Of a stretch of 64,000 nucleotides of DNA, positions 1-64,000 are shown piece by piece. Under the pieces are notes generated by a model. It was given only the letters and a program-made list of their open reading frames with translations, was not told the origin of the DNA and made no database searches. Positions within the stretch are counted from its first letter, which is position 1. Each line of letters opens with the position of its first letter. The translations under genes were made by a program, and so were the position numbers. This DNA comes from Nitrospirota bacterium (GTDB lineage: Bacteria > Nitrospirota > UBA9217): positions 1 through 64,000 of the forward strand of contig CAVVUN010000003.1 in the NCBI GenBank assembly GCA_963751455.1. The letters are read 5' to 3'.

Positions 1-668
1 GGGCCGCCCAGTTCAAGGCGTAGATGGCGTGCTCGACTTCGGGTCCGAGCGGTACAAGACGGGTGTCCCAGCCCAGCTGCACCCCTTTCTGAAGGAGCTG
101 CTTGGTCATGCTGTCGCCGTTGACGTTGCCGCACATGAGGGTCAGGATGTTCTTCTGCTGAGATCCCGGGCGATCTCGAAAGCCTGTTCATCGCTGTCGG
201 CGGCGCCGATGATCAGACGTATCCCGGCATCGAGCCGTCCACCAGCTGCACGCCGAGGTTCCGGAGGATGGTGTCGGAGATGAACCCATTGTAGGTCAGC
301 CCGATCGAGTCATCCTTCACCGGCTCCTGGCCGTAGATGTACCGGATGGCCATGATCATTTCCTGGGCAAAGAGCGTCGCCATGCCGGCGTCCAGCGCCT
401 CTCCCAGGTACGGCTTGTACAGGTGGTCGTCGGGAGCGTCCGTGAGAAGCGGCTTCACGTGTTTCTCGAGGGCGGTCTTCATGTCTCCGACCGTCCGCAC
501 CTCGAACCCGTTCATGGCGAACATCTGCGGAAGAAAATACGCCGTGTCCGGGAACTCGAACTTGAAGTCGGCGCCTTTTTCGGTGATGGCCTTCTCGACG
601 AGGGCCTCGGCCTGCTTGACGTAGTAGTGGGCGCCCAGTATGGCGCCGGTCGCAATAACTTTTGACAT
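1..668 (-). CDS. acsB: Acetyl-CoA synthase (bacterial AcsB) N-terminal part; frameshift near 215; runs off window start
   Basis: MSKVIATGAILGA...EFPDTAYFLP...YLGEALDAGMATLFAQE...GFISDTILRNLGVQLVDGSMPG is typical of the AcsB N-terminal domain; follows acsC. Confidence 0.9.
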
Positions 669-776
669 GGGTAACTCCTTTGTAACGTTGTATTACCGCG
701 GAAACTGCGAGACCGTAGGGAGAACGACGAGCCGCTTTAACCCTGCACTCTCTGCGTCCCTGCGGTTAAACTGTTC

Positions 777-2111
777 TTATCCCCTGGCCTTCAGGAAGCT
801 CGGAAGCTGGTTCGCTTCCCGCGGCCCGACCGTGATCTTCCAGCCCGGCAGCTTCTCTTCCAGGGCGCCGGACAGGATGGCGACATACCCGGGATGATCA
901 GCTCCTTGTGGCCGATGTTCTTTTCCACGCCGCTGTCGGTGATGAACTGCGCGATCTTGCTCGCCGTAAATTTGCCGGCGGCCCAGGCGGTGAGCACCGA
1001 GAGGCCTTCATTGTCCATGACCGCCAGCCAGGCGGCAACCTTGCTGTTCTCGACCTCGCCCCGGACGATGAAGTACGAGAGCGAGAAATTCGTGGTGATC
1101 ATGAGCGGCGAATTTTCTTTCGCATCGCCGACCTTGTAGACGTTCTGCGCGACCTGCATCGGCACCTGCGGGTCGGTGTAGATGTTCTGGCGCAGCGACA
1201 GCAGCGCGAGCATCTTCCATTTTTCGACGTTGTTCAGGACGACGATGGAGGCGTACTTCATCGTGCCGATGGCCGCGACCATGGCTTCGGCAGCGTTGTC
1301 GCGGCCGGCGAACGTGATGACCGGGATAGCCAACGGCTTGAAGTTCTTCTTGATGGCCGCGCGCCGGATGATGGTGAAGTGCTCGATCATGTCCTTGGCC
1401 TTGCGGGCGCCGGAATCGAGGACCAGGTCGTCCACGCCCAGAGCCTTGACCTTCTCGGAAAGCGCGGTAAGCGCGTCGAGCCCGTCGGCTGAACGGCCAG
1501 GGAAGCCTTCTTCTCCTTGGCGATCTTCGCCATGGCCTCGGCGTTCTCGGCGGTGGCGGCGTAGATGAGCGGCTTCTTGCCGCGCAGTGCGCGATGCCCG
1601 CCTCGATCGCCGCCGGGGTCTTGCTGACCAGAATGATCGGGACGCCCGGGCGCTCCGTCTACCACCTGTTTCACCACGGAAGCGAACTTGGCAGCATCGC
1701 CGCCCTCGTCGGTCACAGCAATGGCGTCCACCCGGAGCTTCTGGCCGACACGGTCGATCTCGGAATTCTTGACTGCCTCGATCTTCCTGGCAGCCGCGTC
1801 CCCGGCTTCGGAAGCCTTTATCGCAACGGCGAACACGTTCGGGTTGAAGAATTTTTTCTCGTGGCGGAAAAGGCAGATCTCTTCGCCGACCTTCACGGCC
1901 TTGTCGCCGAGCCGAGCGTGATGCCCCGGATCGGCGGTGCAGCAGATTCGCCCAGCATTTTCTTTGCGTCCTCGGAGGCGTCGGGGCAGGCATCGAGGCT
2001 CGCCTGCTTCGCGGCCAGCTTCATGGCAAAGGCGAGACAAGTCGGGTGCCCACACTTCTTGCAGTTGGTCTTCGGAAGATGCTTGAATATTTCAACACCG
2101 GAAAGTGCCAT
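777..2111 (-). CDS. acsC: Corrinoid Fe-S protein large subunit (several frameshifts)
   Basis: LPKTNCKKCGHPTCLAFAMKLA..C 4Fe-4S motif (ORF 1893-2111); FRHEKKFFNP (1387-2055); LRQNIYTDPQ, TTNFSL, GLSVLTAWAAGKF (791-1993); reconstructed end ...LPSFLKARG-TAA at 777-779. Confidence 0.92.
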
Positions 2112-2198
2112 TCTGAACTCCTTTTATTGTAAAGTGAAAATTAAATTTATTTTTGCGTTTTGCAATTTGGAATTTCCAATTCCCGCAATTCTGGCGGG

Positions 2199-3131
2199 CT
2201 ACCCATCAGTTCGGCGATGATTTCCTTGGCCTTAGCAGCCGCGCCGGGGTGCCTCATGATCAGCATGTCCGCGCCCGCCGTGATCATGGCCGAGGCGGTA
2301 CCGCCTCCCAGGCCAGGGCCCGGTCCCCCAGACCGCCCCACTCCGGAACTTCGCGTCGGCCGCCATGGTCTCCTTCACCTTCCAGACGTTCGCGCCGATG
2401 TCGCATACAACAGGGGTCTGCATCATGGGGTCGTTCTGGAAAGCGCCGCCAGACGGATGCGCTCCATGACGCTGTAGGTATATTCGAGCCCGTACCCAGG
2501 GCCGACGACATGGGGTCCATGATGATGCGTTCCTTGTCGAATCCCATCTGGGTAAGCAGGATGTTGAGCTGCTTCGCCAGGTTCACATCGAGCTGGCTCA
2601 TGGCGATCAGCTTGTGATCATTGGCCATGGCCGCCGCGGCAACGGTCTTGTAGTTCTCCTCCACGGCCTTGCCGATGGCGCAGTTCTTGCCGCGCGTCGC
2701 CGCGGCGCAGCCTGGAGCACCTGGTGTCCTTTTCCACGTGGCCGCTGCCGAGGATGATCAGCGGGATGTCGATGGCCGCGGCAACCTCCGCCGCGATCTT
2801 GGCCGCTTCGTCGGCGCTCTTGTTCTTCTGATCGGGATGGGTGCCCATAAGCCGGAGCGCGACCACGTCAGCGCCGCTCTGCTGGCAGAATTTCGCCCAT
2901 TGCACGGGGTTCGGGATGCGCCGCCGACTGCCTTTTTCAGGGTTTCGGGCCAGTCGCTCGGCTCGATGTCCATAATCTCAAGCGCCACGGCAGGCTTATT
3001 CGGGAACGTACCTTCGAAGGCGAGAAACGGAAGTGCGCTCGCTCCGCCGATGGTCACTGCCTTTGCGCCGGATCCAAGCTGTACTTGAAAATTTTACCGC
3101 TGTAAGACTCTTTCGGAATCATCAGTGCCAT
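2199..3131 (-). CDS. acsD: Corrinoid Fe-S protein small subunit (several frameshifts; 3' end approximate)
   Basis: Fragments IGGASALPFLAFEG, WAKFCQQSGADVVALRLMGTHPD, EENYKTVAAAA..DVNLAKQLNILL..IIMDP, AGADMLIMRHP; ATG at 3131 after GAGG. Confidence 0.9.
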
Positions 3132-3232
3132 GAAAACCTCCTCAAAAATGTTAGCCATAGTAGCAAATTTTCGTCCAAGGACAATAGAAAACGTCAAATT
3201 GTACCAGCAAGTTCAAAATATTAGTTTACTGC

Positions 3233-3245
3233 GTGACATTGTCAC
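3233..3245. promoter_or_regulatory. Perfect palindrome GTGACA-T-TGTCAC upstream of acsD, possible operator
   Basis: Inverted repeat read directly; a TG-n-TACTAT extended -10 lies on the minus strand near 3157-3165. Confidence 0.35.
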
Positions 3246-3275
3246 CTGATTTTGCGTGCTTGAACCGACCTGTAT

Positions 3276-4064
3276 TTACATATCCAGATAGGAATGCGCA
3301 TACATGGTCTTGCCCATGATCATCTCGGTGGTCTTGACCGTATCCATCATGTCTTTGTCGAGCGGGTCGATAATGGCCGACGTAAGCCCTTCATACATGA
3401 GCAAGGCCAGGTAGTTCCGGTTAATGATGGGCCGCACATGTTTCGGCGCGCCGTTCGAGATGTTCGAAAGTCCCACCACGGTACTGCATCGGCGGATCAT
3501 TCAGGTCCTTGAACATCCTGACCGCGCGGATCGCCTGTCTGCCCTGGTCCTGCATGGTCGCGATCTGCAGAATGAGCGGATCGAGGAAGATGTTCTCCAT
3601 CGACACGCCGTACTCCATGCCGCGCGCCATGATCTCCGGCGCGATGACGCAACGGTCTTCGGCATCAGCCGGAAGGCCGCCCTTGCCGAGCGTAAGCGCA
3701 ACGATCTTGGTTCCGTACTTGCCTGCAAGCTCCATCATCGGGAACCGCTCCGGCTCATTGGAAGTGGAATTGATGATCGGAAGACCCCAGGGTTGTTGTG
3801 CGCCTTGATGCCGGCCTCCATGGCCTTCACGTTGGTCGTGTCAAGACAGAGCGGTTTCTGTACAACCTCATGCACAACCTTGACGGCCCAGTCCATGAGC
3901 TGTGGACCGTCATCCTCGGCGGGGCCGATCGATACGTCGATATAGTGAGCTCCCGCGTTGGCCTGCGCCACAGCAAGCTCCTGAATAGGCTTGGGGTCGC
4001 GTTTCTGCAGCGCCTCCCGCACCTTCTTCACCATAACACTGATTTTCTCTCCGATAATAATCAT
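3276..4064 (-). CDS. acsE: Methyl-THF:corrinoid methyltransferase (frameshifted)
   Basis: MIIIGEKI.., AGAHYIDVSIGP, PLCLDTTN, IFLDPLIL, VVGLSNISNG, GLTSAIIDP pterin-binding barrel motifs spread over three frames. Confidence 0.9.
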
Positions 4065-4163
4065 CCTCTGTGAATCTCCTTTCGTACTTCCTGATATAAT
4101 AATCGTCGGCAGCATTGTTTCCCTGAACCAAAACGGGTACTGCAACATCTGTTCCGTCCAGTT

Positions 4164-5055
4164 TTACTAGCAGTTGCAGCAACTCTTCCGCCGCACCACG
4201 GATATACTTTCTTTTTCCCGGGCAACCGCAACGGTCTCGCGCCCGAGTTCTTTGTAGAGCTTGACCAACGTCGGGTGCACGATGCTGCATTGCCGCAAGA
4301 TGGTCGTGCACGGTCTGGACATCGCCCCGCATAATCGGACCGGTCAGCGCGTCCGGTATGCCGAGCACTCTCTATATTGTGAAGCGTTCCCCGGATGAGG
4401 GGAAGCACCGCCTTGAGCGCTTCTTCTCTGTCGGCGCCCAACGACTCATAAAACGTAAGGCCGTAATGAACAAGCGCAACAAAATAGTTCGAAACCGCCA
4501 CGGCCCCGGCATGATACAACGCAGCAGACTGTTTGTCCGAACTCCACTTCGGCATGACAAGTTCGATTCCGCCGAGGGCTTTTACAATTTCCCGGGACGT
4601 ATCCATTGCCTCGGGGTCGGCTTCGACCCGGAAATAAGAACCCGGGAGCGTCTTAATACCCTGCTCACTGGTTGCCACGGACTGCAGCGGATGAAGAACC
4701 GCCCGCCGGGCTCCGGCATCTTTCGCTGAATCCAGAAGATCGAGCGAATGAGCGCCGGACATATGGATGACGAGCGCCTGGGATTTGAAAGAACCGTGCT
4801 GCCGAAATCTTCTCGCAAACTTCCTGGATGACCCGGTCGGGCGTGGTAATAAAAACCAGCTCCGCATTTATTGCAGATCGAACAACATCGCTTGTCGGCT
4901 GGCCGGTCTCCGATAAAGGCCGCGGCTGTTCGAGCCGATTCCTCCGTCCGCGCCGCAACGTCGTGTTATCCGGTATCCTGCCCGCTTCAACAGGAACCCT
5001 ACCGAACTGCCGACACGACCTGCGCCGATAATGGCGAACGGTATTTTCTGTTCAT
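4164..5055 (-). CDS. Rossmann-like + DUF2520 oxidoreductase (PanG-type ketopantoate reductase candidate), frameshifted; ends approximate
   Basis: FAIIGAGRVG dinucleotide motif, FITTPD, HMSGA, LHPLQS, LYHAGAVAVSN, ALTGPIMRGD. Confidence 0.75.
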
Positions 5056-5059
5056 CAGC

Positions 5060-5833
5060 TTACGGTATCAGCTTGTCCAGATACCGAAAAAAACCGGTAA
5101 GCGCCTTTGAATCCGGCGGGAAGCTGGACAAGCGGCTTGCCGTTCAGATCATACTCAAAAATGAGCTCATCGCTCGGACATAAACCCGGCGAACTCCAGA
5201 CCCTGCTGGCCGATCGTATCAATGAGCGATTTGTCCTGGCTGGTTCCGTCCTGCACCCGGTTCACAATCGAGGACCGACCGCTTGACGTTTAATTTCAGT
5301 TCCTGTACAAGTTCCCCGATCCGGCCCGCCGTCATGATGCCGCGTACCGAGGAGTCGCTGATGATGAGCAGCAGGTCAGTATCCTGGGTCGTGCGGCGGG
5401 ACAGATGCTCCAGGCCGGCCTCATTGTCCATCACAGTATACGGATAATTGTCGGCGAGCTTGTCCATGTACTTGCGGATGATATTGTTCGCCGCGCAATA
5501 GCAGCCGGCGCCTTCGGGCCTTCCCATAACCAGCAGGTCGAAGCCCTTTGCTTCAATAATGGCCTGCTGGATCTGGTAGTCGAAGAGCTGCTCCATGCTC
5601 ATGCCGCCCGGCCGGGGGGCCGTGGACTTTACCGCTTCAAGTGACGTCTCCCGTAGCTTCCCGACCGTGGCATGGACCTTGACGCCGAGCACATCATTCA
5701 GGTTCGCGTTTGCATCGGCATCAACTGCGAGAACTGCACCGCGCTTCTTTTCTGTCAAATATCGAACGGTAAGGCCGCACAAACTGGTCTTGCCCGTGCC
5801 GCCCTTTCCTGCAACTGCTATTGAAAAACCCAT
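5060..5833 (-). CDS. cooC: CooC/AcsF-type Ni-insertion ATPase (frameshift near 5270)
   Basis: AGKGGTGKT, VDADANANL, GCYC, DNEAGLEHLSR; C-terminus continues in another frame to TAA at 5060-5062. Confidence 0.88.
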
Positions 5834-5936
5834 TGTATCTCAAACTAAAGGCTCCAGATACCAGGGTCCAGAGGTCACGGGCACAGCTCTTTTCCTGACC
5901 CCTGACTATACTGACTACTGATCTCTGAGATTTCCT

Positions 5937-6665
5937 TTATTTTTTCACTCCGTACTTCTTCCTTACTTCTTCTATCTTACCGCAGGTCATCTTGCCTTCG
6001 GAGCAGGCTGCATGCAAACAGCCTGGTCCGGACTTCTCGAAGATCGTCGGCGAGACCTTCTTTACGTGCCCGAGCATTCGCTCCGCCATCTCCCGGATCT
6101 CCCACTGAGCACGATTGCAGCACCGTACCCGGAAGAAATGCAGAAGCTCCCGCGCGTTCATGGTAACGACTATCTTGGTTTCGGCCGCATTCGGCAGAAG
6201 GTAGCGCGCATCTTGCCGTCCTGCCTCTCCTTTGAAGCCCAGTTCCTCAAGACGCTTCAGGACCCTGGTGTAATTCTCCTGTGCCTCCGCCATGCACTGC
6301 TCAAACTCACGCGCTAGTACGGGATCCTGCTTAATGCTCGGCGGCATAATATAATCGAACTGTTCCGCCTTAACATAGCGCTGACTCTGCTGCGAATATG
6401 ATGCTACGCGGTGACGGACAAGCTGATGTGAACATGCCCTTGATATCCCTTCAATGCCGAAGGTAAACGACACATGCTCGATCGGAGAAAGGTGGCCTAT
6501 GGAAGCGAGCTTCTCCACGAATGCAGCCTGGTCGCCGGCCTCGATCTTCTCCTTCAGTTCCTCAACACCCGACGGGCTATAGCAGAGTTTCGCAGCCATT
6601 GCCACGACCTCTTCCGGATCGGGCGTATATCGCAGGAGGACAACATTCAATGCGGCTTCAGGCAT
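5937..6665 (-). CDS. thyX: FAD-dependent thymidylate synthase
   Basis: RHRVASYSQQSQRY signature, EHVSFTF, DARYLLP, AQWEIR. Confidence 0.96.
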   Translation of the reverse strand: MPEAALNVVLLRYTPDPEEVVAMAAKLCYSPSGVEELKEKIEAGDQAAFVEKLASIGHLSPIEHVSFTFGIEGISRACSHQLVRHRVASYSQQSQRYVKAEQFDYIMPPSIKQDPVLAREFEQCMAEAQENYTRVLKRLEELGFKGEAGRQDARYLLPNAAETKIVVTMNARELLHFFRVRCCNRAQWEIREMAERMLGHVKKVSPTIFEKSGPGCLHAACSEGKMTCGKIEEVRKKYGVKK

Positions 6666-6884
6666 CTTCCCTCCCTGCTCTCATCGAAAAAAGCGAGTGC
6701 ATCACAATTATAAAAACGGAGTATTATATCCATCGCATAACTCATGAGTCAAGAAAAAATCGTTGAATTTAGCAATAATTAATAGTAATTATTTTAATTA
6801 ACTTATAAATTTTATTGATAAAAATGCCATTGTTACCAAAAGTAGCTTAATAAGTGTTACTTATGATAACATAAGACTTATTTA

Positions 6885-7686
6885 TTATTTAAAGCTGTGT
6901 TCGGGCCCGGGGAAGGTTTCTGACTCAACTTCGCGCTTATACTCTTTGATCGCGTTGAGCGCCTGGTCCTTCAGATGCGCGTACTGTTTAACGAATTTCG
7001 GAGTGAACCGGTCAAAGAGGCCGAGAAGATCGTGGAGTACCAGAACCTGTCCGTCACAATCGGCGCCTGCGCCGATGCCGATCGTCGGTATATGCAGGAC
7101 GTTTCGGATTTCACTCGCGAGTGAAACGGGCATGGCCTCAAGCACTACCGAGAAAGCGCCTGCATCCTGAACCGACTTGGCATCCGCTAGGATTTTTTCC
7201 CGGGCTGCCTCATTCTTTCCCTGCACTTTAAAGCCGCCCAGCGCATGGACATATTGCGGGGTCAGGCCGATATGCGCCATAACCGGGATGCCTGAATCCG
7301 CGATTGCGCGGATAATTCCGGCCATTTGGGTGCCGCCTTCGAGCTTTACGGCTTCTGCGCCTGCTTCTTTCAGGAAGCGCCCTGCATTCCTGATCGCCTC
7401 AGCTGCTGTCCGCCTGATAAGAGAGAAAGGGCATATCGCCGACAACCATCGCGGAAGCAGCTGCACGCGAGACCATCTTTGTGTGATAAATCATTTCGTC
7501 CATGGTAACCGGCAGCGTGCTCGACAGACCCTGGACTACCATGCCGACGGAATCTCCGACAAGAATGATATCAATACCGGCCTGATCCACGATCTGAGCG
7601 GTAGGAAAATCATAGGCCGTGAGCATGGTTATCTTTTTGCCCTCGGTTTTCTTTTTATAGAGATCCAGAATAGTGGTTTTCGGCAT
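6885..7686 (-). CDS. panB: Ketopantoate hydroxymethyltransferase (one frameshift near 7400)
   Basis: [49 protein letters not shown]. Confidence 0.93.
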
Positions 7687-7718
7687 ATTCTTATTTTGAT
7701 TTGGACCAAGGCAACCGT

Positions 7719-7749
7719 GCCTGCACCCGCGTTTTCGCAAGAGCAGGGT
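7719..7749 (+). repeat. Short copy of the GCCTGCACCC...GCAGGGT dispersed element, inside a GGCAAC/GTTGCC hairpin
   Basis: Terminal match to copies at 8848, 19094, 34157, 46349 and 52618. Confidence 0.65.
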
Positions 7750-7790
7750 GTTGCCGTGCCTCTACGCCGACATGGTCGGCTCGCTCCAGA

Positions 7791-8756
7791 TTATGGTCTC
7801 GGATACAATCCTGCGGCTTTGACGATTCCTTCGATGGCGCTCTCCCACTCGATGGCCTGAATATGGACGCCTTTCACTCCGGGTATCTCCAGGATCTGGT
7901 GAATGAGCTCCACCGTTATCTTCAGGCCTTCGGCCTCTTGCAGTTCCCTGGCCTTCTTCTTGTCGTCTCCTGCTGCCTCTTTCGCCTTGTTCATCCGGTC
8001 GATGAGCGCCTTCGGCACTGTCACACCCGCAACAGAAGCATCCATATACTTGAGCATCATGGCGCTCCGCGGAACGATAATTCCGCCGAGGATCGCAGTC
8101 CGTTCATGTAGCCCGAGATTCCTCGCCTTTTCCATCTGGGACCTGAAGATTTCAACATCGTAAATGCCCTGGGTCTGGATAAAGTCAGCCCCTGCATCCA
8201 CTTTTTTCTTGAGGTTATAAGGCCTGAAATCGATCGGGTCCCCCATGGGCGTCCAGGAGGCGCCGATAAAGAACTTCGGTGCTACCTCGATTTTGTCTCC
8301 GCCCTCCTGCAGGCTCTCGTCGCGCATCTTTTTCATGATCCCGACAAGCTGGCAGGTATCCACGTCATACACGTTCTTTGCGCCCGGATGGCCCTTGAGC
8401 TTGCCGGCCGCGCTGAATTTCTGATGGTCGCCTGCAATGCAGAGGCAGTTTTTGAGCCCGAGCGCAGCGGCCCCGAGAAGATCTGCCTGTATCGCAATAC
8501 GGTTACGGTCCCTGCAGGTCATCTGCATGACCGGTTCGAGCCCTTCGCGCTGAGCGATGAACGCTGCCGCTATACTGGAGATGCGGACCACGGCTGTCTG
8601 GCAATCCGTGATATTTGCCGCATCGCAGAAGCCCTTCAGCTTGTGCGCTTTTTCTACGACCTCGTGAGCATCCGCGCTCATGGGCGGCCCCAGCTCCGCT
8701 GTTACTGCAGGTTTTCCGCTTGCGATGACCCGTTCAAGGTTGCTTCCGCTTTTCAT
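7791..8756 (-). CDS. metF: Methylene-THF reductase, MetF subunit
   Basis: VTAELGPP, NITD, QMTCRDRNRIAIQADLLGA, KKVDAGADFIQTQ; next to metV. Confidence 0.93.
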   Translation of the reverse strand: MKSGSNLERVIASGKPAVTAELGPPMSADAHEVVEKAHKLKGFCDAANITDCQTAVVRISSIAAAFIAQREGLEPVMQMTCRDRNRIAIQADLLGAAALGLKNCLCIAGDHQKFSAAGKLKGHPGAKNVYDVDTCQLVGIMKKMRDESLQEGGDKIEVAPKFFIGASWTPMGDPIDFRPYNLKKKVDAGADFIQTQGIYDVEIFRSQMEKARNLGLHERTAILGGIIVPRSAMMLKYMDASVAGVTVPKALIDRMNKAKEAAGDDKKKARELQEAEGLKITVELIHQILEIPGVKGVHIQAIEWESAIEGIVKAAGLYPRP

Positions 8757-8847
8757 CGAGACCTCCCAAAAATTTCTTCAAAAGCTGATTTCACCACTAA
8801 GCACGGAGCAGGTTTTCACCAAGCTTTATGCTTTTCTCCGTGTCTCT

Positions 8848-8949
8848 GCCTGCACCAGGCGTTTATGAGGCCCTTGATTCCCGTCTCGCGATTCTCAGCG
8901 AGATGGTACGACAATGAGTCTAAGTATTGTGGTATCGCGCGTGCAGGGC
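8848..8949 (+). repeat. Long (~100 bp) structured dispersed element, copy A
   Basis: Aligns end to end with 52618-52720; CCTGCAC/GTGCAGG termini; internal hairpin. Confidence 0.8.
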
Positions 8950-8967
8950 GGTGGATTCTGTTTTCGT

Positions 8968-9660
8968 TTAGCCCTTCTTTTTCTCTTCTTCCAATTCCAG
9001 AATATGCTCGAGCACGAGCCGGCGCGGGCCGCCGTGCGTCCCCGTCGACCAGTTCCGCGGCGGTTGGACGGCATACAGCTGATCGAGCTTGCCGAGTTCT
9101 TTCATCCGCTCCACGATCAGGTACCAGGCGCAGTCCACTTCATTGCTCACCTCGCACTTGCCTTTGTTCGTTCCGCCGCACGGCCCGTTCATCAGCGACT
9201 TGGAGCAGCGTACGACCGGGCAGATTCCGCCGGTCATGTGGAGAACGCAGTTGCCGCATCCCCCGCAGAGCTCCACGAAGAATCCTGCCTTGGGCACTGC
9301 GCCGAAGAACGTGGTGTTCACACCCGGATAAACAGGAATATTGCCGATCCGTTCGGACAGGAAATTGACTCCCACACCACAGGCAGTCGAGAGCACCAAA
9401 TCATAGGTTTTCACCTTTTCCATCATCGGCTCAAAGAACTCGGGTTCGCAATGGCGCTCGATGGCTGCATTATCGACCTGCATAGGCAGATTTTCCTGGG
9501 TCGCTTTCATCCGGAGCATCGATGCCAGAAGCTCCGCTTCCTTGCCGCCCCCGGCATGGCTGATCGCAACGCAGGTATTGCATCCAAAGACCAGGATCTT
9601 CTTGAAGCCCTTGACCATGTCCCAGATTTCATCAAATGGTTTCTGTTTACCGACTATCAT
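8968..9660 (-). CDS. metV: Methylene-THF reductase Fe-S/Zn subunit MetV
   Basis: GCNTC, STACGVG, CGGCGNC..GGICP..RCSKSLMNGPCGG..GKCE..CAW. Confidence 0.9.
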   Translation of the reverse strand: MIVGKQKPFDEIWDMVKGFKKILVFGCNTCVAISHAGGGKEAELLASMLRMKATQENLPMQVDNAAIERHCEPEFFEPMMEKVKTYDLVLSTACGVGVNFLSERIGNIPVYPGVNTTFFGAVPKAGFFVELCGGCGNCVLHMTGGICPVVRCSKSLMNGPCGGTNKGKCEVSNEVDCAWYLIVERMKELGKLDQLYAVQPPRNWSTGTHGGPRRLVLEHILELEEEKKKG

Positions 9661-9676
9661 TGGTCATTCACTCCTT

Positions 9677-10174
9677 TTAGCGCTGCTTGCGCGCGGCAAG
9701 CCATATTGGTGATGGTCCGAGCTTCCGGATCTTGTCTACAAATTCGTTGCACATGTCGGCCCAGCGCGGTCCCATTGCGGCTGACAGGTTGTACATCTCA
9801 AGCCGCTGCGGATCGATGCCGACCTTTGTGAGCAGTGTCTTTACGTATTCGATTCTCTTTGCTGCAAACAGATTACCTTCCAGGTAATGGCATTGGCCTT
9901 TGAGTCAGCCGGCAGCAAATATGCCGTCAACGCCTTTTTCGAACGCCCTCAGCACATGAATGTGGTCGAGCTTGCCCGTGCAGGGAAGACGGATGATCTT
10001 GACGCTCGGCGAATAGGAAAGCCGCATCACGCCGGCAAGGTCCGCTGCTGCAAACGCGCAGTAGTGACACGCGAAAGCAAGGACATTCGGCTCCCAGTCC
10101 GCGGGTGTTTCGTGCGGTTTTTCGATTGACGAGACCGCCGCGACTTTGTCCGGTGTTTCCGAAACTACAGCCAT
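9677..10174 (-). CDS. mvhD: MvhD/FlpD [2Fe-2S] subunit with selenocysteine (TGA 9905-9907), 165 aa
   Basis: FACHYCAFAAAD, RLPCTGK, DGIFAAG-U-LKGQCHYLEGN, RLEMYNLSAA; the frame continues past TGA to TAA 9677-9679 (498 nt). Confidence 0.9.
9872..9907 (-). promoter_or_regulatory. Bacterial SECIS-like hairpin
   Basis: mRNA UGA...AUUACC-UGGAA-GGUAAU; the loop starts 22 nt after UGA and has G at loop position 2. Confidence 0.75.
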
Positions 10175-10189
10175 GAATGGACTCCTTTC

Positions 10190-10240
10190 AACTGAACCGT
10201 TTAAACCGTTTGAACTGTTTAAACCGCTTAAACGGTTAAA
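10190..10240. repeat. Degenerate 9-bp tandem repeat (aaaccgttt-like) between hdrA and mvhD
   Basis: gaaccgttt aaaccgttt gaactgttt aaaccgctt aaacggtt. Confidence 0.6.
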
Positions 10241-10242
10241 TG

Positions 10243-13200
10243 CTACGACCCAACTACGCCAGCCTCGGAATCCACTGCAGCGTCGATCATCGCGAGGATC
10301 TGGTCGTCCCGGAAATTATTCACCTGGAACGCCTTTGCCGGGCAGATGCCCGCGCAGATCCCGCATCCCATGCACTTGATCTCGTTGTGCGAGACTTTTC
10401 CGTCTTCAGCGATATAGGGCGACCCGAAGGGGCAGACCCGGAAACAGCTGAGGCAGGACATGCACAGTTCCCTCTTGTGCTTGGCGATTATCCCGGATAC
10501 GGCAAGCTTTTCATGGGACAGGATAACCCCGGCCCTGCCTGCTGCGGCCAGCGCCTGAGCAATCGTTTCGTCAAAGTTCTTCGGCGCATGTCCCAGGCCG
10601 GCCACGAAAAGCCCTTCACTCGGGAAATCCACAGGACGAAGCTTGACGTGTGCTTCAAGATAATAGCCGTCGGGATTACGCGTTACCTTATACATTGCTC
10701 CAACTGCATCCGTTGTCGGATGCGGCCGAAGGCCCGCTGAAAGAACGAGCCAGTCCGCGTCGAACTGGAGCTCGCGGTCCAGCATGTAGTCCCATGCCTT
10801 GACCTGGACCCTGCTGCCTGCCTGTTCCACCACGGGCTTGCGGTCCACGTCGTATCGAACGAAGAAGACGCCCAGGTCGCGCGCTTTCTTGTAATAATCT
10901 TCCCGCAGCCCGTAGGTCCTGATGTCGCGGTAGAGGACCACTACCTCGGCTGCAGCATTCCGTTCCTTGATGGCAATCGCATTCTTGATCGCATCCTGGC
11001 AGCAGACTCGGGAGCAATACTGCGCATTCTCTTCACGTGAACCCACGCACTGGATCATCACGTAACGCTCGCCGGCCCTGGGCGAGAGGTCTTCAGCGAA
11101 CAGCTTCTTTTCGAGATCACGCTGCGTGATTACATTCGGGCTCTTGCCTGCAAGGTATTCCGTTGGCTGATATTCCACGCCGCCCGTTGCCAGAACGATA
11201 GCGCCGTGAGACATTTCAGCACCAGTGGTCAGCGTGGTCTTGAAATTACCCACAAATCCGTCGGTCTTTTTTACCTCGGCGCCGGTGTGTACCGTAATCT
11301 TGGGATGCGCCTTTACCTCCGCCACTTTCGCCGCGAGGAACTTCTGCACGTCGGAGCCATCGAGCACGCGGTAGACGTTTCTCGCGAGGCCGCCGAGCGT
11401 CTGTTCCTTCTCAACAATATGAGTCGGGAATCCCTGGTCCGCGATCGCGAGCGCAGCGGTCATTCCGGCAACCCCGCCTCCGATGACCAGGCACGCGGGC
11501 GTCACGTCAACGCTCTCGCTCTTGAGCGGTTCCTGGAGCCGGGATTTTGCCACCGACATCTTCACGATCTTGATGGCCTTCTTCGTAGCCACTTCATTCT
11601 GGCCCTTATGGCACCAGGAGCACTGTTCACGGATGTCGGCCAGGTCGAAGAGGTATTTGTTCAGGCCCGCTTCACGAATGGTCTCCTGGAAGAGCTTTTC
11701 GTGCGTGCGCGGCGTGCAGGAAGCGATCACCACGCGGTTCAGGTTCTGGTCCTTGATCGTCTGCTTGATCACGTCCTGGTTGTCCTGTGCGCAGGCGTAT
11801 ATGGTATTCGTGGCATAAACTACGTTCTTTTCCTTCTTTACAGCCTCAACGACCTGGTTCACCTCAACGGTCGAAGAGATGTTGGTACCGCAGTGGCAGA
11901 CGAACACGCCGATGCGCGCATCTTCGCCTTTCACATCCTTCTCGGGCGGAAGCTCTTTCTTGACGGTCTCGGTTCCCCTGGCTTCAGCGAGGAGTGCCAT
12001 GGCGCTTCCGGCCACACCGCTTCCCTGCATCACGGTCTCCGGAATATCCTTCGGACCCTGGTATATGCCCGTTACAAAAATGCCGTCACGGGATGTCTTG
12101 ACCGGCGTAAAGTGGGATGTCTTGGCGAAAAGGTACTGGTTTGTCTCAATGCCGAAGGTCTTCGCGAACGCTGCAGCGTCCTTATGCGGCTCGAATCCCA
12201 CGGAAAGGACGACCATATCGAAGGTTTCGTTCAGGAGCTTGCCGGCCTCGTCGGAATAACGGAGGACGAGATTGCCGGTGCCCGGTTCTTCCCGGACCGC
12301 CGAGACCATGGCACGCTTGTATTTGACGCCATATTCGTTCTTCGCCCGCTCCACGTACTTGTCGAAGTCCTTGCCGAATGCCCGCATCTCCATATAGAAG
12401 ACCGTGGGCTCGATATGCTTGTCATGCTCCTTCGCGATGATGGACTGCTTGGTTGCGTACATGCAGCAAACCGACGAGCACCACGGATTGGCATTGTGAT
12501 TATCGCGGGACCCCACGCACTGGATCCAGGCTACTTTCACCGGATGCTTCTGGTCTGACGGCCGCTGAACCACGCCTTTGAACGGACCTGATGCTGAAAG
12601 GATGCGTTCGAACTGAACGGACGAAACCACGTTCGGCCAGCGGCCCAGGCCCAATTCAGGACGCACCTTCGCGTCGTAGCGGCTGAGGCCGGGACCGAGG
12701 ATAATGGAGCCGACATGCAACTCTATTTCTTCCCCTTTGTCCTCGTAATTGATTGCGCCGGCCTTGCAGGTCTTTTCGCACAGCTTGCAGCGTTTTTTCT
12801 GCGGATCGGTCAGGAAAAGACAGTTGCTTGAGTCAATAGCGCGAGTGTTCGGAACAGCCTGGGGAAAGAGAGAGAAGATGGCCTTGCGCTGGCCCAACTG
12901 CTGGTCGAACTCGCTCAGAACTTTTTTGGGGCATTTTGCTTCGCAATCGCCACATCCCGTACACTTGGCCGGATCGACATACCGCGGAGCCCTTCGCACC
13001 TTGACCGTGAAGTCGCCGGACTCGCCCGAGACTGACGTGACCTCTGAAAGTGTGTGGATCTTGATGTTCAGGTGCCTGCCGACCTCGACCATTTTGGGCG
13101 AGATCATGCACATGGCGCAGTCGCCGGTAGGGAAGGTCTTGTCGAGCATCACCATGGTGCCGCCCACGGACATATCTTTCTGGACCATATGCACCTTGAA

Positions 13201-13299
13201 GCCGCTGTCCGCAAGATCAAGGGCCGCTTGCATGCCGCCGATGCCGCCGCCGACGATCAGGACCGAACCCCGTTTTTTCGAAGACTTTTGTGCGCTCAT
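10243..13299 (-). CDS. hdrA: Large heterodisulfide reductase subunit A (two FAD-binding modules, ferredoxin domains), 1018 aa
   Basis: GGGIGG and GGGVAG motifs, DKTFPTGDCAMC, QCVGSR twice, CSSVCC/CSRVCC, IGVFVCHCG, CTPRTHE, C-terminal 2x CxxCxxCxxxCP. Confidence 0.95.
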   Translation of the reverse strand: MSAQKSSKKRGSVLIVGGGIGGMQAALDLADSGFKVHMVQKDMSVGGTMVMLDKTFPTGDCAMCMISPKMVEVGRHLNIKIHTLSEVTSVSGESGDFTVKVRRAPRYVDPAKCTGCGDCEAKCPKKVLSEFDQQLGQRKAIFSLFPQAVPNTRAIDSSNCLFLTDPQKKRCKLCEKTCKAGAINYEDKGEEIELHVGSIILGPGLSRYDAKVRPELGLGRWPNVVSSVQFERILSASGPFKGVVQRPSDQKHPVKVAWIQCVGSRDNHNANPWCSSVCCMYATKQSIIAKEHDKHIEPTVFYMEMRAFGKDFDKYVERAKNEYGVKYKRAMVSAVREEPGTGNLVLRYSDEAGKLLNETFDMVVLSVGFEPHKDAAAFAKTFGIETNQYLFAKTSHFTPVKTSRDGIFVTGIYQGPKDIPETVMQGSGVAGSAMALLAEARGTETVKKELPPEKDVKGEDARIGVFVCHCGTNISSTVEVNQVVEAVKKEKNVVYATNTIYACAQDNQDVIKQTIKDQNLNRVVIASCTPRTHEKLFQETIREAGLNKYLFDLADIREQCSWCHKGQNEVATKKAIKIVKMSVAKSRLQEPLKSESVDVTPACLVIGGGVAGMTAALAIADQGFPTHIVEKEQTLGGLARNVYRVLDGSDVQKFLAAKVAEVKAHPKITVHTGAEVKKTDGFVGNFKTTLTTGAEMSHGAIVLATGGVEYQPTEYLAGKSPNVITQRDLEKKLFAEDLSPRAGERYVMIQCVGSREENAQYCSRVCCQDAIKNAIAIKERNAAAEVVVLYRDIRTYGLREDYYKKARDLGVFFVRYDVDRKPVVEQAGSRVQVKAWDYMLDRELQFDADWLVLSAGLRPHPTTDAVGAMYKVTRNPDGYYLEAHVKLRPVDFPSEGLFVAGLGHAPKNFDETIAQALAAAGRAGVILSHEKLAVSGIIAKHKRELCMSCLSCFRVCPFGSPYIAEDGKVSHNEIKCMGCGICAGICPAKAFQVNNFRDDQILAMIDAAVDSEAGVVGS

Positions 13300-14171
13300 A
13301 TCAGGTTCAACTCCTTTAACAGTCCCATGGCATCCACGAAGTGACGGTCAACCTGCATGGAAACAGGATCGATCCCCATGGAAACTCCGATGAGCTCAGT
13401 GATAAAGTAGACCGGCAGCCGCTTCTCAATCCCGTACTTCGCGCCTACCTGGTCCTGGCACGCGTCCACGTTCATCTGGCAGAGCGGGCAGGTGGTAACG
13501 ATGCAGTTCGCGCCCCGGGCGGTTACATCCTTGAAAATCCGGGACATGAGCAGCTGCGATTGGTCGGCGTCATTGTAAGCCGCGGAAGCGCCGCAGCAGT
13601 CTGTTTTGTAGCTCCAGTCGATAGGCTTGGCGCCGATCGCTTTGCAGACTAGTTCCATTCCCTGGGGGTTCTCGACGTCATCCGGCACATCTATGTCGAC
13701 CGGGAAACGGGTAAGCAGGCACCCGTAGTAACAGGCAGGTTTGAGGCCTTCCAGCTTTTTAACGGCTTTCCCGGCAATCTCACCCGAGGTCACCTTCGGC
13801 TTCAGCACCTCGAGAATACTGGACACCTTGATTTTGCCTTCGACCTTGAAACCCAGCTCCGCGTTTATGGATTCTTTCAGCGCGGGGTCGGCAGCAAGCT
13901 TTTTTTGCGATACGAGGGTCCTGCTGTAGCAGGACGAGCACGGAATGACGATTTCGGAAAGACCCGTGGCGTCGGCGATGCCGAGATTGCGTGCCGGCAG
14001 CGCAGTGGATAGAAATTCGTTTGTTTTGCTCGCGGCAGTTGCGCCGCAGCAGTTCCAGTCGTCGATCTCTTTGAGCTCGAGACCCAGTTTGCTGAATACA
14101 AGTTTACACTGGATGTCATAAAGCTCGGATGATGCATGCAGCGAACAACCGGGATAGTAGGCTATTTCCAT
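13296..14171 (-). CDS. hdrB: Heterodisulfide reductase subunit B (two CCG domains)
   Basis: YYPGCS..WNCCG..PCSSC; YYGCLL..DCCG..TCPLCQ. Confidence 0.95.
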   Translation of the reverse strand: MEIAYYPGCSLHASSELYDIQCKLVFSKLGLELKEIDDWNCCGATAASKTNEFLSTALPARNLGIADATGLSEIVIPCSSCYSRTLVSQKKLAADPALKESINAELGFKVEGKIKVSSILEVLKPKVTSGEIAGKAVKKLEGLKPACYYGCLLTRFPVDIDVPDDVENPQGMELVCKAIGAKPIDWSYKTDCCGASAAYNDADQSQLLMSRIFKDVTARGANCIVTTCPLCQMNVDACQDQVGAKYGIEKRLPVYFITELIGVSMGIDPVSMQVDRHFVDAMGLLKELNLI

Positions 14172-14199
14172 AGTACGGTACTCATCCTCCGTCAGGACT

Positions 14200-14802
14200 T
14201 CAGCGGCCCTTGGACTTTTTATAGAGAGCTTTCACTTCCGAGAGGTTCTTGACCTTGTCCACGCCGAAGTGCATCCGTTTCTTTTTCGTCATCGCTGCGC
14301 CGAGTTTACCCTGGCTCACGATTTCATCTATTACGGCTTTCACCTTGCCCTTCGCCAGCTCCTTAAACAGCGTCTTGGTTTCATAAATGGCCATGCTCTC
14401 GATCTCGTTGAACCGGCCAAGGTGCCGCGTTGTAGTCATGAAGGCATTGTGGAAATCCGCAATGCGGGGGGTCAACGGCTTCAGGTGCGCTTCCTTGGAC
14501 ATCTGCTTAAGCGTCTCGGTGATCCTGGCTGTCTGGATGTTGTTCGGGCAGCGCGTGCCGCAGGTATAGCAGGCAACACACTTCCAGACCAGGAGATTAT
14601 TGAGCGCCGCGTCCCTGTCTCCCACGAGAATCAATCTGATCAGACGGTCCGGCGTGATTCCTGTCTCCTCACCGACCGGACACCCGGCAGCACACCGGCG
14701 GCACTGATAGCACGCCTGCAGGTTCTGGCCGGAGCGCCGCGTGACCTCTTCGAGCAGCGGCTTTGTGATCGAAGCATCATATTTCAGTACTGAAGATGGC
14801 AT
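14200..14802 (-). CDS. hdrC: Heterodisulfide reductase subunit C
   Basis: CYQCRRCAAGCP and WKCVACYTCGTRCP. Confidence 0.93.
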   Translation of the reverse strand: MPSSVLKYDASITKPLLEEVTRRSGQNLQACYQCRRCAAGCPVGEETGITPDRLIRLILVGDRDAALNNLLVWKCVACYTCGTRCPNNIQTARITETLKQMSKEAHLKPLTPRIADFHNAFMTTTRHLGRFNEIESMAIYETKTLFKELAKGKVKAVIDEIVSQGKLGAAMTKKKRMHFGVDKVKNLSEVKALYKKSKGR

Positions 14803-14838
14803 GCCATACTCCTTACCTTAAAATGACTAAGCTATTTA

Positions 14839-14939
14839 TAACCACAGATGAACACGGATAAAATCTTAAATCAGGTAAAGGCTTGTTCTTGTGTTAAGAT
14901 TTTGAATCATCTGTGCTTATCCGTGTTAATCCGTGGTTA
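14839..14939. repeat. Intergenic long imperfect palindrome with 9-nt periodic arms (similar ones near 695-770, 39813-39957, 44966-45049, 52496-52575)
   Basis: taaccacagatgaacacggataa ... ttatccgtgttaatccgtggtta. Confidence 0.6.
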
Positions 14940-14949
14940 CAAAAAGTAT

Positions 14950-15513
14950 TTAATTCCGTTCTTTCAGGAGCTCGAGCATTTCCATGCGGGTAGACTCCTT
15001 GGTGCGGAAAATACCGCGGACAGCCGACGTAACGACCCGCGAACCTGGCTTCTTTACACCGCGCATGCTCATGCAGAGATGCTCGGCATCGATCACCACC
15101 ATGGCGCCCTTCGGTTTGAGCCTGCTCACGATAAAGTCGGCAAACTGCGTGGTGAGCCGTTCCTGCACCTGGGGACGTTTGGCGAAGACCTCAAGCGCCT
15201 TTGCCAGTGAACTGATGCCCACGATCTTCCCGGCACCCGGGATGTAGGCGATGTGGGCCTTGCCGAAAAAGGGCAACAAATGATGTTCGCACACAGAGTA
15301 AAACGGGATGTCGCGGATCATCACCATCTCGTCGTGATTTTCTCCGGCCATCGGCTTCAAAAGCTCGGACGTATCAGCCGCAATACCGGAGAAGATCTCT
15401 TCATACATCGTCGCAACACGGTCCGGCGTGTTCTTGAGACCCGGTCTGTCGGGGTCTTCGCCGATGCCCTCGATGATAAGCCTGACGCCTTTTTCGATTT
15501 TTTTTAGATCCAT
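14950..15513 (-). CDS. folE: GTP cyclohydrolase I
   Basis: [27 protein letters not shown]. Confidence 0.96.
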
Positions 15514-15582
15514 GATTTAAACCGGCAAGGCGCATAGCGCATGGGGCATAGTGTTGTAAGATCTTCCCCTTTGCTCTCTGCG

Positions 15583-16140
15583 CTATGCTCTCTGCGCAAT
15601 TATGACTCTCTTCTCCGTCACGATTTTCTTGACCGGGATATCGTGGGTCAAAACAGGTACGCCCGGTACAATCTGTATCTCAAAAGCTAGAGCAATCGTT
15701 TCCTTATCATAATAAGGCAATATCCTGTCATAAAATCCGGCCCCGTACCCGAGGCGGTTGCCCTGTTCATCAAAAGCCAGCCCAGGCACGATCATGAGAT
15801 CCACTTCCTTTATTGTTACAGGCCTTGCCTCACGCGGTTCGGGGATATTCCATGCCCCGGGAACAGTATCTTTGTTAAAGTCCTTTATCTCAAATAGCGC
15901 GAGGTCGTTACCTTTTACTTTAGGAAGGATAACTCTCTTGCCGGCGGTGAGTGCTTGCCTGATCATCGGCAGGGTATTAACTTCACTCCGAAAGGAAGCG
16001 AAGAACATTACTGCGGACGCATACAGGAACTCCGGAAGCAAAAAGACCCTTTTCTGAATCTCACGACTATAGAGTTCTCGCAATTCGGGAGAGAGGCGGT
16101 CCCGTACTTCTGCAACCTGTTTTCTAAGAGACGTTTTCAA
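15583..16140 (-). CDS. fau: 5-formyltetrahydrofolate cyclo-ligase
   Basis: SEVNT, IPEP, DLMIVPGLAFDEQGNRLGYGAGFYDR, HDIPV. Confidence 0.93.
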   Translation of the reverse strand: MKTSLRKQVAEVRDRLSPELRELYSREIQKRVFLLPEFLYASAVMFFASFRSEVNTLPMIRQALTAGKRVILPKVKGNDLALFEIKDFNKDTVPGAWNIPEPREARPVTIKEVDLMIVPGLAFDEQGNRLGYGAGFYDRILPYYDKETIALAFEIQIVPGVPVLTHDIPVKKIVTEKRVIIAQRA

Positions 16141-16261
16141 TTGGGGTGAGTTGCAAGGTTATTTTTTTTTATTATGAATTAATAACTTTTACTTATAATA
16201 TCACTACTAAAAAAAATCTTCCATCTTTTTAGTATTTTTTTATGTATATAAAACCGTCCTA

Positions 16262-17050
16262 TTAATACTTTTGTATCAGCTTGTCCAGAGAAGTCTTGAT
16301 TTTTCTTGCCTCTTCCACGGCATGCGGCGATGCATCATACGGTGATTTGCCGTCCAGGTCGGACTGGACTGTATCATCCGAGTAGTTCATAAATCCGAGG
16401 ACATTCATACCGGAAAGGTGGCTGACGATGAATTCGCGGTCTCGCTCGCGCTTGATTTTGTTGCCGACAACGAACACGTCCTTGATGCCAAGACCTTTTG
16501 CCAGACTCTCCACCTGCCGCGCGGTCTGAAGGCTCCGCTGTCCGGGCTCGACAACCACGATAAAGGCGTTAACGCCGCTGGCCGTTCCACGGGTAAGGTG
16601 CTCTATGCCGGCTTCCATATCCAGAATGACAACCTCGTCCCGGCGCAGAATCAGATGGCTGACCAGGCGACGAAGAAGCACATGCTCCGGACAATAACAG
16701 CCGGCTGCCGCCTCTTTGGATTTACCCATTACCAGCAGCCGCACCCCTGCGTGCTGCACTCCGTAGGCCTCGGGGATATCATCCACTTTCGGGTTTATGC
16801 TGAACATTCCACCGGGAGCGCCCGGCCTTGATCCTGTACGTTCCTCGATCATGTCTGATTGTTCAGCCAAGGGAAGCGCGCGAGCCGCTGCTTCACGGGT
16901 AATTCCAAGCGCTGACGCAAGGTTTGCATCGGGGTCAGCGTCTACTGCAAGGACTTTCTTGCCGTCAGCAGCATAAAGACGGGCTAACAGGCCTGCCAGT
17001 GTCGTTTTTCCGACACCTCCTTTGCCTGTAATGGCTATTTTCAATGACAT
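16262..17050 (-). CDS. cooC: CooC-type CODH Ni-insertion ATPase
   Basis: TGKGGVGKTT, VDADPDANL, GCYCPE, DMEAGIEHLTRG. Confidence 0.92.
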   Translation of the reverse strand: MSLKIAITGKGGVGKTTLAGLLARLYAADGKKVLAVDADPDANLASALGITREAAARALPLAEQSDMIEERTGSRPGAPGGMFSINPKVDDIPEAYGVQHAGVRLLVMGKSKEAAAGCYCPEHVLLRRLVSHLILRRDEVVILDMEAGIEHLTRGTASGVNAFIVVVEPGQRSLQTARQVESLAKGLGIKDVFVVGNKIKRERDREFIVSHLSGMNVLGFMNYSDDTVQSDLDGKSPYDASPHAVEEARKIKTSLDKLIQKY

Positions 17051-17180
17051 CTCCTAGATTAATGGGATAGATAAAATAACATCCAACCTGCGAAACTGTC
17101 AAGGGTTTTTTGATATTTTGAGTAGATTTTGAAATGGGGTTGAAGACAGAAGTCTCTCGGAACAAATGGCGGAAAAGCAA

Positions 17181-18032
17181 TTAATCGAGGGCGCCGATAA
17201 GACCGACATCCTGGCGCAGTTGCTCGTAATCCTTGTCCGTAACGGGAACAAAGCCTGTAAGGTCCGCAGAAGAGAGAATTTTTGCAGACAAAGGGTCACT
17301 CACTCTGAGCTTGAGCAATGCTTTCTTTATCTTGATCATGACGTCTTTACCGAGTGAGGGCGCTGAGAATACCGGCCAGTTCGGATAGTAATCGGTATAA
17401 GCCACGATTTTCAGTTTCGAAAGGTCTACCTTGTCCTTCATTTTTTCCAGGTCATCTTCGCGGATCCCGCCGGCATCCGCTGCCCCGTTAAACACAGCCA
17501 TCGTTACATTGTCATGTTTTCTGGCGAACGGCAGCGTGGTGAAATCTTTGGAAACATCCATCCCGGATTTACTCAGGAGAAGCATTTGAAAGACATAGCC
17601 GGCTCCCGAGTCTCTGTCAACAAACGAAAGGTTTTTGCCTTTCAGGTCCCGGATTGTTTCTATTCCGCTGTCTCTTCTTACAATGATGATGCCCCGGAAT
17701 TTGCTTCCTGCTTTGGGCTCTGATGAAAGGGCCAGCGGTTCGATATTGACATCCTTTTTAAGCTGAACATAGATCAGTGAATTTGCGAAGCCAAGATCCA
17801 GATGCCCCGACGTGACTTCGGCTTTAAACGATAAGAAATCCTTGGGAATAACAATGGTAACTTTCTCTCCCGCCTCTTTCGTCAGGTATTCCGCGAGAGG
17901 ACTAAACATGGTATAGAGCTCAACCGCGCCAAGGCGGGGAAGTATTCCAAGTTTGATCTCGGTACGGGCTGCCCCCGGCTGTGCAGCTGTAATAACCGAA
18001 ACTATCGCCAAAAACCAAACCCATCTCGTCAT
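17181..18032 (-). CDS. PhnD/phosphonate-binding-family periplasmic substrate-binding protein with no adjacent ABC transporter
   Basis: Signal-peptide-like N-terminus (start taken at MTRWVW); FRGIIIVRRDSGI..DLKGK..FVDRDSGAGY, HDNV..V..GAADAG; paralog of 23539-24405. Confidence 0.8.
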   Translation of the reverse strand: MTRWVWFLAIVSVITAAQPGAARTEIKLGILPRLGAVELYTMFSPLAEYLTKEAGEKVTIVIPKDFLSFKAEVTSGHLDLGFANSLIYVQLKKDVNIEPLALSSEPKAGSKFRGIIIVRRDSGIETIRDLKGKNLSFVDRDSGAGYVFQMLLLSKSGMDVSKDFTTLPFARKHDNVTMAVFNGAADAGGIREDDLEKMKDKVDLSKLKIVAYTDYYPNWPVFSAPSLGKDVMIKIKKALLKLRVSDPLSAKILSSADLTGFVPVTDKDYEQLRQDVGLIGALD

Positions 18033-18137
18033 TAACCGGGCTCCCCGAGCAGCGCTTCCTTCTGGAATTTTCCGCTTGTTCCGGCTCATCTGAGTTCCGT
18101 TTGCATTCATAAATGCAATAGTTTCGATATGCGTTAA

Positions 18138-18506
18138 TTACAGGGAAAGTTTCTCGATCATTGCGTGGAGATCGCTTGGCTGAAACGGTTTTTTTACATA
18201 GCCTTTGGCTCCGAGTGCCAGCCCCCTCATGGTATCTTCTTCTTTGCCTTCAGTACTCACCATAATGATCGGAATGTGGTTAAATTTCTCGAGCTCTTTA
18301 ACTTTTTTAATGAACTCGATTCCGTTCATGACCGGCATATTAATATCGAGAAGAATCAGACTGACATCAGGGTGTTTCTGAAGCTTATCCAGCCCGTCTT
18401 GGCCGTTCAGCGAATCCAGAATTTCGCACTTGTAGCGCATGAGCACCATTTTATACATTTGATGAATCAGCGCGGAATCGTCTATGACCAGGACTTTCTT
18501 AAGCAT
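18138..18506 (-). CDS. CheY-like single-domain response regulator
   Basis: VIDDS, LLDINMPVMNG, MVST, KKPF. Confidence 0.9.
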   Translation of the reverse strand: MLKKVLVIDDSALIHQMYKMVLMRYKCEILDSLNGQDGLDKLQKHPDVSLILLDINMPVMNGIEFIKKVKELEKFNHIPIIMVSTEGKEEDTMRGLALGAKGYVKKPFQPSDLHAMIEKLSL

Positions 18507-18562
18507 GTACTCCCCTCCTGCTCAATCTCTAACGCGGCTTCTCAAGCATCCGGCCGCATGCT

Positions 18563-18958
18563 TTATCCGTTGACCGGCACCCCGAGGCTGCGCACTCGTT
18601 CTGCAAGTTCACGAATATCAACAGGCTTATCGTAGTAATATCGAGCACCGCGGCCATAGGCGTCCTGCTTTACTTCTTCGGATCCATGCGCGGTCATAAC
18701 AATGACTTCCGTTTTCGGCCAGTATCGCTTTATGTAACTTAAAAGCTCAAGGCCTTCGACCCCCAGGATACCGGACATTCTTATGTCCACGATCACTACA
18801 TCAAATGTATACCGGGAAAGCGCTTCCTCGGCCGTGTCCAGCCTGCTTGCGGTAATCACCTCGACATGCCGGGACCCTAGCGCGTAGGACAGCGTGAGCA
18901 ATATCGTGGGTTCGTCATCAACTATGAGAATCCTCTTTGCTTCGTGGTTAACCAACAT
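18563..18958 (-). CDS. Single-domain response regulator receiver
   Basis: IVDDEP, IVDIRM, VMTAHG, YDKP. Confidence 0.88.
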   Translation of the reverse strand: MLVNHEAKRILIVDDEPTILLTLSYALGSRHVEVITASRLDTAEEALSRYTFDVVIVDIRMSGILGVEGLELLSYIKRYWPKTEVIVMTAHGSEEVKQDAYGRGARYYYDKPVDIRELAERVRSLGVPVNG

Positions 18959-19093
18959 ACCGAGTCTCCCTTGGGATTATATATTTATAACATATTTGCT
19001 GCAATAATATGCAAATTATTTCATGGAAAAACGTACGCTAATGGAGCCCACCCGCAGGAGCGCCGGGGGCTCCTTTTATGAACGCGACCTCCC

Positions 19094-19125
19094 GCCTGCA
19101 CCCCAAGTGCGATAGCGTGCAGGGT
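19094..19125 (+). repeat. Short copy of the GCCTGCACCC...GTGCAGGGT element
   Basis: gcctgcaccccaagtgcgatagcgtgcagggt. Confidence 0.65.
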
Positions 19126-19265
19126 GCGGGTTAAGACGCTTTTCTCTCCCCGCGAAAGTCGGGCGATTCAAAGTCGCAGGGATTAATTGCGCATTACCGG
19201 AAAAACGGCGCCACGCCGTATCCGTTCAGAAACACCTTATACGCAAGAATAATAGACCGAAACCG

Positions 19266-20882
<1,617 letters not shown>

Positions 20883-20886
<4 letters not shown>

Positions 20887-21809
20887 GTCACTTTCCTGTA
20901 TATCGTGGAGGCTAAGCGGACCAGGGGCAGGTCGAATCCGTGCACCGTCTCGGAATGTCCCAGAAAGAGATATCCGCCCGAATTCAGACAGCGGCATAAC
21001 CGGCGCAACAGCTTCTGCTGCGTCGAGCGCTCGAAATATATGATCACATTCCGGCAGAATATAGCATCCATTTTTTCGGGCACCATCAACTGTTCATCCA
21101 TCAAATTAAGCCGTTGAAAAGAAATACGGTCTCTCAATTCGGGCACAACGCGGACGGTCTTTTTTTCCTTGTCCTTGTTTCGAAGAAAATATTTTTGCAT
21201 GAGAGAAAGCGGAATGCCGGCGACCAGGTGCCGCTCATAAATACCCATGCGTGCCTTTTCGAGAACTTTGGTCGATATATCGGTTGCCAGGATCGCGTAC
21301 TGGAAATCCGGATCCAGTAGCGCAAATCCATTCAGTACGATTGCCAGTGTGTAAGGTTCCTCGCCCGAGGAGCAGCCGGCGCTCCAGATACAGAATCTTT
21401 TTTTGTTTCCGGGATGCACATCGGCCATGAACTCGGGCAGCACGGTTTCCGCAAGAAATTGAAAATGAACCGGCTCGCGGAAAAAATCCGTCTTGTTTGT
21501 TGTTACTGCATCGATCATATGTACCAGTTCGGCGGCGCCTTCCTGCGATCCGAACAGAAATTCGCAATACTCGGCAAACGAGGCCATGCCCAGGCTCCTG
21601 AGCCGTTTCTGCAGACGCGACTCCAGCATAATCTTCTTTGCCTGCGGCATCTTGATCCCGCAGTGATCGATGATAAATTGGCTTAAATCGTCGAACTGCT
21701 TCTGGGACATTGATTTTACAGTGTCGTTGTAAATACTCTGGACCTCTTTCTTTGCGGAATGCGGATCATCTGAAGCATATATCGTCTTGCGGAATGATTC
21801 AAGATGCAT
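20883..21809 (-). CDS. cheR: Chemotaxis methyltransferase CheR
   Basis: TTNKTDFFRE, WSAGCSSGEEPYT, ATDIS, IFCRNVIIYF, GHSE. Confidence 0.97.
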
Positions 21810-21906
21810 TTCTTCCTCCGCTGCTTCTCGGGACGATGCCCGAGTATCTCACGGAATTAATTCTGCCTTCGTCCAGCAACCAGCGCCCCACCCGCAAGCT
21901 AATAAA

Positions 21907-23493
21907 TCAGCTTCTCGTTAATACAGGATTAACTGCCTCCTCGAAATGAGGAACCGTGATTTTATGTTTCGCTCCCCGTTTCGTGGGTTCTCCGGTCCCT
22001 CGCGCAACCACGTCGTGCCCAATCACCTTAAAAAACGATATGGTCCCTTGAAGCTGCTCGGCCTGCGAAGAGAGTTCTTCGGCGGTCGAGGACATCTCTT
22101 CCGCCGCGCCGGCGTTCTGCTGGATAACGCGATTCAGCTGCTGGATCGCCGAATTAATCTGATCTGCGCCGGATGTCTGCTCCTTACTGGCGGCACTGAT
22201 CTCCTGCACCAGCTCAGCGGTTTTCTGTATGTCAGGTACCAGCCGGGCAAGCATCTGGCCGGCCCTCTCCGCGACCTCGACACTGGATACCGACAGATGA
22301 CTTATTTCCGCGGCAGCCGCCTGACTGCGTTCCGCAAGTTTGCGCACCTCGGAAGCCACGACCGCAAAGCCCTTGCCATGCTCTCCTGCCCGTGCAGCTT
22401 CAATGGCGGCATTCAGGGCGAGAAGATTCGTCTGGCGGGCAATTTCTTCGATGATCGATATCCTGGCCGCAATCTCCTTCATGGCTCCGACCGTCTCCAT
22501 GACTGCTTTTCCGCTATCACGGGCGTCTGCGGCCGACTTTAGCGCAATTTTTTCTGTCTGCTGGGCATTGTCTGAATTTTGCCGGATGGTTCCGCTCATC
22601 TGCTCGATGGACGATGACGCCTCCTCTGCAGAGGTCGCCTGTTCCGTGGTTCCCTGCGACATCTGCTCGGCCCCGCCCGACAGCTGCCGGCTGCCGGAAG
22701 CGACGCCGTCGGACGCAGACTTCACGTCAGCTACGACCCCTTTCAGGTTTTCAACCATGTTTTTCGTTGCCCGGAGCAGCTCCCCGGTTTCATCCGTGTT
22801 CTCGTTTTCCTTGATATCCACGGTCAGATCTCCCGTCGCAACGTTTCGCAGCGTGCTCAATGCCTTCTGTATTGGGTTTGTGATGCTTCTGACAAAGACG
22901 ATGCCGCCGAAAACACCGAAAAGGATAATTAGGGACGTAAGCGCGATGGAAATATATTTTGCCCTGGTCTGGACCTTTATCAGGATCTTATGCGTAAGCT
23001 CTTCGTCTTTTTTGAGAATGTCCTTCATGGACAACAGATACCCGTTCACGGTGTTTACCGCAGGAACGGTCTCGTTTGTGAAAATGGTATGGGCATCATC
23101 GATCCTGCCTTCCGCGTAGGCGGCGATTATTTTTTCGGCAGTCCGGTGCTGCGTTCGATGCGGCTCAACAAGTGCTTTGAACGGTACCGCGAGTTCCTCC
23201 GAATAGGGCTTATAGGTTGCGAGCCATTTTCCCAGGCTGCATTCATCGGGATCGATCTTCCCTTCGAACTCTCTCCCCTGGATAAACAGCTGGGACGAAA
23301 GACCGTCCATCCATCTGAAGTGATCGACGATCAACTGCGAGAGAAAACCGTTCACCCTTCTCATTTCCTGGTTTTTTTCCATGGCATTCTGCACCTGGAG
23401 CGATGCGGAAAAAATGATGAGGCCCATGACAAGAACCAGAAAAAGCAGAATGCCCAGCCCGGCTCCCAGTTTTCTTCCGATGGTCATGTTCAT
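21907..23493 (-). CDS. Methyl-accepting chemotaxis protein: TM-CZB-like-TM-HAMP-MA
   Basis: DHFRW..ECSLGKW..PHRTQH between two hydrophobic helices; [27 protein letters not shown] tip. Confidence 0.93.
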
Positions 23494-23538
23494 TATAGTT
23501 CCCCTTGAAAGGGCCCCTTTCGTGGCCGCACCCTGCTG

Positions 23539-24405
23539 TTAAAATGAACCCGCTGCCTTTGCCGCATGACGGAGGGTGTCATACTCGTTGTCGGAAACCG
23601 ATGCAAAACCGGTCAAATTCGGGGCAACCAGAATGCGCGCCATCTCCGGATCATCCGTCTTGAGCTTCAGCAGGGCCGCTTTAATTTTTGCCGCAACCGC
23701 CTTATCGGTCTTGAGTGCTACGAAGATCGGCCAGTTCGGAATGTACTCGGTGTAGGCGACAGTTTTCAACTGCGTTATATCGATTTTGTTTTTCATTTTC
23801 TCCAGGTCCTCTTCCCGAAGGCACCCGGCATCCGCCTCTTTATTGAACACGGCAGCTACGACTTTGTCCCCTTTTCCTGCAAAGGGAAGCAGGGTAATGT
23901 CCTTTTTAAAGTCGACTCCCGAATTCGAAATGAGAACTCTCTGGAACATATACGCAGCCGGGGAATCTTCGTTCATTGCGACCAGCTTTTTCCCTTTGAG
24001 ATCTTGAATTTTTTGAATTCCGCTATCGTTCCTGGCGAATATTATTCCCCTGAACTTTCTTCCCGCCTTCGGTTCAACCTGGAGCACAAGAGGAGTGATG
24101 TTTACTTCCTTCTTCAGCTGAATATAAATAAGCGGATTTGCAAAGGCCATGTCGAATTGTCCCTTCTTAACGCCTTCCTTGAAGGCGTCGAAGTCCTTCG
24201 GGATCATGATGCTCACTTTCTCGCCCGTCTCTTTGGAAAGATACTCGGCAAGCGGCTTGAACATGCCGTACAGCACTTCGGAGCTTAATCGCGGCAGGAT
24301 TCCAAACTTGATCTCAGCATAAGCGACATCCGGCCGGCAGACGGCAACTGCAACAACGGAGAGCACTACAAATAGAATTAAATTCAATGTACGTTTGTGC
24401 ATCAC
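23539..24405 (-). CDS. PhnD-family periplasmic substrate-binding protein between two MCP genes
   Basis: Signal peptide ending ..VAYA; FRGIIFARNDSGI..DLKGKK, SPAAY, V..KEADAG. Confidence 0.82.
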   Translation of the reverse strand: MMHKRTLNLILFVVLSVVAVAVCRPDVAYAEIKFGILPRLSSEVLYGMFKPLAEYLSKETGEKVSIMIPKDFDAFKEGVKKGQFDMAFANPLIYIQLKKEVNITPLVLQVEPKAGRKFRGIIFARNDSGIQKIQDLKGKKLVAMNEDSPAAYMFQRVLISNSGVDFKKDITLLPFAGKGDKVVAAVFNKEADAGCLREEDLEKMKNKIDITQLKTVAYTEYIPNWPIFVALKTDKAVAAKIKAALLKLKTDDPEMARILVAPNLTGFASVSDNEYDTLRHAAKAAGSF

Positions 24406-24532
24406 GATCCTCCCTTGGCAGCAAAAATGCTTTTTGATCCGTCATTTCATTCAGACCGTATTGTGCTGAAATGCCGAGGCGAGATTCGCCATAGTTCGCT
24501 TCGCTACCTTTAATCCTTCATCCTCCGGCTTT

Positions 24533-26326
24533 TCAGAATTTTTCAAACTCCGCGTCCTGTCCATTTCCCTTTACTTTAAAAGCGTGCTCCATGTTCAGAA
24601 CGACCCCTGCCCGCTTGAAACCGCTCGCTGCCGCTGCAACCGGTTCTTTAGTCTCTTTGCCCCTTCTGTGTTGCAGAACCACAGGTCGCAGCGTTTTGAC
24701 CGGATTTATTGCTGCCTCACGCTGCGGTTCAATGCCTTCAATCTTGAAGTACGCAATGGCTCCCGACAGCTGTTCCGCCTGTGAGGAGAGTTCCTCCGCG
24801 GTCGAGGCCATTTCCTCGGCTGCTCCGGCGTTCTGCTGGATCACCTGGTTCAGCTCCTGGATGGCTGCATTGATCTGGTCGGCGCCCGAATTCTGCTCTT
24901 TGCTTGCCGCAGATATTTCCTGCACGAGTTCGGACGTTTTCTGAATGTCGGGAACGAGCTTGGTCAGCATTGCCCCGGCCTTCTCAGCGATATCCACGCT
25001 CGATATTGACAACTGGCTGATCTCGCCTGCAGCTGACTGGCTCCGCTCCGCAAGCTTCCTGACCTCAGAGGCAACGACCGCGAAACCCTTGCCGTGCTCT
25101 CCGGCCCGTGCGGCCTCGATGGCTGCATTGAGCGCGAGCAAATTGGTCTGGCGCGCGATCTCCTCAATGATCGAAATTTTTCCGGCTATCTCTTTCATTG
25201 CTCCAACAGCCTTAAATACTGCATCCCCGCTCTCTTCAGCGTCTGCTGCGGATTTGAGGGCCAGTTTTTCCGTTTGCTGCGCGTTGTCCGCATTCTGACG
25301 TATTGTTGCGCTCATCTCCTCTACTGAGGAGGATGCCTCTTCCGCCGATGCAGCCTGCTCCGTTGTTCCCTGCGAAAGCTGCTCGGAACCGGAGGAAAGC
25401 TGCGCACTGCCCGAGGCGACGTTATCCGCTGCGCCCCTCACCTCGGTAACGATTTCGCCCAGCTTATTGATCATGCTTTGGAGAGAGTTGCCGAGGACAT
25501 CCTTTTCTGAAAGAATTTTTACCTTGCACGTTAAATCGCCGCGCGCGATCATATCAGCGGTATGTGCGAGCCCGGCGAGGCCTTCTTCCATCTTTTTCAT
25601 CGCGGACAACAGCTCTGCAATTTCATCGTCGGTCGTCACCTCCCCGATGTGCGCGGTCAAGTCCCCGTCGGCGATGCTTTTAACGACGCCCAGGGCGCGG
25701 CGCACCGGGTTCGTGATGCTCTTGACAAAGAAAATTCCGCTGATCACGCCGAACATAATAAGCGAGATAGTAAGAGCAACGGTAATTAATTTCGCCCTTG
25801 CCTGCACTGCGTTGAGTTCTTTGTGCGCCGCTTCTTCGTCCCGTTTCAGAGTTTCTTTCAGCTTTGCCAGGTGCTCCTGCACGGAGCTGACCGCGGGGGT
25901 CGTTTCCTGGATAAATATCCTGTGTGCCTCTTGCGTGTTCTTCTGTTTGTAAGCTGACAGTATTCTTTCCGCCGAATCGTGCAGTTTTTTATGCGGTTCG
26001 ATCATGGCATGAAACGGCGCTGCTATATCATCGGAGTACGGTTTAAAAGTACCAATCCATTTGCCGAGATTACATTCTTCCGGATTAAGTTTGCCGGTAA
26101 ACTCCTTTCCCTGGATAAACAGTCCGGATGAAAGCCCGTCCATCCATTTAAAATGGTCCACTATGCGCGCAGTCATCAGCCCGCTTATCTCCCGTATCTG
26201 CTGATTTTTTTCTACTGCCTTCTGGACTTTGCCGGCAGCCTGGAAAAAGAGCGCCCCCATAATGAGTACCATGAGGAGCATAACACTTAAACCAAGCGCC
26301 ATTTTCCTTCCTATCGTCAGCTTCAT
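24533..26326 (-). CDS. Methyl-accepting chemotaxis protein: TM-CZB-like-TM-2xHAMP-MA with C-terminal EFEKF
   Basis: DHFKW..ECNLGKW..PHKKLH; MA signature; ends DAEFEKF. Confidence 0.93.
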
Positions 26327-26379
26327 GATTATCCTCCTTTTTCTTCAGCGCAGCCGTGATCTTCGTATCCCCGCGCTGA

Positions 26380-26892
26380 CTACGCGTCAGAGCGGGCATC
26401 TCCCGTCTCGGTCTGCTGTTCCTGGACAAGGGCGAGTTCATCCGTGGAGAACACCTTGTCGATGTCCAGGATGATGATAAACCTGCTGTCCCGCTTTCCC
26501 ATGCCCTTGATGAAATCTGTATTCAACCGGGTCCCGATTTTCGGCGCGGACTCGATATGGCCCGGCTCCAGGTCCAGCACTTCCTGCACCGAATCCGCCA
26601 GAGCGCCGAGGATCGTCGTCTCATTGTCTACCGTAACTTCCGCGATGATGATACAGGTATTTACCGTCTTTTCGGTCCTGCTGAGGCCGAACTTGAGCCT
26701 CAGATCGACAACCGGGACCACGCTGCCCCGCAGATTTATCACGCCCCGCATGAACTCCGGGGTTTTAGGCACCTTGGTGATCGCGGTGAAGTCGAGCACT
26801 TCGCGCACCTTCGAGATATCGAGCGCGAAGACCTCGTCATCGAGCTTAAACGTGAGATATTGAGTCGTTTCAATAATGCCTGCAGTAGTCAT
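26380..26892 (-). CDS. cheW: Chemotaxis adaptor CheW
   Basis: YLTFKL, GVINLRGSVVPVVDL. Confidence 0.97.
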   Translation of the reverse strand: MTTAGIIETTQYLTFKLDDEVFALDISKVREVLDFTAITKVPKTPEFMRGVINLRGSVVPVVDLRLKFGLSRTEKTVNTCIIIAEVTVDNETTILGALADSVQEVLDLEPGHIESAPKIGTRLNTDFIKGMGKRDSRFIIILDIDKVFSTDELALVQEQQTETGDARSDA

Positions 26893-27003
26893 GGTTACCT
26901 CCTTAAATTTATGCCAGTGGCGGCGGATAACCGCTCATCGAAGCTTGCTCGGTCGATGGACGATTATGCTTCCCTCTTCCTTTTCCCTCGTTCATCGATC
27001 TTT

Positions 27004-28707
27004 TCAAAATTTTTCGAACTCACTGTCCCGGTGGTCGCCGTTTCCTTTTCCGTCGTGTCCCATTTTCAGGGCGACCCCGCTGGCAACCTGGGACGCTGCA
27101 TGAACAGCCTTGGCCTTGGGTCCGAAATGCGCGATGTTGAGCTTATGGGTTGCGCCGGAATGATTCATAGGCATTGACTGCCATATGCGGCCTTCGCGTT
27201 CCTCGACCTTGAAGAACGCCACTGTTCCCTGGAGCTGCTGCGCCTGGGAAGAAAGCTCTTCTGCTGTCGACGCCATCTCTTCCGCGGCGCCCGCATTCTG
27301 CTGGATCACCTGGTTCAGTTCCTGGATCGCGGCGTTGATCTGGTCGGCTCCGGACGTCTGTTCCTTGCTTGCCGCGCTGATCTCCTGCACAAGCTCGGCC
27401 GTCTTCTGGATATCCGGAACGAGCTTGGCCAGCATTTGGCCGGCCTTCTCAGCCACTTCAACACTCGACGAAGACAACTCGCTGATCTCGCCCGCCGCTG
27501 TCTGGCTCCTCTCTGCAAGCTTTCTGACCTCCGCGGCCACGACCGCGAAGCCCTTCCCGTGCTCGCCGGCCCGGGCCGCTTCGATGGCGGCATTGAGCGC
27601 AAGCAGATTCGTCTGACGGGCAATCTCTTCGATAATCGAGATTTTGCCGGCAATCTCCTTCATCGCCCCCACGGTTTCGGTCACCGCCTTGCCGCTTTCA
27701 GTCGCGTCCGTGGCGGATTTAAGCGCTATCTTTTCGGTCTGAAGGGCATTGTCCGCGTTCTGCCTGATCGTTGCGTTCATCTCCTCCACGGATGACGAAG
27801 CTTCCTCTGCCGAAGCCGCCTGTTCTGTTGTTCCCTGGGACATTTGCTCGGAACCTGACGACAGCTGCTGACTGCCCGATGCCACGTTGTCCGCCGCGGA
27901 TTTGACGTCGGCCACTACCAGCTTGAGCCGCTCCACCATGTTCTTCATCGCGGACAGCAGCTGCCCGGTCTCGTCTTTCCGATCAACTATCATATCAATA
28001 GTCAGATCGCCTTTTGAAAGTTTCTCCGATACACCCATCGCCTCGCGGAGCGGGGCGACAATGCTGCGGGTAATGATGATCCCGATCACGAGGCTCAATG
28101 CCAGGGCAACAAGCATGATCGTGATTACAATCGCTATGCTGCTCGAAGCATACTTGACGACATTCTCCTCCTCCTTATGCATTTCGTCGTAACCCTTGGT
28201 GGCGCCATCCTTGGCCGCCTGCTCCATTTTATGGGCCTCGTCCTTGACCTCTCCTACCATCGCGTTTGCCTGCTGCGTTGTTGTGATCTCGCCGCTCCTG
28301 ATCTTTTCATGGACACTGTGCACACCGGCAACGTACGGGTCCAAACTGGCCCTCAGGACACTCGCTGTTTCCTGCGCATAGTCAAGCGCTTTGACCTTCG
28401 CGATATCATCAATCCGCTTTTTTACGCTTTCTACCTCTTCCTTCCATTCTGCATAATATTTTTCCACCTTGTCCGCTGAATCGATATTAATAAACATGTC
28501 TTTTTCAAACCGCCGGAGTCCGAGCACGTTTGCCCTCGCCCTTCCCGCATGCTCGGCAAAAACTCCTTCCTCCTCGAGCATGTGAAGCGCAGTTTTCTGA
28601 AGCGATGTTACGCCCCAGTACCCGGCAATGCCGACAATCAGCAACAGAACCAGAATACTCCCAAATCCAAGCCCCAGCCGTAATCCAATCCTCATATCTT
28701 TAAACAT
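27004..28707 (-). CDS. Methyl-accepting chemotaxis protein with a four-helix-bundle sensor and C-terminal EFEKF
   Basis: RRFEKDMF sensor motif, HAMP DETGQL, MA signature, ends DSEFEKF. Confidence 0.94.
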
Positions 28708-28785
28708 TGTGCTGCCTCCTCAGTAAGATGTTTATTATTGTTTCGGTTTCTTTGAAAACCGTATTTAGTTAATATTTGAAGTTTC

Positions 28786-30909
28786 TCAAGAAGCAACCGT
28801 CTCTTCCTTCTCTGCCTGGGAGATCAGGTTCGGGAGGTCGAGGATCAGGGCAACGGTGCCGTCGCCCAGGATCGTGGCCCCGGATATCCCTTCCACGTCC
28901 TTATAAAATTTTCCAAGCGATTTAAGCACGGTCTGATGCTGGCCGATCACGGTATCCACGGCGAACCCGACGCGTCGGCCTTCTTCTCTAACGATCACGA
29001 TCTGTTCGATTGCCGGGGTATTCCCTGCCATGACGAACTGTTCCCGAAGCCGGATAAACGGAACGATATGACCTCGTACGTTGACGAGGCGCCTCCCGTT
29101 CGCTTTAGCCGCTTGTTCACGGGTCAATTCGATGCATTCCTCAACCGAAGAGAGCGGGAAGATGAAATGCTCCTCTCCTGTTTTCGTAAGAAAGCCGTCA
29201 ATAATCGCAAGGGTAAGCGGAAGTTTGAGCGTAATCGTCGTCCCGGTGCCGCGAATGCTGGCGATCTCGATTGTCCCGCGAAGAGCATCGATTGCCTTTT
29301 TGACCACATCAAGACCCACGCCGCGTCCGGACATGCTCGTTACCTTCCGGGCAGTTGAAAAATCGGGCATGAGGACAAGCGAAAAAAGCTCTTTCTCTGA
29401 GAGTTCTGCATTAGGTTCGATCAGTCCTTTTTCAAGGGCCCTGGCCCGGATGGCCTCCGCATCCATTCCTGCCCCGTCGTCCGTTATTTCAATCAGCACA
29501 TGCGCACCCGAATGGGCCGCTGAAAGATGAATAATACCTTGCCGCGGTTTCCCCGCTGCTTCGCGTACAGCCGGCAGTTCAATCCCGTGGTCCATGCTGT
29601 TGCGGATGAGATGAACGAGCGGATCGTTCAGACGTTCAATGACTGTTTTGTCCAGTTCGGTGTCGGCGCCCTCCGTCCTCAACTCGATCTCTTTCCCGAG
29701 TTCTGCGGAAAGATCCCGGACCACACGTTTGAACTTGCTGAAGGTAGTGCCGATCGGCAGCATCCGGATGCTCATGGTGTTGTCGCGCAGTTCGGCGATC
29801 AGCCTCTCCACTTCTTCGGCTATGGACATGAACTGCGGAACCCCGTGGAGAAGCGCTGTCTGGCTAAGCCGGGCCTGCACGGTCACCAGTTCACCGACCA
29901 GGTTCACGAGCTTGTCCAGCCGGTCCGTCCCGACACGAATACTTGAGACCGTTTCCGGTCCCTTCCGGAGCTCATGAAGCTCCCGGATATGCTGCTGCTC
30001 AACCAGTGCCGAGGCTATTTTGTGTCCGCTCACGATGCCGCTCTCGACAAGCATCTCTCCCATCAGTTTTTTTGATTTCAGCGCCTTTTGGAGTTCCTCA
30101 GCCGTGACATCCCCGCGCTCCAGCAATATCTCGCCGAGCTTCTTATAGGTGGTTTCATCATCGATAGAGCATTCTTCGGCTATCACGTTTATGCTGACCT
30201 CACTGCTGTCCTTGATGAAAATGAAGATGTCCCGGATGGCATCCATGCCGAGCTTTGTGGTAAGAATCATGTCCCAGAAGGTATAGCATTCATCGACAGC
30301 GTAATCCTCTAAATACGGGATTGCCTCAGTCTGTGCCACGACGTGGCAATGGCCGAGTTTGCGAAGCTGATTGATCAGCGGCAGGGGGTCGGTGCCTGCC
30401 ATAAAAACGTTCTTCGCCGGGCGGAACCTGATCCGGTACGTCATGAATTTTCCCGGTGCTTCTTTTTTCAGTGCTGACGGGGCCTGCGGAAAAGACGGAT
30501 TGCTTGTCTTTTTTTGCGGGCGCTCGGGCAGCAGTTTTTTCAGTGCGGCTGTTATTTCCTCTCCATTCGATTCATTCGGGATTTCACCTTTATAATATGA
30601 ATCGAACATGTTTTTGATATGATCACGCGCCCGGAGCGCAAGGTCTATGATTTCCCTGGTTGCCGCTATTTTACCCTTTCGCACCATATCGAAAGCAGTT
30701 TCCAGTTCATGGGTAAAAGCAGCTACCGCAAGAAAATCACAGGTTGCGCCGGACCCCTTGATCGTGTGCATGCTTCGGAACACCCTGCTGATCTGCTCCA
30801 TGTCTCCGGGGTTGTGCTCGAGCTCGAGCAGTCCTGCCTCCATCTCAGCAAGCAGTTCGTACGCCTCTTCCCTGAAGGTCTCTCTCAGTTTGGCTATGAT
30901 CTCTTCCAT
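28786..30909 (-). CDS. cheA: Chemotaxis histidine kinase CheA
   Basis: HPt HTIKG, DPLVHLIRNSMDHG, SGRGVGLDVV, CheW-like C-terminus. Confidence 0.97.
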   Translation of the reverse strand: MEEIIAKLRETFREEAYELLAEMEAGLLELEHNPGDMEQISRVFRSMHTIKGSGATCDFLAVAAFTHELETAFDMVRKGKIAATREIIDLALRARDHIKNMFDSYYKGEIPNESNGEEITAALKKLLPERPQKKTSNPSFPQAPSALKKEAPGKFMTYRIRFRPAKNVFMAGTDPLPLINQLRKLGHCHVVAQTEAIPYLEDYAVDECYTFWDMILTTKLGMDAIRDIFIFIKDSSEVSINVIAEECSIDDETTYKKLGEILLERGDVTAEELQKALKSKKLMGEMLVESGIVSGHKIASALVEQQHIRELHELRKGPETVSSIRVGTDRLDKLVNLVGELVTVQARLSQTALLHGVPQFMSIAEEVERLIAELRDNTMSIRMLPIGTTFSKFKRVVRDLSAELGKEIELRTEGADTELDKTVIERLNDPLVHLIRNSMDHGIELPAVREAAGKPRQGIIHLSAAHSGAHVLIEITDDGAGMDAEAIRARALEKGLIEPNAELSEKELFSLVLMPDFSTARKVTSMSGRGVGLDVVKKAIDALRGTIEIASIRGTGTTITLKLPLTLAIIDGFLTKTGEEHFIFPLSSVEECIELTREQAAKANGRRLVNVRGHIVPFIRLREQFVMAGNTPAIEQIVIVREEGRRVGFAVDTVIGQHQTVLKSLGKFYKDVEGISGATILGDGTVALILDLPNLISQAEKEETVAS

Positions 30910-30916
30910 GGTTTTA

Positions 30917-31291
30917 TTACCTCTCGCTTCCAGTGTTCATAATGGAGCAGCCGGACCTGGCATTCCAAAGACAGCTATGATCCATATCGCGATGGCATCC
31001 GCTATAGCGGGCATAGCCCGCATCTTCGACGCATTGCTTGAATAGTTCAGGCCAAGTACCTGAAAAAGCAAGACGTTTGTTCATGCGGGCAGCGGAGCGA
31101 TGGGCGGAGCAAAGCAATTGAAGACACGAAAGATCAACACGTGTTAAAGAGTCGAATGCCAAACTCACACTGCCGTTATCGATAAGTGCTTTTATCAATG
31201 CCGACCGCATTTCATCTGCATTTTCGAGAGTAACATCCCCGGAAAGCGTTAATATCGCTTCTTCACCTGATCGTTTTAATGTGATTGCCAT
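30917..31291 (-). CDS. STAS-domain protein of the chemotaxis operon
   Basis: LSGDVT..VDLSCLQLLCSAHR; directly upstream of cheA. Confidence 0.85.
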   Translation of the reverse strand: MAITLKRSGEEAILTLSGDVTLENADEMRSALIKALIDNGSVSLAFDSLTRVDLSCLQLLCSAHRSAARMNKRLAFSGTWPELFKQCVEDAGYARYSGCHRDMDHSCLWNARSGCSIMNTGSER

Positions 31292-31337
31292 ACGAGTTCC
31301 TCTTTCTTAAGTATTTAATGAAAGTAAACTACAATTT

Positions 31338-31353
31338 TGCAATTTCTATACCG
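31338..31353 (-). promoter_or_regulatory. Putative sigma54 -24/-12 promoter for STAS-cheA
   Basis: Minus strand CGGTAT-AGAAA-TTGCA (GG-N10-GC). Confidence 0.55.
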
Positions 31354-31510
31354 ATTGTTGTTTTTTTTGTGTTTATATATCAGTGGTTTAAAATCTGCAC
31401 AATTACTTATAATCGTCAATTTTTTGCCCGCAAAATACGAATCGCAATATAATGATATTTCCGGGTCTAAGGCAATCTGTACTTTTCGCGCGATGAATAG
31501 GACTAAGGCC

Positions 31511-31879
31511 CTATATTCTCAGGAATTTTTTAACAACAGCCAGGAGCTGCTCCGAAGTGAAAGGCTTGACTATCCAGCCGCTGGCGCCGGCCTTCTTACC
31601 TTCCTGTTTTTTATCTTCCTGGGACTCTGTAGTCAGCATTATGATCGGAATGTATTTTGATTCAGGCATCGTGCGGATCTTTTTAATCAGCTCAAGGCCA
31701 TCCATTCCTGGCATGTTCAAGTCGGTAATAACCATATCTACCCTTTTGTGAGCCAGTTCAGCCATTGCTTCCATCCCGTCTTTCGCTTCAAAAACGTTAC
31801 AATCTGCGCTTTTTAGTGCAAATGAAACAAGTTGCCGTATGGAGGCAGAATCATCTATGACAAGAAGTGAAATCGGCAT
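31511..31879 (-). CDS. cheY: Chemotaxis response regulator CheY
   Basis: IDDS, ITDLNMPGMDG, MLTTES, GWIVKPF. Confidence 0.92.
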   Translation of the reverse strand: MPISLLVIDDSASIRQLVSFALKSADCNVFEAKDGMEAMAELAHKRVDMVITDLNMPGMDGLELIKKIRTMPESKYIPIIMLTTESQEDKKQEGKKAGASGWIVKPFTSEQLLAVVKKFLRI

Positions 31880-31912
31880 TGGAAAATGTACCCCCTCGAG
31901 TGAGTCGTACCA

Positions 31913-31960
31913 TATATACTCTTTTGCCTTAGCCGGTATATACTCTTTTGCCTTAGCCGG
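31913..31960. repeat. Perfect 24-bp tandem duplication
   Basis: tatatactcttttgccttagccgg x2. Confidence 0.95.
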
Positions 31961-32177
31961 TTGAGATTAAATCGATTGAATAAATATTTCTAAATCTTTA
32001 GATGCAGATTTTATACCCCGTAGTTTCCGATCAAAATCGTCAAAAAAACAGCAAACTGAAATATAGTGCTGCTTATTTTTGTGTACAGAAAGCGACATTT
32101 CGACGGTTTTTTGACTTCTCTTGCTTTTAAATTGTAAAGATGCTAAGTTTTCATGTACAATTTCTTTGAGAAATCCA

Positions 32178-33317
32178 ATGATTAAGAGAGTAAACATAAA
32201 AACGCTAAGCAGGCCGGGTCTCGAGAAACTATTGGTCGAAAGCGGCTTAAAAAAATATCGCGCTTCCCAGGTATTCGAGTGGATCTACAATCGATATGCA
32301 GTGTCTTTTGAGGAAATGACCAACATTGCCCTGAATGATCGCATGTTTCTTGCTGATCACTTCTCCATCCCAATCTTTAAGATTTTAAAAACCGAGCGGT
32401 CCGTAGACAACACCGAAAAATTCCTTTTTGAACTCGAAGATGGGCACTCTATCGAGAGCGTGCTGATTCCCGATGAAGACCGCAACACGCTTTGCATCTC
32501 ATCACAAGTAGGCTGCGCGCAAGCGTGCAGGTTCTGCCTTACCGGGAGCGGCGGATTCCGGAGAAACCTCGAAGCATTTGAAATCGCAGAACAGGTGCTG
32601 ACCGTTGAAAAAATCCTTGCTGCGAAATGCGCGGCCATTCAAAAAGAGGAAACAGCGGGCGTGCCGAATGCGCAGAAGAAAGGTTACGATCGGGAAGAAC
32701 CATGCAGGCACATCACGAACATAGTCCTGATGGGTATGGGTGAGCCGCTGGCGAACCTGGATAATGTATTGTCGGCGCTTGAAATAATCACCACTGAGAA
32801 AGGTCTGGGATTTTCGCCGAGGAGAGTAACGCTCTCCACCGACGGACTCGTGCCAGAAATCGAGAAGCTCGGAAAATCGGGCGTTAAAGTGAACCTCGCG
32901 GTTTCGCTCAATGCGACGAGCGACGAGGTGAGGGACAGGATCATGCCGGTTAATAAGCGGTACCCGATCAAGGAACTCCTCGCTGCCTGTAGACGGTTTC
33001 CGCTTGAACCGAGAAGGCGCATAACGTTCGAATACGTACTGCTGCGGGGAGTAAATGATTCTGAAGAGGATGCGAGGCGTCTGGCGAGGCTGCTCAAGGG
33101 GATCAAGTGCAAGGTGAACCTTATCCCGTTTAATCCGTTTCCCGGCTCCGGATTCGGGAGACCGGACGAGGCAACAGTGCGCAAATTTCAGAAACTACTT
33201 CTTGATCATCATTACACCGCGCCGGTCAGGGAATCCCGGGGCAGGGACATCTCCGCGGCCTGCGGCCAGTTGCGCGAAAAGGTATCTTCAGGCTTTGTTT
33301 TAACTGCTTCCTCTTGA
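32178..33317 (+). CDS. rlmN: 23S rRNA/tRNA m2A radical-SAM methyltransferase
   Basis: CISSQVGCAQACRFC, MGMGEP, NLIPFN, RGRDISAACGQL. Confidence 0.96.
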   Translation: MIKRVNIKTLSRPGLEKLLVESGLKKYRASQVFEWIYNRYAVSFEEMTNIALNDRMFLADHFSIPIFKILKTERSVDNTEKFLFELEDGHSIESVLIPDEDRNTLCISSQVGCAQACRFCLTGSGGFRRNLEAFEIAEQVLTVEKILAAKCAAIQKEETAGVPNAQKKGYDREEPCRHITNIVLMGMGEPLANLDNVLSALEIITTEKGLGFSPRRVTLSTDGLVPEIEKLGKSGVKVNLAVSLNATSDEVRDRIMPVNKRYPIKELLAACRRFPLEPRRRITFEYVLLRGVNDSEEDARRLARLLKGIKCKVNLIPFNPFPGSGFGRPDEATVRKFQKLLLDHHYTAPVRESRGRDISAACGQLREKVSSGFVLTASS

Positions 33318-33385
33318 GCAGTTTCACAGCATGGCTTGCCGGATTGATATTCTCTTCCGTTTCCTCCATCAAAAAACAAACCGCT

Positions 33386-34072
33386 TTATTGTCCCGCGGG
33401 CTTCCGGGAATTGGCTTCGCATGCCATATGGCGGATTACTTTCCCTTTTACCATGTACACAACCATTTCAGCTATATTCGTTGCATGGTCAGCAACGCGC
33501 TCTAAATACTTTGTAATATAGGTGAGCCGAACAGCCCGGGAGATATTTTTTGGGTCCTTCAGCATATACAAAAGCAGCTCGTTGAAGATCTGCTGGTTAA
33601 GATTATCGACAAAATCGTCCGCAGCGCAGACCTGAATCGCAAGGTCCGCGTCCTTCGCAACGAACGCATCAAGGCTGTTTTTCAGCATTTTTTGCGCAGC
33701 CTCGGCCATCCTCGGGATATCGATATACGGCTTAAGAGGCGGCTCCTCATTCAACTCGATTGCGCGTTCGCAGATATCCACTGCAAGGTCTCCCATGCGT
33801 TCAAGGTCCGTGATGATTTTGATTGCCGTGGTAACGAACCGCAGGTTGCTGCCCGTAGGCTGCCAGATGGCCAGAAAGCGGATTGTCTCCTCTTCGATCT
33901 CTACATCGAAGTTATTGACAATGGTATCGCCATTGATCACCTGCAGGGCAAGTTCCCGGTCCCGCTCGACGAGTGCCTTGATCGATTTCCTTATCGCGTC
34001 CTCGACAGCCCCACCCATTTTCAGGATCTGCTCTTTGAGCTTATCGAGTTCCTGTTCTTTTTGTCTGGCCAT
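33386..34072 (-). CDS. phoU: Phosphate signalling protein PhoU
   Basis: TDLERMGD and KYLERVADHATNIAE. Confidence 0.97.
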   Translation of the reverse strand: MARQKEQELDKLKEQILKMGGAVEDAIRKSIKALVERDRELALQVINGDTIVNNFDVEIEEETIRFLAIWQPTGSNLRFVTTAIKIITDLERMGDLAVDICERAIELNEEPPLKPYIDIPRMAEAAQKMLKNSLDAFVAKDADLAIQVCAADDFVDNLNQQIFNELLLYMLKDPKNISRAVRLTYITKYLERVADHATNIAEMVVYMVKGKVIRHMACEANSRKPAGQ

Positions 34073-34156
34073 GGTAACTCCTTGTCAATTGCAAATTTCG
34101 GATTGCGAATTGCGGATTGAAAGGCAAAGGTTTAAGAAGCTTTTATTTCGCATTCT

Positions 34157-34196
34157 GCTTGCGCCCAGCGATTACGAGTGCACGCGAGTGCAGGGT
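34157..34196 (+). repeat. Short copy of the GCTTGCGCCC...GTGCAGGGT element inside a 7-nt (ccgcatt-like) repeat tract
   Basis: gcttgcgcccagcgattacgagtgcacgcgagtgcagggt. Confidence 0.7.
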
Positions 34197-34219
34197 GAAA
34201 TCCGCATTCCGCAATCGGC

Positions 34220-34999
34220 TTACCCAAACCTTCCCGTTATATAATCGTCCGTCTGCTTTTTATCCGGGTTCGTGAATATTTTTTCCGTGGGTCCGAACTC
34301 GATCAGTTCGCCCATGTAGAGAAAGGCCGTCATGTCGGACACACGGGCCGCCTGCTGCATGTTGTGCGTCACAATGATGATCGTGACCCGCTTCTTGAGT
34401 TCGCCAACCAGTTCCTCTATGCGGGTTGTGGCAATGGGGTCCAGGGCCGAGGTGGGCTCATCGAAGAGGATGATCTCCGGGTCCGTGGCAAGGGCGCGGG
34501 CAATGCAGAGCCGTTGCTGCTGGCCTCCCGACAGGTTGAATGCGAGGCTGTGGAGCCGGTCATGCGTCTCCCGCCAGATCGCCGCGTCGCGCAGCGCCTG
34601 TTCCACTTTATCGTCAAGAATGCTTTTCTTGGTCACCCCGCGAACGCGGAGTCCGTAGGCCACGTTTTCATAGATGGATTTGGGGAAAGGATTCGGCTTC
34701 TGAAACACCATGCTGATGCGCATGCGGACCTCAATCGGGTCCACCGCGCGGCTGATGATGTTGACGTTGTCGGGATGAAGGATGATTTCGCCCTCGTAGC
34801 GGTTGCCGTGATACAGATCGTGCATGCGGTTGAAGCAGCGGAGATAGGTCGTTTTCCCGCAGCCCGACGGTCCGATAAACGCGGTCACCTGTTTCTCGGG
34901 GATGGCAAGACTGATGTCCCTGAGGGCATGGACCGTGTTGTAGTAGAAATTCAGGTTTTTTACTTCGGCCTTGATCGCTTTTCCTGCAGTAACAGTCAT
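34220..34999 (-). CDS. pstB: Phosphate ABC transporter ATPase
   Basis: [45 protein letters not shown]. Confidence 0.97.
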
Positions 35000-35015
35000 T
35001 AAAACAGTCCTCACC

Positions 35016-35945
35016 TTACCATTTGATGCGCTTGCGGATTCGGGAACGGAGGTATATGGCCAATGCGTTCATGGCGAGCGTCATCAGAAGCAGAACCACG
35101 CCGGCCGCGGCTGCATTGTGTTGGAACGCCTCCTCGGGACGCGACGTCCAGTTAAACATCTGAATGGGCATTACCGTGAAAGGATCCAGTATCCATTTAA
35201 ACGAAACAAAGGGAAACTCCGGTGTTACAGGCGAATGGGGAAGAAAGGCGATGAAGGTAAGCGCGCCAATGGTGATGATGGGCGCGGTTTCGCCGATGGC
35301 CCGCGACAGCCCGATAATAACGCCCGTCAGGATTCCGCCCGTTGAGTAGGGCAAAACATGGTTCCAGACCGTCTGCCATTTGGTCGCGCCGAGCGCGTAA
35401 GCCGCCTCTCGGATGCTCCCCGGCACCGCCCTGATGGCCTCCCGTGTGGCCACGATCACGACCGGAAGAATCAGCAGCGCCAGAGTCAGGCCGGCAGACA
35501 GGATGCTTTGTCCGAGCCCAAACGTATAAACGAAGAGCCCGAGGGCTAAGAGCCCGTACACAATGGACGGCACGCCGGCAAGGTTCGTGACGTTGATCTC
35601 GATGATCGCGGTGAGCCAATTCTTGCGCGCGTACTCCTCGAGGTAAATCGCCGACGCGATTCCCAGGGGTACCGCCGCAAAGGCCGTCACGAGCATCACG
35701 AGCACGGTCCCGACCCAGGCAGAAAGGATGCCGGCGCTCTCAGCCCTTCGGGACGGGAACGAGGTGAAGAAATCAGCGTTAAACCGCGGCATGCCGTTGA
35801 TGAAAAGCTGGATGAACAGCGCCAGCAGGGTGAGAACACCCAGGAGCATGCAGAGAAAACCGACGACCGCGAAGATATAATCCCATCGTTTGTGACGGGA
35901 AATGATGGCGCGGATCTCTTCCGCTTTTTGCACAATCATCCGCAT
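35016..35945 (-). CDS. pstA: Phosphate ABC transporter permease
   Basis: [33 protein letters not shown]. Confidence 0.96.
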
Positions 35946-35947
35946 CC

Positions 35948-36859
35948 TCAATATACCTCCCTGACACGCTTTTTCAGGATGTAACCGGCGATATTGAAGA
36001 CAAGCGTGATCAGCATCAGGGTAAGCCCGGCTGCAAAGATGGTCTGGTACCCGATGCTGCCGTGAGGCAAGTCGCCAAGGCTCACTTGAACGATGTAGGA
36101 AGTGATCGTGGCGGCCGGCTCCATCGGGTTCCACGTGAGATTCGGCTGCATGCCTGCCGCGATTGCCACGACCATGGTCTCACCCACAGCCCGTGAGATC
36201 CCGAGAATGTATGCAGCCGCAACGCCAGAGAACGCCGAGGGGAATACAACACGCACCGCGGTCTGGAACCGGGTGGCGCCCATGGCATAGGAACCCTCGC
36301 GGATAAACATAGGAACGGCGTGCATGGCGTCCTCACTTACGGAGCTCACGTAGGGCACGATCATGACGCCCATCACGATGCCGGCTGAGAGCATGTTGAA
36401 ACCCGGCAGGTCCGGCATGACCGTTTGTAAAAGCGGTGTGACGAAGACCAGGGCGAAGTAGCCGAAGACCACTGTAGGAACGGCCCCGAGCAGTTCCAGA
36501 AAGGGCTTCACAAGCTCCCGAAGCCTGTGCGGGGCGAATTCGCTCAAATAGATCGCGATGATCGTCCCGAGCGGAATCGCCACGGCAAGCGCCACGCCTG
36601 TCGTCACCAGGGTCCCGGCCACGAGCGGCATGATGCCGTAATGCGCGTTGTCGAAAAGCGGCGTCCACTGCGTGTCGGTCAGAAACTCTTTCAGGGAAAC
36701 TTGCTTGAAAAAGGGAATGGATTCATAAATGAGGATGGCGGCGATAGCGAACGTGGTGAACACCGAGGACAGCGCCGCCAGAAGCAGAATCGCTTCGATC
36801 ACGCGCTCGCGCACGCGCCGGGCGTGTTTCCTGGTGAGTGATTGTTGAGTGCCGTTCAT
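35948..36859 (-). CDS. pstC: Phosphate ABC transporter permease
   Basis: ELLGAVPTVVFG, REGSYAMGATR, SRAVGETM. Confidence 0.96.
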   Translation of the reverse strand: MNGTQQSLTRKHARRVRERVIEAILLLAALSSVFTTFAIAAILIYESIPFFKQVSLKEFLTDTQWTPLFDNAHYGIMPLVAGTLVTTGVALAVAIPLGTIIAIYLSEFAPHRLRELVKPFLELLGAVPTVVFGYFALVFVTPLLQTVMPDLPGFNMLSAGIVMGVMIVPYVSSVSEDAMHAVPMFIREGSYAMGATRFQTAVRVVFPSAFSGVAAAYILGISRAVGETMVVAIAAGMQPNLTWNPMEPAATITSYIVQVSLGDLPHGSIGYQTIFAAGLTLMLITLVFNIAGYILKKRVREVY

Positions 36860-36886
36860 ACTGGTGAAGCTCCGGTTTACAAAACG

Positions 36887-36920
36887 AAAAAGGGCGGGGC
36901 GTCCTTCCGGGCCCCCGCCC
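36887..36920 (-). terminator. GC-rich hairpin plus U-tract between pstS and pstC (partial terminator or mRNA stabiliser)
   Basis: Minus strand gggcgggggc..gccccgccc followed by ttttt. Confidence 0.6.
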
Positions 36921-36944
36921 GAATTACCCGCATGAGCGGGCAAA

Positions 36945-37961
36945 TTAATGCTTGCCTTCCCGTTTCAGCAGCTCCTCCACCGACACACCCACTTCGGGCT
37001 CTCCGCCGAAACCGGTGCCGAGCTTCTTCTGCTTGAAATTTTCTGCGGCCAGCTTGTAGGCTTTGTCAGGCAGGGGCACATACTTCACCTCTGTCACGAG
37101 GCGCGGCGCGTTCTTCAGATAGAATTCCACGAACGCCCTGATCTCGGGCTTTTCCATGGACTTGGCGTTCACGTAAATGAAGATGGGCCTTGAGAGAGGC
37201 TGGTACGTGCCGTTCTTCACCGTATCGAACGAGGGCAATACGGCGGGCCTGCCTGCCTTCTCCACGATCGGTACAGCCTTGAGCTTTTTGCTGTTTTCCG
37301 CGTAGTAGGCATAGCCGAAATATCCGAGGGCAAACTTGTCGCGGGCCACACCCTGGACCAGCACGTTGTCGTCCTCGCTCGCCGTAAAGTCGCCGCGGCT
37401 GGACTTGGACTTGCCCACAACGGCCTCGGTGAAGTAGTCGAAAGTGCCCGAATCAGCGCCGGGACCGTACAGCTTGATCGCCGCATCCGGCCAGGCCGGG
37501 TTCACCTGGTTCCATTTCATGACCGTGCCCTGGGCCTCGGGCGCCCACATTTTTTTAAGTTCCTCCACGGTGATGCTCTTGAGCCAGTCGTTCTTCGGGT
37601 TCACCACAACAGTCAGAGCGTCATAGGCCACCGGCAGCTCGATGTACCGGATTCCGGCCTCCTTGCAGGCATCCATTTCCTTCTTCAGGATAGGGCGCGA
37701 TGCATCGGAGATGTCCGTTTCGTTGCGACAGAACTTCTTAAAGCCTCCGCCCGTGCCCGAAATGCCCACGGTCACTCTGGTGGCGCCCTTTGTCGCCTTC
37801 TGGTACTCCTCCGCTACAGCCTCGGTGATCGGGTATACGGTGCTGGAGCCGTCTATCTTGATGAGCGCCTCCTGGGCCTGCGTTGCTTCGGGTCCAAGGA
37901 TAAACATGGCCGTAAGGGCCACAACAAATGTTAATGCTGTTAACAATGCAATTCTTTTCAT
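36945..37961 (-). CDS. pstS: Phosphate-binding periplasmic protein
   Basis: [30 protein letters not shown]. Confidence 0.96.
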
Positions 37962-37984
37962 TTCTTTCTCCTTCTAGAGTTAAT

Positions 37985-38027
37985 TTTATAGCATGTTAAT
38001 GTTACAGTATTGTTACAAGTTTATAAA
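37985..38027 (-). promoter_or_regulatory. Pho-box-like array plus -10 (pstS promoter)
   Basis: Plus-strand tgttac 38000, tgttac 38011, tataaa 38022 (11-bp period); -10 TATAAA at 37985-37990, 9 nt away. Confidence 0.8.
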
Positions 38028-38194
38028 AATTTTAGAGTCTTTGCGGATCAATTGGGAGCCCGCAGGTCTTTTATCCCTCCTTTCATTTCCCGTAATCCTT
38101 TTGTTTTGATTACCATTACGGGCAATCTTCTCTGCAAGTCAGCTATGTTTTTTCGAGTCTCGCCGCTTGCCTATCCTGTTCATATCTCTTGCGT

Positions 38195-38587
38195 TTATGC
38201 GTTCTTACCTGCCGTCAAGCCGACATGCTCGTTCACTTTTTTTCGCAAGTCGGCGATATTGCCCTTGCAGATATAATCCCTTACACCGTGCAGCGCAACG
38301 CTCTGTCTCAAACTGTCCTCATCGTTCGATGAATAGAAGATGATCGGTGTGTTGCGGGTCCTGTCATTCCCATGAAGCAGTTCCGCCAGGTTGTCCCCGG
38401 AAAGCCCGGGCATGTTGATGTCGAGCAGGACCAGATCGGGCTGCAGCATGTTAACCAGGTTCGTCACCCCGAATCCGCTCTTTTTGGTGATCACCTCTAA
38501 TTCATCATGCTCGAGCAGTTGCTTAGTGGTGTAGAGGTGCAATTCATCATCATCGACTACGAGTACCATTTTCTTATTCCGGGTCAT
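38195..38587 (-). CDS. Single-domain response regulator
   Basis: VVDDD, LLDINMPGLSG, YSS, ICKG. Confidence 0.88.
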   Translation of the reverse strand: MTRNKKMVLVVDDDELHLYTTKQLLEHDELEVITKKSGFGVTNLVNMLQPDLVLLDINMPGLSGDNLAELLHGNDRTRNTPIIFYSSNDEDSLRQSVALHGVRDYICKGNIADLRKKVNEHVGLTAGKNA

Positions 38588-39774
38588 ATAAGCCTCCCTG
38601 TTCTATAGGTTGTATCGGCAAAGAAACGGTAAAGGTCGTGCCTTTGCCGTACGTGCTCGATACCGATATCATACCGTCGATCAACTCGGCCAGATTTTTG
38701 CTGATCGTCAGGCCGAGCCCCGTACCCTGGTGCGTTTTGGTTTTAACGTCCTCAATCTGGCTGAACGCGAGAAACAGCTTATCGAGGTGCTCGTTTCTGA
38801 TACCCAAGCCGGTGTCGCTGACCGAGATTTCCAACCGGCTTCCGACGATGCCGACCTCTATCACAATAGTGCCGGAATCGGTGAACTTTGCGGCATTGCT
38901 CGCGAGGTTCATCAGTATTTGCCTGAGCTTGATGGGGTCCGTAGTTATAGTCAGCGGCAGAGCGGGAACGGAGACTTCTACTTTCACCGGCTTATTTCCG
39001 ATTAGAATGCGCGCTGTCTCCGCAATTTCAGAAACGAGCGGCGAGACCGCAAAGCGGTGCTGTGTTACCTCCATTTTACCGGCCTCTATCTTTGACAGGT
39101 CGAGGATATTGGTTATTATGGTCCTGAGGCCTGTTGCGCTCGAAGATCATGAACGAGAGCCGTTCTTTTATCTGTTCGATCGAGTCTTTTTCCGCGGCCA
39201 TGCGCAGGAGCTCGGCAAGTCCGATGATGGCATTCACGGGCGACCTGAGCTCGTGGGTGACGTTCGCGAGGAACTGCGACTTTACCTGGCTGATCTTTTC
39301 AAGTTCCTGCGCGCGCGCATTCGCCACCTCTTTTTGGAGGATGCTGTTTGCCAGGGCGTTGCTTTGCTGGACCACGAGCTGCTTGACCGACAAGAGGCCG
39401 CGATAGAGCCCCTGGGGACAGGTCACAATAATCTCGTCGTAGATGTCCTGCGGCGGCCGCTCCAGGGCCATGTCGATGACCACGTCGAGCGGTTCGTTCT
39501 CGGTCACGACAAGGGGAGTGGTGTCGGTTATGACGATAACGGGGTGCTTGCCGTAGAGTTCGAAGCCGAACCTCCGGAAGAGGGTGAAGAGCAGCTTCGT
39601 CCGGGTAACCAGGCCGACGGGCTCTTTCCCATCGACCACGGCGATCGCGTCAAGCTCGGTAGTGCTGAAAAACCGCTCGGCCACGCTGTTCACGATGGTC
39701 TGCGGCGTGACCTGGTCTTTCGACGTCAGGAGTTCCCCGACGGGAAGCGCGTGTTCCTGCGTTATTGTGACCAT
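38574..39774 (-). CDS. Cytoplasmic CBS-pair sensor histidine kinase (one frameshift near 39140)
   Basis: CBS-like N-terminus (PVGLVTR..), FLANVTHELRSPVNAIIG H-box; after the shift NILDLSKIEAGK, NLASNAAKFT, DTGLG, GTGLGL. Confidence 0.85.
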
Positions 39775-39989
39775 GTTGTTTCCTTTCTTTCGATATGACA
39801 TTGTCAAACTTTTGCCACAGAGGACACGGAGAGCCCTATTAGCCGCGAAAGAACACAAGGAGCGCAGAGTGATTTAAATCTGAAATATACATTTTGGGGC
39901 CTTTCTTTGAGACTTCGACGAGCTCAGTCGAGTCGTTCTTTGCGTTCTTTTGCGGCCAACGTCAGTAGTTACTCTGTTTTAAAAAATAT

Positions 39990-41078
39990 CTACGCTATCC
40001 CCGCCACAGAGCGCTGCCCGTTCTCACGTATCAATGACACTGTAAACTGAGCCCCTTCTCCCGGATCGCTTACGACCATGATATTTCCTCCCATGGCTTC
40101 TACGAGCAGCTTGACGATGTAGAGCCCGAGGCCCGCCCCCTTGATCTTTTCACTGCCGCCGGCGCGGTAGAATTTATCGAAAATTCTGGGAAGTTCGTCC
40201 CTCCGTATGCCGCATCCTTCATCCTTTATCGTAACTTCCGTCCGATCTTGTCGTTCGTCGAAGTAGATCCAGACTCTGCCTGCCTCGCGGTTGAATTTCA
40301 CGGCATTGGAAAGAAGGTTTACCAGCACCTGCATGAGAGCGGTCCTGTCCGCGCGCACCGGACTCGGCGTACTTTTCATAACAGTTAGTTCTAAATTTTT
40401 TTTAGCTGCCGCATCTCGAAGGATCTCAACCGCGTCATTCGCCGCCTCGACAATATCGATCGGTTCAGACGGCAGCGTGATTCCTTCCTTCTCAAGACGG
40501 GTGAGCAGCGAAAAGTCGTTCAGGAGGCTTTGAGCGTGTACAGCGGCGGTGTTTATCGTTCTGAGATGCCTCTGCCCGTTATCGCTTCTGAGGGCAAGCG
40601 ATGAAAAACCGCCGATCGCGGTAAGGGAGTTTCTCACTTCATGGACAATATATCGGAGAGAGGTTTCGTGCTCCTGCTCCCTGGCCTGGAGCTGCTTGAT
40701 CACCTCTTGCCGGTCGACATATTTCCGTATCTTGAGCAGGACTTCTCTGATGGAAAAAGGCTTTGAAATAAAATCGTCGGCTCCCAGGCCCAGCCCCTTG
40801 ATGCGCGCCTCTTCACCGGACAGCGCCGTCAGCATGACGATCGGCACAGCCCGGCCCTTGGAGCTTTCGCGGAGAATGCGGCACACCTCCCACCCGTTCA
40901 GCTCCGGCATCATGATGTCCAGGAGCACTACCGCAGGCATGTTGCACTGCACGGCGTCTATTGCTTCTTCGCCGTTTCGCGCAAGCGCCGTCTGATAGTT
41001 TGCTTTCTCGAGGTTATAGCGGAGCAGTTCCACTATGTCATCTTCATCTTCAACGATAAGAATCAGTTCATCTTTCAT
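39990..41078 (-). CDS. Receiver-histidine kinase hybrid (PhoB-like REC + HisKA + HATPase)
   Basis: IVEDEDDIVELLRYNL..LDIMMP..MLTA..GADDFISKPF; HEVRNSL; NLLSNAVKF, DEGCG, GAGLGL. Confidence 0.9.
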   Translation of the reverse strand: MKDELILIVEDEDDIVELLRYNLEKANYQTALARNGEEAIDAVQCNMPAVVLLDIMMPELNGWEVCRILRESSKGRAVPIVMLTALSGEEARIKGLGLGADDFISKPFSIREVLLKIRKYVDRQEVIKQLQAREQEHETSLRYIVHEVRNSLTAIGGFSSLALRSDNGQRHLRTINTAAVHAQSLLNDFSLLTRLEKEGITLPSEPIDIVEAANDAVEILRDAAAKKNLELTVMKSTPSPVRADRTALMQVLVNLLSNAVKFNREAGRVWIYFDERQDRTEVTIKDEGCGIRRDELPRIFDKFYRAGGSEKIKGAGLGLYIVKLLVEAMGGNIMVVSDPGEGAQFTVSLIRENGQRSVAGIA

Positions 41079-41115
41079 GCGTTATCCCCGGCTGCATTAT
41101 TAGTTTACAACCTGC

Positions 41116-41169
41116 ATTTTAATGTGTTTTTGTTACGGCAATATGAAGGGTATGTTACATGTTGGTTAC
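41116..41169 (-). promoter_or_regulatory. Pho-box-like array plus -10
   Basis: tgttac 41131, tatgaa 41142, tgttac 41153, ggttac 41164; -10 TAAAAT at 41116-41121. Confidence 0.75.
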
Positions 41170-41211
41170 GACCGGCACGGAGCCGGGGAGGGCTGAGCGT
41201 GCGCTAATCGA

Positions 41212-41778
41212 TCAGGGATGCACTTCATACAATTTTATTTGTTTCGACTTGTCCGTGTCAGGAAGTTTCAGTATGTGATCAGCCGAAGGCAAAATGATTT
41301 CGATGATTGTACCTTGGCCGACCTTGCTTGAAACTGTGAGAGTGCCGCCCAGAGCCTTGATCCTGATTCCGATGCCGGGCACTGCATCGTCTTGCTTGTC
41401 GTTGTTATGATCGGCGCCGATCATCGCTGAAACCTCTTCCGCTTTCATGCCTCGTCCCGTATCCGTGACGGTCAGCCTGATATTGTCCTTCTCGCTGTTC
41501 AGAATCAGCGCGATCCTTCCGCGATCGGTGAATTTCGCAGCATTGTCCATAAGTTCGGTCAATATCCGCCTCACCATCTCCCGGTCAGAGGATATGACAA
41601 CCGGGCCCGGAGAAGCAGCATCCATCACGGTGACCCGCTTTTTCCCGATGGACTCGCGGGTGGCCTGAGTGACTTCCTGGAGCAGCGAAACGAGATCGAA
41701 GTGGACGTAGGCGGGATGAAGCGGCAGCCCCGCCTTACTCCTGAAGGACGGTAATTTTTCGGTCGTGTGCATGGACAT
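41212..41778 (-). CDS. Stand-alone, partly degenerate HATPase_c protein with no H-box
   Basis: ELMDNAAKFT (N box), DTGRG (G1), eroded F/G2 region, GQGT; AAGGAG RBS before ATG 41778. Confidence 0.7.
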   Translation of the reverse strand: MSMHTTEKLPSFRSKAGLPLHPAYVHFDLVSLLQEVTQATRESIGKKRVTVMDAASPGPVVISSDREMVRRILTELMDNAAKFTDRGRIALILNSEKDNIRLTVTDTGRGMKAEEVSAMIGADHNNDKQDDAVPGIGIRIKALGGTLTVSSKVGQGTIIEIILPSADHILKLPDTDKSKQIKLYEVHP

Positions 41779-41978
41779 CTCCTTTTGACAGATTGACGGT
41801 GAGTGCCTGTTTGCAAAACAATACTCTTCCGGCAAGCGCTTTCAGCGAGAACGAACTCCACATCCGGTCCGCCATGCCGGCTATCGGGAACAAGAGAAGG
41901 CATCCGGCGGAAGCCAGGATCAGCTCGATCATGTTCATCCTCAGGGCACTCACTGCTGCACGATTCGACGCATACTTT

Positions 41979-43103
41979 CTATTCTCTGACAAAGCTCAGG
42001 TCCTCCTTCAGCGGCACCGGGCAAGGCCGGCCAGGCGCTGCTGTACCCGCAGGCGTCTGATCAGTCCGGCACGATCTCCTCCGAGCCAGGCCGAAGAACA
42101 GTGAAAGGATGGCAGCGGACAACGTGTGGAGATAGAAGGTGAAAAAGCGCCAACCCATCGTGACCACTCCGAGCGCGCCCACAGGCAGGAACGGCATATA
42201 CAGGAGCGAGAAAAAGATCTCAGCTCCTCCGGCGCCTCCGGGGCTCGGCACCAGGATCGTGAGCGCAAAGACAAGGACCTGGAGCACCATGAACAGCAGG
42301 GGCTGGACCGGGATCCCGAGGCTTATCAGGAGCAGGGATATGATCGAGTAGCGGCAGGTCCATTGGACCGAGGTCAGGACCAGGGTGAGGACCAGCACCT
42401 TCTTCCCGCCCCGCCCTATCAAGCGAAAGGTCTGCTGAAATGTCCAGAAAGCGGCCAGTACCTTTTCCCTTATCGTCCCCATCCTCGCCCTTCTCTTCCA
42501 GCCTAATGCAAGGACCAGGAGGACCAGACAGAGAGACACGAAGAGCGCTCCGATCCACCACGCACCATGCGGGAGCCTGACGATGCCGGCCTGCCGGGGC
42601 AGATCCCATGACGTGGATACCGTGAGCGCCGTCGGGACCATGATCAGGAAGAACAGGGCGTCCTCCAGGTTTTCGAGAACAGGCAGGGAAATGGCCGTTC
42701 CCGGGTCCAGTCCCCGGTTCATCAGCATGCCGATCTTGACAGCGCCTCCGCCGATCACGGGAGGCGCGATCGCCGCGCCCAGGTCCGCCATGATAACGAT
42801 CTCGAAAGCATCACGATAGGTGAGCGGCTGCCCAAGGAACCTGCTCCAGGTGAACAGCCTGAGGGAACCAGTGAACCACGGCACGATGCTCAGCAGGGCG
42901 GCGAGAAGAAGGAACCCGGGATGAAAATGAACGAGCGACGCCAGCGTCTGTTTGTCTGTCATGACCAGACAATACACCACGTTCCCGATGATGCCCACGG
43001 GTATGAGGATCAGCAGTTTTCGGAGGATTCTGTTGATGCGGTCCGGGACCGGGACCGGTTGCAGCGGCCTCTCCTTGTCCGATTTACGACAGACGCTGTT
43101 CAT
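41979..43103 (-). CDS. Lysylphosphatidylglycerol-synthase TM-region / flippase-like membrane protein
   Basis: Multi-TM; PPVIGG, PSPGGAGGAE and WRFFTFY motifs typical of this family. Confidence 0.8.
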   Translation of the reverse strand: MNSVCRKSDKERPLQPVPVPDRINRILRKLLILIPVGIIGNVVYCLVMTDKQTLASLVHFHPGFLLLAALLSIVPWFTGSLRLFTWSRFLGQPLTYRDAFEIVIMADLGAAIAPPVIGGGAVKIGMLMNRGLDPGTAISLPVLENLEDALFFLIMVPTALTVSTSWDLPRQAGIVRLPHGAWWIGALFVSLCLVLLVLALGWKRRARMGTIREKVLAAFWTFQQTFRLIGRGGKKVLVLTLVLTSVQWTCRYSIISLLLISLGIPVQPLLFMVLQVLVFALTILVPSPGGAGGAEIFFSLLYMPFLPVGALGVVTMGWRFFTFYLHTLSAAILSLFFGLARRRSCRTDQTPAGTAAPGRPCPVPLKEDLSFVRE

Positions 43104-44931
43104 AGCATTCCGATCGTATGGCCCGGTGATAAGCGAGAAAGGACCGGGTTCCTTCCTTTCCCAGGTATCGTTCCAGCATCTTCGGTTCGGTCTTTGTAAG
43201 GTCCACCATGATCAGGCCGTCCAGGACATTCCCGAAGGCGGGATCGACATTGAACCCGATGATTTCTCCGCCCAGCTTCAGATATTGCTTCAACAGGATC
43301 GGTATCCCCTTTCGATCGCTTTCCATGGAGGAAATCAGTTCAGACATATCATCGATGTCGTCCTTCGCCGGACGGAGAGCTGCATCGATGTCCCAGCCTT
43401 TTACGGGCTTTGTCCTCAGAGGCCGTCTGGGCTTCACGAATACGGCCATATCGTCCCGGTATCTCGTCATTTTGAGGAACCGCACGATCAGCTCTTTTGA
43501 CAGCGCCTGGTATTCATTGGTAATGCTGACCGGCCCGAACAGGGTCCGGTATCGGGGACTGTCGACCATATATCTGCCGATGCCTTTCCATAACAGCAGG
43601 AGCGGCGCGTAGGAACGCTGGTATTCAGGCCGGATAAACGAACGGCCGAGTTCCAGGGCGGGTCCGAGCCGCTTCAGGAACTCGTGGTCGTAGCGGAAGA
43701 GAGTGCTGGTGTAAATCCCGCGTATGCCCTGTTTTCGGACCAGCTCATCACTCAGGCCGAGCCGGTAGGCGCCTACCACTTCCTGTTTGACCCTGTTCCA
43801 GATGAACAGGTGAACATAGGTCCGGTCGTAGCCGTCTATATCCAAGGCGTTTCCTGTTCCTTCGCCGACTGCGCGAAAAGTGATCTCCCGAAGCCGTCCG
43901 ATTTCGAGCAGCACATTCGGGATCTGGTCTGCCGTGGCCTGGATCACAACGTTCTCGCCGTTCTCGACAAGGGTCTGACTCGGAGCCAGGCGGGAGACCT
44001 CCTCTTCAAGGACGAGCGGAGGCTGCGGCGGTATCACGGGCCTGCTCGCCTGTTTCTGCTGCAAAGCGACGCTCCCCGGGACTGCAGGTTCAGGCACTCG
44101 ATGCTCCAGTATGTAGGTCCGCATGCGAAGATATTCCATCATCTCATCGTCCGGGCCCATCCCGCTCAGTTTCTCGAATGGGACCATGTCTCCGATTCTG
44201 ACCCGTATCTTTTTCCGGTTTTTGTTCAGCAGCTCATTCGGCAGCATTGCAGTGCGCAGCAGGGGATGGACCATGCCGGCCATATGGAAAACCGCGCTGT
44301 TCGTTCCCCGGAAGAACAGCGGAAGTACCGAAGCGCCGGTTTTCCTGATGATTCGCGCGATCGAGGGGCTCCAAGCCGGATCGGTAATAGCGCCTTTCTG
44401 CAGATCGAAACGGGAAACTTCGCCGGACGGGAAGACGACGAGCATGTGGCCGCTCTTGACCCAGTGGATGCATTCCCTGATCGGTCCGATGTTCTCTTTG
44501 ATCGCGGAATCCTGTTTGAAGGGATTGACCGAAATAAGCAGGTCGCGCATCTCGGGGATGCAGTTTAGCAGAGAATTTGCCATGAACTTTACATCACAGC
44601 GCAGGGTACGGAGGATCGATGCGAGAACAATGCCTTCAATGCCCCCGAAGGGATGGTTTGCCACCACGAGGACAGTGCCCGTTGCGGCCTGCAGTATCGC
44701 AAGGTCCTTTTCTTCCAGATCGCACGTTACATTGAGCTTATCAAGCACCTTATCCGGGAATGGGCGGCTGTCCTTCATGCCCGTGATCTCGGCATAAGCG
44801 AGATTCAGCCGGGGAAAGGCAAGGAAGTGCTCGATGGGACCTCGCATCATCGAAAATAATTTATTCTGCAAAGGGTCTTTGAAGTTGATATCCAGGCTGA
44901 AGATGCGGTTTATTTTTATCTGTTCCAGCAT
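43084..44931 (-). CDS. Bifunctional PlsC-type O-acyltransferase + OlsB-type GNAT N-acyltransferase (OlsF-like amino-acid lipid synthase)
   Basis: VANHPFGGIEG, VFPSGEVS; EIGRLREITFRAVGEG, VGAYRL, LELGRSF, LLWKGIG, PILLKQYLKLG. Confidence 0.85.
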   Translation of the reverse strand: MLEQIKINRIFSLDINFKDPLQNKLFSMMRGPIEHFLAFPRLNLAYAEITGMKDSRPFPDKVLDKLNVTCDLEEKDLAILQAATGTVLVVANHPFGGIEGIVLASILRTLRCDVKFMANSLLNCIPEMRDLLISVNPFKQDSAIKENIGPIRECIHWVKSGHMLVVFPSGEVSRFDLQKGAITDPAWSPSIARIIRKTGASVLPLFFRGTNSAVFHMAGMVHPLLRTAMLPNELLNKNRKKIRVRIGDMVPFEKLSGMGPDDEMMEYLRMRTYILEHRVPEPAVPGSVALQQKQASRPVIPPQPPLVLEEEVSRLAPSQTLVENGENVVIQATADQIPNVLLEIGRLREITFRAVGEGTGNALDIDGYDRTYVHLFIWNRVKQEVVGAYRLGLSDELVRKQGIRGIYTSTLFRYDHEFLKRLGPALELGRSFIRPEYQRSYAPLLLLWKGIGRYMVDSPRYRTLFGPVSITNEYQALSKELIVRFLKMTRYRDDMAVFVKPRRPLRTKPVKGWDIDAALRPAKDDIDDMSELISSMESDRKGIPILLKQYLKLGGEIIGFNVDPAFGNVLDGLIMVDLTKTEPKMLERYLGKEGTRSFLAYHRAIRSECYEQRLS

Positions 44932-45073
44932 GGGTGGCTCCTTTTTGCAATTTATCTAAAGCATTCGGACACGGATCAAATCGGATTTACACGGATGATT
45001 TCGAGATTTATCGCTTTTTTTATTCGTGGTTATCCGTCATCTGTGGTTATTACTTTTTAAGTACACAGTCGTG

Positions 45074-46309
45074 CTATGCAAACCGCGCCCGGATAACGTC
45101 CGTGATCCGGTATCCCCATGACCAGAAGCCGGTCTCCGGGCAGGGCGACAAACGTGAATCCTTGCCGATCAGGTACCGGTTCCCGCGCCACACAACGGTT
45201 GCGCTCAGAAGCGGCACGAACCAGACGAGCCCAATGATGATGTCTTTGAGCGGGACAAGGAAGTAGGCGAAGGGAGACTGCTGAGAGAAGCTGTGAATAG
45301 TGCGCTGCGTTTCAATGCTCTTTCCCATGATTAAGTCTCCGAGAACCTTGATCAAACTTATGAACGCGGCAAAGGAAAGCGTGGTCCTTGACGGCCCGCT
45401 TGCAATGACCGGAATAACGGCAACAAAGACGGGATTTGCAAGGATCTCGGAGAAATATTTGAGCCCGCCGATCTTCCACCTGAGCTTGCCCCATCTCGTG
45501 TGGCGATTCAAAAAGCGCTTCACGTCCCAGTATTCGTTGACGTTGCTGATAAGGTAATTCGACAGCGCCACTTTTTTGCCTGCCCTGCTCATTTCACGGC
45601 CGATGATGAAATCTTCGGCCAGGATGTCCTTGAAGGTTTCGAGCCCGCCGATCGCCTGCAGATCGTCTTTTTTCATGAGCATGGACTTCCCGACCACACA
45701 GGGCATGCCCAGGAAGCGGTCAAGGAAGCTGATGCTCCCGATGACAAATGAGTTCAAGTGCAGGTTCTCGAGGATCGCGCCGAGGCTGCGACCGCCCACG
45801 CCGCGGATCAGGTTGCTTACCAGCCCCACGGACGGGTCCTGAGTGTGGCGCGCGATCTCCCGAAGGTAATCCGGCCCGACCATGACATTGCTGTCGCTGA
45901 TCAGGACGTAGGGGTGGCGGCTTTTCCGATATGCCGGGATGAGGTTGTTTACCTTGGGATTCAACCCCAGGCTGCAGCGTTCCACGATGATCGTGATGTT
46001 CGTGTCCGGGTGCTTGTCCTGTACTTTTTTAGCTACTTTAAAGGCCGGGTCATTGTGGTCCTGAAGGCCGAAGAGAATTTCATACTCGGGGTAGTCCTGG
46101 GTGCAGAAGCTTGAGAGGTTGTCAAAGAGATTGTCGTCAAGGCCTCTCAACGGCTTGAGAATCGAAACCGGCGGCAGCACGTCCGAGGCCGGGGCTTGAG
46201 CGGAATCTTTCTTGTCTTTCCTGACAAGTGAACAGGTTGCGTACACCTGAATCAGGTAAAGCACAATCCCAAGCGTTGCGACAGCAGTGCATATGAGAAA
46301 GATAAGCAT
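45074..46309 (-). CDS. GT21 ceramide-glucosyltransferase/HpnI-like lipid glucosyltransferase
   Basis: N-terminal TM, SILKPLRG, NPKVNNL, ISDSN, GKSM, LAEDF, RHTRW, VVWRG. Confidence 0.85.
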   Translation of the reverse strand: MLIFLICTAVATLGIVLYLIQVYATCSLVRKDKKDSAQAPASDVLPPVSILKPLRGLDDNLFDNLSSFCTQDYPEYEILFGLQDHNDPAFKVAKKVQDKHPDTNITIIVERCSLGLNPKVNNLIPAYRKSRHPYVLISDSNVMVGPDYLREIARHTQDPSVGLVSNLIRGVGGRSLGAILENLHLNSFVIGSISFLDRFLGMPCVVGKSMLMKKDDLQAIGGLETFKDILAEDFIIGREMSRAGKKVALSNYLISNVNEYWDVKRFLNRHTRWGKLRWKIGGLKYFSEILANPVFVAVIPVIASGPSRTTLSFAAFISLIKVLGDLIMGKSIETQRTIHSFSQQSPFAYFLVPLKDIIIGLVWFVPLLSATVVWRGNRYLIGKDSRLSPCPETGFWSWGYRITDVIRARFA

Positions 46310-46348
46310 GGGGTTCCTCCATTATGGTGTTTTTGGACCGAGGCAACC

Positions 46349-46390
46349 GCCTGCGCCCAGCGTTTACGAGTGATATTGCGAGTGCAGGGT
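46349..46390 (+). repeat. Internally deleted copy of the dispersed element, inside a GGCAAC/GTTGCC hairpin
   Basis: The first ~22 nt match the long copies; ends gagtgcagggt. Confidence 0.75.
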
Positions 46391-46469
46391 GTGTTGCCGT
46401 GAATTCTTTTGGCCCCGAAAAAACGACAAAGACATTAAAGCACGCCGACGCGGTCGGCTTGCTCCAAAA

Positions 46470-47162
46470 TTAATTCCTGAACAGCGTGATGGCCACACCC
46501 TTGTTATGCCTGATGCAGTTTTTAACCGCATCGACGTTTTTCTCGCAGTTAAGCAGCGTTTTCCAGGAGTAAAGGTGCCGCGCCTTGTGAAAATCGCTGT
46601 TCGCGATGTAGGGATACTTTTTCAAGCTGATGACGTTGAACACGTCGTCACGGTTTGCTATTTCCCAGGCATCGATATACTTCGCGTACTTGTCACGGTT
46701 GTTCCAGAGAAAAAGCGTGTCTTTATTCATCAGGTCCGGGGTATGGTGAGGGTGACACGCGACTGTCAGCGCATCCTGTCTTTTCGCGTCGAGAAAGATC
46801 TGTTCATAGTCCATGCATGCGGGGATGAACTCTTTGATGTCGAGGAGCAGGAGGTGGGCTGATCTCTCTTTGGTAACGTAATTCTTGCTGATTTCAACGC
46901 CCGGGATCACGAGCATGCCATACTTTTCCCTTGCCCGCTCGGCTTCCGCCCGGATTGTTGCCAGGTATTCGTCGAAATTGTCGCCCCGGACCGACAGGTT
47001 AAACTTATGAGCGAATTTACCGATCGAGTTGTCGCCGTTTACTACGTGGTCCGTAATTGCAATCGCATCGAATCCCGCCTGGCCGAAAAGATCGATGGTC
47101 TTTCTCATCTCAAGGGAACCGTCTGAAAATGTCGTGTGTATGTGAAAATCACACAATATCAT
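46470..47162 (-). CDS. PHP-family metal-dependent phosphoesterase
   Basis: DFHIHTTFSDG, AITDH, PGVE, CHPH, ANSDFH. Confidence 0.9.
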   Translation of the reverse strand: MILCDFHIHTTFSDGSLEMRKTIDLFGQAGFDAIAITDHVVNGDNSIGKFAHKFNLSVRGDNFDEYLATIRAEAERAREKYGMLVIPGVEISKNYVTKERSAHLLLLDIKEFIPACMDYEQIFLDAKRQDALTVACHPHHTPDLMNKDTLFLWNNRDKYAKYIDAWEIANRDDVFNVISLKKYPYIANSDFHKARHLYSWKTLLNCEKNVDAVKNCIRHNKGVAITLFRN

Positions 47163-47169
47163 TGTCATG

Positions 47170-47223
47170 ATGATACCGTTCGCCGGTTACGACAACGTTA
47201 CGGGAATATTAAGTTTCGGTTAC
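47170..47223 (-). promoter_or_regulatory. Pho-box-like array plus -10, probably a leaderless transcript
   Basis: ggttac 47185, cgttac 47196, tattaa 47207, ggttac 47218; -10 TATCAT at 47170-47175; ATG at 47162. Confidence 0.72.
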
Positions 47224-47249
47224 AACGCTTTTTTTATGCTGAAGGATTG

Positions 47250-47279
47250 AAAAAAGTATGGGGCGGTTTCCCGCCCCAC
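47250..47279 (-). terminator. Intrinsic terminator after the porin gene
   Basis: Minus strand gtggggcgg-gaaa-ccgccccat then acttttttt-like tract. Confidence 0.75.
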
Positions 47280-47341
47280 GAGAGGGAAGAATATGGAAGG
47301 CGATTTAACGCCCTCCACCGGATGAAGGTATTGGGACGTAT

Positions 47342-48508
47342 TTAGAAGCTGTAGTTTACGCCGAAAGATATGACAGACGGATCTTCATCCGCCGCCGGTT
47401 TGTACGCTCCGCCGGCACCGCTCTGTCCCAGACCGTATGTGGCGCCCGCATCGTTGTCCGTGGCTGCGTACAGTACGTATGCGGTTGTGCGCTTTGAAAA
47501 GGCATGGTCCAGGCCGACTGCCATAAAGGTTGCGCCGGTCTTGGCTGTTGATTCGCCGTCGTCAGCGTTTCCGTAGGCGAGCTTGATCGTCTCGCTGCCG
47601 AGTTTCTGGCTGACCGCAATATAAACTGCGTCGCGGGTGTTTGTGGAATTCGCTAAGTCGCTTTCGAGGGTTTCGAAGACAAGTCCGAGCTTGGTACCGC
47701 CGAACGCATAGCCTGCGCCCAGTTTCGTGCCCGCTACGGTTGTGGCGACGGAATCAGACAGCAGTGTTGTAGTCCCGTTCTTGTGGATCTCATGCGCTAG
47801 AGCGAGAGCCAGCGGTCCTGATTTGTAGACTGCCGCGGCAGAGTAGGCGCTCGCGTTGGAATTGATGCCGTTGCTCGATTCAGTCCCGGTCAAAACAGCC
47901 GCTACGCTGACCTGGACCCCGCCCAGACTGGGTGATGTATAGGCAATCAGGTCAATGGGCCGAAGGTCGAAGATGGTGGATCCATTTACGTTGCCGATAA
48001 TAGCATTGTAGTCACCCATAGAGTCGCCGAACGCATCAAACTGGCCGGTCGCGGTCTTGTAAGGCGTATCATGCGTGCCGAAGAGCACGGTGCCGAAGCC
48101 GCCTTTGAGGCCGAGGTAGGTGTTGCGGAGCGAAAGAGTGTTCACGCTTGTCGTGCTGACAGCGCCGGTAGTCGTATTGGTTACACCCGTGGCCACCGTT
48201 GAAGTCGAGCCGTCCATGTTGATCCCAAGTTCCAGCTGGTACACGGTGCTCAGGCCGTTGCCCAGGTCCTCGGCGCCCTTGAACCCGAGACGCGAAGAGT
48301 TCGATGACGCCTTGAACAGGTCGGTGTCCGCCCCCACAACCTTGCTGCCGGTGTCGATCATGTCTACGGACAATTTTGCAGCGCCGTAGACCTGGAGGGC
48401 GCCGGTTGGCGACGGCTTATCAACATCCACTATTTCGTGTGCTGCAAAAGCCGTTATTGCCATACAGTTTACTGCGAGAACTGCGACTGCTGCTAAAACT
48501 CTTTTCAT
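47342..48508 (-). CDS. Gram-negative outer-membrane porin
   Basis: Signal peptide, SRLGFKGAEDLGNGL, RNTYLGLKGGFG, FSKRTTAY, C-terminal Phe. Confidence 0.92.
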   Translation of the reverse strand: MKRVLAAVAVLAVNCMAITAFAAHEIVDVDKPSPTGALQVYGAAKLSVDMIDTGSKVVGADTDLFKASSNSSRLGFKGAEDLGNGLSTVYQLELGINMDGSTSTVATGVTNTTTGAVSTTSVNTLSLRNTYLGLKGGFGTVLFGTHDTPYKTATGQFDAFGDSMGDYNAIIGNVNGSTIFDLRPIDLIAYTSPSLGGVQVSVAAVLTGTESSNGINSNASAYSAAAVYKSGPLALALAHEIHKNGTTTLLSDSVATTVAGTKLGAGYAFGGTKLGLVFETLESDLANSTNTRDAVYIAVSQKLGSETIKLAYGNADDGESTAKTGATFMAVGLDHAFSKRTTAYVLYAATDNDAGATYGLGQSGAGGAYKPAADEDPSVISFGVNYSF

Positions 48509-48593
48509 TCTACTTCCTCCCCTGTTTAATTAATTTAAATCCGGACGTCCGGAACTCTGAGAACCTGGTTTAGCAATCAAATAAAGTGAGATA

Positions 48594-48647
48594 ATTATAA
48601 AGACAATCTGTTACAGGAAAATGAAGAAAGTATTACATTTTTGTTAC
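48594..48647 (-). promoter_or_regulatory. Pho-box-like array plus consensus -10 (porin promoter)
   Basis: tgttac 48609, aatgaa 48620, tattac 48631, tgttac 48642; TATAAT at 48594-48599. Confidence 0.8.
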
Positions 48648-49906
48648 ATGTTCGACCGGCTCTGAATGAGGTAGGCGTAATAGGTAGCGGCAAAGGTTGG
48701 CGTGCGCTCAAGGGTTTCGAAGTCCACGCGGTAGAGTCCGAACCGTGCGTCCAGGCCTTGCAGCCATTCGTAGTTGTCTATCAGGGTCCAGTAAAAGTAT
48801 CCCCTCACGTTAAGCCCGTCGCGCAGGCATTTTTCAACCACGTCGACGTGCTTTTTCATATACTTGACTTTTTCCTCGGTATCATGAGACGCGATGCCGT
48901 TTTCCGTAATATAAAGCGGCAGGTTGAGGCGAGACGCGTACCGGAGGACTTTTTCGAGACCGCGCGGATGGATCTCCCATCCCATACTGCTCAGGCCGTG
49001 GCCGTCGATGTCCAAGTGCCGAAGCTCGACGCCCATTTTCTTGAAAGGATTGAAACGGAGGTGAATGCGGGTGTAGTAATTGATGGCGAAGAAATCGAGC
49101 TTGCCCTTTATCGGTATCTCGATCTCCACAGGTTTGCTGAAGGGAAACTTGATGACGAAGATCCCGGTCTGGAAGGCATTAATGATCGAGTGGTTGTAGA
49201 AATAGTTGGCTGTCTTCTTGAGCAGCCGGTCCAGAGGGTTCCATTGCTTCCAGGGGGCGAAGACCGACATGTTGTGGGCCATGCTGACCTGGGCCTCCGG
49301 AACGTATTGGCGGATGATATCATAGGCCTTGCCGTGACAGGTGAAGATATGCTTCAGGGCCAGCAGCGAACTCGGCACGTCGCGCATACCGGGCGGCGTG
49401 CAGCCTTCGAGATAACCGCCCAGCACTATTACATACGGTTCATTGAAGGTGAGCCAATAGCGAACACCCTTGAGCGTCGAAGCCATCATCTCTGTGTAGC
49501 GAAGGAACTTATCGATCGACGAGCTTCGGTGCCAAGGGGACCGTTCCTGGAACCAACGTGGGTTGGTGAAGTGATGGAGTGTTACCATGGGCTCGATATT
49601 GTAGCTTCTGACAATGTCGATGATCTCCTGGTAGTGCGCGATCGCTTCTTCATCCCAGGTGTCCGGGCGCGGCTGGATCCTGCTCCATTCAAGCGAGAAC
49701 CGGTAAGCATTGACGCCGAGTTCCTTAAGGAGCTTAAGATCTTCCCGGAAACGCAGGTAATGATCCGTTATATATGGTTTATCGGCCAGTGCCGGGTCCC
49801 AGGTCGTCCAGTCCGCATTAGGAGCGCCTTCAAGCTGAAAAGCGGAAGTTGCAACGCCCCATTGGAAACCGGCTGGAAATATCTTTTTCTTCTTTTGTTC
49901 GTTCAT
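48644..49906 (-). CDS. Glycoside hydrolase family 1 beta-glycosidase (cytoplasmic)
   Basis: WGVATSAFQLEG, YRFSLEWSRI, TFNEP (acid/base), ITENG (nucleophile), WTLIDNYEW. Confidence 0.95.
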   Translation of the reverse strand: MNEQKKKKIFPAGFQWGVATSAFQLEGAPNADWTTWDPALADKPYITDHYLRFREDLKLLKELGVNAYRFSLEWSRIQPRPDTWDEEAIAHYQEIIDIVRSYNIEPMVTLHHFTNPRWFQERSPWHRSSSIDKFLRYTEMMASTLKGVRYWLTFNEPYVIVLGGYLEGCTPPGMRDVPSSLLALKHIFTCHGKAYDIIRQYVPEAQVSMAHNMSVFAPWKQWNPLDRLLKKTANYFYNHSIINAFQTGIFVIKFPFSKPVEIEIPIKGKLDFFAINYYTRIHLRFNPFKKMGVELRHLDIDGHGLSSMGWEIHPRGLEKVLRYASRLNLPLYITENGIASHDTEEKVKYMKKHVDVVEKCLRDGLNVRGYFYWTLIDNYEWLQGLDARFGLYRVDFETLERTPTFAATYYAYLIQSRSNM

Positions 49907-49964
49907 ATGGAAGGCCGCCTGTTAAAGCCATTTGTGCGCGCTTATAAAATATTTCATGTGCGTC

Positions 49965-50018
49965 ATTGTGCCCCGTTTTTATTACAGGAGCATTACAAAG
50001 GGGTTAAGATTCCGTAAA
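49965..50018 (-). promoter_or_regulatory. Pho-box-like array plus weak -10 (GH1 promoter)
   Basis: tattac 49980, cattac 49991, ggttaa 50002, cgtaaa 50013; -10 CACAAT at 49965-49970. Confidence 0.6.
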
Positions 50019-50719
50019 AGACAAATATCCTTTTCAAGTAAATAATTTCGTGGTACCGTACCAATAACACTACGGCAGCCTGCGGTCATTCCTGCGGGAG
50101 AAAAAAAAGATGAAAATAGCGGTATTCGGAGACATCCATGGAAATATAGACGCCCTTATTGCCGCGTTCAATGAGATGCTTCGGATCAAGACGGACAAAA
50201 TGTACCACCTCGGCGATCTCGGCGGGTATGCTCCCTTCGTGAACCAAGTCGTGGATTTTCTGATCGAACACAACATCGAAGGCGTGCAGGGGAACTACGA
50301 TTATAATGTGGCGCACAACAGCGAACATTGCGGCTGCAAGTACGAGGACCCCGTTCAGGCGGAGCTTGCGGAAAGGTCTTTTGCATGGACCAAGGAGCAT
50401 GTTTCGGACAAAGGCCGGGAATACCTGCGCGACCTTCCTCTTAACCTTAATCTTTCAATTGAGGGCAGGAATGTAATCCTCTTTCACGCATCTCCGCACA
50501 AGAACAATCTCTACTGGTATGAGGACCGGCCGGAAAAGTTCTTTCATGAAATGGCGGATAAGGTGAAAGCCGATGTCCTGATCTACGGCCATACTCATAA
50601 GCCCTACAGAAAAGAACTTAACGGGAAGATCTTTATTAACGCTGGAAGTGTGGGAAAGCCCAAGGATGGCGACCCAAGGGCATGCGCTGCGGTTGTCGAG
50701 ATCGCGCAAGAAGGCATTA

Positions 50720-51827
50720 TTAACGGTCCCATAATAGAAACAACATTAAACCGCGTACTTGGTTGTTTCGTTATTGAAGTAAGCCCGCACACGGTCGGGT
50801 GATTTCTGGATAAATCGCAGGTGGCTTATTACCGCCCCATGCATTTGATCGCGCGAGGTAATAACCTGTTGGCCGATTGCGTTATTCTTCAGATCGTTCC
50901 AGACCCGCTCGTCGGGGTTCAACTCAGGTGAATAGGGCGGTAGAAAAAACAGTCGAAAGCGCTTCTTAATGGATTCAACAAATTTCGAAACCTTTTTGGC
51001 CTTATGGGCAGGATGCCCATCGACAATCAGAAAAATCATTCGATCAGTGCCATGAATCAATCGTTTGATAAACTCAATAAATTGCTGCGCTCCTACCCGC
51101 CCCTTGACGACCATGAAGCGGAATTCTCCTTGTGCGCTTACCGCCGAGATCATATTCAGACTAAAGCGCGCTCCTGTGCTGCTCACAACGGGAGTCTTGC
51201 CTTTTACTGCCCAGGTGGTGCCTGCATGATGATCAGAGCGAACACCAGCTTCATCTCCAAAGAATATTTGCGCCTTTTCTTTGCGTGCAAGGCTGCGAAT
51301 CTTCGGATATTCTTTCTCCAGCCAGCGCTGAACTTCCTCCGGTTTTTGCTGATAGGCCCGCCAGACAGGACGCTGCGGCGTCAGTCCCAGTTGCGCCAAC
51401 AAGCGGCACACAGAAGACTTGCTCAATCGCACACCGAATCTCTGATAGATTATCTGGCCGATCATCTTTGCCGTCCACAAGGCGTAGGTAAACTTCATCT
51501 GAAGAGGGTTCTTCATCGTCACGGTGCGATAGATCCATTGCATGGCTTTAGCGTCCAATTTCGTAGGGCGTCCGCCGCGCTTGCTTGCGTCCAGAGCGCC
51601 CCAGCCGCCGTTGCGGTATCGAGACAGCCATCCATAGATGGTTACCCGGTGAATACTCAGTGCTTTGGCTACAAGCTCAGGGCTTTGACCTTCCTGCACA
51701 CTGGCTACCGCACGTTTTCTCAGTTCTGTCAGAGTCTTGTGATCAAGTCGTCTCGCATCTGTCTTTTTCATGCGAAACAGCATAGCATAAGTGCGTAATT
51801 ATGTAAACACTATTTTGAGACAGTTAA
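50720..51827 (-). mobile_element. IS630-family insertion sequence (~1.1 kb) with TA target duplication
   Basis: Imperfect TIRs ttaacggtcccataatag / ttaactgtctcaaaatag; TA at 50718-50719 and 51828-51829. Confidence 0.93.
50746..51783 (-). CDS. IS630 DDE transposase (intact ORF)
   Basis: HTH N-terminus, FGDEAG, IVDGHPAH, LPPYSPELNPDERVW. Confidence 0.95.
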   Translation of the reverse strand: MLFRMKKTDARRLDHKTLTELRKRAVASVQEGQSPELVAKALSIHRVTIYGWLSRYRNGGWGALDASKRGGRPTKLDAKAMQWIYRTVTMKNPLQMKFTYALWTAKMIGQIIYQRFGVRLSKSSVCRLLAQLGLTPQRPVWRAYQQKPEEVQRWLEKEYPKIRSLARKEKAQIFFGDEAGVRSDHHAGTTWAVKGKTPVVSSTGARFSLNMISAVSAQGEFRFMVVKGRVGAQQFIEFIKRLIHGTDRMIFLIVDGHPAHKAKKVSKFVESIKKRFRLFFLPPYSPELNPDERVWNDLKNNAIGQQVITSRDQMHGAVISHLRFIQKSPDRVRAYFNNETTKYAV

Positions 51828-51992
51828 TAAGTCGGAATTCCTGCGGATCCCTTATGACATTGAGAGAATTGCTGAGCGGATCATGGCAAGCGGACTGCCG
51901 GCGCAACTGGCAGAGAACTTAAGGACAGGGACGTAGAGGTGATTGGCTTTCACCTTCAATTGTTCGCTTCGCTATGAAGATCTATTATTAAT

Positions 51993-52370
51993 TTACTTCT
52001 CTTCCAGCACGGACAAAATATTGCCGGCCGGATCTTTAAACCATGCTATCTTCGGCCCCTGACCGCGGAAAATACCTTTTTCGTCCGTCTTCAGGTCGGG
52101 TAAATTATATTGTTCAAACCGCACACCCCTCTTTTTCAGCTCCTCTACGGCTTTTTCAACATTATCCACAGGAAAATTGAGTATGGTAAATGTTGCCGGG
52201 GTATGGTTCGGCTTGGGATATATCAGTATCCTCGTGCCGCCCGCAATATTCAGGAATAACAGATCATGCATTTCGGAAACTTCCAGCCCCAGTGTCCTGC
52301 TGTAAAATTCTTTTGCTTTTTGAATGTCGTTTACAGAAAAACCGCTGAATGCTTTCGTGTTTTTGAACAT
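51993..52370 (-). CDS. VOC/glyoxalase-family protein
   Basis: [31 protein letters not shown]. Confidence 0.9.
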
Positions 52371-52617
52371 TGGACGCTCCTTTAATTAAATTTCAGCAAC
52401 GTTATCGGCACGGCTGCATGGATTGATGCTCGCCGAAATACCTCTTCGGCTCAGTTATCAAACCATAACCCGGACAAGCCGGGAACCAAAGCGTGAACCG
52501 CGAGGGGCGCAAAGGTCGCGAGGAAGGCTAGAACCAATTCAGGTTTTAGATCGAGATTAAAGGTTTCCTTCGCGTTCACTGTCCACTACCCCCTCGCCCT
52601 CAGGAAGAGGGACCGGG

Positions 52618-52720
52618 GCTTGCACCCAGCGCTTATGAGGCCCTTGATTCCCATCTCGTGGTTCTCAATGAGATGGTACAACAATGAGTCTATGTTTTAT
52701 GCAACGCGCGAATGCAGGGT
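52618..52720 (+). repeat. Long structured dispersed element, copy B (plus a partial left end at 52740-52758)
   Basis: Colinear with 8848-8949; splits a ccctcgccct..gagggaccggg|gtgaggg palindrome. Confidence 0.8.
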
Positions 52721-52758
52721 GTGAGGGAGATTTATTTTTGCCTGCACCCAGCGTTTAC

Positions 52759-53241
52759 CTACTGCCCGGGTCGAACGAGAAGCCGGAATATCAGGCCATG
52801 CAGGATAAGCAGGGGCGGCACGAGCGCTGTCGGAATGAAGAACGCCGCGCCGAGCATCCTGGGGTCAAGCCCGACTCCGAACGCCTGGTAAAACGCAAGT
52901 AAAAGGTCCATGAAGCCCCACAGGTTGAACAGCCAGACGAGCATCACGGCCGAGGACGAACGCCGGGAAAGGGCTATTGCGGCCGCTACTGCGAGTATGG
53001 CTGAAACCAGATCGCCGTACGCCGCAGGAGCAGCGAAGGCGGATGGCAGCGCGGGAGAAACAACCCCGGGCATGAGAAAGCTGAGTCCAACGAACCGAAA
53101 CGTGTGGGGCACCACCAGGCGAAGCAGCGCGTCATCCCGCCTCAGTACCCGAAGACGGGGCCAGATGTAGAGTTTCGTGACCAGGCCGAAGGCCACAAAG
53201 CTCATGAGGATGCTCAGTCCAAATATTGCTTGAATATCCAC
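52759..53241 (-). CDS. Hypothetical multi-TM membrane protein
   Basis: AAGAGGAG RBS, hydrophobic segments, H.FRFVG..AYGDL..IPT.LVP...H pattern. Confidence 0.7.
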   Translation of the reverse strand: MDIQAIFGLSILMSFVAFGLVTKLYIWPRLRVLRRDDALLRLVVPHTFRFVGLSFLMPGVVSPALPSAFAAPAAYGDLVSAILAVAAAIALSRRSSSAVMLVWLFNLWGFMDLLLAFYQAFGVGLDPRMLGAAFFIPTALVPPLLILHGLIFRLLVRPGQ

Positions 53242-53482
53242 GTCTCCTCTTACGGCAGAGCTTCACGCATGAAGCCGCTCGGATAATTCTAAAAAACGAT
53301 ATCCGCGGATTGAAATGCATAATGCGATTATCTATTGATAACTATATGGCTGCATCAGAAAGGTGTCAACGATATGAATGCGCTTTGAAGGGAAGACAAT
53401 AATAAATAAAAACTTTGGTAGGAGCGGGGCTGTAGCCGCCATTCATCTGGAAATGTGAATCGCACGGAAAGCAAACATGCTT

Positions 53483-53950
53483 TTATTTTGCTGTCTCTAA
53501 CCTTTTATCAAACATGAAATTGTCAATTGTGTGAATCTTGACGTGTTTAATTTCCGGATGCAGCGGGTTAATCAGGACGTTAAATTCATCCGGCATGACA
53601 GCGGAAGGGACTCGCAGCAACAGACTCTTTTTATCCGTCGCCCATTGAGTGCCGATAGCAGCCAGCTTGAATGAAGGTGGATAGCGGCGCCAATTTTTGG
53701 GCAGGTCGGCAATATCGATTACTCTGGGAACAATCGACTTCGGGATTGAGATAGAAACGATCTTCCTCGAAAGCAGAAACTCGGCATTAGTCATATGGAC
53801 CAGTGCTTCAAGAGCTGCCAACGACCGGCTTTCCGCCGTATAAATGATCGGAGTCCCCTTATAGTTCCACCTGCCGCCGGCAAGTCTGGCTCCCTCTCCC
53901 GAGAGATCCTTTGCATATTTAACACGCGATACTCTATAGAGCATCATCAT
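53483..53950 (-). CDS. RES-domain toxin (NAD+ phosphorylase family)
   Basis: SGEGA..GGRWN, YTAESRSLAALE, LRVPS, NVLINP. Confidence 0.92.
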   Translation of the reverse strand: MMMLYRVSRVKYAKDLSGEGARLAGGRWNYKGTPIIYTAESRSLAALEALVHMTNAEFLLSRKIVSISIPKSIVPRVIDIADLPKNWRRYPPSFKLAAIGTQWATDKKSLLLRVPSAVMPDEFNVLINPLHPEIKHVKIHTIDNFMFDKRLETAK

Positions 53951-54399
53951 GCAAATATACCATGATCAATACGAGTAAGTTCATCCATGACGAGTTGAGT
54001 TCCTGTTTGCAAATTGACGAGTTCTCTCGGGGCTTTCCCGCCGAATGCCGTATTGGGCGTGCTAAACCAGCGCTGAAAATTCTCGCGCGATTCGAATACT
54101 TCAGCCCCCCTTACCATTAATCGTGCCAACTGAATAATATGCTCTGAGACCGAGGGATCGAATCTTTGTGAGTTCTTATATCTCTGAATCGTACGCAAAG
54201 TTATGGGGAGCATCGATGCAAGTTTATCAGGACCAAAACCGAAACAAACACCCAAAGAGACGAGAGCTGCCTTTGTAACTCCTTTCCGGCTCATTTCTAT
54301 CACATCCATTTCAGAGTCCAGATCTCTATCAAAAAGTTTTGAAAAAATCTCTGAAGGCTCTACTGAACAAACCTTTTTCAATACTTTAGCTGTCGGCAT
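53947..54399 (-). CDS. Xre/MbcA/ParS-type antitoxin
   Basis: RTIQR HTH, VF..WFSTPNTAFGGKAP..L..G..V.DELTRIDHG; stop overlaps the toxin start. Confidence 0.9.
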   Translation of the reverse strand: MPTAKVLKKVCSVEPSEIFSKLFDRDLDSEMDVIEMSRKGVTKAALVSLGVCFGFGPDKLASMLPITLRTIQRYKNSQRFDPSVSEHIIQLARLMVRGAEVFESRENFQRWFSTPNTAFGGKAPRELVNLQTGTQLVMDELTRIDHGIFA

Positions 54400-54420
54400 A
54401 TATATCTCCTTCCTGCCTAG

Positions 54421-54463
54421 CGACATCTGTCATTATATTAACGAATATTGTCGTAATTGTCAA
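54421..54463 (-). promoter_or_regulatory. Sigma70 promoter of the TA operon with TGTC/GACA repeats (possible autorepression operator)
   Basis: TTGACA(54463-54458)-17nt-TAATAT(54440-54435); gacatctgtc palindrome. Confidence 0.55.
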
Positions 54464-54818
54464 TAAGATTGGAAAGCCGCAAAGATCTCTAAGAGACAAT
54501 TTCCAGGCCGCTTACTATAAATACATTCTTAACATGGCTGCTGCGAAGATTCGACATGAAAGATTTGATTAAGTGAGGGTTTGCATATAGTGCTCTTTTT
54601 TTCTTTTAATAATTATAGCGTGGGTGGAGCGAGGCGGTGAGATAAATAGCACTGAGTGTTGCTTTTAACAAATAAGATCTGATTCAACGCCCAAACTCTT
54701 CCAGCGTGATTTCGAGGAAAAGACCAACAGTATGGACCTGACCCCAAGAAGTTTCCTGCGGGAAGTTGTTATTTGTCAAGAATCGAGAAGTGATAATCAT
54801 AGTCCCTATTCAAAGGCA

Positions 54819-55988
54819 CTACAGTTCTTTCAGACGCACTCCGTTCACGGCTCGTATCTGCTTGCCGATAGAAAACTCTTCTTTGACTCGCGAAATCACG
54901 AGTCCCTTGATTACTGCGTCATCCCCATAATAGCTCCGCAACGCATGAAATCCCTTCTGCGCGTCGGCCCCCGGAGCACCCGTCAATTTCGCTTCAAGCG
55001 CGATGAACCTTCCGCCCTTCTCGACGAGGAAGTCGACCTCCTGACCGTCGTTCGTGCGCCAATAATAGAGAGGCGGATTCGTCAGTCCTTGCGCAAGAAG
55101 GGTCCGGTATATCTGATTGAATGCATAGGTTTCCCAGAGCGCCCCCGCCAAATGGGACTTTTCGATCTCCTGCCACGAGAACAGTCCCGTAAGGTGCGCG
55201 GCAAGCCCGGTATCGAGGAAGTATATCTTGGGTGACTTGACGAGACGTTTGCCGATGCTCCGATGATAAGGTTCGAGCAGGAAGACGATATGAGACGCCT
55301 CCAGCACGGAAACCCAAGCCTTGATCGTATTCGGAGCGACGCCGACATCGCGGGCGAGGTCCGAGAGCGAAAGCGTTTGAGCGGTTCTGGCCGCTATTGC
55401 CCGTAAGAAGCGGTTAAAATCGCGAAGATTGCCTACGCGCAGTATATTTCTCACATCCCGCTCCAGATAGGTTGCCACGTAGGACGGGTACCAGGTCATG
55501 GGATTGATGGAATCACCTGCGTAAAGCGCCGGGAATCCGCCCTTGGCGATATACTCCTCGACTGAAGGCATGCGCCGCGAATCCGCCAATTCCTGAGCAG
55601 ACAGCGATTGAAGGCTGACAATGCCGCACCGACCTGCAAGGCTTTCGGTGAGATTGTGCATCAAATTAAAGCTCTGGGAGCCGGTTATGAAATACTGTCC
55701 CTTCTTCTTTGTTTTATCCACGATCAGCTTGATGTGGCGAAACAGGCCCGGGGCATACTGTGCCTCGTCGATAATCGCGGGAGAGGGCAGTGAGTTAAGG
55801 AAGTCGGACGGAGAATTCTCGGCATCCGAAGCTTTGGCCGGATCGTCCAGGGTCACATAGGAATAGTCCCGGAAGAGATGGTTCAGGATGCTGGTCTTGC
55901 CGACCTGACGCGCGCCGGTAACGAATACGACAGGAAACAGGCGTGAAAAATCCCGAATCACGGTTTCCGCATTTCTTGTTATCCACAT
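54819..55988 (-). CDS. AAA_14 + DUF4143 ATP-binding protein
   Basis: GARQVGKT, IIDEAQ, TGSQ, ESLAGR, GGFP, KSPKIYFLDTG, EVDF..EAK. Confidence 0.9.
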   Translation of the reverse strand: MWITRNAETVIRDFSRLFPVVFVTGARQVGKTSILNHLFRDYSYVTLDDPAKASDAENSPSDFLNSLPSPAIIDEAQYAPGLFRHIKLIVDKTKKKGQYFITGSQSFNLMHNLTESLAGRCGIVSLQSLSAQELADSRRMPSVEEYIAKGGFPALYAGDSINPMTWYPSYVATYLERDVRNILRVGNLRDFNRFLRAIAARTAQTLSLSDLARDVGVAPNTIKAWVSVLEASHIVFLLEPYHRSIGKRLVKSPKIYFLDTGLAAHLTGLFSWQEIEKSHLAGALWETYAFNQIYRTLLAQGLTNPPLYYWRTNDGQEVDFLVEKGGRFIALEAKLTGAPGADAQKGFHALRSYYGDDAVIKGLVISRVKEEFSIGKQIRAVNGVRLKEL

Positions 55989-56238
55989 GCGGATATTATG
56001 CAATTGAATTGCAAAATTGTCAAGACCTTGCACTATCGAGAGCATGATCTATCGGGGATGCAAACAGGAAGCCGTGATTCGTTGACGTCGATAGTGAGCC
56101 CTTGCCGGCATATTGTCAACAGCAAAGATTCGACCCCTTATTTTTTCCGTGGAGGGGAAGATACAAAAGCAGCCTGAAACAGATCGGCCGGAAGGAGCGA
56201 TCCTTCCGGCCGTAGTATTCTTGTTCGTGTTCCCTCTC

Positions 56239-56697
56239 TTACGCGGCAATGTCCTCAGGGATCTCGGGTTCAACGAGCTTGGTAAGGAGCGTGAGCGAGT
56301 CCTCCCACCCGAGATAGCAGGCATCAACCGGAATCACGGCAGGAATGCCCTCCTGCACGATGTTCACTTCGGTTCCCACTGAGACCTTTTTGAGCTGCAC
56401 CGTAGTCCGCATCTCACCTTCCAGACCCGGATCGTCGAACTTGTCCGTGTAAACCAGTCGCTCGTTCGGGACCAGTTCGATGAACTCGCCATGGAACGAA
56501 TGGCTCTTGCCTGTCGTAAAGTTGGTGAACGACATGCGGTAGGTCCCTCCCTTCTTCGGTTCCAGCTGGTGGACCTTTCCCGTGAATCCGTCCGGCGGCA
56601 GCCATTTGGCCATGGCATCGGCATCGAGGAACGCGCGGTACACCCGCTCAGGCGCGGCGCGCAGCACGCGATGAAGTTTTACAGTACCTGTCTGCAT
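56239..56697 (-). CDS. SRPBCC/AHSA1-family protein
   Basis: APERVYRAF..KWLPP, GGTYRMSF, LVPNERL, YLGW. Confidence 0.9.
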   Translation of the reverse strand: MQTGTVKLHRVLRAAPERVYRAFLDADAMAKWLPPDGFTGKVHQLEPKKGGTYRMSFTNFTTGKSHSFHGEFIELVPNERLVYTDKFDDPGLEGEMRTTVQLKKVSVGTEVNIVQEGIPAVIPVDACYLGWEDSLTLLTKLVEPEIPEDIAA

Positions 56698-56816
56698 GGT
56701 ATTTTCCTCCTTCCCATAAGCTTCTACTACTATTTTACCTCTTTTTCAGGGAGAAGACGGCAGTGGGAGCGGTTGTATAATTGGATCAACAGAACGATCG
56801 AAAGGAGAACATCGCC

Positions 56817-57305
56817 ATGAAAAACATCACCCCATTCTTATGGTTCGATACCCAGGCCGAGGAAGCCGTAAAATTCTATGTCTCCCTGATCAAGAACTCA
56901 AAGGTCATTACGACCACCCGTTACACCGAGGAGTCCGCAGCCGCGACCGGCATGCCGGCGGGGTCCGTCATGACCGTCGATTTCCGGCTGAACGGGCAGG
57001 ATTTCATGGCCCTGAACGGCGGTCCGCAGTTCCCCTTCACGCCGGCCGTCTCATTCATGATCAAGTGCGATACCCAGGAAGAGATCGACCAACTCTGGGA
57101 GAAGCTGTCCGAAGGCGGGGAGAAGAGCGTGTGCGGCTGGTTGAAGGACAAGTACGGCGTCTCGTGGCAGGTTGCTCCCGCGATTCTGGATGAACTGATG
57201 AAAGACCAGGAGGGAGTGAAACGGGTCATGCGGGCAGTGCTCAAAATGACCAAGCTCGATATAAAGATGCTGCAGCAGGCCTACGATCGGCGCGAAGCAG
57301 CGTGA
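56817..57305 (+). CDS. VOC-family PhnB / 3-demethylubiquinone-9 methyltransferase-like protein
   Basis: ITPFLWF, ALNGGP, CGWLKDKYGVSWQV. Confidence 0.9.
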   Translation: MKNITPFLWFDTQAEEAVKFYVSLIKNSKVITTTRYTEESAAATGMPAGSVMTVDFRLNGQDFMALNGGPQFPFTPAVSFMIKCDTQEEIDQLWEKLSEGGEKSVCGWLKDKYGVSWQVAPAILDELMKDQEGVKRVMRAVLKMTKLDIKMLQQAYDRREAA

Positions 57306-57393
57306 TGGCGCGGTGCGAAAACATTCTTCCCTCCCCTGCCCTTTCATGGTCTATAATTTTTCCAGGGGAACATAACGCAGGAAAGGAGACGCG

Positions 57394-57951
57394 ATGCGAA
57401 AACTGACCGTATTCAACCTGATGACGCTTGACGGCTATATTGCCGGAGAAGACGGCGACATTTCCTGGCATAACGTGGACCAGGAGTTCCAGGAGTTGGC
57501 CGACAAGGCAGCGAATTCAGGCAACACGCTGATCTTCGGCCGCGTCACCTATGAGCTGATGGCATCGTTCTGGCCCACCGAGGAGGCCCTCAAGACCGAT
57601 CCGCTGGTGGCGCAGGGCATGAACAAGGCGGAGAAGATCGTGTTCTCCCGGACCCTGGACAAGGTCGTGTGGAACAATACGCGGCTGGTAAAACAGGACC
57701 TGACCGGAGACATAGGGAAGCTGAAACAGCAGGAAGGCAAGGACCTGACCATCCTGGGCAGCGGCAGCATTGTCGCACAGCTCGCGCAGGAAGGCCTGAT
57801 CGATCGATACGAGATCCTGCTCAACCCCGTTGTTCTCGGCAAGGGAAAGACCATGTTCGAGGGCCTGAAGGGCAGGCTGAATTTGAAATTGACCGGCACC
57901 CGGACATTTGGCAACGGGAATGTGCTGCTGACCTATGAGCCTGCCGGCTGA
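57394..57951 (+). CDS. RibD C-terminal / DHFR-fold reductase
   Basis: TLDGYIA, FGRVTY, GSGSIV, PVVLGKG. Confidence 0.88.
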   Translation: MRKLTVFNLMTLDGYIAGEDGDISWHNVDQEFQELADKAANSGNTLIFGRVTYELMASFWPTEEALKTDPLVAQGMNKAEKIVFSRTLDKVVWNNTRLVKQDLTGDIGKLKQQEGKDLTILGSGSIVAQLAQEGLIDRYEILLNPVVLGKGKTMFEGLKGRLNLKLTGTRTFGNGNVLLTYEPAG

Positions 57952-57974
57952 AGCGCGTAACAAGGAGACGGGAC

Positions 57975-58568
57975 ATGAGAAAGATAATTATTTCATCGAT
58001 GATCACATTGGATGGAGTAATGCAAGCACCCGGTGGGCCTAAGGAAGATACGTCAGGCGGTTTTAAATATGGCGGTTGGGTTGCATCGTATGGTGACGAA
58101 GTTTTTGGAAAGGCCATGGAAAAACAAATGAAACCTGCAGATCTTCTTTTGGGCAGAAAAACATTTGAGATCTTTGCCGGCTACTGGCCAGAGCATGAAA
58201 ATGGATGGCCGGGTATCAATGACGTCACAAAATACGTCATGTCCAGGACCATGAAAAAGTCAGATTGGAAAAACTCAGTTTTCCTCAAAAGCCTGGCAGA
58301 TATTAAAAAGCTCAAAAATTCAAAAGGTGCTGACATTCAAGTTTGGGGCAGCGGCAAGCTCATCCAGACACTACTCGAAAACGATCTAGTTGACGAACTC
58401 TGGCTCAAAATTTTCCCGTTGACTCTTGGTAAAGGAAAAAAGCTGTTTGACAAAGGCACGATTCCGGCAGCTTTTACATTAATAGAGGGTATTGTCACGC
58501 CAAGCGGAGTGATTATTGCGAATTACAAGCGAGCTGGAAAAGTCAAGACAGGGACTGTTGGAGCTTAA
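57975..58568 (+). CDS. RibD C-terminal / DHFR-fold reductase (second paralog)
   Basis: TLDGVMQAPGGP.ED, LGRKTF, WGSG, LGKGKKLF. Confidence 0.88.
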   Translation: MRKIIISSMITLDGVMQAPGGPKEDTSGGFKYGGWVASYGDEVFGKAMEKQMKPADLLLGRKTFEIFAGYWPEHENGWPGINDVTKYVMSRTMKKSDWKNSVFLKSLADIKKLKNSKGADIQVWGSGKLIQTLLENDLVDELWLKIFPLTLGKGKKLFDKGTIPAAFTLIEGIVTPSGVIIANYKRAGKVKTGTVGA

Positions 58569-58600
58569 GGAGTTGATCGCATCTTAATGGAAAGCACGCT

Positions 58601-59127
58601 GTGAACCAACGTCCTCCTGGTTGTCTCCAGGATGATTTGCATAATGGACGAAAATTTCGGGCTCTTCCGATCATGGACACCTTCACGAAAGAGTGTTTCT
58701 GGATCGAGGTAGACACATCGATCGGCGGAAAACGGGTGGCACAGGTTCTCACCCGCATATCAGCAGTTCATGGTCTACCTGAACAGATCCTTGTAAATAA
58801 CGGTCCCGAGTTCGTCAGCAACGCACTGGACGCCTGGGCGTATGCTCGCGGCATTAAGCTGCAATTCATCCGTCCAGGGAAGCCGGTCGATAACTGTTAC
58901 ATGGAAAGCTTCAACGGCAAGTTTCGCGATGAATGTCTCAACGAGAACTGGTTCATGAGTTTGGATCATGCTCGAAAAATCATCGAGAACTGGCGGATCG
59001 ATTACATGGAAGTCCGACCACACAGCGCTCTGGGAGATTTGGCTCCCGCTGAATTTAAGCTGCAAAAATTGTCAAAGATCGGTCAAAATCTCTAATTGCA
59101 TGTGGCACTACAAATGGGGGTAGCTCA
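58601..59127 (+). mobile_element. 5'-truncated IS3-family remnant (integrase core plus right end)
   Basis: GRKFRAL..D, NNGPEF (catalytic D changed to N), PGKPVDN..ESFNGKFRDECLN, RPHSALG; ends ...ggggtagctCA. Confidence 0.85.
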
Positions 59128-59417
59128 GGGATGATTGGCGGCAACGGCACGCCGGATAAACATAACGATTAGAGAGCAAGTTCGCTTCGAATGAGAACCG
59201 TCGATAAAAACCAGCATGGCCTATTGCGGGGCTTGGGGGCGAGCTACGTCCTAAAAAAAGTTCAGTCGTTATCGCATTGTTAGTTCAGTGAAACCAATTT
59301 GCACTTGACAGGGGGACTATAGGATGTCCCCTAAATATTCTGGATGATGAAGAAATTTCAAGAAGAAAGACCCTAATGGTTCCTCAAAATTGTTTACACA
59401 AATATACCTCGTTTCTT

Positions 59418-60878
59418 TCACTTCCACGAAGTCTTAATAGGTCGTACCCCGCCTCTGCGACCTATTTTGAATCCTACTCGGTAAATGTCAGGAATATTAA
59501 TCCGCTGGTCGGTTGTCGGATAAACCACACCCAAATCCTCAAGATCCATTAAAAGGGCGGTTATTCTCTTTCTATTATCAAATTCTAAGGAAAAACGGCG
59601 CGGCGGCAATTTATCTGATTTCATTAACGTCCCAGTAATGCCTTTCCATAGTGCTGCTAAAGTCGATATATCTAATGGAACCGTTTGGCCTTCTAGAGCA
59701 TTCAATAAGGGCGCTATCCATGGATAATCTTCATTCAATTCATCGACTCTTACTGCTGATGCTTTTGCGACACCATTTTTGATGCCTTCGTAATGTATTG
59801 GCACGACATGGTTAGAATACTTTATCGTTGTTTCCTCAGCAGCAGTTTTCATGGCTAGCAATAGACTACGGGGTGCTACATCCAAATTTCCATCGGCCAA
59901 GTGTACAGGAATCCATGAAAAGCAAAATCCTCTTTTCGGTCCAGTGCCCATCCATTTACCCGTTAAGACCTCAAGAGTTTGACGGATACTATTATCATTT
60001 GGATTTTCGACAAACAGTTTATCAACTTTTCTATATATCATCAGTTTATGAGTCGAACAAAACTTTCTAAATGACCGGCCAGCGTACTCATGATTCGAAA
60101 CCCATCGTATAACAATTAAAAACAGGTCTGCCGCTTGCCATTTGAGCTGGACGGCACTATGCTTTAGTTTTGAACTATCTTGAAACCGCCAAACTGTTTC
60201 ATCTTCTGCCATGTCCGGGCGAAGAAAAAGTTTCAGTCGAATTTGGCTAAAACTTCTAAGGTCCAATGATATTTCAAGAAGAGACTGAACCCAGAGACGT
60301 GCATCATCCCAGCTTTTTGAGAGCCTATCCAATGCATCAAAAATAATTAATATTGTCTTGTTTTCACGTTTCAGGCTTGCATCAAATTTAGAAATATTTT
60401 TTTCGAATGCGACGTCATTACCGCAGACCTTCACAATTTCAGGCCAGTCTGAAATACTTTTACCTGCTTGTTCATCGATATTTGCCAGATGTCGCGCAAT
60501 AACAGCTTTCCAAATTGCAGCACGTGAAAAACCAAGAGATAATAATTTCACTAATTCCGCTGGACTTGGATGGTGCGTACTTGAAAGATCAATACTGAAT
60601 CCGATTTTGACAATCGCATCTCCCAATTCCTTTGAACGCACTTGCTCAGCAACAAAACGTCTTGCTTGATTATTTCCGAGAACCGCAGTCCAAAAGCTTT
60701 TTCCTGCACCGCGAATACCTATTATTAATGTTGTATCTAAGGCTAACGCCTGCCAATGGGAAACAGGCACAACAATCCGGGATAACTCTGGCGGGTTTAA
60801 ACTTTCTTGCGCCTGGACGGATGGCAAGTCCGTCAGCGCCTGTCGCCATATCATTATTTCCTTCATGGTAGGTTCCAC
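59418..60878 (-). CDS. P-loop NTPase of unknown function (STAND/AAA-like)
   Basis: IIGIRGAGKS Walker A, LIIFDALDR Walker B, KLFLRPD; low GC; abuts the upstream gene. Confidence 0.8.
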   Translation of the reverse strand: MEPTMKEIMIWRQALTDLPSVQAQESLNPPELSRIVVPVSHWQALALDTTLIIGIRGAGKSFWTAVLGNNQARRFVAEQVRSKELGDAIVKIGFSIDLSSTHHPSPAELVKLLSLGFSRAAIWKAVIARHLANIDEQAGKSISDWPEIVKVCGNDVAFEKNISKFDASLKRENKTILIIFDALDRLSKSWDDARLWVQSLLEISLDLRSFSQIRLKLFLRPDMAEDETVWRFQDSSKLKHSAVQLKWQAADLFLIVIRWVSNHEYAGRSFRKFCSTHKLMIYRKVDKLFVENPNDNSIRQTLEVLTGKWMGTGPKRGFCFSWIPVHLADGNLDVAPRSLLLAMKTAAEETTIKYSNHVVPIHYEGIKNGVAKASAVRVDELNEDYPWIAPLLNALEGQTVPLDISTLAALWKGITGTLMKSDKLPPRRFSLEFDNRKRITALLMDLEDLGVVYPTTDQRINIPDIYRVGFKIGRRGGVRPIKTSWK

Positions 60879-62180
60879 TTATTCGTCCCCAAATCCCAGG
60901 CGCGAGGAATATAATTTGCAAAATTCTCCAAAAGCGACTTTGATCACTTCTTCTCGGATTGTTTCACCCATTCCCCAGCCTGGGAAACCGCGCAATTGGT
61001 CCCCAAAGTAAATTGGCGTTGGATAGTGCGGAGCAGCTTCGTCATTTAAAGAATAAGACACATCGCTCTTTTCCGTTTCGGTCTCTTCATCATAAATTTC
61101 TCGCCATGTATCATACGATAACTGGACGCAATGCTGCAAGGACTCATCAGTAGAGCCAATTTGAGCAGCCACCATTTTTAAGCGGCTGCGTAAATCATCA
61201 GACTGATGACCCCACTCAACCTGTCGTGATTTTGCAAGATGCTCAAAGAGCTTCGAATAACCTTTCCAGCTCTGCATCTCATCTCTCGTAAACAACATAA
61301 CCTCCGCGTCAAGTTGTGTAACTACAGCTGCGCCGAGATCGTGTAGACCTGCCCTAGAATCAATCAGTACCGCATCTGGAGTAAACTCTGCTCCTGCTAT
61401 CGAATTGACAAGATTTTGCAAATTTATTCCCAAGCTTTTCCAAGTATCTCCATCATTTGACAAAGATGTAAGATAAGCTCTGCCGACTTTAGCTACGTAT
61501 TCTTTTGTTTCACTTCCCCACGCTGGAACACAAAAGACAGCACCAGTTCCTTCTGAAAGAGCAGGAACCCGAAACCAATAATCATTCGTTAGCTTTTCTG
61601 GTGCGTTATCCACAAGTGCCTCAACCAACCAATCAGTCACACCGTATTTCGCGCCATCCTTTCCTAACAGTATGCCAAGGCCTGGCGCTTCCAGATCTAA
61701 GTCAACTAGAACGACTTTCTTCCCCATTTTCGCTAGATGACGTGCTAGTACAGTTATAGCTAAAGACCTGCCAACACCGCCTTTTATACTATATGCAACT
61801 GCCACAGGAATGCGTGATTTCCATTTAGAAGGTCGAAGCCAGTCTTGGTTAGTTAATAACCTGTCTACCAAAAATGTTTCCAATTCAGCACTAGGTAAAA
61901 CTACCTTATCTTCCGAAGCTAGAACATCCTCTGGATCGATAAGGTCTCTTTCTGATAGTATGACGCTATTCATTCCTGAACTATAAGGACCTAAATTACT
62001 ATGTAATTTTTCTGCAATTTGCCGACCAGCTTCAATGGATTCAAATTCCTTAACAACCACGGTAACTCTTCCATTTGTTTGTCGGACTATTGTGATTGGC
62101 GGCTTAACTTGGGCCTTATATTCAATAAGAATTCTTTCAACAATTGGAATCACATTGTCAAATAAAACAGAAGTTTTCAC
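60879..62180 (-). CDS. ParA/MinD-like ATPase with variant KGGVGRS Walker A and an extra N-terminal domain
   Basis: YSIKGGVGRS, VLVDLDLEAPGL, VLIDSRAGL; GTG start overlaps the upstream TGA. Confidence 0.85.
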   Translation of the reverse strand: MKTSVLFDNVIPIVERILIEYKAQVKPPITIVRQTNGRVTVVVKEFESIEAGRQIAEKLHSNLGPYSSGMNSVILSERDLIDPEDVLASEDKVVLPSAELETFLVDRLLTNQDWLRPSKWKSRIPVAVAYSIKGGVGRSLAITVLARHLAKMGKKVVLVDLDLEAPGLGILLGKDGAKYGVTDWLVEALVDNAPEKLTNDYWFRVPALSEGTGAVFCVPAWGSETKEYVAKVGRAYLTSLSNDGDTWKSLGINLQNLVNSIAGAEFTPDAVLIDSRAGLHDLGAAVVTQLDAEVMLFTRDEMQSWKGYSKLFEHLAKSRQVEWGHQSDDLRSRLKMVAAQIGSTDESLQHCVQLSYDTWREIYDEETETEKSDVSYSLNDEAAPHYPTPIYFGDQLRGFPGWGMGETIREEVIKVAFGEFCKLYSSRLGFGDE

Positions 62181-62578
62181 GAATTACTCCTTAACCCGAG
62201 CAAACCTGCTGCGCCGAGTATTCTTGCAGACCATTTTTTGTGGCTGTCACATACCTCTGTCTTGACGAAACCAGTTGCCTCGTATCGTTGCGCCACATTC
62301 CAATCGTTGAAAGGTCTGCTCGCTGAATTCAATAATTGAAAGACGCTTGGGTATGCCTTGGGATCAATATGGATAGATATTTTTTCCCATAACTCATTGA
62401 CGTGTACTCGAAACTGGCGGTCAAGCTCTTGATCAAGATAACATCGATTGCGCAAACAGCTTTTTAGAGCGCATTCAGTAGCGATTCCAAAAAGTTGATC
62501 CGCATTATCAAAGCGTTGTACTTCAAACAAACCCTTACCGTCCAAGTAATGTCGAATTGCTGCCTCAGTAAAGCTCAT
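62177..62578 (-). CDS. Small HEPN-like protein
   Basis: A..H..D..L..RFDNA..LFG.A.ECALK..H..L..W....RY pattern; contains RQFRVH (Rx4H). Confidence 0.65.
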   Translation of the reverse strand: MSFTEAAIRHYLDGKGLFEVQRFDNADQLFGIATECALKSCLRNRCYLDQELDRQFRVHVNELWEKISIHIDPKAYPSVFQLLNSASRPFNDWNVAQRYEATGFVKTEVCDSHKKWSARILGAAGLLGLRSNS

Positions 62579-62706
62579 TTTTACTCCAGTAAGCGCCCAG
62601 TTAATTTTAGGACGGCCACAATGAATATGTCGACATTCCCCTTAATGATAGAGCGACGATATTAAACCATGTTTAGCTATGTATGTCAACCGGTTAACGT
62701 CCTAAT

Positions 62707-63200
62707 TATAATTGGAGGCAGTCCCCGCTAATTGCGGGCAACGAGAGCTACTCTAGACTTGATAATCATATCAAGGCAGCACCTCAGCATACCAGAGCGC
62801 TTCAGCACTCTGGTATGTTTCAAGGAAAGAGGCCAATCTAACCTTGGAGGTGCTATATGAAATTATATGTCGGTTCAGACTTACATTCAACCAACACACC
62901 TTGGAATCAAGGATGCTGAAGGGAAACGGGTATTCGGGAAGAAGCTGCCTTACAATCGCGAAGTCATCCTGAGCACTCTCGAAGCCATACCAAAATGATA
63001 TTGCAGGAATTGTCGTCGAGTCTACCTACAACTGGTATTGGCTTGTTGACATACTGATGACAGAAGGTTACAAGGTGCATTTAGCTGATCCGGCAGAGAT
63101 TCAGAAATACACAGGATTAAAATATGATCGAGATGATGCTTTCTGGCTGGCTGAGATGCTGCGCCTGGGCATCCTGCCTGAAGGAAAGAGGGGCTTTAGG
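62707..63200 (+). mobile_element. Degenerate IS110-family element: structured left end plus a frameshifted DEDD transposase fragment (ATG 62857); right limit approximate
   Basis: MKLYVGSDLHS.., IVVESTYNWYWLVD.., KYDRDDAFWLAEMLRLGILPEG read across frames. Confidence 0.8.
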
Positions 63201-63298
63201 GAGCGACCGAAATGAACTATCGCTCTCTTGCTCATTTTTTCGCTGCCCATCGTTTAAGCGCCATTCAGTCGCGTTACTTCGTCATTATTCCCGGTGTC

Positions 63299-64000
63299 TC
63301 ACGTATCCTTAAGAAAAAGACTTCTAACCTTATTGGCTCCGATCAATTCCTTCAGCAGCGTATAATTTTTTTTCTCATACCTGATGCGTCCCGCCGGAAT
63401 CGCGGGACTGATCCTCAGCTCCTCGGCAAATGCCCGCACCGCCTGCGCTGAATAGCGGCGGGAAAGCCCGGCCCTGGTCCATTGCTTGGACGGTATGAGC
63501 GCTTCCGACGCGAGCTTGTCCGCTTCCTTCTCAACCCTCTCTGTTCCGGCTTGCGAGAAATCGTCAAAAAAAATGTCCAGGGCGTTTTTATCCAGGTGAA
63601 GGGCGATGTGGGCCAGTTCATGGCAGAGCGTGAACCAGAAGTGGTCCAACCGGTCGTAGCGCAGCGTCAGCGCGACCAAGGGGGACCCGTCGGAAAGTTT
63701 TATCGCGGCCCCATCCAGAAACGTCTTCGGCAGATGAAGTTCCACAAGAAAATGAATTCCGTTTTTGTTCAGGAATTCTTTGGCAAGCTTCGGGCCGGCA
63801 TCAAGGTAACTCAGCCGGACCAACTCGCGCAGAAAATCAGGGGTGATCGAGCCCGGCCGATACGGAGGCAAGGATTCCCGCATCGCAAGGGTGGAAACAC
63901 GGATGCGCCAGGCGGCCAGCGCGTACGGGTCCATGTTACCGCCGCTCCGGACGTGCTGCCGGTTCAAGGCGGGCTGCAAGGCTTCAACCCCGATCGGTCC
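63299..64000 (-). CDS. ImmA/IrrE-type Zn metallopeptidase domain protein (HigA-like HTH-peptidase); N-terminus lies beyond the window
   Basis: LPKTFLDGA, LTLRYDRLDHFWFTLCHELAH (HExxH), EKEAD. Confidence 0.85.
   Translation of the reverse strand, partial: GPIGVEALQPALNRQHVRSGGNMDPYALAAWRIRVSTLAMRESLPPYRPGSITPDFLRELVRLSYLDAGPKLAKEFLNKNGIHFLVELHLPKTFLDGAAIKLSDGSPLVALTLRYDRLDHFWFTLCHELAHIALHLDKNALDIFFDDFSQAGTERVEKEADKLASEALIPSKQWTRAGLSRRYSAQAVRAFAEELRISPAIPAGRIRYEKKNYTLLKELIGANKVRSLFLKDT

What the first reader, a model, noticed from the sequence alone, without database searches (positions are those of the whole stretch)
9677..10174. Hidden selenoprotein: MvhD with in-frame UGA and a SECIS-like hairpin
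Seen: the ORF track stops at GIFAAG*, but the same frame continues TGA-CTC-AAA-GGC-CAA-TGC-CAT-TAC (U-L-K-G-Q-C-H-Y) to a stop at 9677, giving 165 aa. A hairpin AUUACC-UGGAA-GGUAAU follows, with its loop 22 nt after the UGA. Known: this position is the Cys of the MvhD GCxxGxCHY [2Fe-2S] motif, Sec variants of MvhD/VhuD exist, and bacterial SECIS elements have a G early in a short apical loop just downstream of UGA. Automated pipelines would call this gene truncated.
Basis: partly seen in the sequence, partly recalled or inferred. Interest (0 to 1): 0.7.

Follow-up and report, generated by a model that had tools for sequence, protein, structure and literature searches.

The report
Selenocysteine MvhD in folate-reductase operon
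The apparent stop codon in the middle of this small iron-sulfur protein gene (mvhD) is conserved in nearly all close relatives together with an RNA hairpin, so it very likely encodes selenocysteine and the gene is whole; this selenoprotein family is already known, so the case is correct but ordinary.

Summary
Confirmed. mvhD (10174-9677, minus strand) has one in-frame TGA at codon 90, and only read-through gives the whole FlpD/MvhD domain. The genome holds selA, selB, tRNA-Sec and a TGA-containing selD, whose one-base frameshift is probably an assembly error. Of 96 distinct close orthologs, 92 keep the TGA. All 92 keep the 6-bp stem and UGG loop, with frozen synonymous codons and one compensatory pair; 4 have Cys. 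The hairpin alone folds no better than shuffles. The gene lies in a conserved hdrCBA-mvhD-metVF operon (Hdr-type methylene-THF reductase) of Nitrospirota. Sec90 is inferred to be an iron ligand of the [2Fe-2S] cluster. Sec-MvhD/FrhD/VhuD is a known family: M. maripaludis VhuD has a non-standard residue at this position, and bacterial copies have been catalogued since 2006. This scan found such genes before in other genomes. No reads were available. New member of a known kind.

The parts
9677..10174 (-). mvhD coding sequence, 165 aa with UGA at codon 90
   Evidence: Pfam PF02662 FlpD matched over profile 1-123/123 at residues 31-153, 155.9 bits; AlphaFold model pLDDT 87.2 matches MvhD chains 7bkb_F, 5odc_D, 8rvu_F at rmsd 1.0-1.5
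9905..9907 (-). in-frame UGA, inferred Sec90, in the G-U-x-x-G-x-C-H-Y motif
   Evidence: TGA in 92 of 96 distinct close orthologs and in 29 of 33 orthologs from an evenly drawn 301-genome phylum sample
9872..9888 (-). SECIS hairpin AUUACC-UGGAA-GGUAAU (loop 9882-9878)
   Evidence: matches the loop pattern N1-G-[G/U]-N-N2 and the 16-37 nt spacing quoted in PMC13188914
10182..10187 (-). Shine-Dalgarno-like AAGGAG 7 nt before the mvhD ATG
   Evidence: sequence
10058..10069 (-). codons for Cys36 (inferred Fe ligand) and Cys39 (inferred non-ligand redox Cys, equal to MvhD Cys16)
   Evidence: invariant in 25 of 25 aligned rows; mapping to solved MvhD; Cys16 called an additional cysteine in PMC13580544
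9980..9982 (-). Cys65 codon (inferred Fe ligand)
9890..9892 (-). Cys95 codon (inferred Fe ligand), present only after read-through
14200..14802 (-). hdrC-like ferredoxin subunit
   Evidence: found near the ortholog in 60 of 80 loci, many of them cut short by contig ends
13296..14171 (-). hdrB-like CCG-domain subunit
   Evidence: 62 of 80 loci
10243..13299 (-). large hdrA (1018 aa, two flavin-binding modules), Cys-type at codon 64
   Evidence: 79 of 80 loci
8968..9660 (-). metV; starts 16 nt after the mvhD TAA, with its ribosome-binding site directly behind that stop
   Evidence: PF12225; spacing; 80 of 80 loci
7791..8756 (-). metF, methylene-THF reductase
   Evidence: PF02219; 74 of 80 loci

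Best explanation
mvhD is an intact gene whose UGA at codon 90 is very likely recoded as selenocysteine by SelB and tRNA-Sec bound at the conserved UGG-loop hairpin 22 nt downstream, giving a 165-aa protein predicted to relay electrons through a [2Fe-2S] cluster in an Hdr-type methylene-THF reductase. Shown: the frame, the complete domain after read-through, the selA/selB/selC/selD genes, conservation of UGA plus hairpin, and the hdrCBA-mvhD-metVF operon. Inferred: SelB binding to this loop; Sec in the protein; ligation of the cluster by Cys36, Cys65, Sec90 and Cys95 with Cys39 spare (five invariant Cys positions, and the Cys39 equivalent is described as the additional one); and the role as relay between HdrA and MetVF or a membrane partner in the Wood-Ljungdahl methyl branch.
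For: Machinery: selA 605.8 bits and selB 373.4 bits, adjacent on C1 and over cut-off; tRNA-Sec C1:369631 with G73, 63.2 bits; selD over cut-off and itself with a TGA that 5 of 5 relatives share. Other selenoproteins: of 18 hand-picked candidates from a 54-row crude scan, 14 have a Pfam domain spanning the TGA, among them two molybdopterin oxidoreductases (formate-dehydrogenase-like by recall). Orthologs: TGA in 92 of 96 distinct close orthologs and 29 of 33 in an even phylum sample; in the 86 TGA rows printed no other codon column from 40 to 155 shows a stop among its commonest codons. Selection on the hairpin: among 83 TGA orthologs, His96 CAT, Leu98 CTG and Asn101 AAT are 83 of 83 and Tyr97 TAC 72 of 72, while the other conserved 6-fold codons have a median top-codon share of 0.425 (maximum 0.79) and 2-fold codons 0.71 (maximum 0.90). 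All 483 cells pair; A-U changes to U-A in 8 of 69 rows, a Tyr-to-Phe change always matched by GGT-to-GGA, needing at least 2 events on the tree. Cys forms mostly relax the hairpin: of 4 close Cys orthologs, 2 lose a stem pair and the GG, 1 loses the loop U, 1 keeps all. Structure: 9sfi_K has X at the positions of Cys39 and Sec90. Operon packing: the 16-nt gap to metV exists only with read-through, and the 3' half has no start codon before residue 127.
Against: No protein, labelling or read data (one search listed no run). The hairpin is weak on its own (z -1.21 to +0.44; -4.5 kcal/mol for the bare stem), and no lower stem is shared across orthologs. selD has one extra base near C2:130522 against 5 intact relatives; if real, selenophosphate synthesis would fail. 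A selC*-type tRNA(UCA, U73) is present and could insert Cys. Orthologs are kin, so the counts are not independent, and one search kept only the best 80 of 302 loci. The ligand assignment is by elimination; no paper I read names the four MvhD ligands.
Confidence: 0.85

Rival explanations
1. The gene is whole and the hairpin is a real SelB site, but the UGA is read mainly as cysteine by the second tRNA (selC*/tRNA-ReC type, UCA anticodon, U73) charged by the ordinary CysRS. This could be constitutive if selD is really broken. The milder form, Cys only when selenium is short, is compatible with the best explanation.
For: Second UCA tRNA at G000:C13:3947-4041 with an 8-bp acceptor stem, 4-bp T stem, G1:C72 and U73. 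Its fold is supported by 7 pairs with two-sided change in 6 sequences, 0 of 500 shuffles as high. It lies right behind yedF (TIGR03527, 195.7 bits) and is found in 6 of 40 relatives. It meets the tRNA-ReC criteria quoted in PMC13582414, which says such tRNAs decode SECIS-dependent UGA as Cys. By eye it resembles the Smithella-type UCA rows of the PMC5389517 supplement. selD is frameshifted in this assembly.
Against: The canonical G73 tRNA-Sec, selA and selB are intact. Only one selB passes the cut-off and one cysS is found, so there is no selB* or cysS* of the kind that accompanies the tested D. biacutus tRNA. Of 7 genomes with TGA-mvhD in the 41-genome set, 3 (G013; and G016 and G027, both 100% complete) show no such tRNA, and 3 genomes with the tRNA lack a close mvhD ortholog. 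The CysRS C-terminus does not differ between carriers and non-carriers. One of the four T-stem pairs is U-U in this copy. dsrA is split in this assembly too, which points to assembly indels rather than loss of selD.
Confidence: 0.12
2. The TGA is a sequencing error or a nonsense mutation (pseudogene or truncated 89-aa protein), and the hairpin is a by-product of the conserved H-Y-L-E-G-N peptide.
For: The assembly has other breaks (selD, dsrA, window 1-8.3 kb). A look-alike case exists in this genome: a D-aminoacyl-tRNA deacylase with a TGA plus hairpin that 4 of 4 matched relatives lack. The hairpin is not thermodynamically unusual.
Against: The same TGA is in 92 of 96 independently assembled orthologs. 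The 3' half stays conserved at the protein level. The same peptide could be written with many codons, yet they are frozen only in the hairpin, and they vary in Cys forms.
Confidence: 0.01
3. UGA90 is decoded as Sec, but Sec90 is not an iron ligand. [quoted passage not shown]
For: In the BCRII cryo-EM preprint the BamF selenocysteine (Sec19) is the residue near the cluster, proposed to form a selenenylsulfide.
Against: That residue is in the N-terminal part. The additional, non-ligand cysteine of MvhD is Cys16, which maps to Cys39 here, not to residue 90. With Cys39 set aside, four invariant positions remain for a four-ligand cluster, and residue 90 is one of them. A sixth Cys (142) is absent from the distant rows and from solved MvhD.
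Confidence: 0.02

Closest known systems
Sec-containing VhuD of Methanococcus maripaludis (PDB 9sfi chain K)
   Same: Same family and fold; non-standard residue at the position aligned to residue 90; adaptor whose [2Fe-2S] cluster connects to the HdrA flavin.
   Different: VhuD has two such residues (aligned to 39 and 90); this protein has Cys39 and one UGA. Archaeal SECIS elements have a different form. VhuD serves hydrogenase or formate dehydrogenase input to methanogenic Hdr; this gene sits between hdrA and metVF.
Bacterial Sec-FrhD/MvhD (19 sequences in Zhang et al. 2006, PMC1794560, incl. Moorella thermoacetica; mvhD1/2/3/5 of Desulfobacterium autotrophicum, PMC2702500; 12 in Olavius symbionts, PMC1976440)
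   Same: One Sec at one of the two archaeal Sec positions, located next to hdrA, Sec-to-Cys conversions recorded.
   Different: Nitrospirota examples were not named in the passages I read. I could not see the alignment figure, so which Sec position each published bacterial sequence uses is not checked.
Hdr-type methylene-THF reductase HdrCBA-MvhD-MetVF of Moorella thermoacetica and Sporomusa ovata (PMC9430772, PMC5736913)
   Same: Same six genes in the same order; enlarged HdrA (1018 aa here, 101 kDa in S. ovata) with two flavin modules.
   Different: MvhD here has an N-terminal extension of about 25 residues, mostly low-confidence in the model (165 aa against 14.4 kDa). The S. ovata paper does not mention selenium (0 hits). 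The host is a Nitrospirota relative with dsrA and CO dehydrogenase, so the direction of flux is open.
selC* tRNA-Cys / tRNA-ReC (Mukai et al., PMC5389517; Vargas-Rodriguez et al. 2018, seen only as cited in PMC13582414)
   Same: The second tRNA has UCA, U73, an 8/4 acceptor branch and a long variable arm, in a genome with selABCD.
   Different: G1:C72 rather than A1:U72, and no selB* or cysS* found. The Thermodesulfovibrio selC* rows listed by Mukai carry GCA; this one looks by eye like the Smithella UCA type.

Membership tests
MvhD/FlpD (PF02662) | Full-length match to the family profile above cut-off | tested here: met
   155.9 bits against cut-off 22.3, profile 1-123/123
MvhD/FlpD (PF02662) | Conserved cysteine positions and MvhD fold | tested here: met
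   C36, C39, C65, 90, C95 invariant in 25 rows with U read as C; TM 0.92-0.95 (target-normalised) to 7bkb_F, 5odc_D, 8rvu_F
MvhD/FlpD (PF02662) | Binds a [2Fe-2S] cluster and transfers electrons to or from HdrA | not testable with these tools
   inferred from homology and adjacency to hdrA
Methanococcal VhuD (NF045873) | Score above the curated cut-off | tested here: not met
   141.4 bits against cut-off 215: a homolog, not a member of that archaeal subfamily
Bacterial selenoprotein | In-frame UGA at a position where homologs have Cys | tested here: met
Bacterial selenoprotein | UGA and downstream frame conserved in orthologs | tested here: met
   92 of 96; 29 of 33
Bacterial selenoprotein | selA, selB and tRNA-Sec in the genome | tested here: met
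Bacterial selenoprotein | Intact selD | tested here: inconclusive
   present, over cut-off, but split by one extra base near C2:130522; intact in 5 of 5 relatives
Bacterial selenoprotein | Selenium in the protein | not testable with these tools
   needs 75Se labelling or mass spectrometry
Bacterial SECIS (consensus quoted in PMC13188914) | 3-9 nt loop, 4-16 bp upper stem, G in the first two loop positions (N1-G-[G/U]-N-N2), 16-37 nt from UGA | tested here: met
   6-bp stem, loop U-G-G-A-A, 22 nt; loop UGGAN in 92 of 92
Bacterial SECIS (consensus quoted in PMC13188914) | Minimum free energy at or below -7.5 kcal/mol | tested here: inconclusive
   -8.5 to -11.4 for 31-58 nt windows, but -4.5 for the bare stem and no better than shuffles
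Bacterial SECIS (consensus quoted in PMC13188914) | Binds SelB and is needed for read-through | not testable with these tools
   needs a reporter or binding assay
Hdr-type MTHFR operon (hdrCBA-mvhD-metVF) | All six genes, contiguous and co-oriented | tested here: met
   order kept in relatives
Hdr-type MTHFR operon (hdrCBA-mvhD-metVF) | Physical complex and methylene-THF reductase activity | not tested
   shown by pull-down only for S. ovata; no complex prediction was run
selC*/tRNA-ReC (second tRNA, outside the window) | At least 80 nt, UCA or GCA anticodon, U73, 8/4 acceptor branch | tested here: met
   95 nt, UCA, U73, 8+4 pairs; criteria
selC*/tRNA-ReC (second tRNA, outside the window) | Charged with Cys and delivered by SelB | not testable with these tools
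   no selB* or cysS* found; CysRS shows no carrier-specific change at its C-terminus

The most novel reading that the evidence does not exclude
Codon 90 is dual-decoded. The canonical tRNA-Sec inserts Sec when selenium is available, and the yedF-linked selC* tRNA(UCA, U73), using the single SelB and the ordinary CysRS, inserts Cys when it is not. One iron ligand of the MvhD [2Fe-2S] cluster would then switch between Se and S with selenium supply, keeping the Wood-Ljungdahl methyl branch running and possibly retuning the relay's potential without a second, Cys-type gene.
Probability: 0.2. Interest if true: 0.55.

Novelty: new member of a known kind. Interest (0 to 1): 0.25.

Why it matters
It corrects an annotation. 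Public sets hold this protein and several close relatives as 86-89-aa fragments, so Nitrospirota Hdr-type methylene-THF reductase operons look broken when they are whole, and their Wood-Ljungdahl methyl branch likely depends on selenium. The 92 orthologs give a clean natural test set for a minimal bacterial SECIS: a 6-bp stem with a UGGAN loop and no shared lower stem. If the selC* tRNA reads this codon, the gene becomes a convenient reporter for a published open question, how tRNA-Sec and tRNA-ReC share UGA codons (stated as unclear in PMC13582414).

Tried and rejected
Sequencing runs: none was listed for window 7700-14900, so the raw-read and expression checks are open. Hairpin stability as evidence: rejected, z -1.21 to +0.44. 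Promoter and terminator scan of 7600-15000: counts at or below shuffle level (4 against 3.1; 5 against 8.1), uninformative. A remnant SECIS behind the Cys64 codon of the window's hdrA: no clear one by folding. A CysRS change that tracks the selC* tRNA: rejected, since the Y/F-D motif is in all 21 f1-family CysRS rows shown, carriers or not. selB* or cysS* partners: not found in this genome. The Dtd TGA as a new selenoprotein: rejected, 4 of 4 matched relatives have no stop and 1 of 5 genomes gave no match. Papers not held: Costa 2013, Mock 2014, Vargas-Rodriguez 2018 by DOI; what I say of them comes from citing papers. A search for named MvhD ligand numbers returned one useful paper in 25 listed. 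A search for Nitrospirota selenoproteins listed 4 papers, none on MvhD by title or abstract start. No complex prediction was run: HdrA-MvhD is a solved textbook pair.

Full report
Observation. On the minus strand an ATG at 10174, 7 nt behind AAGGAG, opens a frame reading ...GIFAAG, then TGA (9907-9905), then LKGQCHYLEGN... to TAA at 9679-9677: 165 residues with one internal stop. The ORF list ends the gene at 89 aa. That 89-aa product is what the public protein collection holds; 6 of the 7 members of its cluster are 86-89 aa and one is a 173-aa form with C at this position. The hairpin AUUACC-UGGAA-GGUAAU lies at 9888-9872, loop 22 nt after the UGA. The hairpin by itself is unremarkable: z-scores run from -1.21 to +0.44 over four windows, and a loose SECIS-like hairpin follows 1,949 of 31,629 TGA-bridged frames in this genome.

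The protein. With read-through it matches Pfam FlpD over the whole profile (155.9 bits, residues 31-153). It matches six solved MvhD-family sequences; the M. maripaludis VhuD chain 9sfi_K has non-standard residues (X) at the positions aligned to Cys39 and to codon 90. The model (pLDDT 87.2, low only at residues 1-15) superposes on 7bkb_F, 5odc_D and 8rvu_F at 1.0-1.5 A. It scores below the cut-off of the methanococcal VhuD model (141.4 against 215). The 3' half has no start codon before residue 127, and metV begins 16 nt after the TAA, so a two-gene or truncated reading fits badly.

Sec machinery. selA (605.8 bits) and selB (373.4 bits) are adjacent on contig C1 and over cut-off. A tRNA-Sec with G73 lies at C1:369631. 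selD is present with its own TGA but is split by one extra base near C2:130522; 5 of 5 relatives searched have it intact with the TGA. dsrA is split too, and the first 8.3 kb of the window, frameshifted in several genes, has a second 84.5%-identical, also frameshifted copy at the start of C15. I therefore read the selD break as a probable assembly indel, which is an inference. The genome has 5.37% estimated contamination. The six operon genes around mvhD are single intact frames; hdrC, hdrB, hdrA, metV and metF are 81-98% identical to a close relative's. A crude scan gave 54 UGA-plus-hairpin candidates. I picked 18 by eye; 14 have a Pfam domain spanning the TGA. One of these, a deacylase, is not shared by 4 of 4 matched relatives and serves as a negative control; conservation of the other 13 was not tested.

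Orthologs. In 41 genomes (own plus relatives), 9 had close orthologs: 7 with TGA, 2 without. A collection scan found 302 relatives and kept the best 80, mostly titled Nitrospirota, with some Desulfobacterota, Rokubacteria and one Chloroflexota; this set is biased towards high similarity. An evenly drawn 301-genome phylum sample gave 33 orthologs at E <= 1e-55: 29 with TGA, and 4 without, all in one genus whose other 2 members have TGA. Pooling 116 loci and removing duplicates left 100 rows: 92 TGA, 4 close Cys forms, 4 distant Cys homologs. Three of the four Cys-form genomes have tRNA-Sec (the fourth is 83% complete), and the two tested have selA. On the tree the Cys forms sit among TGA forms with 2 changes (midpoint root, 112 columns, many forks open), which suggests Sec-to-Cys conversion.

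The hairpin is selected as RNA. Among 83 distinct TGA orthologs, His96 is CAT, Leu98 is CTG and Asn101 is AAT in all 83, and Tyr97 is TAC in 72 of 72. At the other conserved degenerate positions the commonest codon reaches a median 0.425 for 6-fold and 0.71 for 2-fold codons, never above 0.90. All 483 cells of the 7 pairs form standard pairs. One pair flips A-U to U-A in 8 of 69 distinct rows, where a Tyr-to-Phe change is always matched by a silent GGT-to-GGA change, and the U-A pair becomes U-G in 4. The flip needs at least 2 events, so this is two or three events, not eight; five of the seven pairs never vary and say nothing by covariation. This fits the pattern N1-G-[G/U]-N-N2 and the 16-37 nt spacing quoted in PMC13188914 (passages). 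Of the 4 close Cys forms, 2 lose a pair and the GG, 1 changes the loop U, and 1 keeps the hairpin whole; the 4 distant Cys homologs keep 2-4 of 6 pairs. No lower stem is shared.

Context and mechanism. The gene order is hdrC-hdrB-hdrA-mvhD-metV-metF. Near the 80 orthologs, hdrA was found in 79, metV in 80, metF in 74, hdrB in 62 and hdrC in 60, many loci being cut by contig ends. This is the Hdr-type methylene-THF reductase proposed for Moorella thermoacetica and shown by pull-down to interact in Sporomusa ovata, where MvhD is suggested as the membrane linker (PMC9430772 passages; PMC5736913 passages). Acetyl-CoA synthase-like genes, a TGA-containing formate-dehydrogenase-like gene and a formyl-THF-ligase-like gene follow on C15 (names recalled from the translations); CO dehydrogenase and dsrA are elsewhere. 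Most likely SelB-GTP-Sec-tRNA binds the UGG loop and Sec enters at codon 90 (established bacterial mechanism, inferred here). Five positions are invariant: 36, 39, 65, 90, 95. PMC13580544 calls MvhD Cys16 an additional cysteine lying between cluster and flavin (passages), and it maps to Cys39. By elimination Cys36, Cys65, Sec90 and Cys95 hold the [2Fe-2S] cluster. This differs from BamF, whose Sec19 is described as the near-cluster residue (preprint passages). The His and Asp that follow this Cys in methanogen MvhD are Leu91 and Gln94 here.

A second UCA tRNA lies at G000:C13:3947-4041, directly behind yedF. It has an 8-bp acceptor stem, a 4-bp T stem (one pair U-U in this copy), G1:C72 and U73. 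It is found in 6 of 40 relatives by BLAST and by a covariance model, one copy degenerate, with 7 two-sided pair changes among 6 sequences. These are the marks of selC* tRNA-Cys (PMC5389517 passages, section 17 and the supplement table; PMC7609411 passages). PMC13582414 states that such tRNAs decode SECIS-dependent UGA as Cys and that in genomes carrying them UGA may be read as Cys (passages); I did not see the primary 2018 paper. Against a main role here: no selB* or cysS*, no carrier-specific CysRS change, and 3 of 7 TGA-mvhD genomes lack a detectable copy, two of them 100% complete. The supplement's alignment figures were not available as text and may bear on the type assignment.

Comparison and novelty. 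Sec-FrhD/MvhD is a catalogued family: 19 bacterial sequences in 2006, including Moorella thermoacetica (PMC1794560 passages), four in Desulfobacterium autotrophicum (PMC2702500 passages), and 12 in Olavius symbionts, where bacterial forms are said to carry one of the two archaeal Sec residues (PMC1976440 passages). PMC13518236, PMC6019823, PMC11227280 and PMC8762117 were seen as passages and add background only. Searches listed no paper devoted to Nitrospirota Sec-MvhD by title or abstract start; that is a limit of these searches, not proof of absence. This scan had already reported Sec-mvhD genes and selC* tRNAs in other genomes and nothing in this genome.

Verdict. Real, well supported, and a new member of a known kind. 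Confidence that the UGA is mainly read as Sec is 0.85; that the gene is whole, about 0.99. Interest 0.25. The dual-decoding reading has probability about 0.2 and would deserve about 0.55.

Noticed in passing
G000:C13:3947-4041 (-), locus L139:1501-1595: Second UCA tRNA with 8/4 fold, G1:C72 and U73 (selC*/tRNA-ReC type) right behind yedF, near rhodanese-like, dehydratase-like and LysR-like genes (last three named from recall). Found in 6 of 40 relatives, in several near yedF-like or LysR-like genes; no selB* or cysS* found.
   Followed up: yes
G000:C2:129959-130994 (L010) and C2:327037-328180: selD has one extra base near C2:130522 against 5 intact relatives, and dsrA is split near C2:327740; probably assembly indels.
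   Followed up: partly
window 1-8326 against G000:C15:1-8345: A second copy of the metF-end-to-acs region, 84.5% identical with 195 gap openings; both copies have frameshifted genes. It looks like a mixed-strain or low-coverage contig end.
   Followed up: partly
window 13108-13110 (-), hdrA codon 64: The second Cys of the HdrA CxxC is TGC here but TGA in 3 of the 80 related loci (L112, L118, L125), which are thus candidate double-selenoprotein operons.
   Followed up: partly
window 8835-8948: A dispersed repeat of about 70-100 bp between metV and metF, with 9 further BLAST hits on five contigs at 87-96% identity.
   Followed up: no
window 10190-10240: The hdrA-mvhD spacer is made of AT-rich, partly palindromic units (GGTTTAAAC-like) repeated several times.
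   Followed up: no
G000:C15:1645163 (L164), C2:440203 (L165), C1:53280 (L161), C2:128696 (L166), C6:115779 (L163): Further UGA-plus-hairpin candidates: a pyridine nucleotide-disulfide oxidoreductase with CLNVG-U, a 1130-aa YARHG/ankyrin protein with GC-U, a CxxCH-rich 432-aa protein without Pfam hit, a 99-aa frame about 1.2 kb upstream of selD, and a MerB-like protein. Conservation not tested.
   Followed up: partly
G000:C15:564963 (L167): D-aminoacyl-tRNA deacylase with an in-frame TGA; 4 of 4 matched relatives have none, so likely an error or nonsense change.
   Followed up: yes
L132 (G000:C15:975640-977103) and relatives: All 21 CysRS rows of the window's family end in [YF]DR..G..WK.K, where most other families shown have ED or LD; the change is family-wide and does not track the selC* tRNA.
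   Followed up: partly
L117:8217-8264: A Cys-codon mvhD (Desulfatiglandales) that keeps the whole hairpin while its sister L118 has TGA: a likely remnant SECIS after recent Sec-to-Cys change.
   Followed up: partly
G000:C8:11192-11668 and C15:1557169-1557582: Two distant Cys-type MvhD-domain paralogs (28% and 22% identity), the first inside a 682-aa open frame (QmoB-like by recall).
   Followed up: no

Follow-up and report, generated by a model that had tools for sequence, protein, structure and literature searches.

In the window (the whole 64,000-nucleotide stretch of DNA analysed here), a chemotaxis gene cluster encodes a binding protein, SBP1, between two chemoreceptors, MCP2 and MCP1 (Table 1). 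A preliminary description of this DNA proposed that SBP1 and CZB-like domains of the two receptors form a two-part periplasmic sensor, possibly for an oxyanion, an oxidant or a sulfur species. The locus therefore raises the questions of whether the CZB domains face the periplasm, whether SBP1 serves the receptors rather than a transporter, and what SBP1 might bind.

Table 1. Features of the che cluster, in window positions
Feature	Position	Strand	Remarks
SBP2	17181..18110	-	second transporter-less PF12974 paralogue, last gene of the che cluster; ~60% identity to SBP1
Single-domain response regulator	18138..18506	-	adjoins SBP2
Single-domain response regulator	18563..18958	-	
cheB	19266..20384	-	
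cheD	20362..20997	-	
cheR	20883..21809	-	under equivalog cut-off, E 1e-65
MCP1, 528 aa	21907..23493	-	TM1, periplasmic CZB (by topology), TM2, HAMP, MCP signalling domain; C-terminal pentapeptide absent
MCP1 periplasmic domain, residues 30-180	22954..23406	-	AlphaFold2 model pLDDT 95, all-helical bundle
SBP1	23539..24405	-	PF12974 type II binding protein with hydrophobic N-terminal signal segment; between MCP2 and MCP1
MCP2, 597 aa	24533..26326	-	TM1, periplasmic CZB four-helix bundle (by topology), TM2, HAMP region, MCP signalling domain, C-terminal EFEKF pentapeptide
MCP2 periplasmic domain, residues 30-180	25787..26239	-	predicted Zn ligands H58, C85, H112, H116
cheW	26380..26892	-	
MCP3	27004..28707	-	sensor domain 4HB_MCP_1, not CZB
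cheA	28786..30909	-	
STAS-domain protein	30917..31291	-	
Single-domain response regulator	31511..31879	-	CheY-like

MCP1 and MCP2 carry a CZB domain between two membrane segments

MCP1 and MCP2 (59% identity) each have two hydrophobic segments, at residues ~10-30 and 180-205, and in both receptors H58-x2-W61, C85-x-L-G-K-W90 and H112-x3-H116 lie between these segments. The 3His-1Cys pattern that the preliminary description had reported was confirmed, both by these motif positions and by the Pfam scan it called for: the CZB model (PF13682) matches residues 58-123 with 31.4 and 31.2 bits (cut-off 29.4), and HAMP and MCPsignal matches follow. The HAMP region of MCP2, a single Pfam HAMP match, is ~39 aa longer than that of MCP1. 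The Cx(L/F)GxW motif reads CSLGKW and CNLGKW in the two receptors, and H58, C85, H112 and H116 of both align with the ligands of DgcZ. Since H58, W61, C85, G88, H112 and H116 are invariant in 76/76 close homologues, the motif is not due to chance. When a 56-row domain profile was compared with the CZB domain of DgcZ (3t9o), all four ligands aligned (E 8e-7).

The AlphaFold2 model of the MCP1 domain has the CZB four-helix-bundle fold of 3T9O. Foldseek ranked 3t9o_B first (TMt 0.75, rmsd 2.8, E 4e-3), and the VIA comparison superimposed the model on 3t9o over 116 residues (Z 12.4, rmsd 2.4), a score that other four-helix-bundle domains equal or exceed (top Z 14.8 for Vc1313; 12.9 for XylFII-LytS), with Tar at Z 10.7.

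Topology was assigned from hydropathy together with the TM1-LBD-TM2-HAMP layout. Both receptors have the layout of a periplasmic N-terminal CZB chemoreceptor (CZB between TM1 and TM2, then HAMP and MCPsignal), so that the motif would face the periplasm, as had been suggested; a cytoplasmic location was ruled out because the two TMs flank the domain. By a scripted rule, 53/60 Nitrospirota loci sampled show the same layout. These observations support the view that the CZB of MCP1 and MCP2 is an extracytoplasmic, candidate Zn-binding domain. E. coli DgcZ and H. pylori TlpD have the 3His/1Cys motif, CxLGxW and the four-helix fold in common with the present receptors, whereas the CZB proteins studied so far are cytoplasmic and those of MCP1 and MCP2 are periplasmic by topology.

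SBP1 is associated with signalling rather than with a transporter

SBP1 scores 202 bits against PF12974, exceeds the TIGR01098 cut-off, has a type II SBP fold and falls below the cut-off of the PhnD equivalog TIGR03431 (137.6 vs 261.1). The preliminary description had found no permease or ATPase accompanying it, and this held. The che cluster encodes neither, and PhnC/PhnE (TIGR01097, TIGR02315) gave nothing over cut-off in the 100%-complete genome. The closest ABC system, pstSCAB-phoU (33386-37961), encodes its own PstS and was rejected as the transporter for SBP1. All 10 strong PF12974 genes of the genome are sensor-associated, two being fused, seven lying directly upstream of a HAMP sensor and one ending the present che cluster. 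Beside 52 close SBP relatives no ABC permease was recognised, most of the direct neighbours having been typed by BLAST to signalling references and part of them scanned with Pfam. That SBP1 is a transporter-less, signalling-associated protein is thus supported. These findings also make it very improbable that SBP1 serves an ABC system or secondary carrier encoded elsewhere and unrelated to the receptors, a reading that can draw on the TIGR01098 match, on frameshifts in the assembly, and on transport genes near some relatives: genes for TctA, a Na-sulfate symporter and TauE adjoin distant ones (~41% identity), and CHR transporter genes are found near one close subclade.

CZB receptors stand on both sides of SBP1, with MCP1 45 bp downstream. 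A promoter and terminator scan counted about as many hits as in shuffled sequence (13 vs 11.7; 20 vs 17.6), and the intergenic RNA folds no better than shuffles (z 0.67, -0.10). The SBP2 gene, absent from the preliminary description, encodes an intact His motif, and 9/52 SBP relatives show a regulator-SBP order similar to that at SBP2.

Pairing of SBPs with CZB receptors is confined to a small branch

An SBP gene is often paired with a receptor gene in this genome, whether or not the sensor is a CZB domain (2/3 CZB genes vs 5/16 other MCP genes, Fisher p 0.52), and adjacency alone is therefore weak evidence of function. Among 42 close CZB receptor clusters, three follow a PhnD-like SBP and three another SBP family, and no SBP was detected directly upstream in the remaining 36. 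A PhnD-like SBP stands upstream in 5/53 periplasmic-CZB loci of the phylum sample. Seen from the SBP side, 29 of 52 close relatives precede a sCache-like sensor and two precede a CZB receptor. At locus L057 the cluster of L059 recurs, but the SBP is missing from it. Two other SBP families also occur upstream of periplasmic CZB receptors: Peripla_BP_6 at L258, L266 and L274, with both this type and the PhnD-like type in L055 and L202, and PBP_like_2 at L015 of the same genome and at L076, L078 and L082. The C9 binding protein, as a short N-terminal piece, had no Pfam match, and the full gene proved to be PBP_like_2. In one receptor clade of 10 rows (89/84), seven rows have an upstream SBP.

These counts bear on a different reading, in which the CZB receptors work alone, each sensing zinc or thiol-reactive species (sulfide, oxidants) through its own Zn site. 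SBP1 would then be an ordinary member of an SBP family dedicated to chemotaxis, whose members signal via sCache-like receptors elsewhere, the one at L016 for example, and would owe its present position only to gene shuffling within che clusters. We regard this as a real possibility, if a doubtful one. It would account for the 36 receptor clusters lacking a detected upstream SBP, for the invariant Zn ligands, for the lack of SBP enrichment at CZB receptors in the genome and for SBP2-type copies that close che operons with no receptor downstream (9/52); the sCache-like majority partner would, moreover, match the AioX-AioS system as described in PMC8050422. What speaks against it, besides the CZB receptors flanking SBP1, is the phylogeny of the binding proteins.

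Five PhnD-like SBPs lie directly upstream of a CZB receptor (those of the window, L055, L059, L202 and L255; three clusters at 90%), and they span three Nitrospirota families. They form one clade, with support of 99/92 in a tree with three of them and 99/90 with all five, the latter after removal of outgroups and 11 distant rows. A 176-row fast tree places a 14-row clade around them with eight near-exclusive residues, four of which, E43, Y46, G47 and K50 in the clade's E-x-L-Y-G-M-F-K stretch, share a single face of helix 1, the arrangement expected of a patch that sets partner specificity. Where the downstream gene of a clade member was mapped (five loci), it was never a sCache receptor. MCP1 and MCP2 belong to another receptor subclade and che-cluster type than the receptors of L055 and L059, and yet SBP1 still adjoins a CZB receptor. 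Selection need not be the cause of this clade, which could also have arisen because its members inherited a single cassette.

The pairing thus appears only partly conserved and restricted to a small branch of relatives. Of the two-part sensor that had been proposed, the part that may stand is a restricted one, a single linked SBP clade with distinct surface residues; as a general rule for either family, the co-occurrence analysis does not bear it out.

The binding pocket and the likely ligand

The nearest solved relatives of SBP1 are PtxB, PhnD and HtxB (5o2j, E 6e-24; TM 0.73-0.82), and its corresponding pocket positions are R39, F72, F118, S148-P-A-A151, G179, R197 and W225. The STS-H ligand motif of these proteins (PMC5700983) becomes S-A/P-A-G plus H in the SBP family and S-P-A-A plus G in SBP1, and their Tyr ligands are replaced by Phe. 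The Asp/Tyr cap and Thr/Ser hydroxyls of PtxB give way to invariant Arg39 and Trp225 plus Arg197 in the family. SBP1 differs further in that its genome has no PhnC/PhnE match over cut-off.

Sulfate is the likeliest ligand of the SBP family, because of this Arg-rich pocket and of a neighbourhood of sulfate-activation and sulfate-transport genes. Sulfur-type genes (Sat/APS kinase, CHR transporter, sulfotransferase, CysQ, TauE, Na-sulfate symporter) occur at 18/52 close and 9/11 distant SBP loci vs 1/60 CZB-centred loci. Sixteen of the 18 close loci fall in one related subclade, and the CZB-adjacent loci have no such neighbourhood. The genome encodes dsrA, in two pieces, and no match to Sbp/CysP was found in it. 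Among the signals named in the preliminary description, an oxyanion, probably sulfate, is accordingly the one that the neighbourhoods and the pocket favour. HOCl, though still conceivable, was set aside as a physiological signal, since PMC8262984 regards Zn binding as the ancestral function and ascribes HOCl sensing to adaptation in host-associated bacteria.

SBP1 itself departs from its family in the pocket. Position 179, His in 164/176 relatives, is Gly in SBP1 alone of the 176 rows, and this H179G change may have altered or weakened ligand affinity. It is conceivable, though we think it quite unlikely, that pairing is real in the clade while ligand binding by SBP1 has been lost or altered, and that SBP1 is either a ligand-blind modulator or decaying along with a duplicated receptor, MCP1. 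The equivalent His contacts the ligand in PtxB (PMC5700983), the title of the E. coli PhnD H157A structure entry describes it as open and unliganded, and further motif positions, A151 among them, have changed as well. Long end branches point the same way (SBP1 0.91, with L059 also long at 0.86; MCP1 domain 0.54 vs 0.22 for MCP2), as does the deviation of MCP1 at 5/43 conserved columns, a joint maximum. However, the ORFs are intact and have ribosome-binding sites; dN is ~0.3 with dS saturated against relatives, values that are not lineage-specific; R39, S148, R197 and W225 are retained; and HtxB illustrates that a protein without the equivalent His may have switched ligand instead of losing it (PMC5700983).

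A proposed model for SBP1 input to the CZB receptors

The explanation we favour, tentatively and at a little less than an even chance, is that SBP1 is an optional periplasmic oxyanion binder, probably devoted to signalling alone; its ligand is likely sulfate or another sulfur oxyanion, and its likely docking site is the CZB bundle of MCP1 and/or MCP2. SBP1 would capture its ligand in the periplasm and dock on the outward-facing four-helix bundle, and a Tar-like piston movement starting at helix 4 could then pass the signal by way of TM2 and HAMP to CheA. The putative Zn site would clamp the structure and/or provide a second, direct input responding to Zn, or to sulfide or an oxidant on the Cys. 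A direct input of this kind would explain why most CZB receptors have no SBP neighbour, the SBP input being optional.

A broader version is unlikely in its full extent: that the periplasmic CZB domain is a four-helix docking platform clamped by Zn, which has on separate occasions joined three or more unrelated SBP families (PhnD-like, Peripla_BP_6, PBP_like_2) and is interchangeable with sCache-like domains. In sulfur-respiring Nitrospirota the result would be a two-input receptor that joins a sulfate/thiosulfate signal, delivered by a transporter-free SBP, to what the Cys-Zn site registers of zinc, sulfide or redox status, and so a chemotaxis sensor for the electron acceptor.

Relation to known systems

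Both elements of the locus have precedents, namely periplasmic CZBs and transporter-less signalling PF12974 proteins such as AioX, and the arrangement described here is a variant of known SBP-receptor signalling. In AioX-AioS and ArrX, as in SBP1, a transporter-less PF12974 protein of the same fold has signalling genes adjacent and an oxyanion as (for SBP1, predicted) ligand (PMC8050422). The differences are that AioS is a sensor kinase with a sCache-like sensor domain, whereas the candidate output of SBP1 is chemoreceptor-CheA and its candidate partner a four-helix bundle with a Zn site, and that AioX binds arsenite, whereas the pocket of SBP1 is Arg-rich and its predicted ligand a sulfur oxyanion. 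The same review describes MBP-Tar and XylFII-LytS, in which the SBP docks on a four-helix bundle between TM1 and TM2, the architecture found here (Z 10.7-12.9). As far as its available text goes, SBPs acting on chemoreceptors are mainly encoded beside transporters; SBP1, unlike those, lies inside a che cluster that has none. PF12974 domains also sense thiosulfate and tetrathionate in ThsS and TtrS, where they are fused to the kinase (PMC5408782), whereas SBP1 is a free protein beside chemoreceptors.

The term CZB does not occur in the SBP-receptor review (PMC8050422), and a literature search over openly accessible main texts showed no SBP-CZB pairing among the papers listed; 'periplasmic CZB' returned only the 2021 survey PMC8262984 and a preprint. 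If the pairing is true, CZB receptors gain a partner, and a domain recognised as a cytoplasmic Zn/HOCl sensor becomes an SBP-docking periplasmic one. Whatever holds for CZB, the data delimit in Nitrospirota a family of PhnD-like proteins that have no transporter, are dedicated to chemoreceptors and lie in a sulfate-linked neighbourhood, which makes the family a candidate for sulfate sensing by sulfate-reducing bacteria. It also carries a warning, as such SBP genes routinely receive the wrong annotation of phosphonate transporter.

Periplasmic CZB receptors have been counted before, but appear in the literature searched with neither ligand nor partner. In the accessible part of PMC8262984, 384 putative periplasmic CZBs (3.9%) were counted in silico and treated by bioinformatics only, without ligand, partner or gene-neighbourhood analysis. 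Motif position 2 of that group is not Arg, and it is Ser/Asn here. Data Set S1 of the survey may include receptors of the MCP1/MCP2 type.

Periplasmic CZB receptors in the chemotaxis cluster

The minus-strand che cluster comprises, in order, CheY-like, STAS, cheA, MCP3 (4HB), cheW, MCP2, SBP1, MCP1, cheR, cheD, cheB, two response regulators and SBP2 (PF12974). MCP1 and MCP2 share one layout, TM1 (~10-30), CZB (58-123), TM2 (~180-205), HAMP and MCPsignal. The CZB match exceeds the Pfam cut-off in both, and together with the TM layout this bears out the preliminary description, which had placed a periplasmic 3His-1Cys CZB-type domain between TM1 and TM2. All 76 aligned rows (75 homologues plus MCP1, none dropped) keep the four Zn ligands as well as W61 and G88, and a profile of 56 periplasmic domains had DgcZ as its sole PDB match at E ≤ 0.001, with all four ligands aligned. 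An AlphaFold2 model of the domain (pLDDT 95) is a wholly helical bundle, for which Foldseek ranked the DgcZ CZB first (E 4e-3). VIA-align of the entire 150 residues gave four-helix chemoreceptor sensor domains as best match (Z 14.8, rmsd 2.2, 147 aligned), then LytS from the XylFII complex (12.9), DgcZ (12.4) and Tar (10.7), although Z scores of this size are moderately informative at most for helical bundles. Because of the DgcZ matches and the four-helix fold matches, we describe the domain as a Tar-like bundle bearing a putative CZB Zn site. The arrangement itself is not new: in the available part of one catalogue, 384 putative periplasmic CZBs likewise lie N-terminally in membrane chemoreceptors (PMC8262984).

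The genome (5.7 Mb, 15 contigs, completeness 100%, contamination 5.4%), for which homologue labels indicate Nitrospirota, carries dsrA, so dissimilatory sulfur metabolism is likely. This gene lies in two frames, which implies some frameshifts; two chemoreceptor genes are also split, which together suggests indel errors in the assembly.

Coordinates of the features discussed (window positions, or positions within the contig or locus named)
Feature	Location	Strand	Remark
HdrA/B/C-like genes	10243-14802		downstream of che cluster
Response regulator, then SBP2	17181-18506		che cluster end; no receptor downstream
SBP2	17181-18110	-	paralogue of SBP1
MCP1	21907-23493	-	
SBP1	23539-24405	-	PhnD-like
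MCP2	24533-26326	-	
pstSCAB-phoU	33386-37961		complete operon, upstream of che cluster
dsrA	G000:C2:327037-328180		own genome; two frames
Split chemoreceptor genes	L300:3070-7909		two genes
SBP-sCache_3-like pair	L016:2725-5494 (G000:C6)		SBP directly upstream of chemoreceptor; short domain below Pfam cut-offs
Third CZB receptor	L015:4518-7711 (G000:C9)		in a row: cheW, Tat-signal C_GCAxxG_C_C-type redox protein, PBP_like_2 SBP, periplasmic CZB receptor
PBP_like_2-adjacent CZB receptor	L082:930-3485		first Zn-ligand His absent; TAG stop in upstream SBP match
966-aa chemoreceptor	L017:2904-5804 (G000:C9)		Phosphonate-bd domain behind MCPsignal
229-aa CZB protein	L225:5911-6600		alphaproteobacterial contig

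PF12974 binding proteins probably serve signalling

Genome-wide, PF12974 gave 14 matches, 11 of them strong and spread over ten genes. Two of the ten encode fusions with a chemoreceptor or kinase, seven are the immediate upstream neighbours of a HAMP sensor (kinase, GGDEF-EAL protein or chemoreceptor), and the remaining one is SBP2. No PhnE or PhnC model scored over cut-off in the genome, and the sole ABC system identified near SBP1, pstSCAB-phoU, encodes its own PstS; SBP1 thus stands as transporter-less, as first proposed. Chemoreceptor SBPs are usually transporter-linked, according to the available text of PMC8050422, whereas here they sit directly upstream of receptors, and a transport role for SBP1 is very improbable. 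Judged by gene context, the SBP1 type of binding protein is predicted to be for signalling. Precedents in the accessible parts of the literature are AioX-AioS (PMC8050422) and ThsS/TtrS (PMC5408782); in the latter the PF12974 part is fused within the sensor, whereas SBP1 is a separate gene beside chemoreceptors. An SBP gene directly precedes 7 of the 19 MCP genes in the genome (CZB 2/3, others 5/16; Fisher p 0.52). These seven SBP genes belong to four families, PF12974, PBP_like_2, ABC_sub_bind and NMT1_2 (loci L300, L302, L303, L304).

The SBP-CZB pairing is not obligate

For the receptors, a 300-genome phylum sample yielded 62 non-own matches, from which 60 loci were taken (the two omitted were among the weakest). 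A scripted rule found the periplasmic layout in 53 of these 60, and a recognised SBP lay directly upstream in 5 of the 53 (2 PhnD-like, 3 PBP_like_2), a lower bound as regards other SBP families because only part of the upstream genes were Pfam-scanned. With genome and metagenome contigs added (62 of 101 loci analysed, weak tail omitted, duplicates removed), clustering at 90% identity reduced 46 close receptor rows to 42 clusters. A PhnD-like SBP lies directly upstream in three of them, MCP1 included, and a Peripla_BP_6 SBP in another three; in the other 36 the preceding gene is cheA, cheW or something else (two of these genes could not be identified, and one cluster lies at a contig edge).

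From the SBP side, we examined 52 of 53 close relatives (identity ≥52%). A sensor with an sCache_3-like domain, which matches sCache_3_2 weakly in 13 of 16 aligned members, directly follows 29 of them and precedes one; nine, like SBP2, come after a response regulator and have no receptor behind them; only two have a CZB receptor directly downstream, four lie at contig edges and seven are otherwise placed. Because so many receptor clusters lack an upstream SBP, so few SBPs precede a CZB receptor and the Fisher test is flat, the pairing is not obligate and SBP-receptor adjacency by itself is little proof. In the co-occurrence analysis the proposed association is seen in one SBP clade beside CZB receptors and is absent from most CZB receptor clusters. 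A pair conserved in Nitrospirota is SBP-sCache_3-like. In six of the nine regulator-SBP2-type loci the regulator is 81-86% identical, and their SBPs cluster together in the SBP tree.

Signs of retained pairing

These counts bear on the possibility that SBP1 and the CZB receptors are independent components, SBP1 serving sCache-like receptors. We hold this to be a real but minority possibility, which the predominance of sCache_3-like partners favours and the phylogeny of the CZB-adjacent SBPs does not. Groups in the SBP trees follow gene context for the most part. The CZB-adjacent SBPs are monophyletic (99/92, three rows), and again form one clade (99/90, five rows) with 2 outgroups and 11 distant rows removed. 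Two members are long branches; in a FastTree of 176 SBP rows, 14 rows form a clade (support 0.81) marked by eight near-exclusive residues, and this sharing argues against a long-branch artefact. Four of the eight, E43, Y46, G47 and K50, lie on a common face of the first SBP helix, which suggests a partner-facing patch.

The remaining close receptors with an adjacent SBP group together in the receptor tree, in a clade of 10 rows (89/84, not starred), seven of which are preceded by an SBP. Because MCP1 and MCP2 form a separate group (92/94) among receptors without SBPs, with a different signalling-domain type, SBP1 seems to have kept its place next to CZB receptors when the surrounding cluster changed. 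The third CZB receptor of the genome lies directly behind a PBP_like_2 SBP, as do those of loci L076, L078 and L082, and some sCache-like receptors likewise have a related PBP_like_2 protein upstream; two SBP families thus each pair with both sensor types. The independent pairing events number about three or four, kin among the loci being non-independent. The redox protein of L015 is an 86-aa piece, and its counterpart in L076 has 269 aa. In L082 either the Zn site may be dispensable or the cassette may be decaying.

Tentatively, we favour a reading in which the default mode of the receptors would be that of four-helix sensors with a Zn site, and a dedicated oxyanion-binding protein, added in one lineage, would dock on the bundle in the way MBP docks on Tar, the signal passing via TM2 and HAMP to CheA. 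Both parts are on record already: periplasmic CZBs have been described in silico, and PF12974 proteins with a signalling role by experiment; the SBP-CZB combination was not found in the literature searched.

Ligand of the binding protein

PtxB holds phosphite by Y55, Y100, S130, T131, S132 and H160, capped by D22/Y208, according to the available text of PMC5700983. The SBP family has F, F, S, A, A and H at the six positions (His in 164 of 176 rows), and R39 (172/176) and W225 (174/176) replace the cap. R197 is invariant in the 176 rows. By general binding-protein chemistry, a pocket poorer in hydroxyls and holding two arginines favours a fully ionised dianion, which would be a suitable ligand for the family.

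Genes linked to sulfate (Sat-APS kinase, CHR transporter, sulfotransferase, CysQ, TauE, Na-sulfate symporter; a set picked after the neighbours were seen) lie within about 5 kb of the SBP in 18 of the 52 close loci and in 9 of the 11 distant ones, versus 1 of 60 CZB-centred loci. One subclade accounts for 16 of the 18 close loci, and the 18 include no CZB-adjacent locus. Because of the pocket change and these neighbourhoods, sulfate is our best guess for the family, and a somewhat probable one. It is a weaker candidate for SBP1, since SBP1 alone among the 176 rows has Gly at the ligand His position and departs from the family at 7 of 89 conserved columns (median 2). The same departures would fit a ligand-dead or decaying SBP1, which we consider unlikely, as the genes appear undamaged and, overall, under constraint. 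The SBP-sCache_3-like pair is the stronger candidate sulfate chemosensor; one of its subclades has Sat-APS kinase, CHR transporter, sulfotransferase and CysQ genes as neighbours. Distant SBP relatives (40-44%; loci L190-L196) accompany TauE-family genes, a molybdopterin oxidoreductase and a 4Fe-4S subunit, a setting like that of a thiosulfate or polysulfide reductase.

Other CZB and PF12974 loci

In five loci, periplasmic-CZB receptors of ~720 aa come immediately after genes for an HdrA-like protein, the small and large NiFe-hydrogenase subunits and TusA, identified by Pfam in L079 and by matching gene sizes in L080, L081, L086 and L091; these neighbours may give a redox/sulfur context for reading CZB receptors as stand-alone sensors. 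The Phosphonate-bd domain of the L017 receptor is C-terminal to MCPsignal and therefore cytoplasmic. Its gene adjoins a DsrC/TusE-like gene (named by sequence inspection), and 4 of 5 relatives checked have 940-980 aa frames with PF12974. The periplasmic-type CZB protein of L225 has no detected signalling domain and lies amid sugar-nucleotide genes.

Follow-up and report, generated by a model that had tools for sequence, protein, structure and literature searches.

In Desulfovibrio, PhoB recognizes the consensus (c/t)GT(n)AC, the D. vulgaris box being published as 6-bp repeats set 4 bp apart, i.e. with a period of 10 (PMC3333781), and in E. coli the Pho box is made of tandem 11-nt units at a strict spacing from the core promoter (PMC4415409, PMC10294691). 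On the lipid side, the glycoglycerolipid synthase families are GT4, GT21 and GT28, with Pgt a GT21 enzyme, and plcP shares operons with such enzymes (PMC8231724). The anaerobe D. alaskensis G20 swaps phospholipids for a glycolipid and an ornithine lipid at low phosphate, and needs OlsF (Dde_3661) and Agt (Dde_3613) for its phosphorus-free lipids (PMC5193443). We analysed a stretch of 64,000 nucleotides (hereafter the window) from contig CAVVUN010000003.1 of a Nitrospirota bacterium, in which five repeat arrays head five predicted transcription units. The best explanation of the whole, which we regard as quite probable, is that PhoB~P acts through these arrays to switch on phosphate uptake together with a kinase relay, a porin, a glycosidase and a probable lipid-replacing operon.

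All arrays and genes of the cluster lie on the minus strand. The arrays are built of GTAAC-type hexamers with an 11-bp period, and in all five the last hexamer, whose low plus-strand coordinate anchors the array, stands 9 nt from the −10 hexamer. The array starts and the 9-nt gap were thus found exactly as in the original prediction, which had also counted three to four hexamers per array; the count holds for four arrays, with four positions each, but not for that of pstS, which has only two good repeats because its third position upstream reads TTTATA. A listing of −35/−10 sigma70 promoters contained none of the five. Like the D. vulgaris PhoB (DVU1083) regulon, the locus has the direct-repeat core (c/t)GT(n)AC and includes pstS-C-A and phoU among its targets, but its period is 11, usually over four positions, and its targets additionally comprise a lipid operon, a porin and kinases. 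With E. coli it shares tandem 11-nt units, strict core-promoter spacing and the targets pstSCAB-phoU and, in relatives, psiE, phoA and phoH, whereas the core is TGTAAC here and CTGTCAT there, and no sense-strand box precedes phoB here. Read as a heptamer, the last repeat here ends 10 nt before the −10, as in E. coli.

The array of pstS (38000..38016; GTAACA twice, −10 TATAAA at 37985-37990) precedes the uptake genes (score > model cut-off in brackets): pstS (36945..37961; TIGR02136, 319.2 > 206.6), pstC (35948..36859; TIGR02138, 267.1 > 196.45), pstA (35016..35939; TIGR00974, 293.3 > 193.45), pstB (34220..35002; TIGR00972, 380.9 > 343.2) and phoU (33386..34072; TIGR02135, 230.9 > 130.25). A GC-rich hairpin with a T run 3′ of pstS (36881..36920; fold of 36880-36945, −36.3 kcal/mol) is terminator-like or stabilising. 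The REC-kinase array (41131..41169; GTAACC, GTAACA, TTCATA, GTAACA; −10 TAAAAT at 41116-41121) is followed by a REC-HisKA-HATPase hybrid kinase (39990..41078), a CBS-HisKA-HATPase kinase (38574..39774), which a frameshift near 39144 splits in this assembly and which is a single ORF in 16 of 18 relatives, and a stand-alone receiver protein (38195..38587; PF00072). The porin array (48609..48647; GTAACA, GTAATA, TTCATT, GTAACA; −10 TATAAT at 48594-48599) overlaps the stop codon of the GH1 gene and precedes a Gram-negative porin (47342..48508; PF13609, 149 bits), 3′ of which lies an intrinsic-terminator-like hairpin (47258..47279). The fifth array (49980..50018; TTTACG, TTAACC, GTAATG, GTAATA; −10 CACAAT at 49965-49970) heads a GH1 beta-glycosidase (48644..49906) with intact TFNEP and ITENG motifs, for which the membrane-bound BGPh (1VFF) is the top single-domain hit in the PDB.

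The remaining array (47185..47223; GTAACC, TTAATA, GTAACG, GTAACC; −10 TATCAT at 47170-47175) heads the lipid operon. Its first gene encodes a PHP phosphoesterase of the TM0559 type (46470..47162), for which the second ATG (47162), 7 nt after the −10, is the conserved start, and the mRNA is likely leaderless. All nine PHP metal ligands are kept here and recur in 44-49 of the 49 sequences aligned; no TM0559-type member has a known substrate, and the closest structure, TM0559, is uncharacterised. The second gene encodes a GT21 lipid glycosyltransferase (45074..46309; PF13506, 157.9) with intact DSN, LAED and RHTRW motifs. It is followed by an OlsF-like bifunctional acyltransferase (43084..44931; PF19576 and PF13444), a candidate aminolipid synthase with both the fused O-acyltransferase and GNAT N-acyltransferase domains, which scores 413.3 with NF052615, below the cut-off of 620 and ahead of GlsB at 141.5, and occurs in only 28 of 80 related loci. 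Further genes encode an MprF-type flippase-like membrane protein (LPG_synthase_TM, 41979..43103; PF03706; TIGR00374, 78.2 > 43.2) and a HATPase-only kinase-like ORF (41212..41835) that is ~113 residues shorter at its N-terminus than the relative used for comparison. HpnI, the hopanoid glycosyltransferase, was considered for GT21 (model score 262.4 < 310) and rejected, no squalene-hopene cyclase (TIGR01507) match over cut-off being present in this genome; such matches occur in 6 of 28 GT21 carriers, and in three genomes (G002, G019 and G034) separate paralogues, 32% identical, lie at most 6 kb from shc.

The operon likely replaces phospholipids with phosphorus-free lipids. GT21 would make a glycolipid, the OlsF-like enzyme an ornithine-type aminolipid, and the flippase-like protein would move a product, a division of labour that is in good probability correct. 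PHP may supply diacylglycerol, the job of PlcP in Proteobacteria, by cleaving the phosphate-bearing head group off phospholipids or phosphatidic acid, a role to which we give almost an even chance. That GH1 turns over glycolipids and that the CBS-domain kinase relays adenylate state we offer as a weak suggestion. The arrangement resembles the PlcP-Agt and PlcP-Pgt systems of Alphaproteobacteria and SAR11 (PMC8231724, PMC3972451) in that a predicted Pho-controlled operon has a metallo-phosphoesterase gene ahead of one for a lipid glycosyltransferase, and in predicted ornithine-lipid synthesis; the phosphoesterase, however, is PHP-fold here and calcineurin-like there, and a BGPh-like GH1, a flippase-like gene and a probable leaderless mRNA accompany it here. 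Compared with D. alaskensis G20, whose lipid exchange is like that proposed here, GT21 takes the place of GT4 and the genes are clustered with pst and phoBR.

The PHP-GT21 pair is found in 77 of 80 Nitrospirota loci and, further afield, in 47 of 80 metagenome loci. Among longer PHP homologues, an MGDG synthase domain (PF06925) was counted by eye in 109 of the best 120 of 854, and in Verrucomicrobiota relatives of PHP occur as fusions with MGDG-synthase-type enzymes. It could also be that, within the same regulon, PHP is a soluble scavenger of phosphate from released head groups, nucleotides or sugar phosphates, without action on membrane lipids, which we consider unlikely. Its characterised fold neighbours are RNase AM, Chromobacterium 2YB1 with bound AMP, and histidinol phosphatases, which act on soluble or nucleic-acid substrates; several distant loci have PHP without an adjoining glycosyltransferase, some of them placing it by ppx, pstC or phoU and lacking any detected lipid transferase, and two (L198 and L209) follow it with a metallophosphoesterase and acyltransferases. 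Against such a scavenger speaks the pairing of PHP with lipid glycosyltransferases from three unrelated families (GT21 and, in locus L180, GT4 beside it, GT28 fused to it), as does the failure to find a PlcP-like gene that would supply diacylglycerol: TIGR01854, an LpxH model and as such a mere proxy for PlcP, has no match in this genome or in any of five relatives, the Caulobacter control being positive. Tentatively, and with somewhat less than an even chance for the points taken jointly, TM0559-type PHPs may form a second class of phosphate-starvation phospholipase C (or phosphatidate phosphatase), unrelated to the first, and may, in anaerobic Nitrospirota, Deltaproteobacteria and Verrucomicrobiota, feed diacylglycerol to glycolipid synthases of GT21, GT28 or GT4. 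With the BGPh-like GH1 they may provide a reversible phospholipid-glycolipid exchange, and the regulon may be a genetic source of the so far unexplained monoglycosyl diether and ceramide lipids that accompany Thermodesulfovibrionia in phosphate-poor subsurface fluids.

Another possibility, in our estimate quite an unlikely one, keeps the PhoB regulon but has GT21 glycosylate ceramide, giving a starvation glycosphingolipid, with GH1 as the glycosylceramidase. The acceptor could be ceramide because the genome harbors an epimerase-Spt-acyltransferase-like operon, in which Spt has NF047600 as its best model at 568 bits, though below the cut-off of 640. GT21 is also the ceramide glucosyltransferase family. 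A 375-aa gene of this operon, which has no NCBIfam match, we label putative ceramide synthase on the basis of gene order. The operon's third gene occurs in 21 of 28 genomes with a GT21 orthologue, but the putative ceramide synthase is without a match in the other seven, among them the single-contig genome G032 and G012, G018 and G024 (97-98% completeness), and the PHP partner is elsewhere fused to diacylglycerol-type GT28 enzymes. Pgt accepts ceramide weakly (PMC3972451), sgt1/sgt2, for glycosphingolipid synthesis in Caulobacter, belong to the PhoB regulon (PMC6445935), and a correlation between monoglycosyl ceramides and Thermodesulfovibrionia is reported for serpentinite fluids (PMC10667739). 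The likeness to Sgt1/Sgt2, which we compared by description, lies in predicted PhoB-controlled lipid glycosyltransferases in an Spt-bearing organism; the ceramide pathway was, as noted, not found in a quarter of GT21 carriers.

For the phosphorus-free glycolipid route that we prefer, the operon offers candidate enzymes in deep anaerobes, and phosphate-poor serpentinite fluids with Thermodesulfovibrionia have been reported to contain monoglycosyl diether lipids and ceramides for which no pathway is known (PMC10667739). The PHP family, represented by a structure in the PDB from 2005 but by no substrate, thereby gains a function that can be tested. If PHP stands in for PlcP, these lineages escape surveys that count plcP to detect lipid renovation. 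The regulation follows the textbook logic of PhoB, although no description for Nitrospirota was found in the literature searched; less ordinary is the combination of PHP, GT21, OlsF-like enzyme and GH1 in a genome without a PlcP/LpxH-like or hopene-cyclase match.

As originally stated, the window encodes no winged-helix PhoB, all three PF00486 matches over cut-off falling outside it. One belongs to a PhoB-like/PhoR pair at C3:87993-90562, 40 kb from the cluster, whose regulator (C3:89879-90562) has PhoB (TIGR02154) as its best family with 280.7, below the curated cut-off of 296.2; the remaining two OmpR-type genes are CusR-like and KdpE-like. The PhoB-like gene is a syntenic neighbour of the cluster in relatives: in 25 of 80 related loci a phoB orthologue (at least 58%) lies no more than 10 kb from PHP. 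A sense-strand box precedes phoB in 0 of 22 cases, and an inverted two-repeat site takes its place in this genome and in 6 of 22 relatives. In this assembly both phoR and the CBS kinase gene carry frameshifts (split genes occur in 4 of the 28 loci tested), so that a real phoR lesion may exist in this genome. Downstream ORFs, picked heuristically for 305 arrays in relatives, include the PstS cluster (26), PsiE (17), PhoA-type alkaline phosphatase (2) and, once each, PhoX, PhoH, an OlsB-like protein and a PHP-GT4 fusion, as well as EAL/HD genes, which the D. vulgaris regulon shares. OmpR-family proteins commonly bind 10-11-bp direct repeats, and with the PhoB model score under its cut-off one might suppose that the CusR-like or KdpE-like regulator reads the arrays, or that the signal is other than phosphate. 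This is very improbable given the targets pstS, psiE, phoA-type, phoX and phoH, the synteny of phoBR with the cluster, and the fact that no array above 14.6 bits precedes the kdp and CusR-like loci. The cluster is very likely a PhoB regulon with predicted sites, as genome-wide rank, arrays before the phosphate genes of relatives, the Desulfovibrio-like motif and phoBR synteny indicate. PhoB~P would bind head-to-tail over the −35 region and recruit sigma70 polymerase when phosphate runs out, a prediction we hold with high confidence. The single regulon originally proposed is the best reading from motif, targets and synteny, but the genes then called unrelated mostly form a phospholipid-replacement module.

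Two regular-expression forms of the motif give five matches in the 5.72-Mb genome, four of which are these arrays. With leave-one-out matrices built from the other four, each array scores 25.8-39.5 and ranks 3rd to 6th genome-wide, and with the all-five matrix the top site outside the cluster reaches 20.5. A 56-bp matrix makes the arrays the top five of the genome (50.3, 48.6, 47.5, 44.5 and 20.4 bits; next 14.6), a partly circular test since its 221 training sites in relatives were chosen with the window's half-site matrix. None of 10,000 shuffled spacers of the cluster scored at least 20 with it, and the reversed pattern had no match in five genomes, against 3-11 real matches per genome. All strong sites of this genome are confined to one 12-kb stretch, unlike those of D. 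vulgaris. With the motif, the regulon can be called precisely in Thermodesulfovibrionia that are in culture.

In Nitrospirota relatives, arrays also precede the orthologues. In 80 related loci, an array scoring at least 20 lies within 260 nt of PHP in 68/78 cases, of the REC-kinase in 18/21, of pstS in 6/7 and of the porin in 2/2, whereas the internal genes have none (GT21 0/75, OlsF-like 0/26, flippase-like 0/17, pstB 0/16, phoU 0/15), and periods of 9 and 13 yield no arrays. GH1 has the least conserved promoter, with an array within 260 nt in 7 of 56 relatives and within 1.5 kb in 33 of 52. Among 251 relatives' arrays scored without any −10 term, TAnnnT stands at gap 9 in 175, and at every other gap in at most 28. 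That the arrays are chance repeats, as AT-rich spacers and degenerate repeats might suggest, has a negligible probability and is refuted by the unique genome-wide rank, the period and strand specificity, the conservation and the fixed −10 gap.

The term island had been applied to the locus, but as a mobile element it is unsupported, given a gene order conserved across the family and a GC content of 0.544 against 0.525 for the contig; it is a lineage-conserved cluster. A single transposase lies on one side of it only, and PHP is present in 27 of 37 family genomes.

Five runs of GTAAC-type hexamers with an 11-bp period occur on the minus strand exactly where the original prediction had placed them, upstream of the pstS, REC-kinase, PHP (TM0559-type phosphoesterase), porin and GH1 (beta-glycosidase) units, and in 5/5 the last hexamer lies 9 nt from the -10 hexamer that had been named (TATAAA, TAAAAT, TATCAT, TATAAT, CACAAT). 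This observation is confirmed with one small correction: of the three to four hexamers claimed for each promoter, four positions were found in four arrays, with one or two of them degenerate (TTAAC, TTCAT, TTTAC), but pstS has two good repeats only. None of the five promoters has a -35 good enough for a sigma70 scan, which itself ran at chance level (10 promoters found versus 10.2 expected). Two regex forms gave five matches in the 5.72-Mb genome, four of them arrays of the cluster; a regex match before a pilin-like gene (C9:337866, on another contig) was recovered by neither matrix. With a leave-one-out matrix the arrays scored 25.8-39.5 (genome ranks 3-6), and with an all-five matrix the top site outside the cluster scored 20.5. 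A position-specific matrix built on 221 sites of relatives, only partly independent because those sites had been picked with the window's half-site matrix, ranked the five arrays at the top (50.3, 48.6, 47.5, 44.5 and 20.4; next site in the genome, 14.6), and 0/10,000 shuffled spacers scored 20 or more. A degenerate pattern occurs at 3-11 sites per genome in five genomes and, read backwards, at none in the same five.

The arrays stand at the heads of exactly five minus-strand blocks, which are, from right to left, GH1; the porin gene, then a terminator-like hairpin (47258-47279); PHP, GT21 (a lipid glycosyltransferase), an OlsF-like acyltransferase, a flippase-like gene and a HATPase-only ORF; REC-kinase, CBS-kinase (split) and REC; and pstS, pstC, pstA, pstB and phoU. 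No further regulon member above 14.6 bits was found by the genome-wide 221-site matrix scan, and regulon genes without detectable boxes are possible. Confinement of the regulon to one cluster is not general, since three other genomes (G027, G032, G034) also have sites remote from the cluster. Nor is the 'island' of the original prediction supported as a mobile element: gene order, the presence of PHP in the family and composition speak for a cluster conserved in relatives. The HATPase-only ORF (41212-41835, minus strand) has mostly longer relatives (260-310 aa) with a HisKA-like helix in which, by eye, the histidine is absent, and may be a pseudokinase. Divergent from GH1 is a YfcE-type metallophosphoesterase gene (50110-50802, plus strand), whose end is overlapped by an IS630-like transposase ORF (50746-51783) and which in several relatives directly follows GT21.

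The relatives are Nitrospirota, and their counts describe conservation among kin, not independent trials. PHP is present in 27/37 genomes of the family and in 59 of the 201 searched genomes of the phylum, the genome under study included. Among 80 loci around PHP orthologues, many of them short contigs, GT21 occurs in 77, GH1 in 57, a pstC-like gene in 31 and an OlsF-like gene in 28. An array scoring at least 20 lies within 260 nt of PHP in 68/78 cases, of REC-kinase in 18/21, of pstS in 6/7 and of the porin gene in 2/2, at lower rates of GH1 (7/56), CBS-kinase (3/20) and pstC (1/4), and by the same measure never before GT21 (0/75), the OlsF-like (0/26), flippase-like (0/17) and HATPase-only genes (0/19), REC (0/25), pstB (0/16), phoU (0/15) or phoB (0/22). 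Periods of 9 and 13 gave none at these loci. When arrays were scored without a -10 term, TAnnnT stood at gap 9 in 175/251 (next gaps, 28 and 23). GH1 is often a later gene of its transcription unit, and an array lies within 1.5 kb of it in 33/52 relatives.

Three OmpR-type proteins of the genome exceed the PF00486 cut-off, their best families being PhoB (C3:89879-90562, on the contig that carries the window), CusR-like and KdpE; the first scores 280.7 bits, below the PhoB cut-off of 296.2. Its gene, followed by a phoR-like gene, lies 38-40 kb past GH1 in the same orientation, and transposases, a toxin-antitoxin pair and porin and GH1 gene fragments lie between. These fragments suggest that a rearrangement parted phoBR and the cluster; porin, GH1 and metallophosphoesterase fragments were seen near phoBR at C3:84043-84556 and 78052-78165, outside the window. 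Of the 80 PHP loci in relatives, 25 have a phoB orthologue no more than 10 kb from PHP, and phoR is sometimes 26-61 nt before GH1. The targets of 305 arrays in relatives, with the downstream ORF heuristically chosen, include the PstS cluster (26), PsiE (17), alkaline phosphatase (2) and, once each, PhoX, PhoH, an OlsB-like enzyme and a PHP-GT4 fusion. In E. coli the Pho box ends 10 nt before the -10, and the arrays are alike in this end-to-(-10) distance. Published texts give (c/t)GT(n)AC for the PhoB box of D. vulgaris and word it as 6 bp with a 4-bp spacer (PMC3333781), describe Pho boxes as 11-nt repeat units (PMC4415409), and report that spacing to the core promoter is strict (PMC10294691). 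Taken together, the targets in relatives, the proximity of phoB and the published box features make PhoB very likely the reader of the arrays. The predicted phosphate-starvation regulon is supported by the phosphate genes and by phoB proximity, and judged from sequence it is very likely an ordinary PhoB regulon; among the literature matches listed, with few subscription papers, none described one of this kind in Nitrospirota. No sense-strand array of the kind expected for autoregulation precedes phoB (0/22). An inverted two-repeat box (TTTAAC..TGTAAC) lies on the opposite strand, some 52 nt ahead of the phoB-like start (90562), and a similar box occurs at phoB in 6/22 relatives, five of which have it at a distance of 53-55 nt; the box may serve autoregulation or belong to a divergent promoter. 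In this assembly phoR and CBS-kinase each carry a frameshift that splits the ORF, CBS-kinase is one ORF in 16/18 relatives, and 4/28 own-genome loci tested were split; sequencing error is the likely cause. A genuine phoR lesion could leave this strain with a silent regulon.

The PHP mRNA is likely leaderless, to judge from its start region. In the window the first ATG overlaps the end of the -10 spacer, and homologues (229-230 aa) begin at the second, at 47162. An array lies within 80 nt of the PHP start in 66/80 loci; 47 of these 66 have the ATG 22-23 nt past the last hexamer (7-8 nt past the -10), and one has a Shine-Dalgarno-like word. The same geometry was found in 31/33 deltaproteobacterial-type metagenome loci, a close-knit group for which the pattern was written after the loci had been seen. 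In one relative, a PHP-GT4 fusion behind an array (L060:4552-6936) starts 8 nt past the -10; this relative also has its own TM0559-type PHP without an adjoining GT21.

The predicted fold of PHP (pLDDT 93.4) matches TM0559 (2ANU; TM 0.90, sequence E 1e-60), a protein for which no substrate was found in the literature searched, and H7, H9, D14, H39, E90, H103, H137, D190 and H192 are conserved in 44-49 of the 49 sequences aligned. GT21 keeps its DSN, LAED and RHTRW motifs. GT4, GT21 (which includes Pgt) and GT28 are described as glycoglycerolipid synthases, and in plcP-transferase operons PlcP releases DAG (PMC8231724); Pho boxes are predicted at pgt and olsB (PMC3972451), and Agt and OlsF make the phosphorus-free lipids of D. 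alaskensis (PMC5193443). For the 615-aa acyltransferase OlsF is the nearest model, with a score below cut-off. With a proxy model for PlcP, no LpxH/PlcP-like gene was found in this genome or in 5/5 relatives. Longer PHP homologues number 854 at E of at most 1e-20, and among the best 120, counted by eye, 109 carry the MGDG synthase domain PF06925; they are 47-50% identical across the whole of PHP, and the named ones are mostly from Verrucomicrobiota. One sequence (P0178) is a PHP-GT21 fusion. Among 80 more distant loci, PHP is followed by GT21 in 47 and by GT4 in one, with GH1 nearby in 42 and a PhoB-like gene in 25; others lack a transferase, or have PHP beside ppx, pstC, phoU or acyltransferases. 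That PHP pairs with three transferase families unrelated to each other suggests a common requirement, for which DAG is the simplest candidate. That PHP supplies DAG to the glycosyltransferases is put forward tentatively, at somewhat under an even chance, because the argument is guilt by association; no phospholipase C-like role for PHP, including in the Verrucomicrobia MGDG-synthase context, was described in the literature searched (few subscription papers covered). The best single-domain PDB match of GH1 is 1VFF (E 9e-80), a membrane-associated enzyme acting on long-alkyl glucosides (PMC4687101); the likeness is one of sequence match. As a variant, it is the PHP-GT21-GH1 module without PlcP that deserves attention.

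DAG is favoured as the GT21 acceptor over ceramide, which stays a less likely rival. The genome has an epimerase-Spt-acyltransferase-like operon (L133, C7:18152-22219) resembling a bacterial ceramide pathway, with a second, frameshifted copy (L134, C1:60376-64296); its third gene occurs in 21/28 GT21 carriers but was not found in the other seven, the single-contig G032 among them. Ceramide glycosylation is reported to be under PhoB control in Caulobacter (PMC6445935), and another source links Thermodesulfovibrionia both to monoglycosyl ceramides and to monoglycosyl diether lipids (PMC10667739). GT21 as the hopanoid enzyme HpnI was rejected, as no hopene cyclase over cut-off was found in the genome and only 6/28 carriers have one; separate paralogues, 32% identical to GT21, lie near shc in G002, G019 and G034.

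In relatives, arrays of their own precede the genes of small proteins with 69-103 aa, several of which are Cys-rich (L048:7371-7577, from a cluster of 27; L044:9646-9918, L090:7125-7337 and L044:8983-9210, from clusters of 11 each; L076:6585-6794, from a cluster of 5; L100:12499-12807, from a cluster of 6), with no Pfam match save a weak zinc ribbon and DUF3562. Short intergenic elements of the window (34088-34216, 46331-46472) recur on several contigs of the genome. Two minus-strand PhnD-like substrate-binding proteins (17181-18110, 23539-24405; TIGR01098 over cut-off) are encoded within a chemotaxis operon that has three MCPs, and no Pho array was detected before them by the 221-site matrix scan. 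Also on the minus strand are a RES-Xre toxin-antitoxin pair (53483-54426), a ParA-like ATPase between two ORFs without Pfam match (59418-62578), possibly a defence module, and acsC-like, MTHFR-like and hdrABC genes (791-14802), which point to an anaerobe with putative Wood-Ljungdahl and Hdr metabolism.

Follow-up and report, generated by a model that had tools for sequence, protein, structure and literature searches.

Near the end of the window, by which we mean the whole 64,000-nucleotide stretch of DNA analyzed here (positions 1 to 64,000 of contig CAVVUN010000003.1 from a Nitrospirota bacterium), lies an intact operon of three genes on the reverse strand, 3.2 kb in size and present as a single copy in the host genome. 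Gene A (62177 to 62578) encodes a protein of 133 residues with a predicted HEPN fold. Gene B (60879 to 62180) encodes 433 residues, comprising an N-terminal domain of about 120 residues and a ParA/MinD ATPase, and gene C (59418 to 60878) encodes a P-loop ATPase of 486 residues that is ORC-CDC6/STAND/Sll1717-like. The three correspond to PDC-M28A, PDC-M28B and PDC-M28C of the PADLOC profiles, and by description gene A is PA-HEPN1 of HINPO. The stop of gene A and the start of gene B share a GTGA (62177-62180), and the stop of gene B directly abuts the GTG start of gene C (60878/60879), the other start candidate of gene C being an ATG four codons further on. A sequence-only reading had described three tightly coupled, AT-rich ORFs here, and both points hold: the operon has a GC content of 42.5%, whereas the genome averages 51.4%; of 1,799 genome windows equal to it in length, 37 have GC as low, and the third-position GC of the cassette is 33-40%. 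A GGAG stands ahead of the gene A ATG and the gene B GTG. A candidate sigma-70-like promoter (TCGACA-18-TAAAAT, 62604 to 62633, reverse strand), which is a consensus match only, lies 26 nt upstream of gene A; promoter-like sites numbered 15, compared with 8.7 ± 3.0 in shuffled sequence.

The cassette sits between the remains of two insertion sequences. One is a partial IS3-family transposase (58601 to 59095, forward strand; NF033516 at E 2e-36, below cut-off, and rve_3) and the other is an IS110-family transposase frameshifted into three frames (about 62857 to 63212, forward strand; PF01548, DEDD_Tnp_IS110, at E 8e-6, below cut-off). The surroundings of the operon also hold a RES-Xre pair (53483-54426), VapBC and a broken HigBA. 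Outside the triad, a HigA-Peptidase_M78 gene of 400 codons starts beyond the window end and has its 3′ part in the window (63299 to 64000, reverse strand). The whole ORF (L226:1300-2502) is PD-Lambda-2_B-like by PADLOC (E 1e-140) and also matches PF06114, and this neighbor is accompanied by the broken HigB. Both transposase remnants, the RES-Xre pair and the IrrE-type peptidase had been picked out from the letters of the DNA, and all are real. The same is true of the missing ParB partner, as there was no ParB match among the scanned flanking proteins. The surroundings of this copy are a mobile patch and not a classic defense island.

Predicted folds and conserved residues

Gene A matches PDC-M28A at E 2.1e-28 (profile positions 4-127 of 138), while it has no match in Pfam or NCBIfam and a profile search against PDB sequences gave nothing significant. 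In VIA fold comparisons its predicted model (pLDDT 92.4) matched 1ufb with Z 12.6 (rmsd 2.6, 112 aligned residues), 2hsb (AF0298) with Z 12.3 and the sacsin HEPN with Z 11.5. Ranks 1 to 5 are all HEPN-T-type chains (Z 10.6-12.6) and the first clearly unrelated row has Z 6.6, with the gene A values lying close to the VIA caution level for helical bundles. The top ten Foldseek matches are HEPN or HEPN-annotated-type chains, none of them at E ≤ 0.001. As Foldseek also ranks this family first and the ExxxK and RY motifs are consistent with it, we accept the HEPN call that had been made for this small ORF, and gene A is predicted to adopt a HEPN fold of HEPN-T/AF0298 type.

The features of gene A are E35xxxK39, H59 in the insert between helices 2 and 3, W93, R98-Y99 and H113. 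Across 138 sequences, the conserved polar positions are R9 (133), H10 (123), D13 (130), R22 (119), N25 (124), E35 (135), K39 (137), H59 (136), R98 (133), Y99 (132) and H113 (120). Helix 3 of gene A does not end in the canonical Rx4-6H motif, since R98-YEATGFV contains no His; among 132 homologues, 15 have a His at +5 to +7 and 117 are missing the RxxxxH histidine. What gene A does have are the marks of the HEPN-T/AF0298 type, namely the retained Arg, a conserved His in the helix 2-3 insert and Ex3K. HEPNs of the AF0298 type have been described as placing an alternative catalytic His in this insert, and HEPN-T has been listed as a nucleotidyltransferase-associated family (Anantharaman et al. 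2013, PMC3710099). With the canonical histidine missing, RNase activity of gene A is not assured, but it is plausible since the near-invariant H59 sits where AF0298-like proteins have the alternative His.

Gene B matches PDC-M28B at E 7.4e-111 (profile 2-430 of 438) and belongs to the NCBIfam family of KGGVGR-motif variant AAA ATPases (NF047398, 174.8 bits against a cut-off of 90), which agrees with the Arg read in place of the Walker A Lys (KGGVGRS, residues 133-139). This residue is Arg138, and 151 of 152 aligned sequences have it. The other motifs are D160LD162LEAP166G167, with the Pro present in all 152, and a Walker B of D274-S-R276, and K133, D160, D162, P166, D274 and R276 are conserved like R138. 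Together, the retention of R138 and of the motif residues suggests that the ATPase site has been under selection rather than decaying. The combination expected of ParABS, a KGGxGK Walker A with an adjacent ParB, was not found, as Arg stands at the Lys position and the neighbors are genes A and C in 126 of the 131 sampled loci.

In the predicted model of gene B (pLDDT 87.3) the ParA/MinD fold covers only residues 121-431 (VIA: FleN Z 20.8, rmsd 3.0, 244 aligned residues; MinD Z 20.1), so that the extra N-terminal domain of some 120 residues, also noticed from the sequence, is substantiated. It is the most variable part of gene B, with a mean column conservation of 0.42 compared with 0.57 in the ParA part, and its model has a helix-strand-strand-helix-strand order. 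Profile alignment to 29 minimal nucleotidyltransferases gave only a weak local match (P 0.042, probability 1.2%), which is in register with strand 2-helix-strand 3 and does not include the catalytic aspartates. An Atlas search with residues 1-118 gave no usable match, and a fold search of gene B against viral structures returned one ParA, with nothing matched by the N-terminal domain. This domain is likely a dead minimal nucleotidyltransferase, an assignment that rests mainly on the HINPO preprint (bioRxiv 10.64898/2026.10.19.760177).

Gene C matches PDC-M28C at E 3.5e-139 (profile 6-479 of 480) and the NCBIfam Sll1717 ATPase family at E 1e-18, but with 67.7 bits it falls below the cut-off of 75. 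Its Walker A (G54-x-R-G-x-G-K60-S) and Walker B (F180-D-A-L-D184) are intact and conserved, and further conserved elements are R220, P336-R-S and a basic C-terminal R474-x-G-G-V. The neighboring Atlas clusters include ORC-CDC6-like (13% of members), nSTAND1 (19%) and Sll1717, each label being carried by a minority of members, and a profile search against PDB sequences gave nothing significant. The motifs and the NCBIfam and Atlas matches support the second P-loop ATPase that had been proposed, and by these comparisons gene C may be of the ORC-CDC6/STAND class. Two of four long matches are fusions: P0121 is a full B-C fusion (B at 5-423, C at 461-940), which ties the two proteins together, and P0122 is a more distant one.

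Conservation, spread and neighborhood of the triad

Gene B relatives numbered 778 at E ≤ 0.001 among 7,998 candidates. We sampled 160 loci with the gene B alignment, taking the best 80 of 532 genome matches and the best 80 of 448 metagenome matches. In this best-match sample the triad is conserved as a unit with a strict gene order, a check that the sequence-only reading had called for: of the loci with at least 500 nt on both sides, 71 of 73 from genomes and 55 of 58 from metagenomes have all three genes (126 of 131). Where there was room for them in the same sample, gene A occurs at 136 of 139 loci and gene C at 143 of 145. Stop/start overlaps (ATGA, GTGA or TTGA) occur at 121 of 145 gene A ends and 104 of 146 gene B ends, and all 14 viral-collection loci have A, B and C. 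At one locus (L031), a TIR gene replaces gene C.

Gene B relatives are found on 17 plasmid records, and a search of 50,697 annotated phage records returned none at E 1e-10. The titles of matching records name Acidobacteriota, Myxococcota, Pseudomonadota, Chlorobi, Chloroflexota, cyanobacteria and spirochaetes. No full-length gene B turned up in 60 relatives, and gene C turned up in none of the 63 genomes searched from the same family and in 3 of the 300 from the same phylum. A single-sequence scan of genome contigs returned nothing, and the alignment scan gave matches. One tally had gene B in 60 of 61 genomes; it was dismissed as ordinary ParA/MinD cross-matching over about 40 residues, with a full-length match in one genome alone (G000). 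Horizontal acquisition of the operon, suggested earlier from the sequence, is likely given the patchy spread, the low GC and the IS flanks.

Some copies of the triad are embedded in defense operons. At 8 of 160 loci the triad is enclosed by a DUF1156 methylase on one side and a PLD-helicase on the other, and one of these genes adjoins it in 13. The operon of these two genes with DUF499 and DUF3780 is one that we take to be the restriction-like system of Gao et al. 2020. Another copy lies inside BREX, between PglX and BrxC/PglZ/BrxD (L045), PglX is upstream of the triad at L084 and L144, and a type IIG-like methylase precedes it in four loci. Most copies adjoin housekeeping or unknown genes. 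Among 50 of the 80 genome loci, those with 3 kb flanks, 12 have a defense gene within the nearest three ORFs on each side, compared with 1 of 20 stretches taken at random from the host genome, the one genome used as control (P 0.09). After collapsing related loci, defense neighbors remain at 6 of 44 (P 0.42), and the raw counts at E ≤ 1e-45 are 16 of 50 against 2 of 20 (P 0.07). The neighbor count, made at thresholds of 1e-30 or 1e-45 depending on the batch, left out housekeeping or ambiguous cross-matches (SNF2 helicases at L025 and L043, a partial PDC-M26A at L050, a cysteine desulfurase at L061, UvrA at L081, and L209, L215 and L225 among the control stretches). Neighbors were the longest non-overlapping ORFs, which are sometimes antisense frames, so it is an undercount. 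The association with defense that had been supposed is therefore upheld in part: the copies embedded in defense operons speak for it, and general enrichment beside defense genes is only suggestive and not significant.

Candidate mechanism and alternatives

We consider it probable that the operon acts in defense against mobile elements, most likely as a nucleotide-gated abortive-infection switch for which we would predict protection, toxicity and RNase activity. Gene A would be a latent RNase with a non-canonical HEPN-T site made up of His59, Arg98 and nearby conserved polar residues. Gene B would silence A, probably via the presumably dead nucleotidyltransferase domain at its N-terminus, as in MNT-HEPN toxin-antitoxin pairs. 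Gene C would sense the invader, either as foreign DNA or as a phage product, and act on B, and the changed nucleotide state of B would then free or reshape A, leading to cutting of tRNA or mRNA and arrest of the infected cell. Two ATPases would thus gate a HEPN effector, as the sequence-only reading had supposed. We hold this order of roles, in which C does the sensing, B switches with its nucleotide and inhibits, and A is the lethal RNase, tentatively and at a little less than an even chance. We favor it because gene A is near-obligatory and has conserved polar residues, HEPN-T proteins pair with nucleotidyltransferases, B and C can be fused, and RemAIN offers an analogy. We speculate further that an MNT-HEPN pair was rewired for immunity, the dead nucleotidyltransferase being an antitoxin tethered to an Arg-variant ParA and tripped by a STAND-like ATPase, and the HEPN being an RNase without RxxxxH; taken whole, this version is possible but doubtful.

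In systems of this kind the effector is usually swappable, yet gene A never varies, and we counted this against the best explanation. Also entered against the best explanation were the missing RxxxxH, the weak match of the N-terminal domain, the non-significant defense enrichment, the lack of a phage-record match and the locus with TIR in place of gene C.

A different model comes from Li, Burroughs and Aravind (bioRxiv 10.64898/2026.10.19.760177), in which C attaches to DNA of the invader and seeds multimers of the ParA (B), and these multimers form a physical block to infection. In that model the N-terminal domain of B is a nucleotide sensor, and the HEPN serves only as a suicide effector in reserve or as an RNA-binding component without catalysis. 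B-C fusions exist, gene A is without RxxxxH, and the N-terminal domain is the most variable part of B, as a sensor might be, all of which suit this model. It is, however, purely computational as the preprint presents it, and the presence of gene A in 136 of 139 loci with many polar residues kept is more what one would expect of an essential catalytic component than of a back-up that can be dispensed with. We regard physical blocking by ParA multimers as a possible but rather unlikely account.

Less probable still is that the triad arose from MNT-HEPN pairs as a selfish toxin-antitoxin or stress module, which would serve addiction or persistence and have no real anti-phage role. HEPN-T is the MNT-associated family in the published classification, plasmids carry copies, the window copy lies amid RES-Xre, VapBC and a broken HigBA, and the defense-neighbor enrichment is not significant. 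Two conserved ATPases are nevertheless too much for simple addiction, and copies occur within intact defense operons and on viral-collection contigs. A housekeeping positioning or partition system of ParA/MinD type with an incidental helical partner, which the fold itself (Z about 20) would allow, is very improbable in view of the low GC, the obligatory HEPN partner, the lack of a ParB neighbor, the 0 of 63 same-family genomes searched and the Arg-for-Lys Walker A, which the HINPO preprint assigns to the conflict clade ConB2.

Comparison with known systems

The operon is almost certainly a member of PDC-M28, a phage defense candidate of PADLOC-DB 2.0, because A, B and C each match their PDC-M28 profile over nearly its whole length, a call made from profile matches of adjacent genes. 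This profile comparison found no difference between PDC-M28 and the operon in the window. By their published definition, PDCs are cassettes lying within BREX, DISARM or type I RM systems, and they were made available for later functional work (Payne et al., bioRxiv 10.1101/2024.01.29.577857), and the name PDC-M28 was absent from the main texts searched.

HINPO, in the account of Li, Burroughs and Aravind, has a ConB2 ParA with an N-terminal inactive Pol-beta-type nucleotidyltransferase, and the ParA gene has a HEPN gene upstream of it and, downstream, the gene of an ORC-CDC6/STAND AAA+ ATPase, to which it is sometimes fused. ConB2 is there a conflict clade of ParA in which Arg takes the place of the second Walker A Lys and the sensor DxD is followed by PG; the text offers these as computational predictions and attributes to HINPO an enrichment in multicellular bacteria (bioRxiv 10.64898/2026.10.19.760177). 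Matched by description, PDC-M28 and our operon are very probably the same system as HINPO. The gene order, the ConB2 ParA with its Arg and PG, the upstream HEPN, the variable N-terminal domain, the downstream ATPase, here a STAND-like candidate, and the occasional B-C fusion are common to both. The main text of that preprint does not mention PADLOC or PDC, and its HINPO section does not mention a HEPN active site or embedding in defense operons. The sequence-only reading had taken the operon for an undescribed system without a name, and this does not stand, as all three proteins match PDC-M28 profiles and the architecture is that of HINPO. The operon is already catalogued by two computational studies, and the window holds an intact new copy.

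Since the system is already catalogued, the find has limited weight as a discovery. New here are the connection of PDC-M28 with HINPO, the assignment of gene A to HEPN-T together with its candidate catalytic residues, and the copies embedded in DUF1156/PLD-helicase operons. The literature searched, with most subscription journals and supplements outside its scope, contained no experimental work on PDC-M28, KGGVGR, sll1717 or HINPO. Compact, intact and widespread, the operon is a good experimental target that would bear on whether an Arg-variant ParA acts in immunity and whether a HEPN-T without RxxxxH cuts RNA. If the rewired MNT-HEPN reading is true, it would provide the first tractable test of the alternative-histidine HEPN-T site and of whether ParA proteins of the KGGVGR clade hydrolyze ATP.

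RemAIN of Salmonella Gifsy-1 consists of the HEPN nuclease RemN, the ATPase RemA and the immunity protein RemI, and has anti-phage and anticodon nuclease activity (PMC13043305). It shares with our operon the plan of a three-gene unit with a HEPN and an ATPase and is a functional analogue only. The tested Salmonella ParA-HeH-HEPN example in the HINPO preprint appears to be RemAIN. As described there, that example differs in its ParA clade, which is ConB1, in its HeH partner and in having neither a second ATPase nor a nucleotidyltransferase-like domain. The best structural matches of gene A lie among the MNT-HEPN pairs and the HEPN-T family (AF0298, TT1696, sacsin), and the gene adjoining A opens with a domain whose predicted topology is MNT-like, without the acidic catalytic residues. 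Adenylylation would be impossible here if that domain is dead. In contrast to the MNT-HEPN pairs, the partner domain is here fused to a ParA, and a third gene, for an ATPase, is present in nearly every copy.

Neighbours of the triad at the window end

Beside the triad lies a HigA-Peptidase_M78 gene, which PADLOC matched to PD-Lambda-2_B at an E value of 1e-140. Only a short C-terminal remnant of HigB was found upstream of it (gene and remnant: minus strand, window 63299-64000 and L226:1300-2642, L226 being the host DNA that runs past the window end), and because HigB is reduced to this extent, the PD-Lambda-2-like/HigBA unit looks broken. A VapBC toxin-antitoxin pair (PIN and VapB; L226:4663-5303, minus strand) follows shortly past the window end.

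Candidate defence, accessory and mobile genes on the gene C side

An AAA_14-DUF4143 ATPase (window 54819-56045, minus strand) was matched by PADLOC to PDC-S01 (E 9e-99); lying 3.4 kb away from the triad, it is a further candidate defence gene. A run of ordinary accessory genes (window 56239-58568) separates the DUF4143 gene from the IS3 remnant: AHSA1, 3-dmu-9_3-mt and two RibD_C genes. Further away lies a full-length transposase of the IS630 family (window 50746-51783, minus strand), which appears to truncate a metallophosphoesterase gene (window 50110-50802) at its 3′ end.

Altered triads and their company in other loci

Among the homologous triad loci from other genomes and metagenomes, gene C is replaced in L031 by a TIR_2 (+S4) ORF (L031:2089-3024) immediately 3′ of genes A and B. 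In L126 and L133, genes B and C are both present and gene A was not detectable upstream. One gene is split or frameshifted in several triads (L046, L052, L075, L162 and others), reflecting either decay or assembly error.

In the Pseudomonas copies (L064:6466-8762 and L090:5092-8761), the triad lies downstream of QatC/QatD and a 438-aa ORF, which had no match in Pfam or PADLOC at the thresholds applied. Where the triad is embedded in DUF1156 methylase and PLD-helicase defence operons, those of L067, L070 and L092 also contain a DarG/Macro gene, placed 5′ of the methylase.
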